From assembly GCA_965644315.1 (NCBI GenBank), contig CBFFRQ010000034.1, forward strand, positions 124,001 to 188,000: a stretch of DNA of 64,000 nt, written 5' to 3'. This document shows, in pieces, positions 1 through 64,000 of this stretch. Below the pieces are notes generated by a model. It made no database searches. It was not told where the DNA came from and was given only the letters and a program-made list of their open reading frames with translations. A program made the translations under genes and the position numbers. The first letter of the stretch is position 1. Each line of letters opens with the position of its first letter. Source of the DNA: Caecitellus pseudoparvulus. Taxonomy: Eukaryota > Protista > Bigyra: Bicosoecida.

Positions 1-3000
1 CGCCTTCCCCTCGTTCTTCATCAGCTTGATGAAGTCCTGCACGCCCTTGACGCCGTCAGCGTAGACGCCTGCCTCACCAATGAGGGTGTCCATGGTTGCC
101 TTGAGCACTGCCTTGATACACACGCTGCCTGTCATGCAGGCTTGCAAGTCGAAAGTGTTGACCAGGGCCGGCAGGCGCTCCTTCAGCTGAGCGATCACTT
201 CAGCGTGCTTCTCCGTGTCTGCCAGCATGTTGCGAGCATTCTCCGCCGCGTCAAACAGCGTCACAGCGCTGTTCACACTGCTGGAAATGGCGACTGGCAC
301 GGCCTTGACAGCCTGCAACGCCGCGGCGACGTCGGAAAACACCTTCACCACGGCCTTGCGCGCGTCCAGGAAGTCAATGGCGTCCTGGCCGTAGTCCAAC
401 AGCTCCCGGACGCTGCGCGCCACCCGGGCAACAAACTCGAAGACGCCAGCCAGCTTGTCAAGGATGTAGGAGAGGAGTTTGCTGCTGGTCTCTTCCAGGA
501 ACGCCTGCCCCTTGTCCAGCAGCCTGGAGATGGTGTCGGGGACAAAGTTGGCGAAGGAGACGGCGTAGCTTCGCAGGACCTCCACCCACGAGCTGATGAG
601 GCCCTCCAGACGGTCAATGAGGCCCTGCACCAGCCCGCGAATCATGTCCACGACCGCGCTGGCATCCACCATCTTTGATGCCACCTGCTGCACCTTTCGA
701 GCTGTGGTAAGTATGTCCTTCGCCTTGGTGGCCACCTCCACGAGCAGCTCGCCAGCTTCGAAGACAGTACCCGACACGGATTCCGGCATGCCCTGCGCCA
801 TGCCGAGGGCGGCTGTGCCGACCTCCTTCACAAGGTCCACCACGGGGAAGGCCTTGTCAAGGAGTGTGTCGGTGACATTGGACACCTTCTGCACGAAGCG
901 CAGGGCCTTGTCCACCGTCGAGCTGTTGGACGCGAAGGATTCCACCTTGTCCAGAATGACGCCAGTGAAGTTGCTCAGCTTTTCGATGCCGAGGTCCACA
1001 ACACCCTGCACCTCGTCGGCGATGCGGTTCGCAAGACTGACCAGGACAGTGCGCAGGTCCTCCACATACTCGTCAGCCAGGGACCGCATGTTTGCGATGA
1101 GCTGGTACATGCGCGGCTCCACCTGTGCGCGAACAAAGTCGGCAATCGCATCGGAGTCGGTCAACACATCGAAGACATCGTTGGCAATGTCCATGTAGCC
1201 TTGCAGCTGAGCCTGCACGTCTCCTACAACAGCGTCGATGTTGGCGGACAGGGATAGGATTTGACTCGTCCACCCGTCCAGCGTGTCGATGGTGGGCCCC
1301 AGCACTGCGTCCAGTCGTTCAGCAATGCCCTGCACCACAGGCTTCACTCCCAGGACTGCGTCCACTGCCTTGAGAAGTGGCGCTGGGGAGGGGAGTTTGG
1401 ACACGACCTTGGACACCAGGTCCTCAGCCATGGCCAGCACACGGTTCTTCAAGTTAATAACGCGGCCACCCACCGCGTCTGCCAGCTGCTTGATCTCGTC
1501 CCGCGCCAGAGTCAGCTGTGCTGCGGACGACGCACCCGCAGCCTTCATCTTCGCCACCTGCAGGGCTTTTGCCGCAGAGGCCTCAAATGCCGCTAGATCC
1601 CCCAGAGCCAGGGACAAGACGTCTGTGGACTGGGCCGGCACGGACAAGAGCGCCGTCTGCGCCGAAGCCAGAAGCGGGCCCAGTCCAGGTGAGGCCGCAA
1701 GTGTGCTTGGCGTGGCAGCTTGAACAACTGCTGCAACACGCTGCAACATGGCAACAGCTTGGAGCGCTTCGTGCCCGTCTGGAGGGACAGTTGCGAAGAG
1801 GGAGGCTTCCTCGGTGTCGTCCAGTGCCGCCTCTGCTGCGTTGAGGTCGACGGAAACGCTGGCCCACTGCGCTTGGGAGTCCTCAGGCAGGCTGGCCAGG
1901 GCATCTTCACTGTCCACCAGCCCACTGGCAAGCAGGAAGAGGGCATCAGAGAGGGTGCCAGCTTCATCATTCGCCAGAGCAAGGGTGGATGTGGACGCTG
2001 CTTCAGCCACTGGCTTCAGCGCCCCAGCCGCAGCCTGCAATGCTTCGATGAGAATCCCAGAGCGCTGTGGAATGCTGACTTCCTCATCTCCCAGGGTATC
2101 CAGTGCGAGGATCACTGCCGTCGCGGTCTGGACAGCCCCAGCTGACACTGAAATGTCGGACACCGCTGCAGCTGTCGCGCAGTGCAGCAGAGCAATCTCA
2201 GCAGCCCGCACACCAGCAAGCTGGGCTGACAGCTCCAGCGGCGTGGGCCCTGTCGCGGACAGAACGTCTGACGCGTCTGACACTGCGGCATGCACACTCT
2301 GGAGCGCAGCAAGCAATGCATCTCGAGCGTCAGTTGGGACGCTGGAGAGAGGCAGGGGAGGGAAGTTGGCCAAGGGGGATGCCGCTTGGATGCCGGCAAG
2401 AGCCTCGACAGCAGCCGAGGCAGACTCATCGGCCGCCAAGATCAGTGCGCCTTCCTCAGAGTCATCGTCGGGCGCAAGCCCTGTCGCAGGAGGACCGGTG
2501 AAGGCCTTGAGCGTGTCCAAGGATGCCTTGAGCTCGTGCAGGTCCAGTGCTGTGGCGGGGCCACCCGCCACCACAGCGTGCGAAAACGCAGCAGCTGACG
2601 CCAACGCCCCCGCGAGGTCCTCTGCGAATTCGGATGCAGACGCAGCATCTTCCACTGCCGCGACGTCGGCCAAAGCCTGGTTGCTGGCAAGCGTCGCTGC
2701 AGCCCCTGCCGCTATCGTCGACGCTGACGCGGGGTGCAGGGGGCTAGAGGTGTCAAGGCCCGGGACCTCAGGCAGCTCTGCGCCTGGGGCGGCAGTGGCG
2801 GCAAAGTACGTTGCCAGGTACCCAACCAGAGCAGGCACATCTTCACAGTCGCCAAATCGCAGGGGCATGGCGCTCAATGCGTCCAGTCCCGCCTCGGACG
2901 CATCCCAAGCGATTGGGATGCCAGTGTCCGCAGGGGCGGCCTCTGCAGCGGCGCTCAGCCAAGCAGCCAGTGCCGTGCTGGCCTGCACATGTGCGTGTGC

Positions 3001-6000
3001 AGCTGCTTGGGCGACAGGCAGCGCTGCAGCCCAGATAGCAGCGCAGTCATCGGTTTCCCCAGTCCCAGCGCACATGCCAAGGATGGGGGTCGCATCCATG
3101 CTGTCCACGTACGCAGTCAGCGCGTCTGCGAGTGGCTGTAGGTCCTCCTGAGGCATGCTCTGCACTGCAGCGAGCACTGCTGATCCAGTGGCGGTAGCAG
3201 CGGCGCAAGCGCCGCCGTCGCTGGCCAGAGCGGCCACGTGAGCCATGGCAGGTCCAAACGTTGGCGACAGTCGCAGCGATGCCAGGGCAGTCTCCGCGAA
3301 GAACGACTGCAGCAAGGCAGCAGCAGCAGAGGTCTGGCTGGCGGCGGTGTCGATGAATAGGGGGTCGGCGTCATCTCCCAGAGCATCGTTGCAGGCAAGC
3401 GTGGAGTCCAGGAAGTCCGCAAGACGCGCGATGGCCCGCACCTGGCGCTGAGCTGTCAGAGACGTGGGCATGGTGGTGAGCTGGTCATCCGTGGTGGTGC
3501 CGTCAGAGCCAACACGCTCGACAGCTTGCATCACCAGGGCAGACTCGGCGCAGAGGCCGGAACACGCAGCGACGGTGCTGTTGCACATGGTGTCAAGGCC
3601 GACCCGCACGAAAACGCTTGGGTTGAGAATGGGGCCTGCCAGCGGCTGCAGGCGCGTGATTTCTGCCACGAGAGCTGCCTGGGCAGCATGCAGTGTGTCC
3701 ATGACAGCAGGCACGGTGTCTGCCGCGCCAGCTGCACCTTGCAGCGCGGCTTCTTCCAGCGCAGTCCCGAGCGACTCGGACGACTCCAGCATGAGACTGG
3801 CAAAGTCCAGAGCTTGGCCAATAGTGCCGACAGAACCAAGTGCGTCAGTTGTCAACTGTGTGTCGAGCATACTTGTTGCAATGGCGGCGTCCAACGTGTC
3901 CAGTGGGGGCACCTCCACAGAGCCCGTGTCGCCGCCCAGCGCAGCGGCAAGAAGCTCCACCTCTTCCAGCGGCAAGGCGAGCCCAGCACTCTGCACCGCC
4001 AGCATGTGGGGTAGAATACGCAGAACGTCGCCTTCGGGGTCTTCTTCGCCCGCTGTGGTGACGCTGCACTGCGTGAGGGCATCAGAGAAGGCGACACCCT
4101 CGTCGGTGGCGCCGAATGACGTGTCGTCTGCAGCCACGGCATCCAAAAGCTCCGCACATAGTGCGGGGACGCTCTGCACCAGCGCCAGTGTTGGGGCGTG
4201 GGAAGCAGCAACACCGGCGTCAAAGGTCACCCCCTTGCTTGCGATTGCGGACAGGGCGGCGGCAGACGCCTCAGACACCAACTCCTGCGACACGGCCAGC
4301 CACTCCACAACATCCCCCGTGGTGGTGGCCAGCGACAGCTCAACCAGCTGCGCGGAGAGGCCGTCAATGGACTCCACTGTGGCAGCTGCAGCGTCCACAT
4401 CTGCAGCTGCGGCAGTCTGGTGCCCGGTGGAGAGCAGAGAGAGGTGCAGGAAGGCGCCGCCAAGCTCCCAGGCCGCCACTGCTGCGCCCAGGTGTGCGCC
4501 CCACTGTACCTGACTCAGGCACGACACGCAAGGCACATCGGCCAACCCAGCACCGTGCAAGGCCAAGGACTCGACGGGCAAGCTGGTTGACTCAGACGTC
4601 GCACCAGCTCGGTGCGCATACCCTGCCTCGGCGAACGTGCGCAGCACTGCAGGCTGCATGCTCGCAAGCCACACAGAACCTGCTGCGGCAGCCAAGCCCT
4701 CATGGTCAGCGCAAGCTGCTGTCACGGCGGACAAAGACGACAGAGTAACAGGTGCTCCGGCGCCAGTTTGTGGCGTGTCGGGGGCCACAGTCGCAGCAAG
4801 CTGGCTGGCGTGCAAGCTACCGAGCGTCGCATCGCATGCCTCCAGAGGTGTGGCCGACATGGCCGCAGCCAGCGCACCTGCTTCGACTGGCGACGACAGC
4901 AACGGCCCGTGCAGGGCCAGCATGGCGTCCTCCCACCCCTCCGGCATGGAGGCAGCCCACACTGCAGGCAAGGTTTCGGGGGCCTCAGTAGTGGTGGACT
5001 CACCCTCAGGCTGCAGCACCGCCAGTGCCCCCGTCGCGAGAATGTCGGAGACGGCCATGGGCAGCAGCTGCACTGCGACGACGGCAGCTGCCGTGTCGTG
5101 CACTGCCCGCAGCCAGGCTGTGTCGGCGGCGGCGGGAGACACGGCACGCAGCGCAGCTTGAGCAGCTGACAGGAGCTCAGCGAGCTCTGCCGCCTGCGCT
5201 GGCTGCACAGAGGCCACGGAAGTTCCAGCCCGCACCCACACGTCCAACGCGGCCAACACCGCCCCTAGTGCCTCGCTGGCCTCCAGCATGCCCGGCTCCG
5301 CATCAGCCAGTGTGGATGTGGCGGCATGGGCTGCTGTCAACGCGTCCACCGCATCAAGAATGTTCAGGCCTGCTCCGGTCAGCGAAGAGCTGGGCGTGGA
5401 GCTGCCGGAGGTGCCAGACCCCGGCGTCGTCGCAGTTGTCGTGGTCGTGGTCGTTGCGGTGGGCTCTGGTGACTCGGCCTCCGTACCGCCAGTGGTTTCC
5501 TCCTCATCACCACCAGTGCCAGTGGGCGACGTGGGGCTCGTGCCCTCAGTCGCGGTCGCACCCGTCTCGGTGCCGGTTGAGGAGGGCGTCGTGGAGGTGA
5601 TGGGGTTGCCAGCCACAGGCTCAAAGAAGGCGGTCGCCGCATCCATCACAGCGCTCTGAGCGAAGTCTGCACGTTGCAGCCCTGTGCTGGACAGGTACTG
5701 CAGCAGCAGGCCTGCTGGAGACTCAGAGTGCGGGAAGCCCAGCACTGCGCTGGAGGTGAAGGCCAGCACTGTGGCGGGCGCAAAGGCGCCCTCACCGTGT
5801 TCCTCCGTCAGTCCGGAGGTGCGAGCTGCCAGGGCGGAGCGCAGGGCCTGGCCCACATCAACAAGGATGTGTTCCTCCACCCCCGCAGCGACGAAGTGCA
5901 GGCAGCGAGTGAAGCTTGCCAGGCCGCTTGTCTGGGCCCACTCACCGGCCTGGTCGGCGATTGCGACGAGGTCGCCAGGCGACTGGGGAAAGTCGACCAC

Positions 6001-9000
6001 GGGCTCGCCAAGCTCTGCGTCAAGCGGCTCAGGCTGCGTCACGGGCTCGCTGGCATCCAACCGCAGATGCACGGAGTCGGGGCTGAGGGCCGCCACTTCA
6101 AACACGCGCACAGCTTCCCAGTCCACTTCCACGTGCAGGGTCGCAGTCCACGCACAGTCGGCAGTGCACACTGTAAAGGCCGCTGCAGTGGGCCCGTCGC
6201 CCACGGCAGCAAGCCACGCAGGGGCGCTGTCTTCAAAGCCTGACGAGGACGCGAGGCCTGCAACAGTCAGCGCCTCCGGCACGAGCCAGGTCCGATCCAA
6301 GGTGAAGGCGCTCGCACAGGCTGAGGAGGCACACTCCCTGTCCAGAGCCAGAACGGTGCCGATGGGGAGCTGCCCCCAGGCCTCCAGCCCCGCCGAGCCC
6401 ATGTCGTACGCCGTGGTGGGGGCCGTGAACACTTCCTCTGAGTCTGTCGGCGTCAGCACCTCCACTTCAACCGAAGCCGCGCCGAGGGCCAGCAACACGG
6501 CAAGCGGGGTATCGGGGAAGGACGCCAGGTCCACGCGCACGGCCGTGTGGGTGGAGGGGCCTGACAGGGCGGCTTGCAGGGCCATTGCAGCTGCCTTCAG
6601 AGACAAGGCACCAGACAGGCCGCCTTCCCCGGCAGTGGCAGCGGCAGTTGCCGTCCCAGGCCCCGTCGCCACCGCCCCCACCAGGGCTGCCATGTCGTCG
6701 GCGAATGCGGAGAGGGCGGCGGTGCCCACGGTGGTGCCCAGGCCCACCATGTGTGGTGCATAGGCCGATGACAGCAGCGCAGCATGTGTGTGGGAGAGAG
6801 CGGATCCTGCGACCGAGTGGTCGGCAAGGGCGACCCGCCCAGCGACGCCGGCGCTCGTGAACTGCACTGAGGAGGCAAGCAAGAAGCGCTGCGCCGACAC
6901 GGTGGCCATGTGGTGGGACACCTGTGCGACAGTGGCCGCAGCTTCTGCCAGGTCCGCCGTCTGACCTGCCAGGTGCGCGTGCAGTGCCGCGGCGATGAGA
7001 GGGGCAGGGCACTGTGTGCATGCGAGCAGGGTGTCGGCGGTGCTGGGCTGCAGTGCCTGGCCGCTGCTCAGTGCCCCAGCCAGCGCTGACATGGCGGCAG
7101 ACTCCTGCGAGGAAGCCCCGGGCCAGGCCTGCGCCAGGGCGGTCTGCATCAACGCGGAAACTTCAGGTGCCGCCTGGGTGCTCGTGAACACGCCCCACGC
7201 AGCCGCTGACAGCTGCGTCGCAGTGGCGTGGCTGGCTTGCGTGAAGCCGGTCGCTTCCACAGCTTCGCCACCCGAGAGCTCTGCAAAGTTTGTGATGAGC
7301 CGCTCAGCCCAGGATCGAGAGTTGAACTGGGCGGCAGCGGCCTGTGCCAAGGCCGCCCCATGCACGCGGGTGCTGAGGAAGACAGAGTCAGCATCGCCGC
7401 TTGCCGCAAGGTGGGCCAGGGCTTGCCGCAGCATGGGCAGATCCCCCAGCACCAACTGCACTTCTGAGTCGGAGCCCCAGCGGCCCAGAGCACTGGCGGC
7501 GACATTGGACAGTGTCGACACCAAGACTGCCTGCCTGTGCGGCAGGGCAGCTGTGGCCACAGACGCCAGGAAGCCCGCTGAGGCGAGGAAGCCAGAACAG
7601 GCTGCACTGACGCACTGCAAGTCGCCCTCCGACACTGCGCCCAGCAGTTCGCTCTGTGCCTTGGCCCAGAGGCGTGCGTCGCCAGCGAGGGCAGCGGCAG
7701 AGGCCACTTGCCCTGCGGGCATGTGAAGGTGGGCGGAAGCGGCGGGCCTGCAAGCCCACTCGAGGCTGGCGCCGAGAACGGTGACCACTTGGTGCGCCAC
7801 CTCCCACGGCAGGTCGAGTTGCTCAGGGCATACCACCTTCTCGTCCACCTTTGTGAAGGATACAGTTTCGACGCCCGGCGCCGAAAAGCCCTTGGAGGAC
7901 GTCTTGCCCAGAGATGCCTGCACGGTGCAGGAGTCGAGGTCCACTTCAGCACTGGCGGCGGTGCCTGAGGCCACGAGCTGCTCCAAGGCGCTGTGCGACT
8001 CGTGCAATTCCGTGCATGTGCCCGGTGCCCCTGCAAGGGCCAGCTTGGCGGCTGAGAGGATCTCGTGCATGCCAAGCGCAGTTGCCTGCTCCGTTGGGAT
8101 GGAATCCAGCCACGCGAGTACAGACTGCGACACGCCGTGTCGGTGGGCCTCTGAAAACTGCGTCTGGGTCTGTAGCGCACCCACCATGCTCATTATCCCA
8201 GCCACATTGGCGGCACCCTGCAGCGTTACCAGGGCGGGTTGACCGGCGTGGTCGGGGCCGGGCAGCACTGCCCACAAGGCGCTCTGCAGCGCAGACGCCG
8301 CCCCGTCGTCCCCCGCATCCACTTGCTGCACAGCCACAGCGTCCAGCACGAGGGAGTTCATCACCGATGTGCCCAAGGCCGCGCTGGCGCCGGTGGGGGC
8401 AACCAGCGTGCCGGGGTTTGATAGCAGCCAAGCCGACGCCACAGCCAACCGGCCAGCCACATCGGCACCCACTGCACATGGCCCCGCTGCGCAAGCTTCG
8501 GCAGCCAGCGAGATCTGGGCCAGGCGCTGCTGTGCGGTGGCAACGTCGTTTGTCAAGGTGTCGGCCAGGTACTGCCCGGCCCAGTGAGCTGCGCTGGCCA
8601 GTGTTTCTGGGCGCAGGCTTGCAGCGTGCACGCCAGAGTGCGGCACGAGGAACACGCGCAGAGCCAGGGTAGCGGGAGCCATGATGTCCACCCACGGTGG
8701 GCTGCAGGTGAGGGTGGGGCAGTCTGCCCCGCCGACCAGCCCGCGGAGGCCACTGGTCACAGCTTCCCCGGCACTGCCCATGCCAGCAATGTCGGCCGCA
8801 ATGAACTCAGGGCGAAGGGTGGCCTGGGCACGCCACACGGCACTGATGAATGCCCGCATGGCGTCTGCCAGGGCTGTCAGCGTGGAGGGACCAGCCTTGA
8901 GTGCGACAGAGGCAGGGAAGCCGTCTGCACAGACACCGGTGCAGGGCAGTGCAGCGGCGAGGGAGGTGGACACGGTGGTGCCGGCGCTGACCAGGTCTGC

Positions 9001-12000
9001 CACGCCGTCCATCACGGCTTGCAGGTCTGCCGAAATGCCGTACTCCCCGATGAAGTGCTCTGTCAGCTGGCTCTGCGTCTCCCTGGCCAGCTGCAGGAAC
9101 GCCTGCACTGTGGCCTTCACCTGTAGCTCGCGGAAGGCGGCGGCGAGGCCCTCTGCCGCCTGCAGCTGCACTGACGCAGACAGCAGGGCAGCTGCACTGG
9201 TCAGGCGCTCGGCGCTTTCGGCGCTGGGGCTTGTCCATGTCGGCACGTGTGAGTTGACAATCGCGCCAGCGGCGGCGGCATCCAGCGCTTCCGTGGCGCC
9301 AGCAGCCTCCGCAGCGGCCTTCAGGCCAGCTGCCACCAGGTGGTTGTGCAGCGCAACGTGCATGGGCTGCATGGCGAGGGCGCCCACTTGCCCCCCGAAC
9401 ACCAAGCCGGCCACAACTTCAGCCAGCGTGCCCTGCTCTGTGGGAAGCCCCAGTGCAGTGAGCACTCCATCCGGCACGGCATTGCCGCCCAGCAGCGCTG
9501 CGCCACCGACGAACTCTGCGTTGCCCAGACGTCGGAACGCCTTTGTTTCCGCTGCCGCCAGAACGTGGGCGGCATCCTGTGTCAGTGCCAGGAGAGGTCC
9601 CATGTCCACCGGCACGGGATCCGTCAGCGTCACCATCAGCTCGACACTCCAGTGCTCGGCTTGACCACCTGCACTCAGCTCCACCAGCTGCTGCGTGAAC
9701 GTCGCAGCCTCCTCCACGCTGGCGACCGCCATGGCTTCGACGCGGAAGGGGGGGGACAAGTCTGGCCACAGCGCTGTGAGGTTCCCTGCCAGACTGGCTG
9801 ACAACTGGAACAGGTGAGCCACGGAGCCGCCGATGGCGGGACTCAGGGGCGAGACTGCAGTCAGTGTGTCTGCAGCCAGGAAGGCGTCCACTGTGTCTGC
9901 CAGCAACATGCTCTGGGCTGCCCCGCCTTCCAGCGCCACACTGCCCTCGCCGGCCTCCAGCGCGCTCACCACCGACGCGGCGGTGGATGTCAGGATGTGG
10001 CTGGCCACAAGGGCCGCCTGCACAGCAGGCACGTCTGTCAGCAGCGCCACCAGCGGCGACGCAGCGAACGTCGACAGGGCTGCTTCGGCTGCACCAGGAC
10101 TGCTCGCCGCTGCCTCACCGTCAAACAAGTCTTGCAGCGTCAAGAGCAGTGAGTGGGACACGGTGAAGTTCTTGCTGCGGTACACATGCACCTGTCCTGC
10201 ATGGGCGCACTGTGAGAATTCAGGGGCCTCCAGCGGAACTGAGGTGGCGTTGACTGCCACCTGCGCAGCCGCCGCAATGGAGCGCAGGCTCTCAAATGCG
10301 TCCGCAATGCACGGCCGGTGCTGCGCAACGTGCGGGAAGTAGCCACTCACGGTGTCCACAGCAGCCAGGACCGCCGCCTCGTCCAACACCTCGGGCTGCT
10401 CTGCGTCCTGTGCGTTCGTGTCCCAATCCTGCAGCAGCGCCAAGGCTGTCAGCGCAGCCGGGTGGGACTGTGCCTCGACCAGAGCGGCTTGAGTAGAGGT
10501 CAAGTCGCCCACAGCGGAACACACAGCGTGCCAGAATGGCTCAGACTCAGGGGTGGAGGGGACGCCCCCGCCGCATTCGGCTGGCAGCGCCGATGCAATG
10601 GCTGTTTCGACTGCCCCTGCTGCAGTGCTGATGGCGTCTGTGAGGCCGGCGATGCCCAGATCATCTGCCGCTGCAGGCGTGTTGAAGACCTCAAGCAGCG
10701 CACGGGGTGCGTCCAGTGGCGTGATGGCATCCTGTGCTGCAGCGCAAACTCCGGCCATGCCCGAGGCAGCGTTTGCTGAGCGCGCGCCCACCGCACGCAG
10801 CGACAGGGGCACCATGCTCGCCGTGCTGGAGCCCTGCAACCACGTGCCGATGCGCACAGCGCCGTCCAGCAGCCCTGAGCCAAACTCCAGAGAAGCATGG
10901 TCCAGCACTGCGGCGATGGTGTCAGCTGCCACCTGCATGGCACTGCCAATGGCTTGGATGTCAGAGCAGCTGTCTGTAGCTGTCGGCACCGCCGCGAGGG
11001 TCGCAGAAGCGACCACTGCGTCCCTGGTCACATTCTGTGCGACTTCCAGCTGGTGGGTGAGGTATTGGGCCAGGTTCCCAGCCGCGTTTACGCCCACCGC
11101 GGTGGCAGCTGCGCGGAACTCGGCTGTGGCCGTGCCTCGTGCGATTCGGCGCCCAATGGTCGCTGACCACTCCTGCCCGAACGGGGCCGCAGGGAACGAC
11201 GTTGTGCTGAGCGCAATGCATGCGGCGCTGATCACACCACGCTTGTGAGGCGCTGAGCCGCTGCACGGCTCCGCAGCGGGGAGGGGTGTGACGCTTTGAG
11301 CTGGGAGCTGGGGCTGGACGCCACCAGGCCGCACGTCCATCAGCTGCGCGGCGATGCTCCCCAACTCCTGAGTCGCAGCTCCCATGGACTGCAGCGTCGC
11401 ATCGTGTGCTTGGATCGCGGCCAGGCCAGATGGGGCTGCCAGTGAAATGAGCATTGCGGGGGTCAGCCCCAAGTCCACGAGGAGCGTCTCATGCACCGGG
11501 AACTGCTGCTCGGCGTCGTTCTGGTGCGCGAGGTGCAGGAGCAGCAGTCTGTCCAGCTGCTCAGCCCAAGCGTCGGCACCTTGGGTGAGGGCGGCGACTG
11601 AAGGCTGGAGATCTCCGAAGCGCCCGGCTGCAGCACGAGGGAAGGATGCAGCGGGGACCTCTGCCAGTTGAAGTGCGAGCGGCATGATGTCCACTCCTGT
11701 CTCCAGTACAGAGCGCGTCGTGTCGAGCTGCAGGAGCCACTCGAGAAAGTGCCGGTCGTCAACACTGGCGGAATAACGGGTGACAGTGGCAGCTGACGTG
11801 AACACATTGCCCCTGGCGACGGAGCAACCTGGCGTGCGAAGCAACGAATGAAAAAAGCGGAAGCACAGCAGAGCGCCCTGCAGGGCGGCAGCGGCGCTGG
11901 ACTGCCAGTCTGCCAGCGCGGAGGCGCAGGCAGCCGCCAGCACTGCAGAGGCGTTCCCTGCTGCTGCACGGTGGTTCACGCCGCACTGCACGGTGGACGG

Positions 12001-15000
12001 TGACAGGGCATCGAACGTGGCCGAGCTGTTGCCTCCGATGACTTGAGCGAGATCCCAAGCGGTCTGCACGCCAGGCTGCACGCTGCTTGCACTGGCGCCA
12101 GGATTGCCCCAGGCTTCGATGGTGTCAGCGACCAAAGCAGTCGCATTGGACAGCGCGCCGATGTAGCCATCGTAACTCACGATGGGCTCGCTCAGAGTTG
12201 CATCCTCGGGCGTTCCACTCGTCCACAGCACCATGGTACGCAGCACTGCCGCATGCAGCGACATGGAGGCAATGATTTCCCCACATCCCTGGGTTGTGCA
12301 GTCGGACTGCAGAACGCCCAGCGCCGATTCAGCCAGATCTGCCGAGCCTTGCAGCTCCAGCAGCTTCTTGTTGCCACCATCTGCAAGCTTCTTCAGATCC
12401 TTCACGTGGGTCTTCTTGCGGTCTTGCTTGTTCAGGAGCCCCAAGTTGTACTTGACCTGCGGTCCCAGACGCTCCATAAGGGGCACCGTCAAGTTGCGAG
12501 CTTGCTGGACGAGGGCAGTCAGCGACAGCATGGCGGCGTCCAGACTTGGCGAGAACGTTGCCAACTCCGATCGCAGAGCCAGAGCGCTCGCCTTGAAGTC
12601 AGACTCTGCTGCAGAAAGAGTGACCCGCACCGGTGCGACTGGCACCGCCCATGCAGCGGCGGCAGCCAAAGCCGGGGCATTCTCCGGCGCGAACTGCTGC
12701 AAGACCTGATCTTTCGTGCCTTCCAGCGTGTCTTGCGTTACTTGCAAATCCGCCAGTGCTTGGACCGCAGCGCGTGCAGCTTGACTGGCAGCCGACGCAG
12801 TCGCCCCGTGCAGCGCAAGCGACGAGCCAGCAGCACCAGCTGCCTGAACTGCCGCGTCCAGAACGTCGCTGGCTGCCCGCAACAGGGCAGGCTGCAGATT
12901 CCTCCACTGCTGCACCAGCGTGCTGTGGGTCCACTCGCGCAAGGCGCCCTCCAAGCGTGCCAAAGCTGAGCGAAGGGACGTGGCAGTGTGCAGAATACGT
13001 GCAGGCGCGCCGTCCACAGCAACAGGGGTGGAGAGGACACTGGCCCCAGACATGGCTTCCTCTGCTGCAGACAGCAAGGCCGCCGCTTGGCGGGCGACAC
13101 TGCGCAAGTTGAGAGAAGGCAGCGTGGCCAGCACAGAGCGCACGAGCGCCAGGGCATCCTCGGCGAATGCAGCGGCGGTTACGCGAAGCCCGTCAATGGC
13201 CACAAAGAGGGTATTGTCCAGGGCGCCACTTGCGAATGCCTCAGCTTGGACGGCAGCGGCCCAGTCTTCTGCAGCTGCCAGCGCAGATTCTGTGGAAGAC
13301 GCCAGGGACGCTTGCGCTGTGCCCAGTTGGTCGACGTAGCGCGGCCTGAACTCGGCGATGAGGGAGCCGACCAGAGCCCCGAACGGATCTGCCGCCATCT
13401 CTTCTGCTGTGCCCACTTCCAGAGTTGTCGCGTGGGTCTTGAACTCCACCATGGTGTCAGCTAGGAAGCCGTCCAGCGCTGCGAACTGGTCATTGTACGC
13501 GTCCAGCTCGTTGCCGCTGGCGCCGTTCATCACTTCCAGAGCACCAGTGACATCATCACCGATGACAGCGGCGAGGGTGCCAGCAATGTCGTCCAGCAGG
13601 GAACCCGATCCACTGAGCACCTTGTGCACAATCTGGATACCATTGCGAACCAGGGTTGCGTTGGACACCAGTCCGTCAGTGAACTCTCTCCCTCGCAAGA
13701 TGACCTTGTCCACGACATCCAGCACCGACAGCACCCGATCCCCGTATGACGTGATATTTGAGTACCACTCATTCAAATCGTCCAGGTGGCCCTGGATCAT
13801 CTCGATCACGGGGGGGTCTGCAATGTACTCCAGCTTCTCCTGCACCGCTGCCAGCTGGCCATCCACGGCATCAATGAACTCTTGCACCCGGAGAAACTCC
13901 AGTGCTTGATCCAGATATCCATCGACAATGGCCAGGAAGGCTTCCGTGTCTCGCAGGGTGTCGATGAAGTCGGAAAGGCGCTCAGAGTAGCCCACGAGCG
14001 TGTCATAAACTTTGTCGAAGACGGAGATACCCTTCCGCATGAGTTCCTCGACCTGCTCTGCGATGCCCAGCAGCTTCTCTGCGATAGACTTGACGCTGGT
14101 GATGATGTTGTCGGCAAAGTCGTTGAACTTGGCGATAAGGTCTCGCGGCACGAGGCCGATGGCTGAGAAGCCAAAGTTCAGAGCAGCCTTGGCGTCCAAC
14201 AGCACCAGCTCGAAGCGGAGCAAGTACGCAGAGACGCGGGCCGTGTTGAAGACGTCCAGCTCAAACAGCGCACCGAACAAGCTGAGGTCCAGCTCCACCG
14301 TGTCGCGCAGTTTGAAGCCAATGTACGCCCCGATGTAGGTGCTGCCAAACAACTTCTCCCACCCCTCGTCGATGCCGGTCTTGAAGTAGATCTTCGTGTT
14401 GCTGGGGTTCAACACCTCCAAGATGCGCTCCCAGATGGAGGTCAGACTGCGTCGAGCAGCCAAGACCCGGGAGCCCAGTGCTGGCGAGCCAGTCCAGGCC
14501 GCCACCCGACCCTGCATGGTCTCTGCACGCCGAGCAGGCACAGAGGCAGCCTGCACCAGCTCGTCAGCGTGCAGTGGCGCGTTGGCATCGGGCGCAGGGA
14601 GGTGCTTGGCCAGGACACGTGCGACGCTCTGCGCCATGGCCTGGTCGTGGGTGCACTGCGTGCGGCACTGGCGGTCGCAGCGGTCCAGGGAGCGATGCAC
14701 ACAAGGCGCGGTGCACAGGTCCACGCAGTCCTCCCAGTTGCGCAGGGAGCCAGCTTCCAGCATGCCTGCCAGAGCGGCTGTCGTGGCAGGCGTCAGGCGC
14801 CCAGCGGGGATGGCCTCCAGCGCTGCCACGGCGTGAGCACGCATGGCCTCGTCAGAGTCCTCAGCCACCAGCGTCTCCACCAACACCTCTTCCACGTTGA
14901 TGGCCAGAGCAGTCCAGTGCTCCAGGACGCTGAAAGCGTGCCGGCGCAGGGTGCGCTTGGAGTGTGTGAGGAAAGGCAGCACCCGCTCCTGCCGCCCCTC

Positions 15001-17393
15001 CACGCGCATGTTGCCGTACGCGTGCATGAGCGTGACGAGCCCAGACGCAGCATGGGCCGCGTCAGGCAGCCCCTCAGCGGCCCGCTGCAGAGGGTCCTCC
15101 ACGCCTCGTGCTGCCCGGGCAGCGGCGACGGGGTCAGGGCCCAGCGCCCCGCCCCCTGCCGCTGCGTGGCGCACGCCGGAAGCCTGCATCTCCCGCCGCA
15201 CAGTGTCCTGGCACAGGGACTGAATGCTGCGAGACAGCAGCGCGCGACTGGCGTTGGACGCGTGTTCGCCCAGACGCCGCCCAGCCATGAAGGACGCCTC
15301 GGCAGCGCCCAGCACGGCGGCATCGGAGCAGGCGGCAGCTGCTGCATCCTGCAGCTGTGCATCTCGTGCAGCCGCTTCATCTGCCAGTTTCAGCTCGGAA
15401 GCCAGGGTCTGCTTCAGGTCCTCTGTCCAGCTGGACCGCTGGGCAGGGGTGGCGTGCTCCCAGGCCTCTGCCGCAGCACGGGGATCAGCCCAGTGCCGCA
15501 GCCCCACCACCCACCGCCCAAGCTCAGACACGGACATGCGATCCATGATGTCCTGCGCCCCTTGCTCATACACTGCCCAAGACGCCTCGGCGTGCCCGTG
15601 CAGAGTATGCAGGATGGTCCACTCGTCGTCCAGTGCCCGCAACACTTCAGTGTGCATGGGGGAACCAGGCGGCAGCGTGGAGCCCATGGCGCCCAGTGCC
15701 AGCAGCAAGCGAGAGCGGTGGTACCAGTCCACCTCCTCGGCATCCAGCACTGCCAGCAGGCGGTGCAGGGTGCTGTCGGAGGGCTTGTCCAGGTGCATGA
15801 GGGCGAGGGCGATGTGGTTCACCAGCTCCTCGCTGGCGCCGTCCATGACCCACCGATCCTCCAGCAGCCCCACCAGGACATCCTGGCACGGCGCGTCACC
15901 CAGCGCTGCAACACCCCCCAGCAGGGAGTGTTGCACGGTGGCGGGCAGGGGCAGGAAGTCCTTGTGGGACGCCACCAGGCCCAGCACCTGCGCCTTCAGG
16001 TCCGAAGACAGCCGCATGGCCAGCGGCAGCTGGGTCGCACACTCGGCAGGCGAGGCGAGGGCGTCTGGGTTGCTGGCCGAGGCTTCAGCAGCATGCCGTG
16101 GTGGGCGGGAGGGCGCGCCCTTCTGCCCGCCGCGGCTGAAGCACTCGACGTAGTACCCCGCGTCGATCAAGCCAGCCATCACGCCGGCGATGTGAGGGCG
16201 CAAGCTCTCAGGCACTGCCTCCTCCATGTCAGAGTTGTCCACTGCCAGCTCAGCGGGGTGCATGCCCGAGCCATGTGCTTCATCCAGGTGGGGCGCATGC
16301 AGGCGGCGTGCCCCTGCCGCCAGCTCGTGCGGCAGCAGCGTCACGGCGCCAGCAAGCTGGTGCACGAAATCCGCAGGCACGGCGTGAAACGCCCGTTCCT
16401 CGGGAACCCGCCCTGCCAGCTCCACGTCGTCCGAGTGCAGCAGGGTGAAGTCAATGGTCATCGTCCACGGCTGCATGATGTCCCCCGTCGCTGCCTCGTC
16501 CACGCCGTGGTTGTCAAAGACGTGGTGGGGTCGATCGCCTCCGTGACTGTCTCGAGCCGAGTGCGGCATCTCAGCAGAAGCGCTGACCGTGGCACGCCCC
16601 GACACGATGCGCCACTGCCCCGCCGCCGACCGGACCAGCTCGTACGTAAACTCCTTGGCCAACAACATGCCATCGTGTACGTTCTTGCCTGGGCGCAAGG
16701 CACTCTGGTCCAGCGCCTTCACCACCGTGGCAGAGGAACCCTGCGCCTCGCCTGCCACGACACGGTACTGCCACACGCCGAGCCCCACGTCGCACATCTC
16801 CTCCGCGGACCACGTCTGGCCAGCCACAAAGGTCTCGGGCAGGGACACCTGCATGGAGGCCAGCAGCCCTCGCTTCCTGCGCAGCCGCGAACGAAACGTG
16901 GTGCAGTGCATGACGGCGCGTGCAGGCAGGGGCGAGATGGTGTGGCATCGCCCCCTCCCGGCGCCGCCCCCCATCGCAGCACGCACATGTTCAAGCTCTG
17001 TACTCGCTCATCTTCGTGCCCCATGAGCGTCACGTGGCCGTTCCCTGCACGCCACGCGACCAGGGGCAGCTCTTCATCAGGGCGCCCCTCGAAGGAGCCG
17101 TCTGGATCCGACACACGAGCCCACTGCGAAGCACTCTGCCGCTTCAACGGCACGCACTCCCGGGCCATGAACAGCTCCAGGCCGGGAGGGGATGCAGGGG
17201 AATCGTGTCCGTCCACGACGCTGGAGCTCCTGCCCCACAGGCACGACAAGCCAAAGGCGGAACCTCCTGCCCCGCTGCCGCCGTGCCTGCCTGCGTGTCT
17301 CAAGTTCCACTCGTACACTTCCACGCCCTGCGCTGCCCACAGCAGGCAGCAGCACGCCAGGAGCGCCAGTGGAAGGCGATTCAGTATGTTCAT
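1..17393 (-). CDS. Giant secreted protein, copy L (>=5,760 aa, 3' end outside window): signal peptide, vitellogenin/apoB-like LLT module, beta-rich segment, very long amphipathic/Ala-rich helical region
   Basis: ATG at 17393 (MNILNRLPLALLACCCLLWAAQG, signal-peptide-like). Exon 1 is 17393-16987, intron 16986-16877 (GTGCGT...GCGCAG, phase 2), exon 2 from 16876. The frame read at 16875, ~12400 and position 1 (...ADGVKGVQDFIKLMKNEGKA) is the same, and the ORF track lists no stop-terminated ORF in it. LLT-like motifs: SLNMKRGLLASMQV, EEMCDVGLGVWQY, LLLALGAM, LMHAYGNM, MRAHAVAAL. Confidence 0.85.
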
Positions 17394-17922
17394 TGCAGTT
17401 GGTTGGCTACAGCGCGTGCACGCGGCCTGGGTATGGCGAGCGCGCCTGAGGCAGCTGGCAGCAAACGCGCCCAGCGCCTTTCCGCTGTCCTCCCACACTC
17501 GAACACGGCACCGGCGCACTGAACGCACGCTAACGTCAGCGCGAGCGGGTCCTTGCGTGAGAATGAGGGTGGAACTCAGCTTGCACTGAGTGTGGTGTGT
17601 AATGGGTCCTGCGTCGCAGTGTCAGTCACTCCCGCGGCCTGACCTGGAGCACTCCTGGCGCATCACGGAGCAGCGCAATTGCCGCCGGCGGCCTAACTTC
17701 ACCAACCCACGCTTGTCAGCAGACGCTGGCCAAACGTGCGCACCGCACCGCTCAAAGCACAACTGCTGCTGCATGACTTGCTTGGGCAAGCCGTGGTCAG
17801 CCTCATTACCCCAGTTGTGCGTCTGTTGGTCGGGCAGGCGAACGCTTCCATCAGCGCGTGCCGCACTGCACCACCCTCGCACACGGGCCAGCCAGCCCCC
17901 GTGCCTCGGCCACCCACGGCAA
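14413..17922 (-). repeat. Left arm of ~3.5-kb near-identical inverted repeat (partner 54315-57821)
   Basis: The reverse complement matches 54315-57821 almost base for base (scattered SNPs, a 3-bp intron indel, and a more diverged patch at ~17760-17830). Paired ORF-track entries have near-identical translations, e.g. 16719..17528(-) and 54709..55515(+). Confidence 0.95.
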
Positions 17923-18060
17923 ACAACGCAGGCGAAGCATTCAGAGCATGGTATGCGCATGGAGCTCCTTCCGCTGTTCTCGGATAAGTATTAATTGAAT
18001 TCATAATCTGTGTAAGTCCAGGGCCCAGCACATGTGAGACCCCTTTATTTATTGTTTGCG

Positions 18061-19541
18061 TCAAGCATGCACGCCATATACAACTTCCGCCGATTCCACG
18101 CGCACAGGACAACTCCCGACAAGCCATCCGATTTCAGTTCCCGCCCGCAAGACGTGGGGTGTGGCAACTGGAGGAGCTGCCGCTCCAGCCCCCCCAAGTG
18201 GCATTGCTTCACCCCCACCCCGACCACCATGCTCCCCTTCAGCACCGTGCTCCCCTTCCATGCCATGCCCACCTGCAGCGGCAGAAATTGCAGCCTGGTC
18301 CTCCGCCAGCCACGGGTGGGTAAGGATCGCGCTGCAGGCCAGGCGCTCAGCTTGGTTCACGTTCAGCAGCTGGAAAATGAGGTCCACAGCTTGGTCGCTG
18401 GCAAGGCCTCTGAAACGCTCCGACTTCTGGATGGCTTCTGGCAAAGTGCCAGCATGAATAGCCCCAAAGAAGCCATCGCCTACTTTGGGTGACGTATACA
18501 ATAAAGCGCCGTGGAGCATTCCGAACAGCATCACCCCAAGTGTCCACGCATCCATGGCGCGCGCATCGGCGATGTCCTCCCTGTGGTACACTTCAGGCGG
18601 AAAGTAGCCAAACTTGCCGACACGGACGCGAGGTGCTGGGCCGTGCTCGGGAAGTGGCATGGCCCATGCTGCCCCAAAGTCGATGATACGGGCAGTCAAG
18701 CCGCCTTCCCCGTCTTCTGCAAGGACGACGTTCTCCAGAGACAGGTCGCGGTGGACGAGGCCGTGCTCGTGCATGTAGCAGACACCCTGCACAATTTGAC
18801 GGAAGACACCCTTGGCCACCTCTTCAGGCAGTCGATAAGGCGGGGCTCCTCTCATGTAGTCAATGGCGTCGCCTGTGAAGGGCAAAGGTGACGCTTCGGC
18901 TTTGCCGTGCGGCGGTCACGAGGCATGCTCATTCACTCACTGCCTCCAAACGGCATAACCATAAACACATTCAACGCGTCCTCTAGCACAGCCAGTGCTC
19001 CCATAAGGTGAGGGCACTCGCGCATGCGCTGCATGATGGCGATCTCTTCCAGAGGGTGTTCGTTGGCTACGCGACTTCCGTCGGCCATTTTTCGGCGGAG
19101 AAGTACACACTCCTTCCGCATCACCTTCACCGCGACGACTCGGCCCGGCTCCCAAGCCGCGTCAACTGACTCTCGTGTGAACTCCCGCCCAGCGTAGACG
19201 TTCCCCATCAATGCGTTCCTACGCATTCGCAACTGTGCATACATGCACACTGTCGAAGAAGCGGCGATGTGAAGTGAGGGAACGGGCGATGCACATTACA
19301 CTGTTGCGCCATACTCACGCCCATCAATGGACTCTACCTCGTCAAGTCCATGGTCGGGTGTGCGGCGTGCGACAGCCTGCTCCACTTGGAGTGGAACGCC
19401 GCGTACCTCAACCTGCTCCACGGCAGCATCGAATGCCGCCTGGACACCGACCTCCTGCAGCTTCTGCAATGCTGCACGACCATCATCACACCACTTTTCC
19501 CGCACAAGTCGCGCCGGAGCGTCTGGCTGTATGTCTGCCAT
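18061..19541 (-). CDS. Ser/Thr protein kinase (CAMK-like, HRDLSLEN type), 3 exons, ~447 aa
   Basis: Exons 19541-19319, 19249-18941 and 18872-18061, joined by GTGAGT...CAG introns with compatible phases. Motifs VAVK, EEIAIM, HRDLSLEN, DFG, GKFGYFPPE, DAWTLGV, HPWL. AATAAA lies just downstream of the stop on the minus strand (~18046-18053). Confidence 0.9.
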
Positions 19542-19802
19542 GCTGAAGATTATCGATGCCTACGGACACACTGTTGGAGGCTTGCCGCGCCTGCGCCTCG
19601 GACGCAGCGGGGTCACTGTTCAATTGCAACGATACACTTGTTTCTGTATGAAGAATAAAGCAAAGTTCCTTAGTATTCGTTCGGAAGGTTGGATTTGAGT
19701 GGCAAGCGGAACTGTGCTCCAGATCCAGCGCGCATACTCGTAGCGCAACCAGTTTCGCAAGCCTGCTGGAGGGGTGTGCGGGGGGGGGTGGGGCACCCCC
19801 CC

Positions 19803-19969
19803 CTGCTGTTGCCTCCCCCGCAGGGGGTGGCAAGCGGGGGTTCTGCAGGGAGGGAGGCGGGGCAGTGTCGCCTGGGGCGCACTCTTCACCTCGCCTCCCA
19901 TCCTCAGACCCTCACGTCGATGCCTCCTCTGATCTTCCTCCCTGACTTCGCCCGCTTCCTTTTTCTTTT
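19803..19969 (+). repeat. Ngaro split direct repeat A1
   Basis: 167 bp, appears identical to 25430-25596 (ctgctgttgcctcccccgcag...cttcctttttctttt). Confidence 0.95.
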
Positions 19970-19972
19970 GCC

Positions 19973-21961
19973 ATGGCCGCCCCTGCCCCGCTACCCCCCC
20001 TGGCTAGGGTCGAGGACCTTCTCCGGTTCTCGTCCCTGAAAGGCCTGGTGGCGTCGTACGAGGTCGAGGTCATACGGACCTGGGTCCAGACCTCGGCGCT
20101 CCTTGCCGATGTGCGTTCCGTAGGGAAGCACTATCGGCTGCGGCGCCTGGGGGGGGAGGACGGGAAGGAGCGGTTCATGGAGGCGGTGGAGCGGGCGGCT
20201 AGCCGCCGGCGCGCTAGCGCGCCGGCTCCGGCGCCTTCGGCCGCCCCCCTGCCGCACTCGCCTGAAGAGGCGCTTGCATTGTTCCTGGTTCCTCCCGAGA
20301 CCTTGCCGGAGGGCGTGGACCGCGCTCAGGCCGTCCGGACCTGTGCCAGGTTCGCTTGTGACCCCCAGCGGGGCTGGCGAACCTGGTCCCCCGAGAAGCT
20401 GGCCGCCTGGAAGACGGCGTGCCAGCTGCCCCCGGAGGTAACTGTGGAGGACCTGGAACAGCACTGCAAGGAAAGCGGCTGGTTGGATGAACCAGCGGCA
20501 AAACGTCCGGCCTTCTTTCCTTGGAACGAGGGGGAGGAAGGTTGGCGGGGCTGGGAGTCAGCTGGCACACCGGCCAATGTGCAAGTTGAGAAACCGGCCT
20601 CCGTGCCGACCGCGGAGGCTGCCGGTGTCGAGGAGGGGGGCACTGCATCCTCAGACACGCCCCAAGTCGCGCCACCGCCCCTGGCAGGCGCGGGTGGTCT
20701 GCCGGATGGGGCGGAAGCGCTCAGCATTGCGAGTACTTTTCCCGACGTCCCTCAGGATTCGGTCTTGCTCAGGCTAGGCGCATGGCGCTGGGTCGCCGCG
20801 TACCCCGGAGACGACGACAACGAGTTGCGCCAGCTCCTCGCCGCATTGGGTCGGGTGTTCCCTGAGCGTCAGGGCGCGTCGGTAATCGCTCCAATAGCCG
20901 CTTGCATGTTGGACTTCTGCAGAACCGGCCCGACCAAGCCGTCGGGCCCGATGGATACCGGTGCGTTCTTATGCGCAGGTCTGCCCGCCCCCCCCGCTCG
21001 CGCGTTGTCTACGCTTCCAGACTGGGTACAGCGCCCCTTACACGGGACGGACCTGGACGCGTCTGGGATTTCGATGGACGAAGGGCTCATGCTGGTGACG
21101 GACTTCGTGGCGGGGGAGGACGGTGGCGTCCGTGTCGTCCTGGACACAGAAGTGCTGCGGGCCGGCTGTGAACGCGGCGCCCTGCTGCGCTGCGTCATGA
21201 TGGGCAGCTATAAGGGCCGGTCCGTCTTAGCGTCCTTGCTGGGGAGGATTCTGGACTGTCGCACCACCGCGGACATGCTCCGGGCATGGCTCGACACAGT
21301 CTGGCTGCTCCCGGACAGTCTCATGTTCGCGGACACGCGAGGTTGGAGAAGGATGCTTTCACTCATTGTTTGGATCTCCATCGCATTGGAGGGCCTGGTG
21401 GCGATGGCGGGTAGCAAGCGCGCCTCGCGGATCCCCGACTCGGATGCGCGCTTGGCGGCGATGTGGGCCGACTCCATCAGGACAGAGTCAGCGCTCCTTC
21501 TCCCGGTCGCCCCCAGCTCTCGTTCTGCTCTGCTGCACCAGATAGCGGTGGAGGGGGCGGCGGCGCACTCGGCACCCCCGCCACCGTCTCCCCGCCCTCG
21601 CCGGTCCGAGGCACAACCGGCCGAGGGCACCAGGGGCGGACGCCGGCCCCCCCGAGGCTCGGTCGACGTGGCCGGCCCGGGAAGGGGGTCCCCACTCGGT
21701 GCCGACGACCCGCGCACTTTCGTTTGGTGCACGGCTTGTTCTTCCAGGTGCGCTACACATGCGCTCGAGGATTGTCCAGGCCTACGCGAGAAGGTTCAGG
21801 CCCTCGTGCGGGGTGGGGAGGCCAGCGGCCAGGAGGAGGCCCTCACTATTCTCCTCCGACGCGTCCGTGCCAAGATGCGGAGCAAAGGCGGTGAGTTCGC
21901 GCGAGAGTACGCGAAGCGCGAACCTAAGCTCGGCCTTCTCCTCGAACGTGTCCGCGCATAG
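19973..21961 (+). CDS. gag: Ngaro ORF1, Gag-like protein (662 aa)
   Basis: ATG immediately after A1. First-ORF position in the element. C-terminal Cys/His knuckle CTACSSRCATHALEDC. Ends in TAG at 21959-21961. Confidence 0.75.
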   Translation: MAAPAPLPPLARVEDLLRFSSLKGLVASYEVEVIRTWVQTSALLADVRSVGKHYRLRRLGGEDGKERFMEAVERAASRRRASAPAPAPSAAPLPHSPEEALALFLVPPETLPEGVDRAQAVRTCARFACDPQRGWRTWSPEKLAAWKTACQLPPEVTVEDLEQHCKESGWLDEPAAKRPAFFPWNEGEEGWRGWESAGTPANVQVEKPASVPTAEAAGVEEGGTASSDTPQVAPPPLAGAGGLPDGAEALSIASTFPDVPQDSVLLRLGAWRWVAAYPGDDDNELRQLLAALGRVFPERQGASVIAPIAACMLDFCRTGPTKPSGPMDTGAFLCAGLPAPPARALSTLPDWVQRPLHGTDLDASGISMDEGLMLVTDFVAGEDGGVRVVLDTEVLRAGCERGALLRCVMMGSYKGRSVLASLLGRILDCRTTADMLRAWLDTVWLLPDSLMFADTRGWRRMLSLIVWISIALEGLVAMAGSKRASRIPDSDARLAAMWADSIRTESALLLPVAPSSRSALLHQIAVEGAAAHSAPPPPSPRPRRSEAQPAEGTRGGRRPPRGSVDVAGPGRGSPLGADDPRTFVWCTACSSRCATHALEDCPGLREKVQALVRGGEASGQEEALTILLRRVRAKMRSKGGEFAREYAKREPKLGLLLERVRA

Positions 21962-24139
21962 GAACTCGCCGCCCGGGGGGTTCGTTGCCGCTGGCCAGTG
22001 CCGGAGACCCCTCCCGATCTCTGGAAGAGCGCAGCCCCCCGGGCAGACAACCACCTGGCGATGGCCTTCGTCTTAGAGGCTGTCATACGGGCCTGTGGAC
22101 GGGGGACCTCGCTCCGCCCGCAGCGGCTTTTCGAACAGCTGCTGGCGGCAGCAGCGCGTCCACGGCGGGTCGGCCTTCTGGACCCGGTCGGGTGCTGGCA
22201 GGCGCACTGCACGTTGTGCCCTGTGTGCGGGCGGGATTCCCGGGTAGCAGCCCAGCTGCAGCGATGCCCGGCCGCCCGGGTCATCGTCTGGGTGTCCACG
22301 GAGGGCGTGGATCCCGGAGACCTCATGGTAGCACCCCCCCCCCGGCGGCTTTCAGTGGAGAGGCCCTACAGCGTGCTGGCTCGGGAGCGTCGGGCGTTGG
22401 CGGATCGCTTCGCCCAGTTGTTGCGCGATGAGGTGGCGGTCCCTCTCGACGCGGCGGACATGCGCGCCAGGAGACGCCAAGGGGTTCCAGTAGCTTCCGC
22501 GTTCGTGGTCTCCAAGTGGTCCCTCAACCCGGGGCCCGACTGCCCCGACCGCCTGAGGCGTTGGGCTGAGTCGTGTCCCCGCGAGGCAGTCGACTTCGTC
22601 ACCGGGGCCAAGTCTGCTCAGCCGCCCTCCTCGCTATGCGCCCGGAAGGACCGGGTCGTGTTCGACCTGGCTGCGGTCAACGCCGTCACCGCCAGCATCC
22701 CCTTTGTGTACCCGACGCTGGCCGAGTGGCTGTGCAGCGTCGGGGGCGGCAAACAGCTTATCGTGGCAGACGTGAAGGACGGGTTCACCACCATTCCAGT
22801 GGCCCCCCGCGCGGCCTGGCGCTTTACCATGGTCGGGGACGGGACTTCCCCTCTTGAGTTGCGCCGCGTCCCGTTCGGGTGGGCCGCGGCTCCCTTCGTC
22901 TTCTGCTTGGTCTCCGGTCTGCTGGCACAGACTCTGCGGGCTCGTTTCCCTTCGGCGGCGGTCATGGTCTACATGGATGACCTGCTGGTGGCGAGCCCAC
23001 GAGACCGGGCTGCCGAGGTGCTGCAGGGTGTAAAGGATTGTTTCCACCTGCTGGGGCTGGGGCTAAGCGCGCCCAAGCTACAGGGGCCGGCGTCTGAGGT
23101 CGACTACTTGGGCTTTCACCTCTCGGCGCAGCCCGCGGGGGTCGCGGTCCGGTTCCCGGAACACAAGCGAGTCTTCCTCGCAGTGGCACTGGAGCTGGTG
23201 GTCGAGCGCCTGCACAGCGACACTCGGGGGCTTCGGAAGCGCGCTTTCGCAGCCCTCACCTCGCAGCTTCGTCGCCCCGCGGAACTGATGACAGAGGGTC
23301 GGGCGCGGCTCGCCCCCCTCTACCGTGCTATGGGGGAGCCGGCCTTTCGCTTTACGAGCTGGTCACGACCCCTGAACATCCCCCGCTCGGCCCAGGCGGC
23401 CCTCGAATGGTTCGCACAACAACTGCAGTTCCCCCACGCCCCGCGCCTGCTTCGGGACGCCGTCCCTATCGCGACCGACTCCCGCCTTACCCTGTTCGGA
23501 GCGACAGACGCGGCAGGCGACGGGGGCATGGGAGGGTTTCTTACCGTGCACCGCTCGGCCGGTGGCACCAGGGCCACGGCTTGGGCCTGGACGCGGCGCG
23601 TTACCGGCTCCGCTCCGGGAACGCTGCGTACCTCCGGCCTCTCCACGACCTGGGAGGTAGCGGCTCTGTTCTGGCAGGTCGTGGCGGCCGGCATGGTGCG
23701 GGATCGCCTGCGCCCCGGTACACCGGTTCTTCTGGAGTCAGTGGTGGATTCACGGGCCGCGGCGGCCATCCACCAGCGCGGCTATAGTCTCCGTTCGGAA
23801 ACGATGACTGAGTTTTGTCGTTGCCTCGCCCTAGCGCAGAGGCGCCTGCGGATTCGCCTCGTCGCTCGGTGGGAGAGGCGGTGGTTGAATTGGCAGGCGG
23901 ACCGCCTCTCTCACCCGGAGACCGTGGATCCCTCCGGGCTGGGATCCCCTCCCGCCGCTATGGTAGACCTGAATCTGGAAGCAGAGACATCGCCGACCGA
24001 CCAAACCACTGAGTGGGTCGTCCTTAACCCAGACGCGCGCGCGAGCGGCCCAGGCGACCTCGTTGACTGCGTCACGACAGCCGAACAGGCAGCCCTCCTC
24101 CTCACGCAGGGTGGATCGTCGTCAAGGAAGAGCAACTAG
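21962..24139 (+). CDS. pol: Ngaro ORF2, reverse transcriptase + RNase H (in frame with gag)
   Basis: RT motifs RVVFDLAAVN, ADVKDGF, VPFGWAAAP, YMDD, YLGF. RNase H acidic residues in ATDAAG, TWEVAA, VVDSRAA, NWQADRLS. The frame is open from the codon directly after the gag TAG. Confidence 0.93.
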   Translation, partial: ELAARGVRCRWPVPETPPDLWKSAAPRADNHLAMAFVLEAVIRACGRGTSLRPQRLFEQLLAAAARPRRVGLLDPVGCWQAHCTLCPVCGRDSRVAAQLQRCPAARVIVWVSTEGVDPGDLMVAPPPRRLSVERPYSVLARERRALADRFAQLLRDEVAVPLDAADMRARRRQGVPVASAFVVSKWSLNPGPDCPDRLRRWAESCPREAVDFVTGAKSAQPPSSLCARKDRVVFDLAAVNAVTASIPFVYPTLAEWLCSVGGGKQLIVADVKDGFTTIPVAPRAAWRFTMVGDGTSPLELRRVPFGWAAAPFVFCLVSGLLAQTLRARFPSAAVMVYMDDLLVASPRDRAAEVLQGVKDCFHLLGLGLSAPKLQGPASEVDYLGFHLSAQPAGVAVRFPEHKRVFLAVALELVVERLHSDTRGLRKRAFAALTSQLRRPAELMTEGRARLAPLYRAMGEPAFRFTSWSRPLNIPRSAQAALEWFAQQLQFPHAPRLLRDAVPIATDSRLTLFGATDAAGDGGMGGFLTVHRSAGGTRATAWAWTRRVTGSAPGTLRTSGLSTTWEVAALFWQVVAAGMVRDRLRPGTPVLLESVVDSRAAAAIHQRGYSLRSETMTEFCRCLALAQRRLRIRLVARWERRWLNWQADRLSHPETVDPSGLGSPPAAMVDLNLEAETSPTDQTTEWVVLNPDARASGPGDLVDCVTTAEQAALLLTQGGSSSRKSN

Positions 24140-25257
24140 CGCGGCTCGTTCGGGCCATCCCGCTAAACGGCGTCGGAAGCTGTATTCGGCACAGCTTAGC
24201 ACCACGGACGCAACAGAAGTACGCCAGGCTCCTAGCGTCCTTCCTGCGCTTCTGTACACGCGGGGAACATAGAGGACCGAGGGCGCCGGGCCCGTTGCGG
24301 GCGAGCAAGGTTATCGAGTGGGCCCGACACCAAGTGACGACGGGAGCCTGCTCATCACGGTCGGCCGGCGGCAAGCTCAAGGCCCTGCTAGCCGCCGCGA
24401 ACTCATGGTGCATCCCAGTCGAGAACCTGAGCAGAGTGGGCATGACGCTCACCAAGCTTACGAAGGCGCTGGCCCGGATGAAACCGAGCCCGCCAGTGCA
24501 GCACCGTGAACACGTGCCTATGAGCAAGCTTCGTAAAACGGTGGACGCTCTGGGCGGACGCCCAAAGCTACAAGCCTGCCTGCTGATTGGGTTCTGGGCC
24601 ATGATGCGCGCTGGCGAGCTGCTGCACCTGGAATGGGCCGACCTCACCTTTACAAGACGTGACGGCGTATGGGTGGTGACGGGCAGGCATGGGGACAAGA
24701 CACATCACCACCGGGACAGGCAATGGTCCGTCCCCAGGTCCCCAGAGTGGGCGCGCGCGTTCGACCACCTCAGGGCAGAGGCAGCCCGAGGAAAAGGTCG
24801 GGTGCTATCGTCCCAGGACGGGGCGGACATAACCGCAGCGCTGAAGATGCACACCGGAGTCGGCCTCGGAGGCCTGCGGCCAGGCGGCCACAGGTTCTGG
24901 GTCCAGCAAGGGCTCCCAGCGGCGGCCATCCACCAACAGGGAGGGTGGGCCCCGACCTCGAACGTTCCCAGCCTCTGCTACTGGGGTCGGTCCGGGGTAG
25001 GACACAGTCTGCTTCGGGACGCCATGCTGGGCAACAGGCTGCGTACTCAAGATCCGGGCCGCAGCGAGGCTGCTTCACGGGCGAGGGGCATAACACAGGG
25101 GGAGGGGTACTCAGAGGACCGGGTCCCTGAGCCCCACCCCTTCGTCCGGCACCGCACGGCCAAGGAGAGGAGAGGCGAAGATCGCCCTCCCCTGCGCCGA
25201 CCGATGGCCAACTACGGCCAGTGGCCCCCCCGAGGGGGGGGCTGGGTGCAAGGGTGA
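24067..25257 (+). CDS. Ngaro ORF3, tyrosine recombinase (open frame; true start unresolved)
   Basis: N-terminal SLAPRTQQKY...FLRFC segment typical of DIRS/Ngaro YRs. Catalytic-type motifs MMRAGEL (R), DKT (K), GGLRPGG (xxxR), GGW (W), LCYW (Y). Overlaps the pol end in the -1 frame. Confidence 0.88.
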   Translation: MRHDSRTGSPPPHAGWIVVKEEQLARLVRAIPLNGVGSCIRHSLAPRTQQKYARLLASFLRFCTRGEHRGPRAPGPLRASKVIEWARHQVTTGACSSRSAGGKLKALLAAANSWCIPVENLSRVGMTLTKLTKALARMKPSPPVQHREHVPMSKLRKTVDALGGRPKLQACLLIGFWAMMRAGELLHLEWADLTFTRRDGVWVVTGRHGDKTHHHRDRQWSVPRSPEWARAFDHLRAEAARGKGRVLSSQDGADITAALKMHTGVGLGGLRPGGHRFWVQQGLPAAAIHQQGGWAPTSNVPSLCYWGRSGVGHSLLRDAMLGNRLRTQDPGRSEAASRARGITQGEGYSEDRVPEPHPFVRHRTAKERRGEDRPPLRRPMANYGQWPPRGGGWVQG

Positions 25258-25263
25258 ATGATG

Positions 25264-25431
25264 TGGGATGGACGCCTTGACACCCTGGGGCCACCGGGTA
25301 CGGGACCCCGCCGACTGCGGCACGCCGGTGCCGAGCGCGGGGTCACCGTGGTGTCGGGCGGTCCGGCAAGGATGCATTGGCAACAATGCATTCAAAATAC
25401 CACACCACCCGCTCGAGCGTCCAGCAGAACT
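25264..25431 (+). repeat. Ngaro split direct repeat B1
   Basis: 168 bp, appears identical to 25616-25783. Confidence 0.95.
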
Positions 25432-25596
25432 GCTGTTGCCTCCCCCGCAGGGGGTGGCAAGCGGGGGTTCTGCAGGGAGGGAGGCGGGGCAGTGTCGCCT
25501 GGGGCGCACTCTTCACCTCGCCTCCCATCCTCAGACCCTCACGTCGATGCCTCCTCTGATCTTCCTCCCTGACTTCGCCCGCTTCCTTTTTCTTTT
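25430..25596 (+). repeat. Ngaro split direct repeat A2
   Basis: Copy of A1 directly abutting B1. Confidence 0.95.
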
Positions 25597-25615
25597 TTTT
25601 TCCTTCTTCCCTCCT

Positions 25616-25783
25616 TGGGATGGACGCCTTGACACCCTGGGGCCACCGGGTACGGGACCCCGCCGACTGCGGCACGCCGGTGCCGAGCGCGGGGTCACCG
25701 TGGTGTCGGGCGGTCCGGCAAGGATGCATTGGCAACAATGCATTCAAAATACCACACCACCCGCTCGAGCGTCCAGCAGAACT
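25616..25783 (+). repeat. Ngaro split direct repeat B2
   Basis: Copy of B1 (tgggatggacgcc...gtccagcagaact); marks the right end of the element. Confidence 0.95.
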
Positions 25784-27238
25784 CCTCAGCGCCGGTGCCT
25801 CACCTTGCGTGATACTCACGGCATCCGGGTGAAGCCCAGTCGCCGGCACTGGGTGGCACAGGGTATGTGAGGGATATGAAGATACTTCCCTGCAGTTTTA
25901 CATGATAGCATCTGCATCCTGAGGCGAATCCTGGCATGGAGCATGCCTGAGGGAGCTGCCGCCAACCTTTCCCATGCTGCTCGCCATTGCAGTTGCCGTG
26001 CGAGAGCTGAGGGACGCTGCTGCGCCGTCAAACCTACGATTGAAGCTGATGAAGGCGTATGATGAGATTACACGCGGTCTGGGCAGCGACCTTTCCGACA
26101 TCCTTGGTTGAAAGCTGCGTCGAGGATAGGGAGTTTCGCTGGAGTTTCTGCTTCAATCTCAACGGCCGCGAACCCCGCACCTTGCACACGGGGGGGCTTG
26201 AAAGGGGATCATGATTGCGAGACAGGCCTGTAATTCATCCATCACGCCGATTCAGACGCCACTCAGAGAGGACTCTGCAGAGAGGGCAACCTTGCAGCTG
26301 GAGACGCGCTTCCCAGATGTTTCGCAGCAATGCCTGCGGCGAGCTCGAAGTGAAAGGTGCTCGTCCCTCGCCGTATGGCGCGAAAACAGCCCAGTTGCGC
26401 CCCTCCTGCCACGTAGTTCTGCCATTGGCTTGCCCTGCTACTCGCGATCTGTTGAGTATGTGATTGAAAAGACGGCCCTTAGTAGAATCAACAACCCAGC
26501 CACTGTCGACGGGGTCAAGTGCAGGTGCAGACATAGATCGGAAAGTGCCCAAGGCAGGGTCTTTCCGGCGTAGCTGCAACCCATCAACCTTTCAACTGGA
26601 CAACTCCTGCCCTGACCCAGGTTTGAGCCCCAAAAAACGAATGCTCAAATGGGACAGGTCGGCTTGCTTTGAACCCACCTTTCCGTGTCCGATGAACAGC
26701 TGTTGCGCACAGCTGTATGACCCTGAAGCTACCATATGACAGCCGGTACAAGGGCCATTGTGCGTAAAGGCCCTGAGCCCCCCCTCCTGGCCCCTGCAAG
26801 GCCACAGAGCGGCCGGCACTCTCGCCCCTCCCCGCTCAAACTATTCACACCTCACAATATACACAACCAAGCACCACCCAAACCCAACGCCGTTGTAAGT
26901 CTTTGTCAGTCCATGTGGCACCTGCGCCCATGCTTACGTCCACTGCGCTTGCCTTCTAGCCGCACGCGCGGCGCCTGGATGTACATGCTGCAGCTCGCAC
27001 CAGCGGCAAGGCGCAAGCCCTACACACCTCAATCGAACCAAAGCCATTCGCAGAATCGTCCACAAACTGTGCTTTTACCACATTCGCCGTCCCAAGCCTG
27101 TTCTGCAGCACTACGGTGCACGCAAAGGTCAGTGTCCCCTTGAAGCAGACCGCTCAAAACAGCAGGCATGCAGCTGAACCCCAGGCAAAGCACAGCACCT
27201 GGCATTGCCCATCTTCACAGCTCTCATCCGTTTCAAGC

Positions 27239-28780
27239 ATGACCCGCGACTTCGTCCCGGCCATGCCACTTCAAGCACGGAAAGTGCGGGGAACCTTCGC
27301 TGCCGTTGTTGCCCTGCTCTGCCTCTCCACGGCTGCTGCAGCGTGCCCAAGCTGCTGCTCAACCGAAGCCGAGCCCATGCAATCATGCGCTAAATGCCAC
27401 CCATCTTTGGACCTGTCTGACTGCACCCCCAAGGACGCTGTTACAACAGCTCTTGACACTGCAAGCTCGCTCGAAGTGCTGATTGTCAACGAGCACCAGC
27501 TCGGCAAGGTGTTCCAAGCACCCGAATCCCTGCCAGCACATCTCAAGAAAGTAAAGGTGACACGGTGTGCATCTCTTTCCTCCCTTCCGTACGCTCTGAT
27601 GCACCGCTTCCCTGCACACGTGAGCTTGGACGTGTCCGCCTGCCCCCTCGCAAAGTCATGCGCCTCTGCCCCCAAGGGCGAGAAATGCGCCATGGAGGCT
27701 ATCCCAGGCAGCAAGCATGCCCAATACTGCGCCTGCAGCCACTCCACGGGTGCTGGGCTCAGCCCCCGTCTGCGCTCACGGAAGCTGTTCTTCTCGTTCC
27801 CGCCCTTCCCCAGCACCCCGAGCTTCCCCTCAACACCCCCAGCCCCAAGCAACATTCCACCACTTCCATCTGTACCAACCATCCCCTCGGGACTGCCGAT
27901 TCCCACAATCCCCTCAGGCCTGCCCGTTCCCACAATCCCCTCGGGCTTGCCCTTCCCATCAGTGCCCACCATTCCCTCGGGCCTGCCCGTTCCCACAATC
28001 CCCTCGGGCTTGCCCTTCCCATCAGTGCCCACCATTCCCTCGGGCCTGCCCGTTCCCACAATCCCCTCGGGCTTGCCCTTCCCGTCAGTGCCCACCATTC
28101 CCTCGGGCCTGCCCGTTCCCACAATCCCCTCGGGCTTGCCCTTCCCATCAGTGCCCACCATTCCCTCGGGCCTGCCCGTTCCCACAATCCCCTCGGACTT
28201 GCCCTTCCCATCAGTGCCCACCATTCCCTCGGGCCTGCCCGTTCCCACAATCCCCTCGGGCTTGCCCTTCCCGTCAGTGCCCACCATTCCCTCGGGCCTG
28301 CCCGTTCCCACCATCCCCTCGGGCTTGCCCTTCCCCTCGGGCCTCCCTGTCCCAAGCACCGGTGCAAACACAAATGGTGGTGGTGGTGGGCAAGCATCGG
28401 CGACACCCACTGCAACTTCTCCACCCCAAATCTCTCCGTCCTCCTCTCCACCATCAACGCGTGGAGGTGCCGGCCAGGCCAGCTCAACAAAGGTGGAAAA
28501 GGACGAGGACGACGGCTCCCTTGGGCTCGGCTTGGGTCTCGGCGCTGCAGTGATTGCACTCGTCGTCATTGGCACCGTGGTCTGGCACATGAACAGCTCC
28601 AAGGCCGCTCGCCAAAGCGCGAGACCCGTGGACCAAGGTGTGGAGATGCACGAAACCAGCCGAGGCGCATCCCGCGCTGAAGCGGTGCAGCAGACAAAGG
28701 AAGGTCCAGGGGCAATGACGCAAGTGGATAACCCTCTACAAGCGGCGGCCGACAGCTTTGCGGAGCAGTCGCAAGTGTAA
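27239..28780 (+). CDS. Type I membrane protein: Cys-rich/LRR-like head, Pro/Ser/Thr mucin-like stalk, single TM helix, short tail
   Basis: Hydrophobic leader FAAVVALLCLSTAAAA. Cys-rich head with LRR-like LKKVKVTRCASLSSLP. 21-aa PTIPSGLP repeats. TM LGLGLGLGAAVIALVVIGTVVW. Tail contains DNPL. The start could be ATG 27239 or 27263. Confidence 0.8.
   Translation: MTRDFVPAMPLQARKVRGTFAAVVALLCLSTAAAACPSCCSTEAEPMQSCAKCHPSLDLSDCTPKDAVTTALDTASSLEVLIVNEHQLGKVFQAPESLPAHLKKVKVTRCASLSSLPYALMHRFPAHVSLDVSACPLAKSCASAPKGEKCAMEAIPGSKHAQYCACSHSTGAGLSPRLRSRKLFFSFPPFPSTPSFPSTPPAPSNIPPLPSVPTIPSGLPIPTIPSGLPVPTIPSGLPFPSVPTIPSGLPVPTIPSGLPFPSVPTIPSGLPVPTIPSGLPFPSVPTIPSGLPVPTIPSGLPFPSVPTIPSGLPVPTIPSDLPFPSVPTIPSGLPVPTIPSGLPFPSVPTIPSGLPVPTIPSGLPFPSGLPVPSTGANTNGGGGGQASATPTATSPPQISPSSSPPSTRGGAGQASSTKVEKDEDDGSLGLGLGLGAAVIALVVIGTVVWHMNSSKAARQSARPVDQGVEMHETSRGASRAEAVQQTKEGPGAMTQVDNPLQAAADSFAEQSQV
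27870..28350 (+). repeat. Coding tandem repeat, 63-bp unit (SVPTIPSGLPVPTIPSGLPFP) x ~6 plus partial units
   Basis: Directly visible. The unit is built from 27-bp sub-repeats. Confidence 0.95.
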
Positions 28781-29287
28781 GCGCATTGTGAGAGACGCGT
28801 GAGTGATTTCTGACGACAGCTGGCAAAGCGAAATGCAACCGTATGTCACCACCCTGTCGATAGACCAAGTTATCTGAAGGCCAAAGGCTATTTTACGTGG
28901 GTATGTGACAAGCTTGGTGCAAAAGGGGGCCTGCAAGCCTCAAAATAGACCGACGCTCTCAGTCACTGGTCTTCGCCCGCGTTTCGGTGCGAAACGCCCG
29001 ATCGAAAAGTGACTTTCATGTCGCCGTTGTCGAGCAGGTTGTCAGTCCTTGGCATAAAAAGGTATCAGTTGTGCTAGGATACTTCCATGGTATTCTTATT
29101 TTGGTAAACCGAAGATCCCGTACGTGTCTGCGGATGTATCCTTCACTGGTCAAAGATTAGGCTGTGGTGTAGAGGAAGTTCTCATATGTAAGTGCAAGCA
29201 CCATTAAGTAGCCCTATTCCCCGTTTGCGTGACAAGCAAGTGTGAGGTGAGTGTAGTCAAAGGCAAAGAGGATGAATGCAATGAATT

Positions 29288-32200
29288 CTAACCGACAAGG
29301 AGGAAGGCTGCAGCAGCCTCTGCCTCCCGGTCAGCCTGCACCATGCCTTGCCACTTCCCGAACACCAGCCGCTTTGTAACCTTGGTCAGGATCCGGCGGT
29401 GAAACATGAACAGGCGCTGCACTGCCTCCTCCTTGCGCTTGCTGTGTGCTGCAGTGAGGGCGTGGCTGTGCTGTGCCCGCAGGAGCTCCCTCTCAGCTTT
29501 GGCAGCCTCGGCTGCGGAGGCCTGTGCTATCCGGGCTTCCTTCAGCTCCACAGCCAGGTCACGCACATGATCTGACAGCTTCTCCTCTCTGTCACGCGCT
29601 TGCTCACTGACCCGAGCAGCACACACCGTCTCACGCCACTTGCCAAACGCTGTCCGCAACGCAAAGTGCGCCAGCCCACGCTTACGCAACACCGCAAAAC
29701 GGTCCAGCACAGCCACTGCATCACGGCGAGCCGACGCCTGCCGCTCCGCCAACACACTCTGACGCTCCGCTTCAAGCTTGCTGCTCACATGCCCCTCCAG
29801 CGCCTTGGCCTCCTCCAGCTCCTTCCACAGCTGCAGCACATGTGCCTGTGACTCGCACAGGGCGGCCTGGTCCGCCTCCGCCCTGCGCTGTGCATGCACC
29901 ATAGACACCCACCGACCCCACGCCAGGGACAGCACACCGTTCTGCTGCACGCGCTGCTGTAGCGTCGCGAAGCGATGCAGCGCCGCCAGTGCATGGGACC
30001 GTGTGCGCCCGTCGGCTGCCGCCAGCTTTGCCTTCAGCGCATCGGCCTGCTCAGAGGCGGCCTGCTCGACTGCATCCTTCTCCTCACACACAGCTGCCAG
30101 CCGAGCCTGCAGATCCTCCTCGGCAGCCGCAGCAGCCTCTGCCTCCCGGTCAGCCTGCACCATGCCTTGCCACTTCCCGAACACCAGCCGCTTTGTAACC
30201 TTGGTCAGGATCCGGCGGTGAAACATGAACAGGCGCTGCACTGCCTCCTCCTTGCGCTTGCTGTGTGCTGCAGTGAGGGCGTGGCTGTGCTGTGCCCGCA
30301 GGAGCTCCCTCTCAGCTTTGGCAGCCTCGGCTGCGGAGGCCTGTGCTATCCGGGCTTCCTTCAGCTCCACAGCCAGGTCACGCACATGATCTGACAGCTT
30401 CTCCTCTCTGTCACGCGCTTGCTCACTGACCCGAGCAGCACACACCGTCTCACGCCACTTGCCAAACGCTGTCCGCAACGCAAAGTGCGCCAGCCCACGC
30501 TTACGCAACACCGCAAAACGGTCCAGCACAGCCACTGCATCACGGCGAGCCGACGCCTGCCGCTCCGCCAACACACTCTGACGCTCCGCTTCAAGCTTGC
30601 TGCTCACATGCCCCTCCAGCGCCTTGGCCTCCTCCAGCTCCTTCCGCAGCTGCAGCACATGTGCCTGTGACTCGCGCAGGGCGGCCTGGTCCGCCTCCGC
30701 CCTGCGCTGTGCATGCACCATAGACACCCACCGACCCCACGCCAGGGACAGCACACCGTTCTGCTGCACGCGCTGCTGTAGCGTCGCGAAGCGATGCAGC
30801 GCCGCCAGTGCATGGGACCGTGTGCGCCCGTCAGCTGCCGCCAGCTTTGCCTTCAGCGCATCGGCCTGCTCAGAGGCGGCCTGCTCGACTGCATCCTTCT
30901 CCACTCCAACCCCATGCTTCTGCAGAATGCTCAGGTTGATCTGTCCACAGGCATGCCCTTGCCCAGCGATTGACTTGAGCGCCTCAAAAGTTTGTGCTTT
31001 GTCCTGCGTACTTAGTGAAGCCAGCGCTTTCAATGCACCTGCTTGTCCTTCATTTGCTAACGCAACCAAGGAATCCAGTGCGCGTTGCTGCTTCCGATGA
31101 GACAGCACAACAAGCATGTCAAGCACAGACTCATGACCTCCCCGCGCAAGCATTTGCACGTGACTGTATACTTCATGGCATGCTTTGGTTGCTTCAGTTG
31201 CTTCAGCAATGGCGTCAAGTGCATCTTCATCAGTTGCACACTTGAGAAGCTTGCCATGAACTACAGCACGTTGAGCACCAAGCATTGCGGTCCGCACAGC
31301 CCTTCCATTCACCACAGGCTCCCAAGCAAAACGTGCAGCTCCTGACACGCCATGTCGCGCACTCAACAGTTCACGCACTGCGCTCACATTGCTGCCTGTG
31401 TAAAGCATCTCCATATCTCGTGACTCGTCCCAAGAGCTGCCCGACCAGACATCCACTGCGCGGTCATCCTCAAGGCCCAACAGCTCGCTCACGACATCCA
31501 CGTGCCCATGCTCACACGCAAGTCGGAAGGCAGCTTCAGGTCCATCCCCATCCCCTGCGTGAACATCCACTGCTGCGTCCCCACTCAACGCCAGCAGCTC
31601 TCGCACTTTTGACAAGTTTCCGGCTTTGCATGCAGCAACGAAGGGAGGCATGCTTGTTTCCACTTTTGCTGCATAAAGTGCTTCACCACTGGTCCTGCAC
31701 ACCACAGCATCCGCACCAGCCAGATCACTGCCGTCAGTGTCACCCTCAGCGTGAGACATGACCGCATATGCCTCCATGCAAGAAGCTCTCCCTTCTTCGC
31801 TCACACGCTCCAAACCTTCACAAAAGTCCTCTGCCTTTCCCTCACAAGAGAACGCGAGCTCGCTCACGGTCCCCCGACTAGTCCCCAATCCAAGTACCTC
31901 GCGCAGTATGCCTTTTACTGCACTCCACACCCCCTCCATGCTGCTGACCCACACACCCGAACACGCGCCCAACAGCACCTGACACGACCCAGCCTCGACG
32001 GCCGCCGCCACATCACTGACAGTGCCGCTCTCAGCGCCAACCAACACAAAGCTGTCCAGCCCTACACCACCCATCTCAACACCACATGCCTGGGCAGCAG
32101 CACATGTCCCGAGCACAGCCCTGCACAGCTTCTGGCGCACGGTCCTTCCCACATCGCCCCAGGCCTCATCATTCACCACCTGGCTCAGTGGCCAACCAGC

Positions 32201-33416
32201 TTCACAGTGCATCTGCAGAATCACACTACTGTTGGAGCCCATTGGATCCTCAAAATAGGCCCCAACGCATGCATGCTGCAGAGCTGCTCCCCTTACTGAC
32301 TGGGCGAAACGAGGCAGCCCTTGCGCCAACCGAACATTCTCACTCCGCATGAAAGCAGTGACATTGCTAGCTACTGTCTCAGTACCCACCGCTATACTGC
32401 TGCTCCAGTGCTCTACATCCTCCCGTCCCGTGGTGAAGGTTGGGGACAGCCCTTCCCGAATCTGAAGCACGTACACCGTCCCGCTCTCGAAGCACTGCAC
32501 TCCATCCGGAACGTCCATGCCCGACACAGGCCGTAGCCGCCGAGCAGCCACAACCTTGCTGCTCCCAACCATGCTCCTCAGCTGCTCCACAGCTGCCGCA
32601 GCTGACTCCAAGTGCCCTGCAGCCACTTCGCTCCTCAGCTCGTCCGCTGCCTCGCCACGCAGCCATTCAGCCTGCTGCCGCATGGAAGCCAGAGCATCTG
32701 CCATGCCACTTGTACCACTGTCGCTTGGAGGCACTGCAGCCCTTGCGCCAACCCTTTCCACGGCATGCACCTTGTAGCTGATCCACCACCGCGTCAAGTC
32801 AGCCAGCGCACCTTCCAAGCCACCCCCACCACGCACGCCGAGCCACGCCCCCAGTATAGGGCCCCACAGTGCGTCACCCTCTGGCAGTGCATCCACACCT
32901 GTCCCAGATGCTGCATGGTGCAGCACATCCACCGCACAGAAGCACCGAAACGACAGGAAGTGCAGCGCAGCACACACTTCACCTCGCTCGGGCTGACCGT
33001 GCAGCAGTCCTGCCCGCTCCAGCAGCGCACCCCCTGCATCACGCAGCAGACAGCCAAGCTCCACAAGACTCGTGGCGGTGGGTGAAGCTTTCACATCTGG
33101 CTCCTCGCCTCGACCTATGGCCGCCAGCCCTCGCAGCGCACAGCCGGTCAAGCTGGCGCTGTCCGGCAGGCATTGCACTTTGCCCAGACCAGCCAGCACT
33201 TCGTCGCCTGGCACCCCTGCAGCAGCGGACACATGCCCTGATCCAGTGTGCACCGCGGTACCATCCTGCATGCAGAAGAGGCGAGGTGGGTGACGGGAGT
33301 GCGCGTGTCGCTTCTGCCGCCTGCTTGATGGCACAAGCACTTGCGCTAGCAGAAGCACCTTTGCCACGCAGAAAGGTGAATGAGGTGCCTGCTAGGCGCT
33401 TGTCGCCACGCACCAT
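29288..33416 (-). CDS. Mosaic protein (~1,320 aa): degenerate kinase-like segment, ankyrin repeats, Sel1-like fragment, duplicated coiled-coil; possibly truncated or a pseudogene
   Basis: Long ORF 29288..33367. Plausible start CACCATG at 33416 followed directly by a GTGCGT donor, with acceptor TCTGCATGCAG at 33266 (phase 0). Ankyrin AAFRLACEHGHVDVVSELL. Sel1-like AGQGHACGQINLSILQKHGVGVEKD. Abrupt end ...EAAAAFLLVG*. Confidence 0.65.
29310..30902 (-). repeat. 819-bp (273-codon) near-perfect tandem duplication within the CDS
   Basis: 29310-30083 matches 30129-30902 at offset 819 with only a few substitutions (e.g. LRESQ/LCESQ, LRKEL/LWKEL). Confidence 0.95.
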
Positions 33417-33950
33417 GGTGACAGTGTAGAAGGGATACTCAAGGCTTGGATGGGCAGCAGCCAGCTCAACTGCGGGGCAGTGTGACGTGGTTGCAGTGCC
33501 GGGAGGGAGTGCTGCAGCACCCGGCTTGTGCAACTTTGGCAAGCAGGCAATTTTATTTCGAAGCACAAGAGCACAGGGGGAGCAGTGACAGCTCTAATTG
33601 TCTTTGCGTTTTGAGAAGCATTATCTCTGCCACCTGTCACAGCTCTGCTTGTCGTCCCTTGATCTCGCGAAACGTCAGATCCAGCGGGTGGTCACAGGTC
33701 CTGGCAATCCACACCCCAGCTTCTAACGCTCCGTGTCCTAAGTCCGACCCCAGCGCCTGCAGACATGACTGCTCAGGCCCTTTACGTAAGCGGTCAGCGT
33801 TTGGCAGCGCCTGTAACCCCCTGTGCTGGGACTCACACCACACAAATGCTGCGAAGGGCCGCCTTCGGCATGGCGCCACTAAGCTGGACTCTCTCCCCAC
33901 CCCGGTGATCAGAGATATCACGACCGCGTCCAGGCTGATCGCATATGACC

Positions 33951-35207
33951 TCACTTTCCGTGGGCTCGCCTGAGAAAAACGGCGCATCGGCGGCCTTGCC
34001 GTGTGCTGGTTCCCATCCACACTGCGTCCTTGCCGGCCCTTGCTGAGACGGGCCCCGCCTCGACCCGCACCTAGTGAGAAATGGCTCGAATGCCTGTGAG
34101 CCCGAGAAGCTCCCTGACCACTGGCTGCAAACATCGCCTGGCTGCAGTTCTGAAGGCTGCGTCACTCCCCGCATGCACATCAACAGCCCTCTCACCGGCA
34201 AGTCCCAGGAGCTCGCACACCACCTTGACGTAGCCTGCGGAGCAAGCGTCACGAAATCCAGCCTCTGCCCCGTACACATCGCCCGCATGGACGTCCACTT
34301 CTCGCTCACCCCGTAAGGCAAGAAGTTCGCGGACGACGTGACTGTGCCCTCAACGGCACGCCCGCCTGAAGCAAACTTCGGGACCTTCCACGTCCCACAC
34401 GTGCACTTCAACAGCCCTGTCTCCTCTCAAGGCCAACAGCTGCCGAACGACCTTCACATGGCCATGCTCGCAAGCCAGTCGGAAGGCTGCGTCAGGGCCA
34501 TCCCAATCCTTAACGTGCACGTCCACGCAGCGAGGGCCCTCCAACGCGAGCAGCAGCTGCACCACTTCTGCATGGCCGAAACGGCAGGCTCGGCGCAGTC
34601 CACACTCTGGCCCCTTGCCGTCACGAGCGTGCACGTCCACTGCCCGCTCACCATCCAGAGCAAGCAGCAAGCGAACGATGCCTTCATGGCCAAACTCACA
34701 TGCCAGCCGGAAGCCAGCTTCAGGGCCGTCTTCGTCCGCAGCGTGCACGTCCACTGCTCTGGGCCCCGTCAGAGCCAACAGCTCACGAAGAACCCCTTCA
34801 TGTCCATTGCGGCAAGCCCACCGAAAGCTGCTCTCTGGCCCAGCTGTGTCAGCCGCGTGGACATCCACTTCCCTCGCACCTTCCAAGGACAACAGGCCGC
34901 GCACCACTTTCACGTGGCCGTTGCGACACGCCCAACGGAAGCCCGCCTCGGGACCCTCCTCATCGCTTCCATGTACGTCCACCGCTTGTTCCCCATCGAG
35001 CTCAAGGAATGCCCTCACAACAGCGAAGCTGCCAGCCTTGCAAGCCAGCAGAAAGCCCGTGCTCGCATCGCAGCTGGACAGCTCGGTCAGGAACGAACCT
35101 CCCCCCAGACACGCATGTTCTAGTACTCCACACAGTGTTTGAATGTTATCTTCTTCATGTGCAGTCTTCCAGAGCTCCACAGCCTGGCTATGGGTACTTC
35201 ATGACAT
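33951..35207 (-). pseudogene. Ankyrin-repeat gene (39-aa VDVHAxDxDGPEAxFRxACxxGH repeats) interrupted by three in-frame stops
   Basis: A single frame runs from ATG 35207 to TGA 33951, with TGA at 35199-35201, TGA at 34350-34352 (mid-repeat, RACR*GHSHVVRELL) and TAG at 34071-34073. The repeats continue in frame across the 34350 stop. Confidence 0.8.
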
Positions 35208-35939
35208 CGCGTGGTGAAGCAGTTTCCGCACTCAGCACGTTCCCTCTTAGTGGACCACTGCACCAGTCAGGCAGAAGGAGCGATCTTGACGGGGCAAGAG
35301 CCCTGATTGTTACAGCAAATCGGCGAGTGGAGTTGTTTGTACGGCTCGTAATGCCGCTTCGTGGGCATTTGTGCAGGTGTGTGGTGCGGAAAGCGATTTC
35401 TCGCCGCAAGTGCGGTTTGACCTGTGAAGGGAAAGAAGTTGCTCTTCGCGAGCACCAGGCGATTTTCTTGCAGCTAGTGGTTAGCCCTGTTCGATACCTG
35501 TCTGCACCTCTTCGTCAAGCAGCTCCTTGCCACAGGACGAAGCATGCATCGCGGTGGAGAAGGAAGACCGACCGACAGCTGAGGTGCATCAGAGCGGTGC
35601 GCAATGCTCGCGAAGTGAGCAGCCAGCAAGGGTACAAAAGTAGCACCCCGAGCCCATTGGCCCTTCTTGAGTTGCCCAAACTATTTTAGGTTTTTGAAGT
35701 GAATGCAGATGCCCCGAGCTGACCAGAAGCCTGTCGACCGACGCCTCACCCGCTGCTCCGATCCGCACCAGGGTCACTACTCGGTCAATCCCTTCAGCCA
35801 AAGTCACCTCACGAAAAATACACTAAAATGAAGCAAGCACTGCACGAAAGCTACCCAAAATCACTCACAGAGAGCGAAAAGTGTGCATTTCATATGGTCC
35901 TGCACCTCTAGAGTGAAAACCCCCCCAGCTCAGGCGAGC

Positions 35940-38900
35940 TCAAAGTGCGAAGCACAGCACTCGGTGGCCGCCGTCATCACAGGTGGAGTCAGCCTCTGGG
36001 TCACACAAGGCACGGATGCCGTCTGAATCTGCGCGGGTTTCCAGCCCAGCGTTGTTCACCGCTCGCACCGTTGCAAAGATCACTTCATCTCGTTGCAAGG
36101 CGACAGTTGGCGTATCTGCCGTATCGGACACGCCTTCAAAGGTTGCCGGAACTGACACACCTTCAGCTGATTCTGGTGCCCAGGTGCAGGGGTGCTTGTC
36201 GTCTGCGCCAGGGATGCTGCCGAGGCACCACCAGTAGCCAGCCAGCCCGCTCTCGGCATCCGTGGCTTGGGCCCAGGCAATGTGCAAGGCCGTGGGAGCG
36301 ACGATGCAGTCAGCATCCAGTCCAGGCACGGCACCGTCCACCACGGCAGTGATGCCGCCAGGCCACACTGGGCCCGTGCCGTCGGTGATGCTGACAGGCG
36401 CACTGAGCAGCGTTTGCTGTCCGCCGCCGTTCGTCGCTCTCAGCACGAGGGCAAGGCGCTCAGAGTGCAGCAGCCAGGCTTCGGACGCGGCGCGTTCGGC
36501 GGCTGGAATGGGCGACAGGACCACTGCTCCGTCAGACGCTGTGCTGCCTTGGCACATGCTCAAAGTGCCGAAGAGAGGGCGGTCATCCGTGGACAGCCCG
36601 ACGAACTCCTGGGGGTTCGACAGACCATCTGTGTTGAGGGACACCCAGCTGTCTTGGCTGATTGAGCCATTGCCTGCCAAGCCCAGCGCCGTGGGAGCAG
36701 ACAAGCCTGCGCCAGTGACCAGCAGGACTTCCAGCCCAGCGAGGCCTGTCTCGGGGTCTGCAATGCCCGCCCAATGCAGCACGACGGGCGCATCGGTTTG
36801 TGCGCGGTACGTGACGTGCCCTGCACGGGCCGTCACTTGCGGGGCGCGCTCACTCAGCGCAGTATCCGCCTCTACTGCGGCCAGCTGTGCAGTACGGGTG
36901 CAGGCGCTGGCCAGCTCTGCGGCTAACGCCCCCACCCACAGCCCAGCTGGAGCGTCCTCTGCAGGCGGGGTTGTGTCCAGCAGGGCCAGTGGAGCGACAC
37001 CGCGTGCCGCAATGCCGGCCCCGTTCTCCGCGACCACCGTGAGCCAAATGACAGCCCCAGGCTCTGGGACGATGCTCGTCATATTCAGCACGACACTTGC
37101 AGGGGTGGTCGCAACACAAACTCTGTCAGGCTCGGAGCCTTGGGTCCAGCCCGCAGGTGTCGTGGACAGGAAGGCACACACCTGCCGCATGCCGCTCTGG
37201 GCGTCACTCCACTGCCCAAGCTGCACCTCCACACCATGCTCCACTGCATCCACCCACGCCAACGGCTCCAAGTTCTCGACGTCCGCGACTGGCAGCGGGT
37301 CCAGGGCAAGTGTGCTGCCTGCTTGGACGGCATCTTGGACAGCGCTGATGCTCAACTCCAGGGCGCGGCTTGCGAAGTGCACCTGCCCACCTTCCGGCAT
37401 GCTGGAGTCAAGCAGGAGGGGTGGCGAGCTGGTGAGGAGGTTGGCGCCCAAGGCCGTCACCGTCGTGACGTCCACTCGCACGACTGAGCCACCTGGTACG
37501 AGGGTCGCTGGCAGGGACAAGTCTTGCAGGGCAAGCTCCACTGCCGTATCTGTCGTTGCAGACGCAAGTGTGGCTGGATCAAACGCGCCACCTGACACTC
37601 GCGTAACGGAACCGTCGTCTGCCAGGAGACTCACTTGGTACTGAACGCTGGTCAGCGGCACCAAGGGCAGCAGAGGCAGGCGCAGTGCCGCGTGCAGGGC
37701 GTTGCCATGCTGGGCCGTCATCACGCCAGGCAGGTGTGCCACTGGGTGTGCCGAAGGGAAGGCGACGCGACCAGGCACCAGCACAGGCGGCTGCACGATG
37801 AGCAGAGGGGACAGCGCGAGGGATGCGGCCCCTGCACCATTCACCACCTTCACAGCCACAACGTGGGGCAGGTCGCTTGCATCGACCATGAAGTCACGTC
37901 CGACCTCGAATCGCATGCGGCGGTCCGTGGTGGCCAGAGCGGACGAGGGGATGGCGTTCCAGTCAATGACAATGTCCTGAGCATGTGCAGCGCAAGCGGC
38001 TGCCTCGGCACACGCAGAGGCGTTCACAGGCAGCAGCGCCCATTCAGCGCCTGCAATGCCTGACTGGGCGTCCCACGGCGCATCAGCTGTGAAGGTGAGG
38101 CCTGTGGCCTGCGTGAACGCCGCAGCGGCCAGAGACCCCTCGTTGAGCTGGGTGCCTTGGGCTGGCACGAATGCCAGCTGCCCTTCCACGGTAGAAGGCG
38201 CTTCTCCAAGGACGGACGCGGCAAGAGAGTGCAGAGCACGGGCCAGAGTACGCTGGTTGTGCACTGTGCCCTGCCAAACACCATCTGCATCCAGGGTGCT
38301 GCTCGCCGCCAGCGCCATGGACAGCGGCTGCTGCACTGGTGCACTCCAAGCTGCATCCACGGTCACGCCCACGCTGGAGGCGACACTCGTCCAGCCGTCA
38401 CTGGACTGCACGTGGAGGTTGGGGAACACCTGTGAGCCACTGGCGAGGTTCAAGCCAGACACCAGCAGCTCGCCTTGCAGTGCCTGCAGCTGGTCCAGCG
38501 GCACTGGGTGTGCGCCTCGCAAGTCTCGCAGGCCTGGCTGGGAGCCAAGCGAGATCTGCACAGAGCGCACAGGAGCCTGAGAAGCCACAGACCACTGCAC
38601 AGCCACGGCAGTTGTGTTCTGCTGGAAGCAACACAGCTCGCCTGCACTGCCGCTGGCAGTCAGCGGCACAGGTGCAATGGAACCTGAGAAGGCGGCCTCT
38701 TGCCCGATGAAGATGCTCCCACTGCTCGTGTTGGCAACGTTCCCAGCGCTGTCTGTCGCCCTCACTGACAAGATCAGCGTTTCCTGCCCACTGCCCAGGG
38801 GCAAGGACAGGGTTGTGGCGGAGAGTGTGGCATTTGTGTCCAGCACAGCTGCAGGCGGGAGCAGCGACACCTCTTGTGCCGTACCCAGGGCAGTCCACGG

Positions 38901-41900
38901 CAGCACTGCAGCTCCAGAAGAGGCATTCACAACAGACACCTCGTACGTCAGGGAGCCCGCAGTCGCAACGGCATCGTGCCACCGCCAACAGGCGTGCACT
39001 GGCGCCCCGACTGGCAGGAACATATTCTCGACAGGTGGAGAGGACCCCGCATGCCCCCTACAGGCAGCAGACACTGACAGCCAAGTGGGCACAGGAGCTG
39101 CCGTGTCCACCACGATGCCGTCTGTGAAGGCGTACGTCTGCAGGCCAGCGGCGCTGGTCAAAACGACGGTTCCGTACAGCACGTCACCCTGGCTCGGAGC
39201 AGAGCCGGGCACAGCAGAACACGTGCCTGAGACCAGACCAGGCAGCGCGTGCACGACTGCCTGGGACGCTGGCACGACGTCCTCTGCACCGGGGCTGGTG
39301 CCCCACATGCACTGCACGTGCTCCAGGCTAGATTCTGCATCCGCTGCGCCCTCCCACGCCAGCGCTATGAAATCAGCAGACGCCGTGGCTGCCGCATCGA
39401 AGGATGCAGCCAGCTCGTCGCTATCCAGGGGCGCCCGGAGCGAATCCCACACCCGCAGCAGTGTGGGAACAGTGGCGTCCACGGCACCTGTGCGAGCTGT
39501 GCTGGTGGTGTACTCGCCAGCTCCATTTGCGACAGTGAGGGAGAAGTAGGCCCGCTGCCCGTGCACAATGTTGGAGGCCAGGAATGTGTTGAGGGAGTCC
39601 AGAGGCACAGCAGCAGGAGGTGCGAGCTGTGTGCCGCCTTGGGAAGTGCCAGCAGAAACGACCACCACAGCCAGGCCGCTTTCGGCATCTGCAGCGGCAT
39701 CAAACGTCAGTGCAAAGGCGCCTGCTGCCCCAGACATGGAGGGGGCGCAAGGTGTGCACTCTGTGATGGAGGCGCCGTGGGTGGCCTTGTACGTGCCCAG
39801 GGGGCAGGGGGCACAAGCGCCATTGACCGCCTCTCGGTAGGTGCCTGGAGCACATTGCAGGGCTGGGGCATCCGAAGACACTGGCGGGCTGGGGGCGACA
39901 ATCCCAGTGGCACCCGAGTTGCAGGCGTCACAGAGGGCGGGGTCGTTGCCCAGCACTTGCTTGCAGGCGGGCACGGCGCAGGGTTGGCAAGACTTGGTCG
40001 TCGCGTTCAGCACGAAGCCTGGCCCACACTGGCACACGCCGCCGCCGTGCGTGAAGTCTGGCACAAACGCAGCATTGGGGTCGGCACAAGCGCATGTACT
40101 GCGCCCCGCAGGATCCCCGATCCCGAACTCCGTCAGCAACAGGGTCTGTGCACTCGCGCCAGCCAGGGAAGGCAGCGTCTCGTCACAGGCAAAGCCGTCC
40201 GAGGAGACGACGCTGGCGTGTCCCGCCATGTTCGTGGCACGAACACTTGTGTACAAAGTGCTCCCAGGCGTCAGATCGAGGCCTGTCGCGGCCCATGCCG
40301 TGCGTTGCGCCACGACTGTCCAGGGCATGACGTCATCCAGCCCTGCCGCGCTGCCCAGCGCAACCTCGTACGTTGCGATGCCAGAGGGGTCCACGAAGGA
40401 GTCCCAGTTCGCAGCTGCCTGACTGCAGTCGGAAGAGAAGTCCACGTCGCCGCCCAGTCGAGCTCCATCGCGCACGATGCCGGCAGTGGGCCCACTTGTG
40501 ACCAAGGGTGCAGGGCGACCCACTGCTCGACGCGCCAGGCCTGCTGCGTTGGTCGCCTTGACGCTGCAGGCCAAGAAACGGCTTTCAGGGAGGGGGTCCG
40601 GCACTCCATCGCTCCCAGGGGTGAAGGTGGCTTGGCTCTCACCTGGTCCCAGGGACAGCACATTGGACAGCGGCACGATGGAGCCAGTCCCACCCGCCGT
40701 CACCTCCACCAGCTCCACTTCAATGCCCACCACTGGTGCCTGGGCGTCCTGCACGCCTGCCCATCCACACGTGACCTGCGCCGCATCGCTCAGCAGGGAT
40801 GCCTTGCTGCCGCTGGCACCCAGGAAGTGGACGCTGCCGATGTCTGGCGGGGTGATGTCCACGACGACGGGCTTGGAGAACACTGTGCGCAGACCAGCTT
40901 CGTTGGTGCCAATCACGGACATGTAGTACTTGGTGCCAGTGACCAGGTGCAGGCCAGTCCAGGAGGCAGCTGGGCTGGCAAGGGGAGCGGAATACCCCTG
41001 CACCTGCTCCCCGTAAGGCGACGTGCCAAGGGCAGCGGAGTAGGCAACATCGCCCTCAGCGTCCAGGAACGGCGCCCAGGACATGGCTACAGCGCTGGTG
41101 GAGGACGCGTAGTACACGCCATCCATCAGCTGCCCGTCCGTCACTGCCGCTGTGCCGTCGAAGGTCGCCGCTGTCTCGTCAGGGGTGAAGGAGGTGTGCT
41201 CTGCGCCCAGCAGCGCTCCGTGCTCGTCATATGCGACGACTGTCACGTGGTACTCCGTTCCAGTCAGCAAACCAAGGCCAGTCGCACTGGCCTGTGTGGC
41301 AGTGCCCACAAATGTCAGCGGGAGCACTGCGGCACCGCCTGGGCTGGTTCCTATGGACCACGCGTAGGTGAGCTGCCGCAGGCTCTCGGCAGTGTGCAGG
41401 GCGTCTGCACTCTCCCATGGGTCCCACGCCACGTGCACGGAGCCGTTAGAACTGCCGTAGCTCGCCGGGCGCATCGTAGCAGCCAGCTCGGACCCTGCCT
41501 CGGGCGGGGTGAGGTCCACCACGATGCCGTCCGTGCTGGCTGACGCTTCTTGCCCAGCTGCGTCTGTCGCAAACACCGTCACAAAGTACTGCGAACCCTG
41601 CACCAGACCACCAGCGGGTGTCAGCGTGCAACTGCCGTCGGTTGCGAGGGCAGGAATGGCCACTGCGGTGCGGGCTTGCACGTCGCAGGCGCCACGTGAC
41701 GTGCCCGCACAGCACTCCCACTGGGCGAAGCCGGAGCCAAACTCAAACCAGCGCCCCGCCAGAACAAGGTCATCGTCCGGAGCCTGTACATCTGGGAAAA
41801 TAGCCCAGGACGCGTGCAGGTGCTCTGTCTCCGCAGAGTACCGGTCGTGGGTGCGGGCCAAGGTGGGGTACACAGGTCCACGCACGGGTGGCTGGGTGTC

Positions 41901-44900
41901 GATGGTGACTGGTGGCGCTTCCACGGGCGCTGTGGCGCCTGCCACAGCATCAAACGCTCGCACGGCGACACAATACGCGATATCGTTGATGAGGGTGAGC
42001 CCCGCCAGCGTCGCTGTCGTCTGCGTGCGATCCACGAAGCGCCACGGCGCGACGTCAGTCGAGCCTGGGCTGCCCTTTGCACAGGTGCGCGCTGAGACCT
42101 GGTACCGAAGCACTGCTCCGCCGTTGGCGTCGAAACCCGACCAGCTCACAGAGAGCCTGTCCGCAAATGGGGTAAAGGGCACGTTGGCAGTGCCTGGAGG
42201 GATGATGTTGTTCACGACGACAGAGGTTGTCGAGAGGGGTGTGTTGCTGAACAGGATGCCGTCGCTGGAGGCATCAGCGAACTGCCCGTTCGTGCTGTGA
42301 CCTCGCACGAGGAAGAAGTACGTTTGCCCACCGACGGGGGTGAGGGCCAGCGCCTCTGCACTGGTGCTTTGCACTGCGCCCAGGAAGGTCCACCCAAGAA
42401 CGTCAGTTGCGTGGCTGGTGAAGTCGTCGCTGCCAGCTGGTGGGGCGGTGGTGGAAACTGCGACGGAGTAGCCTGCCATGGTGGCGTGGCCTGCGTCCCA
42501 GCCTGACCAGGAAACCCGCAAGTTCGCCTCCCCCGTGACGTCTGCATCGACGCCTGGTTCGTCTGCCAGGACGTCCAGCACCTGCGCCGTGGACACAGCT
42601 GGGCGGCTCGGCTCCACAACCACCCCCACAGGGTCAGAGGCTGCTGAGTTCAGGCCTGCCCGGTCAGTGCACGTTGCCTGAACTTCAAGGCCCACACCAG
42701 TGGGCAAGGAGAGGGTGCCACCAGGTACAGTGGCAGGTAGAGCAAGGGATTTTGAGCCCACGGCGGCAGCGTTGCCGCCTGCCAGGTCCACGGCCACGTT
42801 AGATTCAACGCTGCCTGGGTTGCCGGCAGTGCCAACGCTGAGCGCGCATGCGCTGAACCCTGATACAGAGTCGGCAAACTGAATACGAACACGGAGGCTG
42901 TCAGTCAGGGCCGTCGCTAGAACAGGCGTGGCGTCCACGTCAAAGTCGTCTGGCTCGACACCAGGAACAGCGAACTGGAAGGCATCGGCACCTGTAGCGG
43001 GGGCGAGGACGCTGACCGACACTGAGGGCGGCACGGTGTCCACCGTCACCCCAGAGGACGTGCGGGCTGTCGCCGCACCAGCCGCGTTAATTGCGCTGAG
43101 CAGAAAGTAGTACGTGGACCCGGACGGCAGGGGCGCACCCAGAGGCACGTCCATTGCGTCCTGAGTCGCAGGCACGTCCTGGAAGGCCAGCACGTTGTCC
43201 ACCTGGCGACCGGGCACAGAGCCCGCCCCCACTTGGTACTTCACAATGGGGGCTTCCAAGTCTGCGAAGCCACTCCAGTGCGCGACGATGCGGTTGGCGT
43301 CGGATGAGAACTGGATGTCTGCCGTCACCCCGTCGCCGCCCAGCTCCTCTGGCACTGCAGGCCCGTCACTGCCATCCAGCACAGTGCCAGGCGTGGGTGG
43401 CGTCAGGTCGTACGTCATGGGGGGCGAGGACAGAATGCTGTGCAGCCCCGCCGCGTTCACAGCCCGCACATGCACCGTGTACACCAGCCCTTGCACGAGG
43501 CCAAGGCGCGCGAACACCTTGTACCCTGTCGCCGGCACGTCAATCCAGCGGCTGGAAGCGGACCCAGGGGACTCGGCGGCGTCTGTGGAACCAACGGCCG
43601 TGATGGTGCACAGCGCTGGGTCGCTGGCGTCCACTGTGACGCAGAACTGGTACCGCAGCAGGCCACTTGTGGAGCTCTCTGCATCGTAGAAGCCGTGCCA
43701 GGTGAAGGCAAACGGCCCACTCTGCAGGTACTCTGCGTGCACGTCGCTGCTTTCGTCGCCAAAGACGAACGTCGCAGCATCCACAATGTACACGCCGGCA
43801 GTGCTCAGCGTGTACGGGGGCGTCGCATCCACGACAAAGGGGCGAGAACACACGGCCAGCCTGTCGCCTGTGGCGGTGCTCACGTCTGCGACGAAGCGGT
43901 ACACCCCTGACGAAGACAGGGGTGATGTGGCGGGGATGTCGAGCTGTCGCTTTGCGAGGGGCAGCAGGCGCGTGAAGCCTGCGCCAGGCATTTCCTTCGC
44001 GAGACGCGTGTTGCTGCGCTGGAACTGCAGCATGGCGTCGTCCCACAACCACATGGACGCGGCCTCTGCACTGCCACTCATGGCCACCACGGAGGCGGCT
44101 GTGGTCGTGTCATCTGCTTGGGAAACACACTCATACCGTGGCTCACCCTTGGGCCCGACAGCTTGTGTGACTTTCACGTAGTGTCCATGGGGGCACTTTC
44201 GTGGAGGCGCCGCACAAATGACGCTGAGAGGCGCTGCACAGTCGGCCGCTTGCAGGGCTGGCCGGCCATCAGCCTGGCGCTTGAGCTTGGCGCAGCCCAG
44301 CGTCCCATCGTTGGATGGCTCAGAGGCGGCCCACGGCAGCCAGGACGAGGAAGGGGGCGCAAAGGCACCGCCTTGGGGCGTCCAGCGCCCCTTCACATAG
44401 GCACGGGACCAGCCTGTCCAGCACTCCCCTGCCGGCTCGCACAGGGGCAGGGCGGCAGCCAGGACTGACGCGTCGCGAGGGGAGGCCACGTGGCCGCCGT
44501 CTGCCGCACAGGCGACGATGGCGTCCTCGAACGACTGCGTGCTGGGCAGGCGTGTGAAGCACTCGTACACGCCGGGCGCCACCTGCACTAGGATGCCGAA
44601 ATCATCGCAGGTCAAGACCGGCGCCTCGCACAGCGCGGCAGCAGTGTCGCTGACTGCCGAGGCAACCAGGCCTGCTGGCGTGAGCCGGGCTCGGTTGCCA
44701 GGCCCTGTCGGCTGCCCTGCAGCCCACGGCAGGGTGGAGTCTGCAGCTGCGTCGCCCAGGTCCCAGGCTGTTGAGGCTGCCGGGGCGCCCGAGACCCAGT
44801 CCCCACCGACGTCCTGCTTGGCCGCCACCCAGCACGCCGTGCCGCCGCACAGCTCCAGCGCGATGCTCTGGCCTTCAGCGTCACCTGCGCCAATGTGCGC

Positions 44901-47900
44901 CAGGGCCCGGCCTGGTGTGGCAGCACACGAAATGGGCGCCAGGCTGGCGTCCTGCACTGCCGGCCCAGCTGTGGCGAGGCAGCGGGAAGCGCCAGCGCTG
45001 TGCACGTAGGAAAAGCCTGGCGGGCAGGCAAACGGCGGGCGCTCACACAGGAAGGGGTGCTCCTCAGTCTGCAGCCCAGTGGTCAGCGTGGGCGCCACGT
45101 CACCCGGAGCCGGTGCCGCCAGTCGTGCGCCTGACAAAGCAGGCGCCAGGAGGTAGTTCGTGGCGCCCCATGGGAGCGCGCTGACGCCAAGCACAGCGGC
45201 ATGCACTGCATGTGGGTGGCTCGTGGTGCTCCACGCGCCACTGCCGTCACTGGACGCCCCCACCCAGCATGTGGCAGAGTCGAACGCCGCACACAGGCCC
45301 GCCGCGGCAGCTGCTATGACAGGCTCAGTCAGGGACGTGAGCAAGTGGCCACCCCCCGCGTCGCACGTCGCAGCGGCAGCTGTAAACGTGGCCGGTCCGT
45401 GCACTGACGCACACGTGTGGCGCGCCCCGTCAGCGCTCAGCAACAAGGTGGAACCAGGTGGGCAGGAAATGACAGCCTCGGCCGACCGTGCATCCAGGGC
45501 GTCCTGGATCAGGCTGCCGCTGCAGGAGGCCTCATCCGCAGCGGACGAAATAGCTTGCACGCCCAGTCGCAGCTGCAGCGCGTCGCACGTGACGTCAAAG
45601 TCCGCCAGCGTTACTGCGCCGTGCAGGCCTCCGGGCATTGCAGGGTTGGTCTCCAACAATGCCGCCCCAGCCACTGCTGTGCCAGTGTCCAGCGTCTTGG
45701 TGTGTGCAGGGGCCAGCAGACCTGCAGCGGCAAAGGCAGGCGTGACAGGCTGCAGCGCAGAGTAACCGGGGCACGTGGCGATGCTGCCGTCACACGTGAC
45801 GTGCAGCGAGCACTGCGACACGCTGGCGCTGCAGACTTCGTTGTCACCTGCAGCGAACAGTGTCTCAGTGCAGCCGCCGTCCCCATTGCAGACGGATGCA
45901 GCGTGGCAGTCCTGAGCAGCGCACGTGTATGGCGTGCCAGAGCACACACCTGCGTCACAGCGGTCACCGAAGGAGCAGTCGTCGCCATCGTCACACGCGA
46001 GGCCAGCTGGGCGGCTGCTCCACGCGGTGGGGTCCAGCGTCACGTCGCAGTACTGGCACTGGGGGCTGGCTGGGTTCGCCTCGCCGTGCGCCACCAGCGT
46101 CCCGCCAATGTTGCACGCGCAGCTCTTGCCCGAAGGCACGAGGTCCACTACCCCCCCAGCGAAGCCAGGCTTCAGGGCACACCCGCCGTTGCCACTGGTG
46201 CCGGGCGTGCCATCGCACACTTCACAGTCCTGGGCGGGGTCAGCTGTGAACTCGAAATTCAAGCAGTGCGAGTACGGCGTGCCCTGGCACAGCCCACCTG
46301 CACTGCACGCGTCGCTGTGAGTGCACGCCAGCTCATCGTCACACCCGTACCCTTCGCCCCGGAAACTCCACGCGTAGTATCCGCCTGAGCCAGCCGGGTC
46401 GCAGAAGTAGCACTTGGAGTGCACGTCTGCGGCGTTGTCACGTGGTCGGTCCGAGAGGTACGCGCGGCACTGCCGCACGCCGTCAAAGTCGAAAATGGAA
46501 CAGTCGTCAGGCTCAGCGCACTGTGTGCAGCGGAAGGACATGGCCACCAGCCCCTGCCGCCCAGCCTCGCCTGCGCCCAGTGCTGACCGCAGTGCGTTCA
46601 GCTCTGCGTCTGCACTGGACGAGGGCTGCGCCGTCGTGCCAGCGACAAGAGTGGGGTCTGGGTGCCGGGCACCCGTGACGGGGTGAGGGGGGTGGCTTGC
46701 GGAGTCCAGGATGACGTCAGTCAAGAAGAACCCCGTGCCGCCGCCGCCGCCACTGGCATGGTCGGCAGAGGCCACCCCAGACCCGCCGCCGTAATACCCG
46801 CCACCTCCATCAGCTGCGTGCACCTCGCACGCTCCCCCTGAACAAGTGCTATCCGTGACCCGTCCGCCGTGTTGCCGTGTCCCCGGCCGCCCAGCAGCCT
46901 GAGACGTTGCCGTGGTCCCAGTGGCAAAGCCAGCCGTGCCGCCAAAGGCACTCTCACCGCCACCCCCGCCAGGGGCCTGTGCAGTGGAGGAGGCACTGGT
47001 GCCGGTCAACCCCCCCCCCGCGCCGCCACCAGAACACGTGGCCAGGCCAAAGCCACCGCCACCTCCGCCGCCAGCCACCAGCCACTCAGACAGCGCCCCT
47101 GTGCTCCACAGGGCGGAACGCTCACCCCCCCCTCGGTTCACGGCCAGGGAGGGGGTGAAGCCTGTTGCGGCAGGCGGGGCAAAGGGCAGCCCTGAGCCAA
47201 AGCCAGTGCTGCCATTGCCTGCCAGGGCGCGTGTTCCGAATGGCGACGCCACTTGGGCGTCGAACACCATGCCCTGCGTCGGCGCGAACTTGTCCCCACT
47301 CGCACCCACCTCGACCGTGAGGGGTGTGCCGGGCGTCAGGCGCAGGCGTGCGGTGGCCAGGCCGCCAGAACCCCCCCCGCAGCTGGCCTGGTCGGCGGGT
47401 CCACCCCCAGCCCCCCACATCGCCACATCCACTGCCAGGGCACCTGCTGGGCTGCGCAGCGTGTGCAGGCCTGGCCCGGCCAGGGTGAGGGAGGACGACG
47501 GTTCGCAGATGGGTGCGAAGGGCAAGCTGCGCAGGGTGACTTGCCCTCGCAGGCCGCCCAGGCTGTCGCTGGAGCCTGCTCCAGGGGCGCGCTCCAGGTC
47601 ACCGGCGGCCCCGGGGAACTGAGCCAACCCGCCGACCAGCCGCGTGTACTGCAGGCCACTGCCCAGGAAGCCGCTGCCGCCGCCGGCAGCCGATGCGACG
47701 GTGGACGAGATGGCAGCCCCTGCGCCACCCCCCATGTACCCCCCTCCTCCCGACGGCCCTGCCGCGTGCACTGCAGCCGTGTTGCAGCCAGGCACGCCCC
47801 GCATGCCACGGCCGCCCGTCGTGCCCCACAGACACGCGTCAGTGGAGGTCAGGGTGCCGCTGGCATCAGCCTTCAGGGCCCAGCCACCCGCCCCCTTTCC

Positions 47901-50900
47901 GCGGCGGGGGGAGCTCGTGCCTGGCGTGGAGCCGCCGGCCCCCTGGAAGGCGAACCAGGCCGTGCCGAACGCGACGGGGGCGGCTGGCGTGCCACCCTCC
48001 ATGCCGCCGCCTGCCCCGCCTGGGACAGTGGAGCCCCCCCCTCCACCCCCTGGCGCCACCAGCAGCTCATTGGTGAAGCTGAGGGAGTTAGACGCGCCAG
48101 ACGGCAGCAGAATGGCCGAGGCGTCACCGCCTGCAGCGGAAGCGGCCAGGGCCGAGTCAGCCACAGCGCCGTGCGTCGCCGCGGCTGCGGCGTTGACCCA
48201 CCCTGTCGCACTGCCCCCGACGTGCACGAAGAACACCTGCCCGGGCTGCACAGGCCGCATGGCACCGGCGTGGCCGCCGCCGCCCCCCAACGGCCCCACA
48301 CCGGTGCCAGCAGGCGACACCCACGCGCCCCCTGCGGCGCCCCAGGCCTTGAACGACAGCCACGCCGTGCCAGCCGGCACGGTGAAGGCACACGTGCTGG
48401 AGGGCTGTGTGAAGTGCCAGGTGGCGCCATCTGCCGCGGGCGGCACGTCGCAGGGCGGGATGGCTTCACACACCGCGGGAGCCGGGGCGGGGGCAGGGTC
48501 TTCCTCGTCCGCCCCCGCTGCCTTCTCAGGCGCCGGCACGAGGGGTTCCCCTGTCGCCAGTCCGGCGCCCTGCCACTGCACTCCGGGCGTGTCGTACCCC
48601 GGCACTGGCTGCGTGCAACCGGAGGTGCAGAAGCCAAAGAGAGACCCGCCACGCAAATGCTGGCCACTTGCTCGAGGGGCGGCCGTGTCCACCGCCAGCT
48701 TGGACGCGTCGCCGCCGTCCACGAACTGCCACCCAGCCGTGAAGGAGCGGAGGCGCAGGCCCAACCACAGCGCAGGCGCGTGCAGCACAGTGTCTGCCAT
48801 CCACTCCAGCTCCACTGCATCGTGTGGCGTCCACAGGTGGCTGTGGGGGCCGGCCGCAGCGCACACGGCCTCCGCATCAGCCATGTCGTCCGAGTCCACA
48901 TCGTGCAGCCGCAGGCAGGTGCCGGTGATGGGAGACCGCACCCACGAGCCATCGGGGCAGGGTGCGTGCTCGTAGCACAGCGTGTGGGCGCGCTCAAGAC
49001 AGCCCGTGTCAGCGGCTGCCGCGAGCATGCCCGCATCAAGCGGCGTCGCGCCTGAGGCCCAAGGGAGACTCTCGGCGCCACCCACAGTGAAGCACGACGC
49101 AGTGTTCTGGGAGGTCGTGGACGCAGAGGTCTGCACGCGCTGCCACTTGGACAGTGCCTCTGGTGCCCGCAGCAGGCGAGGCCACTGCACGTCAAACGTG
49201 CCGCTCTCACGCGCAGCGTCCAGCCACATGCCGGGGCCTGACGGCTCTCTGCGAAGGTACTGACCGGTCAGCCACGCGGCATCTCCCGCGTGGAAGAGAG
49301 TGGGCAGGCCTTCGCTGGAGCTGCGGGCATCGCAGGTCGCAGATGCGACCGCCTTGGTCACTTCGGTCGCCGTGTCCAGGTGGAAGCACGCGCCGGAGAC
49401 GGGGGAGATGATGCCGTCACAGCCGGGGTAGGCGGGGCGCGTGCAGAGGAAGTGCACGTGGGGATCGGTGGGGCCTGGAACCGCATCACAGGGCACAGGG
49501 ACCAACCGCCGGCTGTCGGCTTGGATGGCGGCACAGGCGCCAGAGTCCAGGTTGGCGGGTGCAGCACCGGCAGCCCACGCGTCAGCCGGCACTGCCGGGC
49601 CGGTGCCCCACACCCACTGGCCCTGCCCAGATGACCACTGTGCGCCAATGTGCATGAGCTGGGACCCCGCCACACCCTCTGGCCAGCGCAGCAGGTCCAG
49701 CCACAGCCCTGCAGGTCCCACGGCCGACGCCGTGAGCAACGGGGGTGCAGCCAGCGCCCCCCCAGCCTCGCGGGAGCAGGCAGCTTCTGCGCTGAACCAG
49801 GAGTGCCGGCGCTCAGGCCACCCCTCACTCCCCGCAGCGTACGGGCGCCAGCACTGTCCATCGCCTGGGTGTCGTGTGAAGCCGCCTGGACAGCCAGGCA
49901 GCACGGCACAGAGGGCCGCAGCACGGCGGTGGGCACAGGGGGCTGAGAACACTTTCCCTGTCGCGCCCAGAGCGACACAGGTCGGCCCGCTGGGCTCACC
50001 GTATGCGAACGGCGTGTCGCCTGCCGTGTCCTTCCAGGCAGGCCACTCCAGCCCACCGCCCCCACTGGTGTCCTGCGCCGCCGTCCAATACGCTGCCGCA
50101 CCGAAGGACTGCAGTGCCTCAGCCAGGGTGGGCAGCTCCTCCGCGATGGTGGGCCCAGACCACAGTGTGGCGCCTGGCCAGGCTGCCTGACAGGTGGCCA
50201 CCGCCTCCGGCTGGCTCAGCAGTGCGTCCTCCGCTCCCAGCACCGGCAAGACACAGGTCCCAGAGAGGGGAGAGCGGCTCCACCCGCCAGGGCACTGCGT
50301 GCCTGCGTGGAACTGCGCGAATGGCGCCGTGACTGGCGCCACCACAGGCATGGCCTGTGGCTGGGCGTGGCCCACCATGCACAGCGGCAGGGCAGTGTGG
50401 CTGCCACAAGACACGGACGCAATGGTGACCTGCCCAGCCTCCAGCGCAGTGCACAGGTCCGACGCACCGTCAGGCTGCCCCGCACTCCACAGGGGCGATG
50501 CAGGCGACAGCATGGGGTCTGACGCGGCACCCTCATCTGCGTGCCACTTGCCGGCAACTCGACTGCGCCAGCCCAGCCAGGCGCTGCCGCCGCCGCCCCA
50601 CACGCTCGCACGGGCCAGCAACCACTCTGCCTCCGCAGGGTTGGCCGCTGACGCCAGCTGCGCGCCAGGCACTGCGTCAGAGCACGCCTTCTGTGCGGCG
50701 AATCGAGACACGGCAGTGGCACCAGCAGGCACGCCATAGCACCTGCCGTTGGCGGGTGAGCGCTCAAAGCCAGCGGGGCAGGCGGGAGTTGTGGTTGGCA
50801 AGTCCATGTCCATGGCGCAAATGGTGCCGTAAGCACCTGACGGACCATGCACTGCGTGGATCACGCCGCCGCCCGCCGCGGCTGTGCCGGTCGGGGCGTT

Positions 50901-53900
50901 GTCCAGCCACAGCACAGCATAGTCGTCCAGAATGGCAGGCGTGCTCTGCCAGTGCGGCGCAGCGGCGTCCAACAGAGTGTGCGGGTCCACCGCAGACGCC
51001 GCGCCAAAGCGAGCCCCCCACTCGTACACTCCTTTGACCGCGTTCAGCTGTGCGCCGAGCCAGAAGGAGCCGTCCACCTTGTGCGCCTGGTCGATGACGA
51101 AGTGCATCTCCGCAGTCGAGGTGAAAGTGGCGGGGTAGCCTTTCACGCTGGCCTCCAGGCACTTTTGCGGTGCTTCGGAATGTGCCACAGCCTCCGTGGA
51201 CACGAAGAAACAGCGGTGGCTGTACGGGCTGGATGTCCACCCAGCAGGACACGACGTGAGGGGTTTCGGTACCTGGCACGCGACCGCGTCCACACTGACT
51301 GGCGTGTCTGCAGTTGTTGTGGCGGCATCACACGGAACGGCGAAAGCGGCTGAGTCACTGGCCACGACGCAGCGCTCAGTGTCTAACCCTCCTGGGTGCC
51401 CCCACTCTGGCGCTGACGCGTGCACGCCCCACACAGCGTCGTATGCCGACCCGTCCATCCACGCGAACATGCCAGTGCCAGGGTGCCGCAGCCCCCCCAC
51501 AAACGTGACGTCTGAGCCCAGCTCCGTGCGCAGCTGTCCGAACGAGGCAGCCGAGGTGCTTGCCAGGTCCACTTGCCCAGCCACCGTGCCATCCATGCCT
51601 GGCAGCCCATGGCACACGTCACGTGCCTCCTCTGCCGTCATGGAGCCTGCGACACTCTGCGTCTGTACGCACGAGTGCCCAGTGTCCACCGTTCCCACGG
51701 GGCACTGCCACGCAGATGGACCCAGGATATTTGCCGTACTTGAGGACGGGGCCTTGCACAGGGCCCCGACCTCACTGAGTGCGCAGCGCTTGGGGCTGGC
51801 CGCATACGCGGCAGCGTCACAGTCGCATTCGATGTCATTCACGCGGATGTCTCTGGGAGCAAGAGGGGGGGGGGGGGGGGCTGTGAAGGGGAGAAGAGCC
51901 CCCCTGGCGTAGGCAGCAAGACGCACGGAAAGTCTTTGCCAGTGGTGGTGAGGCAGTGCTGGCCTGTTGAACCTGCCCGGACTGTGTTGGTGGGGTTCGG
52001 GCCTTCCCACCAATTGGCCGGGTATGACCCACTCGTGCCCAGTTCAGACGTCACCCCTGGGAAGCGGTCATCGCCCCACACCCACGTGCCTTCTTCAGCT
52101 TCGTCAGTGGCGCCCAGCCAGCAGTACCCCCGTTCAGGAAGAGCGTTCCTGTGCAAGGAGAATGGGCAAAGTGCGAAGCGGTCAAGTAGAGTCAATCGGT
52201 GGGCGACCGTGACACGCCCAAAGCCGCGCAACTCACATGGAACACATGCCAAACAGGAACTCCAGCTCATCTGTGCTGCCCACTGTGGCTAGCTTTGCGG
52301 TGGCGTCAGCCGCGGCACACTCCACGTCACTGGACGGCTGATCCAGCCCCGCGGCGAGGAACTTGTAGCAGGCGGCAGGCTGGTTGCCAATGCTGGCGCG
52401 CACGAAGCCAGGAGGGCAGTCAGACGGCTGCAGCCTGCATGTGAACTGCTTCGGCGTGCCGCAGTCCGCGTCGGAGAGCTGGCCGTTGCTCTGCAGTGCA
52501 GCACAGTCTTCAGAGCCAGGGGCGCCGGACTCTGTGCGAGGGGGGGAGGGGTAAGTGCATGTGTGCAGGTGCCAGAGCAAAATGCGGCATTCAGGGTGAC
52601 GACGCACCCCAGCAACCCGAGTTGATCTGTGGTTCGCAAAAAGTCGTGCTGTGGCCGTCATGCCACGTCCAGAGGGGGGCAGATGTGGCCCGGCTCATGC
52701 CCACCCAGCACTGCGACAAGGGGAGAGGGGTAGCAGACACACGGTGCAAATCAGTAACGCGGGCATGGGTTGCACATCGCGCGTGCAGTGCCTCACATCT
52801 TGTCCAGTGCTGGCGCCCTGGCACAGTCCTGAGAGGAAGGTCTGCGTTGGGGACGTGAAGAAAGATACCATGTATCCGCCCTCGCCCTCACAGTGTGTCT
52901 GCGCGTCGGCAAAGGTCTTCGCCTCCGGCACGTGCTTGAAGCAGCCGACATCTCCCACGCCGTCGTCGTTGAAGGTCCAGCCCGCGGGGCAGACGATTCC
53001 CGCCCCGTCGCTGCCTGAGCAACCAGCCGTGGAAAGGCCTGTCGTGTCCCCAAAGCGCCCCTGGGGACACGCTGAGCACGCAGTCTGCCCAGGCGCATCC
53101 TGGTACTTGCCCACTTCGCTGTGTGGGGCAGTTTGGTGTGCGAGGCGTGACGAGGCTGCGATCGCAGCAGAGCATGTGTCGAACTCACCAGGCTGTGCAC
53201 ACCTCAGTGCCGGGTGTGTCCGAGTAGTACCCGGGGGGACACTCAGTGCAGGCGTCATTCAAACCAATGTACCACCCCGCGAAGCACGCTTCACAGGCTG
53301 TGGCTCCTGGGTTGGACGTTGTGGCAGCGGGACACCTGCGCGAGAGAGCAGCAGACCCCATGGCTGATGCTCGGTCAGCTGTGCGTAGAAGCACGACAAG
53401 CTCAGACGCACGATTCACAGGCTGTGGCACCTCCAATTTCCATGTACGTATCGGCGGGGCAATCGGTACACGAAGTTGCGCCGGTGGACGCTTGGAAGCG
53501 GCCTGCGGGAGTGCGGAAATTGACGCTCAAGCACACCCTCAACGCCTACGCGCGCGGGGTAACGCACCCGCAGCACACTGTCCACATGCTGACATCCCTG
53601 ATGAAGCTTGAAATGACCCTGTGGAGTAGGGGCAGTGAGGTGTCGCAGCGTATCCAAGGGGGAGCGTCGGTCAGGGAGCAATCGCAGCGTTTCGCACACA
53701 CCAGCATCGCAGTCTGTGCACTCTGTGGACTTCTCGACGGCGGAGAACTTGCCTGCAGGACGGGACGAAACATGTGAACGCTAGACGCCATATTCGCAGT
53801 ACATCCCTGACGACTCACCGCTGGCACAGTCGTGGCAGTGGTCACCGTCGCCGTATGTGCCGCGAGGGCAGTCCAGGCATGTGGTCGAGGGCAGATCGAA

Positions 53901-54256
53901 CTGCTGCCCGGCATCACACAGCTGCAACTTGCGTGCACTGAGAGGATGCCCTGTATTCGCATCACTGCGGAGGAGAAGGAGGCTTCGTTTGCCCTTGGCA
54001 GGGCGGAAGCCTGAGGCTTGGCAGGGGGAACGCACTTTTCCAGCCGCCTGTCCAAGGCGCCGCTGGCTACGGCAGTGCGAAGAAGAAGGGCAATGACAAG
54101 CACAATGGGGAGCATGCCGGCTCGCCCATAGAGCCGTGGAGCCTCCTGGGCTTCCCTGTGGGAAGGCATTGCAGGGACCCCGCTACGCCGCTGTTGCAGG
54201 CGACGCGGCGTCTCAACTTTGGCAGGGTCTGCTGTCCCCTGTGCTGCTGCATTCAT
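35940..54256 (-). CDS. Giant secreted lectin-like protein (~5,800-5,900 aa): GCC2/GCC3 Cys repeats, ~12 C-type lectin-like domains, two Gly-rich domains, CDDGxxC Cys repeats, long array of Fn3-like DxTPP repeats
   Basis: Start at ATG 54256 or 54115 (MLPIVLVIALLL, signal-like). Ten short phase-compatible GT..AG introns between 54035 and 51853 give CPRGTY/CPPGYY/CPQGRF repeats and two CTLDs. The terminal exon 51852-35940 corresponds to the 5357-aa ORF. CTLD signatures: CPxGW..C, AxxxC, WLG, QPD/EPS. Gly-rich domains start WGAAGG and WGAGGG. Fn3-like repeats: DxTPP-G-V-DG...W.GF.D.ES...Y. No C-terminal TM segment seen. Confidence 0.88.
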
Positions 54257-54843
54257 CTTGCTGACGACACAACCGGAGGAAAACACCAACAGCGCACTTT
54301 AAGCGCGGCAGTTATTGCCGTGGGTGGCCGAGTCACAGGAGCTGGCTGGCCCGTGTGCGAGGGTGGTGCAGTGCGGCACGCGCTGATGGAAGCGTTCACC
54401 TGCCCGACCAACAGACACCCTGCTGGAGGAACTAGCCTGCCCACGGCTCGCTCAAGCAAGTCGTGTAGCAGCTGCCGTGTTGTGGGCGATGCGGTGCGCA
54501 CGTTTGGCCAGCGTCTGCTGACAAGCGTGGGTTGGTGAAGTTAGGCCGCCGGCGGCAATTGCGCTGCTCCGTGATGCGTCAGGGGTGCTCCAGGTCAGGC
54601 CGCGGGAGTGACTGACACTGCGACGCAGGACCCATTACACACCACACTCAGTGCAAGCTGAGTTCTACCCTCACTCTCACGCAAAGACGCGCTCGCGCTG
54701 ACGTTAGCGTGCGTTCAGTGCGCCGGTGCCGTGTTCGAGTGTGGGAGGACAGCGGAAAGGCGCTGGGCGCGTTTGCTGCCAGCTGCCTCAGGCGCGCTCG
54801 CCATACCCAGGCCGCGTGCACGCGCTGTAGCCAACCAACTGCA
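54257..54843. promoter_or_regulatory. Putative bidirectional promoter between the lectin gene and LLT copy R
   Basis: The two giant genes start head-to-head ~590 bp apart. About 530 bp of this spacer is duplicated upstream of copy L. Inferred from layout only. Confidence 0.5.
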
Positions 54844-57821
54844 ATGAACATACTGAATCGCCTTCCACTGGCGCTCCTGGCGTGCTGCTGCCTTCTGTGG
54901 GCAGCGCAGGGCGTGGAAGTGTACGAGTGGAACTTGAGACACGCAGGCAGGCACGGCGGCAGCGGGGCAGGAGGTTCCGCCTTTGGCTTGTCGTGCCTGT
55001 GGGGCAGGAGCTCCAGCGTCGTGGACGGACACGATTCCCCTACATCCCCTCCCGGCCTGGAGCTGTTCATGGCCCGGGAGTGTGTGCCGTTGAAGCGTCA
55101 GAGTGCTTCGCAGTGGGCTCGTGTGTCGGATCCAGACGGCTCCTTCGAGGGGCGCCCTGATGAAGAGCTGCCCCTGGTCGCGTGGCGTGCAGGGAACGGC
55201 CACGTGACGCTCATGGGGCACGAAGATGAGCGAGTACAGAGCTTGAACATGTGCGTGCTGCGAGAGGGGGCGGCGCAGGGAAGGGGCGATGCCACACCAT
55301 CTCCCTGCCTGCACGCGCCGTCATGCACTGCACCACGTTTCGTTCGCACTTGCGCAGGAAGCGAGGGCTGCTGGCCTCCATGCAGGTGTCCCTGCCCGAG
55401 ACCTTTGTGGCTGGCCAGACGTGGTCCGCGGAGGAGATGTGCGACGTGGGGCTCGGCGTGTGGCAGTACCGTGTCGTGGCAGGCGAGGCGCAGGGTTCCT
55501 CTGCCACGGTGGTGAAGGCGCTGGACCAGAGTGCCTTGCGCCCAGGCAAGAACGTACACGATGGCATGTTGTTGGCCAAGGAGTTTACGTACGAGTTGGT
55601 CCGGTCGGCGGCGGGGCAGTGGCGCATCGTGTCGGGGCGTGCCACGGTCAGCGCTTCTGCTGAGATGCCGCACTCGGCTCGAGACAGTCACGGAGGCGAT
55701 CGACCCCACCACGTCTTTGACAACCACGGCGTGGACGAGGCAGCGACGGGGGACATCATGCAGCCGTGGACGATGACCATTGACTTCACCCTGCTGCACT
55801 CGGACGACGTGGAGCTGGCAGGGCGGGTTCCCGAGGAACGGGCGTTTCACGCCGTGCCTGCGGATTTCGTGCACCAGCTTGCTGGCGCCGTGACGCTGCT
55901 GCCGCACGAGCTGGCGGCAGGGGCACGCCGCCTGCATGCGCCTCACCTGGATGATGCACATGGCTCGGGCATGCACCCCGCTGAGCTGGCAGTGGACAAC
56001 TCTGACATGGAGGAGGCAGTGCCTGAGAGCTTGCGCCCTCACATCGCCGGCGTGATGGCTGGCTTGATCGACGCGGGGTACTACGTCGAGTGCTTCAGCC
56101 GCGGCGGGCAGAAGGGCGCGCCCTCTCGCCCACCACGGCATGCTGCTGAAGCCTCGGCCAGCAACCCAGACGCCCTCGCCTCGCCTGCCGAGTGTGCGAC
56201 ACAGCTGCCGCTGGCCATGCGGCTGTCTTCGGACCTGAAGGCGCAGGTGCTGGGCCTGGTGGCGTCCCACAAGGACTTCCTGCCCCTGCCCGCCACCGTG
56301 CAACACTCCCTGCTGGGGGGTGTTGCAGCGCTGGGTGACGCGCCGTGCCAGGATGTCCTGGTGGGGCTGCTGGAGGATCGGTGGGTCATGGACGGCGCCA
56401 GCGAGGAGCTGGTGAACCACATCGCCCTCGCCCTCATGCACCTGGACAAGCCCTCCGACAGCACCCTGCACCGCCTGCTGGCAGTGCTGGATGCCGAGGA
56501 GGTGGACTGGTACCACCGCTCTCGCTTGCTGCTGGCACTGGGCGCCATGGGCTCCACGCTGCCGCCTGGTTCCCCCATGCACACTGAAGTGTTGCGAGCT
56601 CTGGACGACGAGTGGACCATCCTGCACACTCTGCATGGGCACGCCGAGGCGTCTTGGGCAGTGTATGAGCAAGGGGCGCAGGACATCATGGATCGCATGT
56701 CCGTGTCTGAGCTTGGGCGGTGGGTGGTGGGGCTGCGGCACTGGGCTGATCCCCGTGCTGCGGCAGAAGCCTGGGAGCACGCCACCCCTGCCCAGCGGTC
56801 CAGCTGGACAGAGGACTTGAAACAGACCCTGGCTTCCGAGCTGAAACTAGCAGATGAAGCGGCTGCACGAGATGCACAGCTGCAGGATGCAGCAGCTGCC
56901 GCCTGCTCCGATGCCGCCGTGCTGGGCGCTGCCGAGGCGTCCTTCATGGCTGGGCGGCGTCTGGGCGAACACGCGTCCAACGCCAGTCGCGCGCTGTTGT
57001 CTCGCAGCATCCAGTCCCTGTGCCAGGACACTGTGCGGCGGGAGATGCAGGCTTCTGGCGTGCGCCACGCAGCGGCAGGGGGCGGGGCGCTGGGCCCTGA
57101 CCCCGTCGCCGCTGCCCGGGCAGCACGGGGCGTGGAGGACCCCCTGCAGCGGGCCGCTGAGGGGCTGCCTGACGCGGCCCATGCTGCGTCTGGGCTCGTC
57201 ACGCTCATGCACGCGTACGGCAACATGCGCGTGGAGGGGCGGCAGGAGCGGGTGCTGCCTTTCCTCACACACTCCAAGCGCACCCTGCGCCGGCACGCTT
57301 TCAGCGTCCTGGAGCACTGGACTGCTCTGGCCATCAACGTGGAAGAGGTGCTGGTGGAGACGCTGGTGGCTGAGGACTCTGACGAGGCCATGCGTGCTCA
57401 CGCCGTGGCAGCGCTGGAGGCCATCCCCGCTGGGCGCCTGACGCCTGCCACGACAGCCACTCTGGCAGGCATGCTGGAAGCTGGCTCCCTGCGCAACTGG
57501 GAGGACTGCGTGGACCTGTGCACAGCGCCTTGTGTGCATCGCTCCCTGGACCGCTGCGACCGCCAGTGCCGCACGCAGTGCACCCACGACCAGGCCATGG
57601 CGCAGAGCGTCGCACGTGTCCTGGCCAAGCACCTCCCTGCGCCCGATGCCAACGCGCCACTGCACGCTGACGAGCTGGTGCAGGCTGCCTCTGTGCCTGC
57701 TCGGCGTGCAGAGGCCATGCAGGGTCGGGTGGCGGCCTGGACTGGCTCGCCAGCACTGGGCTCCCGGGTCTTGGCTGCTCGACGCAGTCTGACCTCCATC
57801 TGGGAGCGCATCTTGGAGGTG
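54315..57821 (+). repeat. Right arm of ~3.5-kb near-identical inverted repeat (partner 14413-17922)
   Basis: See left arm. Coordinate sums are constant (72237 upstream of the intron indel, 72234 downstream). Confidence 0.95.
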
Positions 57822-60800
57822 CTGAGTCCCAGCAACACGAAGGTGTACGTTAAGTTGGGGTCAGATGAAAGTTGGGGTTCGCTCCTGGGGAGCAAGTACA
57901 TCGGAGCGTACATTGGCTTCAAACTGCGAAACTCAGTTGAGCTGGACCTGAGCTTGTTTGGCGCGCTGTTTGAGGTAGACGTCTTTAACACAGCTCGTAT
58001 GTCCGCGTACATCATGCGGTATGAGCTTGTGTTCATCGATGCTAAAGCCGCCCTCAACTTTGGCTTCTCCTCTCTTGGCCTTGTGCCGCGAGACCTGCTG
58101 TCCAACTTCAACGATTTCGCCGACAACATCATCACCAGCGTCAAGTCCATCGCAGAGAAGCTGCTGGGAATTGCAGAACAGGTGGAAAGCTTGCTCCGAA
58201 TCGGCGTGTCCTACTTTGATGCAGTTCAGGACCAGCTCGCGGAGTACATCGAAGCTGTGCAAGGCTTCGTCGATGCACTGCTGGACACCCAAGGCGTGCT
58301 GGACATTGTCAATGCCTATCTGGACCAAGCACTTGAGTTCCTCCGGGTTCAAGAGTTCATTGATGCCGTGGATGGCCAGCTGGCAGCGGTGCAGGAGAAG
58401 CTGGAGTACATCGCCGATCCCCCCGTGATCGAGATGATCCAGGGCCACCTGGACAACGTGAACAACTGGTATGAACGCATCGCTGGCTATGGAGATCACG
58501 TGCTAGATGTTCTGGATAGGGTTGATGCTGTCCTTGCAAAGGGAAGCTCATTCGTTGACGGGATTGTGGCTGACGCGCAGAAAGTGCGTGATACAATCTT
58601 CCTCATCGACAGCGTCGTGTCCGGATCTGGTGGCGCTCTTGCCCCGTTTGCAGCGCTTCTGCAGGGCGGTCTCGGCCCTGAAACATCAGCTGCTGTGGAT
58701 GTCATTCAAGACAACCTTGACGTGTCGTTCATGACGTCTCGTTTTGAGCGGGTCCGGCCTGAAATTGAGGCTGCTGTGGCTAAACTGGAGTCTTTCTCAG
58801 AGTCCCTACAGCTGGGGTCTGCAGATGACGTTGCATCAAATCCTTTCGAAGCACTAGTTATCGATGCTGCGCGCAAGCATAGTGCGACGCTGGCTGACCT
58901 TGCGGTCGGCCTGAACTCAACCGTTTCTGCGGCTCTGACTGAGCTGGAGGCTGCAGGCCTGGCGCTGAGGTCTTCATTGCACCGCAGCGCAAGCTCAGAC
59001 CCTGCTTCTGTGTCTGACTTCAACACAGCCAGGCACCAACTCGGTGAGGCTGTGGCAAACTTGACTTCGTTCATTGAGACGACGAGTTTGCTGGTCGTGT
59101 GGGCTGCTTCAGAGCTTGATGTGGAGTCTGACGTGCTCGTCGCTGAAGCTGCAGCTGAGTCTGCCCAGCAGCAGTACTCAGGGTCGGCATATTTCGGAGG
59201 TTTGCCACACGAGTCACTCTTGGACCCGGCATCGGCTATCTCAGGTTCGCTGCAGGCGTTGCTTGGCGCGCTTGCGTCGAGTCGCTTGGAGCTTGGCCAA
59301 GACGTGGCCTCCCTCGCAGAAGAAGCATGGCGAGCACGGGTCGCAAGCTGGCCCGCTATGCTTGATGCTAGCATTCTTGCGAGTGCTGAAGCTTTGCAAT
59401 CTGCTTGCCAGCAAGTGTTGGAGTCGCCTCCTGCTCTTTCGTTACCTGGTCATTGGCACAGCATTGCCGCAGCTTCTGTGGGCGGCGCTGCCTTTGAAGA
59501 TTTTGCACAGGGTACTAGCGCGCAGAACGAAACAAGGGCTGTGTTGTTCCTTGCCTTTCAAACTGCTCTTTTGAACGCCTTGCCTGTATCGAGCTCTTCC
59601 ACAGCACTTGCGGCAGCCATGGAGTCTGCCGAAGTGGCCGTGGCTTCTGGAGAAGCTGTCTTGCGTGCCGTGCCTGGTGCTGTGTCGCGCCTCATTGAAG
59701 GAGCTGCTCAAGCGGCTTCCCGAGTCGGCCCTCGCGCTCAGGATCTGATGAGCGCTGCAAGGGTTGTCTGCACGCAAGCGCTTGAGCTGCTGCCTGAGAG
59801 CTGGACTAGTGCCGAACAGGAAGCTATGGCAAAGGCTGTAACTACCGAGAGTCGGTTCCAAAAGTTTGCCAGAGCGCCAGGTGATGCCTGGCAACTGGCC
59901 CAAGCCTTGGAATCTACCTGCGTGGTGCCGGCCTGCGGCTCCGCAGCACGTCTGCTGTTCACAGCCCATGCTTCCCTGGTTGGGCTTCGCCTTGTTCTGG
60001 ACGGGAATGACGAAGCGGATGCTCTGAATGACCCAGATCTCACAGTTGAGCAAACAATTGCCACTTTTGCCAGCGCCGGCCAGTTTGCCCCCCACGCTTT
60101 GCTGCGCTGGGTGAACGACAGCAGCCCCTTGCCAGATGACATCCTTGACTTGGCTTGGGAAGTTGGTTTCTCGGGTGCACTGAACACGACAATACCTGGA
60201 ACCTCCGATGCTGCCGCCCAGTGCGGGCTTGCTCTGGCGGGGAGCGGTTCAGGCGGTACCTTGCTTGCGCCATGCTTGGCGCTGAACTCGGCCGCCAACG
60301 AAACTGTAATTGCGAGCGCACTTTCGTGCGAGGCTGCACTGGCTACGGTAGCTGGTGTACCTGGGTGCTCCCTAGTGGCCAGTACGCTGCAATCTGCACT
60401 TGAGGTGGCTCTCCCTTTTGTTTCTGCTGACGTCTCGCAAGGAAGCCTACTTTCCTTCGTGTCGCATCTGGCTTCTTGGATGACAGCTACGGAATCCGCT
60501 CCAACTTTGGCAGGTGCAGCACTCGCAGCAAGTCACATCCCACCCTCCTTGCTGTCATCCTTTGCCCCACTGAAACAGGCCCATTCTGCGTCCTTGAAGT
60601 CTTTGTCTGTGTCAGGCTCAAGCTGGATAGATCGCTCGACGGCTATGCTCGCCCACAGCTCTGGAAACTGGTCGGGCTCACCGATCAGCATGGAAGATAC
60701 TCTCCTACTATGTGCTGGTGCCTCCTCTCCAATCCTTGAAGACGCACACTCCCATGTCATTGCTGCCGCTGAGCACTATACCGCTGTCAAAACTGCTCAC

Positions 60801-63800
60801 GAGTCATGGAGCACGGGCAACGTCACTCTCTTGCGCCCAGCTGCTGCAAGCCTTTCGCCCTGGGCTGGCCATTGCAGCAAGGAGAGCTTTCCGAGCAATG
60901 GTTTTTGTTCCATTCTGGCTTGTCTCTACGCAGGAGGACTTGGTGCTTTGTCCGTCCAGGTTGACGGCTCGGTTGACCACACCGCGCCCTCCGATTGGGG
61001 TCAGAATTCCGTGAATGATGCCGCACTTTTCCAGGCGGGATTTTCTCCGTCCGATGAAGAATTGCCTGCACTTGCTTCAGTCCTTTCGCCAACCATTACG
61101 CTGACCCAGTTCGGGTCCGAAGCACTGCTGCGCGCTAAAGAAGTGTCGGATGCGAACGCAACCGACGCATGGACAGCCTTTGAGACTGCAGTGGGGACAG
61201 CATTTTTGGATAGTGCGCTGTTCGGGCTCTCAACGGTTATTTCGCTGCCCAGTGTGGGAGGAAGCATGTCAGCGTTCCAGGCGTCCTGGAGCGCGTTGGC
61301 CGCTGAGTCAGTGGCAGCTGATGAAGCAATAGATGTGGCTGTGGCTATTGATAGTGCTCTGAGCAGCGCCCAGGCACAGCTTCGAGCACAGCTAAATGTG
61401 ACCGAGGCAAACTTCACCCGTCTTTCGGAGTTGGCGCAGTCAGTGTGCTCGGTGGCGGAGACAAGTGAGGCAGACATCATGACGTTGGCGGCCTGCTCCT
61501 CCGAACCTGTCAGCCCTTTTGACCTTGCCGTAGCTGCTTGTGCTTTCAGGACTCAACTGGCGAACTTGCTGCACTACTGCTCTATGGCCACAGAGCAGCA
61601 ACACCTTGTTCTGGCCATGTCCGCGGTGTTTAATGCCGATGATGGCCAGCGGGGTTCCCTGCAGGACTTGCTTGCAGAGGGGCACCTGCATGTTGTGGAA
61701 AGTGCCCTCGAAAGCTGGCTGTCAGACTGGAAGCTTGACGCTCTTCCATCCGGAGCGTTGTCTCAGATTGCAGCTTGGTCACAGAGCGCCCCCCCTCTTG
61801 GAGGCGTGTTGGCCCCTCTTTCTCCCTGTACAGCTGAGGATGCTTGCTTCGGCATGGACTACTGGCACGTGCATGATGCCTACAAGGCACTGTCAACCCT
61901 CCACACAGCAAGCAGTTCACCACTGCTTGCGTCATCCTCAGCACTCACAGAAGTACCCGTGGCATCTTTGGATGCATTGCAGGTAGCGGTGGAGTCCGCG
62001 GCAGGCATCGTGAACCAAACGTCTCTGGGGGCGCTCCATGCGGTTCGTGAGAACGTTTGGCTCCTCTCCGTTCTGGAAGTACATGGCAGTGCTGTCGTGC
62101 AAGATCTGGCTGCACATGGCACCGACGTGTCCATCCCTGGCTCTGGGGAAAGACTTGCTTTGCTCCTGCACACAGCTCAGACAGATGACAGAGTCGCAAG
62201 CTTGCCTGAGCGTGTGCAGTCCTCACTGGCCTCTGTGTGGGCAGAGGTCGACAGAGTTTGGCCAGGAGCAGCATCCTGTGACTCGTTACTGTCCTGCATC
62301 GCGACCAATGCGTCGGCTGTTGCAATAGATGCCCTCGCTTCTGCTGCATCAGATGGTATGGACGCCTTCCGCGTTGAAGCGTGGTGGAACGAAGCTGCTT
62401 CACTTTCGACAGAGGGGCTGGTGTCCGCACGGGCACTGCACACAGTCGCAGATTTGGTCGCAGCCCGGTCCGCCCTTAACCTGGATCGTTCCACGCAAAC
62501 ATTGGCGGCAGCGGAGGCTGCTCAGAAGCGCCTGCTGAGCTTGTCAAGCCTTGATGTAGACGTGACACGTGCCGGCCTCACGTCGCACAGCGTGCCTGCG
62601 GGCGACTTGGTGCTGAAGGCCCTTCGTGGTGGGACAGTCGGGGGCAACATGTCCCTGACAGCCCTTTCAGACACATGGCTGACACAATCAAGTTTAGCAG
62701 TGGCAGAGGGCCTTGTCGAGTTGGGCGCAGCTGTTGGGGCTGATAGCGTGGCACACTCGCTCGCTGGTGCCGTCACCCGTGGTCCAGTTGGGCCAGTGGA
62801 GTTTTCAACAGCTGCCCAAAGTTTTGGCGACCTATTGATATCAGCCGCTCGCCAGCCATTTGTCAAGGAATCTGCTCAAGCACTGTCATCCGCTGACATC
62901 AATCAGCGCATGTCCAGCCTGCATGGGTCGCTTACTGCGGCAGTCCGAGGACTCGTTGGCCTGTCCCAAAGCGCGGCAGCAGAAACAATGCCTGAAGGAG
63001 TTCCAAGCTTAATTCCTCTGTTTGATACCTCTGTGAGTTTGCTTTCAGCTGCCCAACTAGAGATTGGCGTGGTTGTTCAGTGCGAGGGGCCTTGCTCCGC
63101 TGGCGTGAGCGAGAGTGTCCTGCAACAGGCGGCTTACCTTCCCCTCCAAAAGGCAGGAAAAGCTGCTGTTAATGCTGCAGCAGCCTTAACTGATCTTGCT
63201 ACTGTGTTCGGAGGGGCCTCCCTACCGAGTGACATAATTGCTTGGGCGGCAGGCCTGTCACCCCAGACTTCACGGGCTGTGAAGGCGGTGGCGGAGGACC
63301 TGTTGTCCACGGATGGCAGTATTAATGTGCTGTTTGGCGTTGGCATTCGCCTGCATGCATTGTCCTCTACTGCAGCAGATGCTAGCTTGCACTTGCCCCA
63401 GGGAGGCACATGCATGGCTGCCATGTCTGCAGTTACGCGCGGTCACAACCCAGCTGTCCCCGAACTGTTGCGTCTTCAGAGCGAGGTGTCTTTTTGTGAT
63501 GGGTCGCCGTGTCCTAGGTCAGCCCAGCAGGCGAGCTTGGCAGCCTTCCTGGCTCACTTGGCGGCGTCCGGCTGCTCGGGGCCATCAGACGATGTTCTTT
63601 CTTTGTACGCCTTGCCAGCAATGACGATGCAGGGAGCGGCTGTGACTCGTCCCCTTGTGGGCGCCTCGCCGTTCGCCGAGGAGGCAGCTCTGCAGCTAGC
63701 TGGGGCCACAGCCTTCCATGCACTGGTGCACGGCACACAACCGACAACAAGCCTTCAATCAGCTGCGCTTGCATTTCTTGGGGACTTGATACGTAACGAA

Positions 63801-64000
63801 GCGGAGTGTCTGCCATCAGCGAGCCGTGAGAGCCTCACGAATTCGTTGCGAAAACTGCAGCTGGGTGATGCTTGCAGCATTGTTAACTCGACAGAACTCC
63901 TGTGGTCTGCTCAAGAATTTCCCACTGATTCCATGCAGTGTGAGGTTGTCTCGGGGGCGGCCATGAACGTGTCTCGAAGCTTCGACACGGTGCCCCCTTT
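54844..64000 (+). CDS. Giant secreted protein, copy R (>=3,000 aa, 3' end outside window); paralog of copy L with LLT module
   Basis: Exon 1 is 54844-55250, intron 55251-55357, exon 2 from 55358 in a frame still open at the window end (...MNVSRSFDTVPP). Low-identity collinear homology to copy L persists downstream, e.g. LESTCVVPACG vs LQSDCTTQGCG. Confidence 0.85.

Follow-up and report, generated by a model that had tools for sequence, protein, structure and literature searches.

Two inverted giant paralogues with a homogenised 5' head that ends beside a predicted cleavage site, and a head-to-head lectin/Fn3 neighbour

The window analysed here, a 64-kb stretch of DNA from Caecitellus pseudoparvulus, contains two giant genes, L on the minus strand and R on the plus strand, that point outward from the arms of an inverted duplication. 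Self-BLAST of the window yields a single 4166-bp inverted match with 94.8% identity (13763-17922 versus 58471-54315), and the inner ends of the arms are 36.4 kb apart, in agreement with a preliminary description of this DNA that reported inverted paralogues spaced by 36 kb, with both long reading frames leaving the window (5669 codons in L, 2923 codons in R). L and R each start with a signal-like N-terminus and contain an intron in phase 2. Exon 2 of L successively encodes the head, a sheet, amphipathic helices, an Ala-rich stretch of about 4200 residues and a second amphipathic segment. A third giant gene, the partner, is located head-to-head with R. A search of the window against Rfam and for tRNAs gave no matches. 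The features are as follows.

1..16876, minus strand: L exon 2, 5625 open codons, leaves the window
13763..17922, minus strand: left arm (L) of the inverted duplication (self-BLAST, identity per 100 bp)
13780..13884, minus strand in L (R 58350-58454): codons 998-1032, probably a further short tract of conversion
14161..14394, minus strand: predicted long-strand beta-sheet, exon-2 residues 828-905 (structure model)
14413..16875, minus strand in L (R 55359-57821): homogenised coding head, exon-2 codons 1-821
14449..14454, minus strand in L (R 57780-57785): Arg-Arg codons, predicted convertase site, exon-2 residues 808-809
16877..16986, minus strand: L intron, 110 nt, GT-AG, phase 2 (phase kept in outgroup locus L001)
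16987..17393, minus strand: L exon 1, ATG at 17393, signal-like peptide and start of the N-terminal sheet
17394..17922, minus strand: L upstream DNA, common to R 54315-54843 (pairwise comparison)
17748..17820, minus strand in L (R 54417-54489): diverged patch of 73 bp, in register, with 21 differences; flanks 96-99% identical
35940..54115, minus strand: partner giant, in head-to-head orientation to R, ATG probably at 54115
54315..58471, plus strand: right arm (R) of the inverted duplication (self-BLAST, identity per 100 bp)
54844..55250, plus strand: R exon 1, ATG at 54844
55251..55357, plus strand: R intron, 107 nt
55358..64000, plus strand: R exon 2, 2880 open codons, leaves the window

From the outer end of the arms to 14413/57821, identity per 100 bp is 96-100% (about 99% overall), with the exception of the 73-bp patch. 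At this coordinate, where the last exact run ends and where the preliminary description had placed the fall, identity drops sharply to 70-82%, and further on the copies cannot be aligned; past the outer end of the arms, similarity likewise stops (23/100), and the outer flanks are unrelated genes. The shared head measures 957 codons, not the approximately 990 proposed at first, and its reported near-identity does extend to non-coding and synonymous sites but falls short of identity: L and R differ at 31 positions in the 529 bp of upstream DNA, 4 in exon 1, 7 in the intron (7/107, plus a 3-nt indel) and 22 in exon-2 codons 1-821 (19 synonymous and 3 replacement differences). The sliding comparison of synonymous divergence that had been recommended gives the expected result, with pS of 0.029 in the head, 0.50 over the following 215 codons and saturation past that. 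The two copies thus became alike in their upstream DNA, first exon, intron and 821 exon-2 codons well after the rest of them had diverged, which bears out the earlier appeal to conversion or segment replacement.

The nature of these differences (19 synonymous and 3 replacement, pN/pS of 0.056, p=6e-9 versus neutral) shows that purifying selection has acted on the L and R heads since their homogenisation, and makes misassembly unlikely. Repeats of 3.3 kb that are nearly identical pose difficulties for assembly, and one arm might be a collapsed, misjoined or haplotype copy; such an artefact seems extremely improbable, however, given this strong bias to synonymous sites, the unrelated genes on the outer flanks, and reading frames that pass the break without indels and in register, with protein identity of 72-80% just beyond it.

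Non-allelic gene conversion between L and R appears to be the best mechanism because the homogenised stretch takes in the upstream DNA and the intron, similarity between the copies appears patchy, and divergence affects the part that the family conserves best. That part is the sheet (residues 828-905), which shows 36-43% identity to outgroups compared to 31-33% for the head overall, and lies in a region (residues 822-990) where L and R are 72% identical. In the sheet tree, L and R are sisters (support 98/99), and an old age of the inverted duplication is supported. L and R show near-identical neutral sites bounded by a sharp edge within older, in-register homology, the pattern by which gene conversion is recognised. 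Selection alone was considered as the cause of head identity and rejected, given that homogenisation reached neutral sites but left out the best-conserved domain. A single recent segment replacement, in which the 5' 3.5 kb of one gene were copied over the corresponding part of an old paralogue on one occasion, with no recurrent conversion, would account for the one sharp main boundary, the roughly constant 1% divergence across the head and its uniform, L-like composition. We nevertheless find this unlikely, if far from negligible, since the diverged patch, the more diverged intron (7/107), the mildly clustered head differences (p=0.012) and the second candidate tract (32/35 codons identical; p=0.013 after scan correction), which falls within the predicted C-terminal chain, suggest several tracts or ages. 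The GC4 values are 0.75-0.76 for the heads, 0.69 for the L body (0.80 directly after the break) and 0.50 for the R body (0.68 directly after the break); because the head fits the L body, unlike the R body, the L-type head is the likelier donor, a composition-based assignment that GC-biased conversion would mimic (the GC-biased lean among head differences has p=0.12 only).

The encoded protein appears to belong to the large lipid transfer proteins (LLTPs) as part of an outlying, vitellogenin-like branch, and a lipid role is predicted for it. In structural models, N-sheet strands are followed by an alpha-helical solenoid and a long-strand sheet, which is the domain order of the LLT fold; the coding head comprises the predicted beta strands and the solenoid. 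A Foldseek search with the window head model retrieves microsomal triglyceride transfer protein (MTP) as the top match (E 5.7e-4), with a TM-score of just 0.21-0.25, whereas with the model of a coral relative the best nine matches are all LLTPs (MTP, E 5e-13). The coral relative is linked to the window sheet (E 3e-12) and matches Vitellogenin_N (PF01347) with 54.9 bits, N-sheet included; among the 31 aligned relatives, 12 reach E<=0.01 against Vitellogenin_N, chiefly over the helical portion. The exons of the window protein were searched and folded unjoined, and against Pfam they gave no LLT or Vitellogenin_N match. LLTPs carry 22 conserved motifs (N1-N22); one N-sheet-like motif, judged by eye, spans the intron; a BLAST comparison of exon 1 with the coral relative was not significant. 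Searches of PDB sequences gave no match for single proteins or for profile A2, and MTP and lipovitellin at E 0.05-0.06 only for profile A1. Word-index homologue searches with the head, the whole of L and the alignment returned nothing or HEAT repeats only, and nothing new was obtained by scanning contigs from metagenomes, genomes and viruses for near relatives or a retrotransposon. The homologue searches identified no relative above approximately 45% identity, and exact look-ups of six ORFs of the window returned no entry.

DUF1081 and VWD are absent from the window parts of the proteins, whose C-termini lie off the window, and from full-length relatives, which terminate in Fn3 arrays; accordingly, we do not place these genes in the apoLp-II/I - apoCr subfamily. 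MTP and lipovitellin are the best structural matches, weakly for the window head and strongly for the coral relative. MTP has about 890 residues and remains in the ER, unlike the L and R precursors, which exceed 5700 residues and have a long Ala/Ser-rich body. LLTPs are regarded as animal lipid-transport proteins, and apoLp-II/I and apoCr are cleaved within the LLT module at a dibasic site, which releases an N-terminal chain (PMC1783640). Apolipophorin II/I and apolipocrustacein resemble L and R in being giant secreted precursors with a dibasic site within an N-terminal LLT-like module; L and R differ in the lack of direct sequence identity and of visible DUF1081 or VWD, in the apparent protist host and in the lectin partner.

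The identity break falls 12 codons past the Arg-Arg site, just ahead of the beta-sheet. The dibasic site is kept in all 28 relatives that span the position (28/28; background 28%) and its location is comparable to that in apoLp-II/I and apoCr; the window proteins have RR only, lacking the Arg that the strict furin consensus places at P4, and animal relatives have the full RX(R/K)R. The chance of a break so close to a landmark is approximately 2.5% for one landmark and 12% for five. Because the break adjoins Arg-Arg before the sheet, the constant part matches the predicted, apolipophorin-II-like N-terminal cleavage product and not the whole LLT module. The preliminary description stands with respect to a shared, LLT-type secreted head but overstated its extent, as the edge precedes residues 828-905.

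The bodies of L and R are 20-30% identical, and homology is significant up to approximately exon-2 residue 1680 (z=10), with z of about 1 after that. Of the Cys and Trp anchors previously described beyond ~13500/58700, Cys is indeed best kept in a forced alignment (14/26) and Trp is nothing special (7/26). Because pS is saturated in the bodies, their dN/dS is unmeasurable. Body composition tracks GC content (R Ser-rich, L Ala-rich), and the bodies appear to be Ala/Ser-rich and fast-drifting in the relatives as well. We infer that the body differences stem mainly from age and weak constraint; outgroup bodies do not tell which of L and R is the slower or ancestral copy. The likeness to diversified surface or effector families drawn earlier is not supported. 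Many bodies placed on a shared head and diversified against predators or viruses would fit secreted giants with a common head and such dissimilar bodies, but only two copies are present in 64 kb, no second head was detected in the searched DNA of the outgroup loci, the bodies of the outgroups align no better (z <2.5), and composition follows GC content as expected for a weakly constrained spacer; we regard this possibility as remote. A known parallel is RH2a/RH2b of Plasmodium falciparum, adjacent duplicates encoding large secreted proteins that are mostly identical, with a divergent C-terminus (PMC3769340), between which conversion has been observed (PMC10919680) and which show coordinated expression (PMC1937010). 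L and R are likewise duplicated genes for large secreted proteins, near-identical in one part and divergent toward the C-terminus, but the shared portion is about 90% in RH2a/RH2b and at most about 1/3 of R and 1/6 of L here; moreover, L and R belong to an unrelated family, lie 36 kb apart with intervening genes, and have their boundary at a predicted cut site.

Only 729 bp separate the likely ATG of the partner (54115) from that of R. After several 5' introns, the partner has an open frame of more than 5300 codons, and comprises a signal-like start, Cys-rich repeats, a C-type lectin, a Gly-rich region, a Cys-rich domain and an Fn3 array. A partner homologue lies head-to-head with an LLTP-type gene in the distant loci L001, L005, L007, L008 and L010 (E 1e-15 to 1e-29), so that the pairing is kept despite only 20-33% identity. 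This conserved neighbour between the copies had gone unnoticed in the preliminary description, and in the part of the literature covered, we found no published description of an LLTP-lectin head-to-head pairing. Quite probably, the giant LLTP-type precursor and the lectin/Cys-rich/Fn3 giant are, leaving any switching aside, a widespread, undescribed two-gene module of microbial eukaryotes that contributes to one secreted structure.

The geometry would also permit an inversion switch, in which crossovers in the heads flip the 36-kb block with frames intact, the partner and its shared upstream DNA facing either body and homogenisation being a by-product: L and R point outward, the partner lies inside the block, and if such a crossover occurred, the partner would pass from R to L. 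The partner GC4 of 0.69-0.73 fits the L body and not the adjacent R body (the kinase end of the block has 0.57-0.64). However, the consequences of a flip may be slight, given that about 530 bp of upstream DNA are common to both copies; the head retains 22 differences; and neither a recombinase site nor a second orientation is seen in this one sequence. A eukaryotic switch built on the two-gene module is, in our estimate, improbable. In sapA of Campylobacter fetus, an invertible segment lies between opposed cassettes whose 5' ends are conserved and whose 3' bodies vary, a layout that L and R resemble. That system is bacterial, with about 8 copies, one promoter and demonstrated switching, whereas L and R are two eukaryotic copies, each with upstream DNA, known from one sequence. 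Multiple copies and recombinants of sapA have been confirmed (PMC4943207).

Taken as a whole, the locus is best explained, with a probability of roughly 0.65, by a conversion-homogenised N-terminal chain and a copy-specific C-terminal chain. Non-allelic conversion, acting on the inverted arms through at least two tracts, would probably have had an L-type head as its donor, and a kexin/furin-type convertase would cut the precursor at the conserved Arg-Arg site. This would yield an apolipophorin II-like N-terminal chain, some 920 residues long and made up of N-sheet and alpha-solenoid, that is interchangeable between L and R, so that conversion would be tolerated across it and mostly not past it; the C-terminal chain would carry the sheet, amphipathic helices, a long Ala/Ser-rich spacer and, probably, Fn3 repeats. 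Judging from synteny, the LLTP-type protein may work with the lectin/Fn3 giant, the two genes being expressed together from upstream DNA that they share, in a secreted lipid-associated coat or particle, and R would occupy the ancestral position, L being an extra copy.

Conversion between paralogues is ordinary; an apolipophorin-like giant with a partner in probable protists, and a conversion edge beside a predicted cut site, are not. The edge beside the predicted site offers a natural test of whether selection halts conversion tracts at subunit borders, and the LLTP-lectin pairing offers a testable protein pair. The presence of a giant apolipophorin-like protein with predicted cleavage in probable protists, together with the coral relative, bears on the origin of animal lipoproteins.

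The window contains a single long inverted duplicate (13763-17922 versus 54315-58471; 4166 bp, 94.8% identity), each arm of which carries the 5' end of a giant gene directed out of the window, namely L on the left and R on the right.

Features of the window
ATG 17393, minus strand: L gene, exon 2 open up to the window edge
18061 to ~19530, minus strand: spliced gene for a protein kinase (Pkinase, E 2e-29)
19803-25786, plus strand: complete Ngaro-type retrotransposon with split direct repeats, a gag-like ORF and reverse transcriptase (RT)
27263-28780, plus strand: predicted membrane protein with a signal-like start and a C-terminal hydrophobic segment
29288-33367 and 34350-35180, minus strand: ankyrin-repeat ORFs
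likely ATG 54115, minus strand: partner of R, a giant gene whose product has C-type lectin, Gly-rich, Cys-rich and Fn3 domains
ATG 54844, plus strand: R gene, exon 2 open up to the window edge

The sequence is that of a GC-rich eukaryote with short introns. In both L and R, a 407-nt exon 1 is followed by a phase-2 GT-AG intron (110 or 107 nt); this splice model is supported by a distantly related locus with a gene of the large lipid transfer protein (LLTP) type, in which the intron acceptor occupies the same place and phase. Per 100 bp, the arms are 96-100% identical from their outer end to 14413/57821, with the exception of one 73-bp patch, and identity then falls abruptly to 70-82%. The preliminary description, which placed the drop at this point and included non-coding and synonymous sites in the near-identity, is thus borne out, as is the rise in synonymous divergence it expected. 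Over exon-2 codons 1-821 (the head), there are 19 synonymous and 3 replacement differences (proportions pS 0.029 and pN 0.0017); over the following 215 codons, pS is 0.50 and pN 0.15; past codon ~1080, pS is saturated and protein identity is 20-30%.

The synonymous bias of the head differences (p=6e-9) shows that both heads have been under selection since they were last equalised; it also counts against a collapsed repeat, and an assembly artefact is hardly credible. Selection alone cannot explain the identity of the heads because the intron and upstream DNA are homogenised too, and because L and R differ (72% identity) in the predicted long-strand beta-sheet that follows the break, the best-conserved part of the family. 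The divergence is a mosaic: the 73-bp patch, with 21 differences, is embedded in near-identical upstream DNA, and codons 998-1032 are near-identical again (naive p 2e-6; p=0.013 after scan correction). The best explanation, with a probability of about 0.65, is recurrent non-allelic conversion between the inverted paralogues, which would act across an interchangeable N-terminal chain. To judge by GC at fourfold sites, which is 0.75-0.76 in each of the heads and thus closer to the L body (0.69) than to the R body (0.50), the head looks L-derived, although GC-biased conversion could produce the same picture; a single replacement of the 5' part of one copy is possible, if rather unlikely. An inversion switch is improbable: the geometry permits it, and the match in composition between the partner and the L body lends it faint support. 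Homogenisation of paralogues by gene conversion is already known, the nearest case being RH2a/RH2b of P. falciparum (PMC3769340, PMC10919680).

The constant part had been taken for the whole lipid transfer (LLT) module; instead, identity stops at exon-2 residue 821, before the sheet (828-905). A dibasic pair lies shortly ahead of the sheet in 28/28 relatives spanning the position (background 28%), as RR in probable protists and RXKR in animal-type sequences; in apolipophorin II/I and apolipocrustacein, cleavage takes place at a dibasic site within the LLT module (PMC1783640). As the pair in L and R lies at residues 808-809, the constant part probably corresponds to the predicted N-terminal chain of ~920 residues. 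The closeness of break and cut site is suggestive only, the chance level being roughly 2.5-12%. Further RR-L motifs occur at exon-2 residues 190 and 533 in both heads and at 54044-54052 (minus strand), right behind the signal-like peptide of the partner; by eye, the first of these shares its position with a second furin-type site of animal relatives.

Direct Pfam and PDB searches with the window protein gave no match. In a full scan, 30 distant relatives came to light (best 31-33% identity), and the homologue search yielded none above ~45%. The exon-2 head model comprises, in order, low-confidence N-terminal strands, a confident alpha-solenoid (~214-760), the sheet and helices; its top PDB match, albeit weak (E 5.7e-4), is microsomal triglyceride transfer protein (MTP). 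A coral relative of 5019 residues (CAB3990220.1) is connected with the window sheet (E 3e-12) and clears the Vitellogenin_N cut-off (54.9 bits), and MTP, lipovitellin, vitellogenin and apoB precede all other matches to its model. This coral protein combines LLT and Fn3 parts; its annotation as a Rad50 ATPase looks like a misreading of amphipathic helices. Through its relatives, the window protein is assigned to an outlying LLTP branch, not to apolipophorin. No description of this branch and its conserved partner was found in the literature searched.

In full-length relatives, the head is followed by amphipathic helices and these by Fn3 arrays. Residues 1071-1397 of one such relative show a weak alignment to L residues 5280-5622, which suggests that L carries ~4200 additional Ala-rich residues separating two amphipathic segments. 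Single-ORF continuations at three outgroup loci (L009, from 13038, 10166 residues; L010, from 11594, 7583 residues, with faint Fn3; L007, from 13912, 5974 residues) indicate that the family contains proteins of >11,000 residues. In another, L002, the gene is seemingly interrupted at 5620-10146 by ~4.5 kb containing an opposite-strand 1036-aa ORF (no hit in a Pfam search), and Ala/Ser-rich coding restarts at 10147.

Homology between the L and R bodies extends to residue ~1680 (z=10) and is undetectable farther on; outgroup bodies align to neither (z < 2.5), and body composition tracks GC content. Such loss of alignability and GC-driven composition are expected with time of a long, weakly constrained spacer, and the bodies behave as one. 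The constant/variable diversifying system proposed earlier is unsupported, since outgroup bodies are equally unalignable and no evidence was found of diversifying selection or, in the DNA of the window, of further copies; a diversifying family is very improbable. The R body (58455-64000) has the lowest fourfold GC among the window genes measured, over ~1850 open codons. A Thr/Ser/Gly-rich low-complexity stretch of the L body (~5100-5450, minus strand; around exon-2 residues 3760-3860) is possibly a glycosylated linker.

The Ngaro element looks recently active. Its split direct repeats (A1 19803-19969, B1 25264-25434, A2 25430-25596, B2 25616-25786) are 99-100% identical, it has an RT match at E 9e-14 and a weak tyrosine recombinase match, and its structure agrees with that of Ngaro elements reported from Cafeteria (PMC8547959). 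The membrane protein contains some seven tandem repeats of 63 bp, rich in Pro (27902-28335, 97%), and the longer ankyrin-repeat ORF a recent 819-bp tandem duplication (29307-30083 / 30126-30902, 99.5%) within its coiled-coil tail.

R and its partner are head to head, with 729 bp between the R ATG and the likely partner ATG. The same divergent arrangement is seen at five outgroup loci (L001, L005, L007, L008 and L010), between the LLTP-type gene and a giant gene with the partner's Cys-rich domain (E 1e-15 to 1e-26); the interval is gap-free in L005 and includes scaffold gaps in L001, the giant of which additionally matches the partner's lectin region (E 4e-29). Two of the five outgroup partners have C-type lectins and EGF. 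L009 also has a divergent giant, with no match to the window partner in the sequence examined. L is located behind the 3' end of the kinase gene, the AATAAA of which lies ~125 bp ahead of the start of the L arm. The recurrence of the divergent pair suggests that the pairing is old, that R probably holds the ancestral position and that L would be an extra copy; from synteny alone, the LLTP-type protein and its partner may have a joint function.
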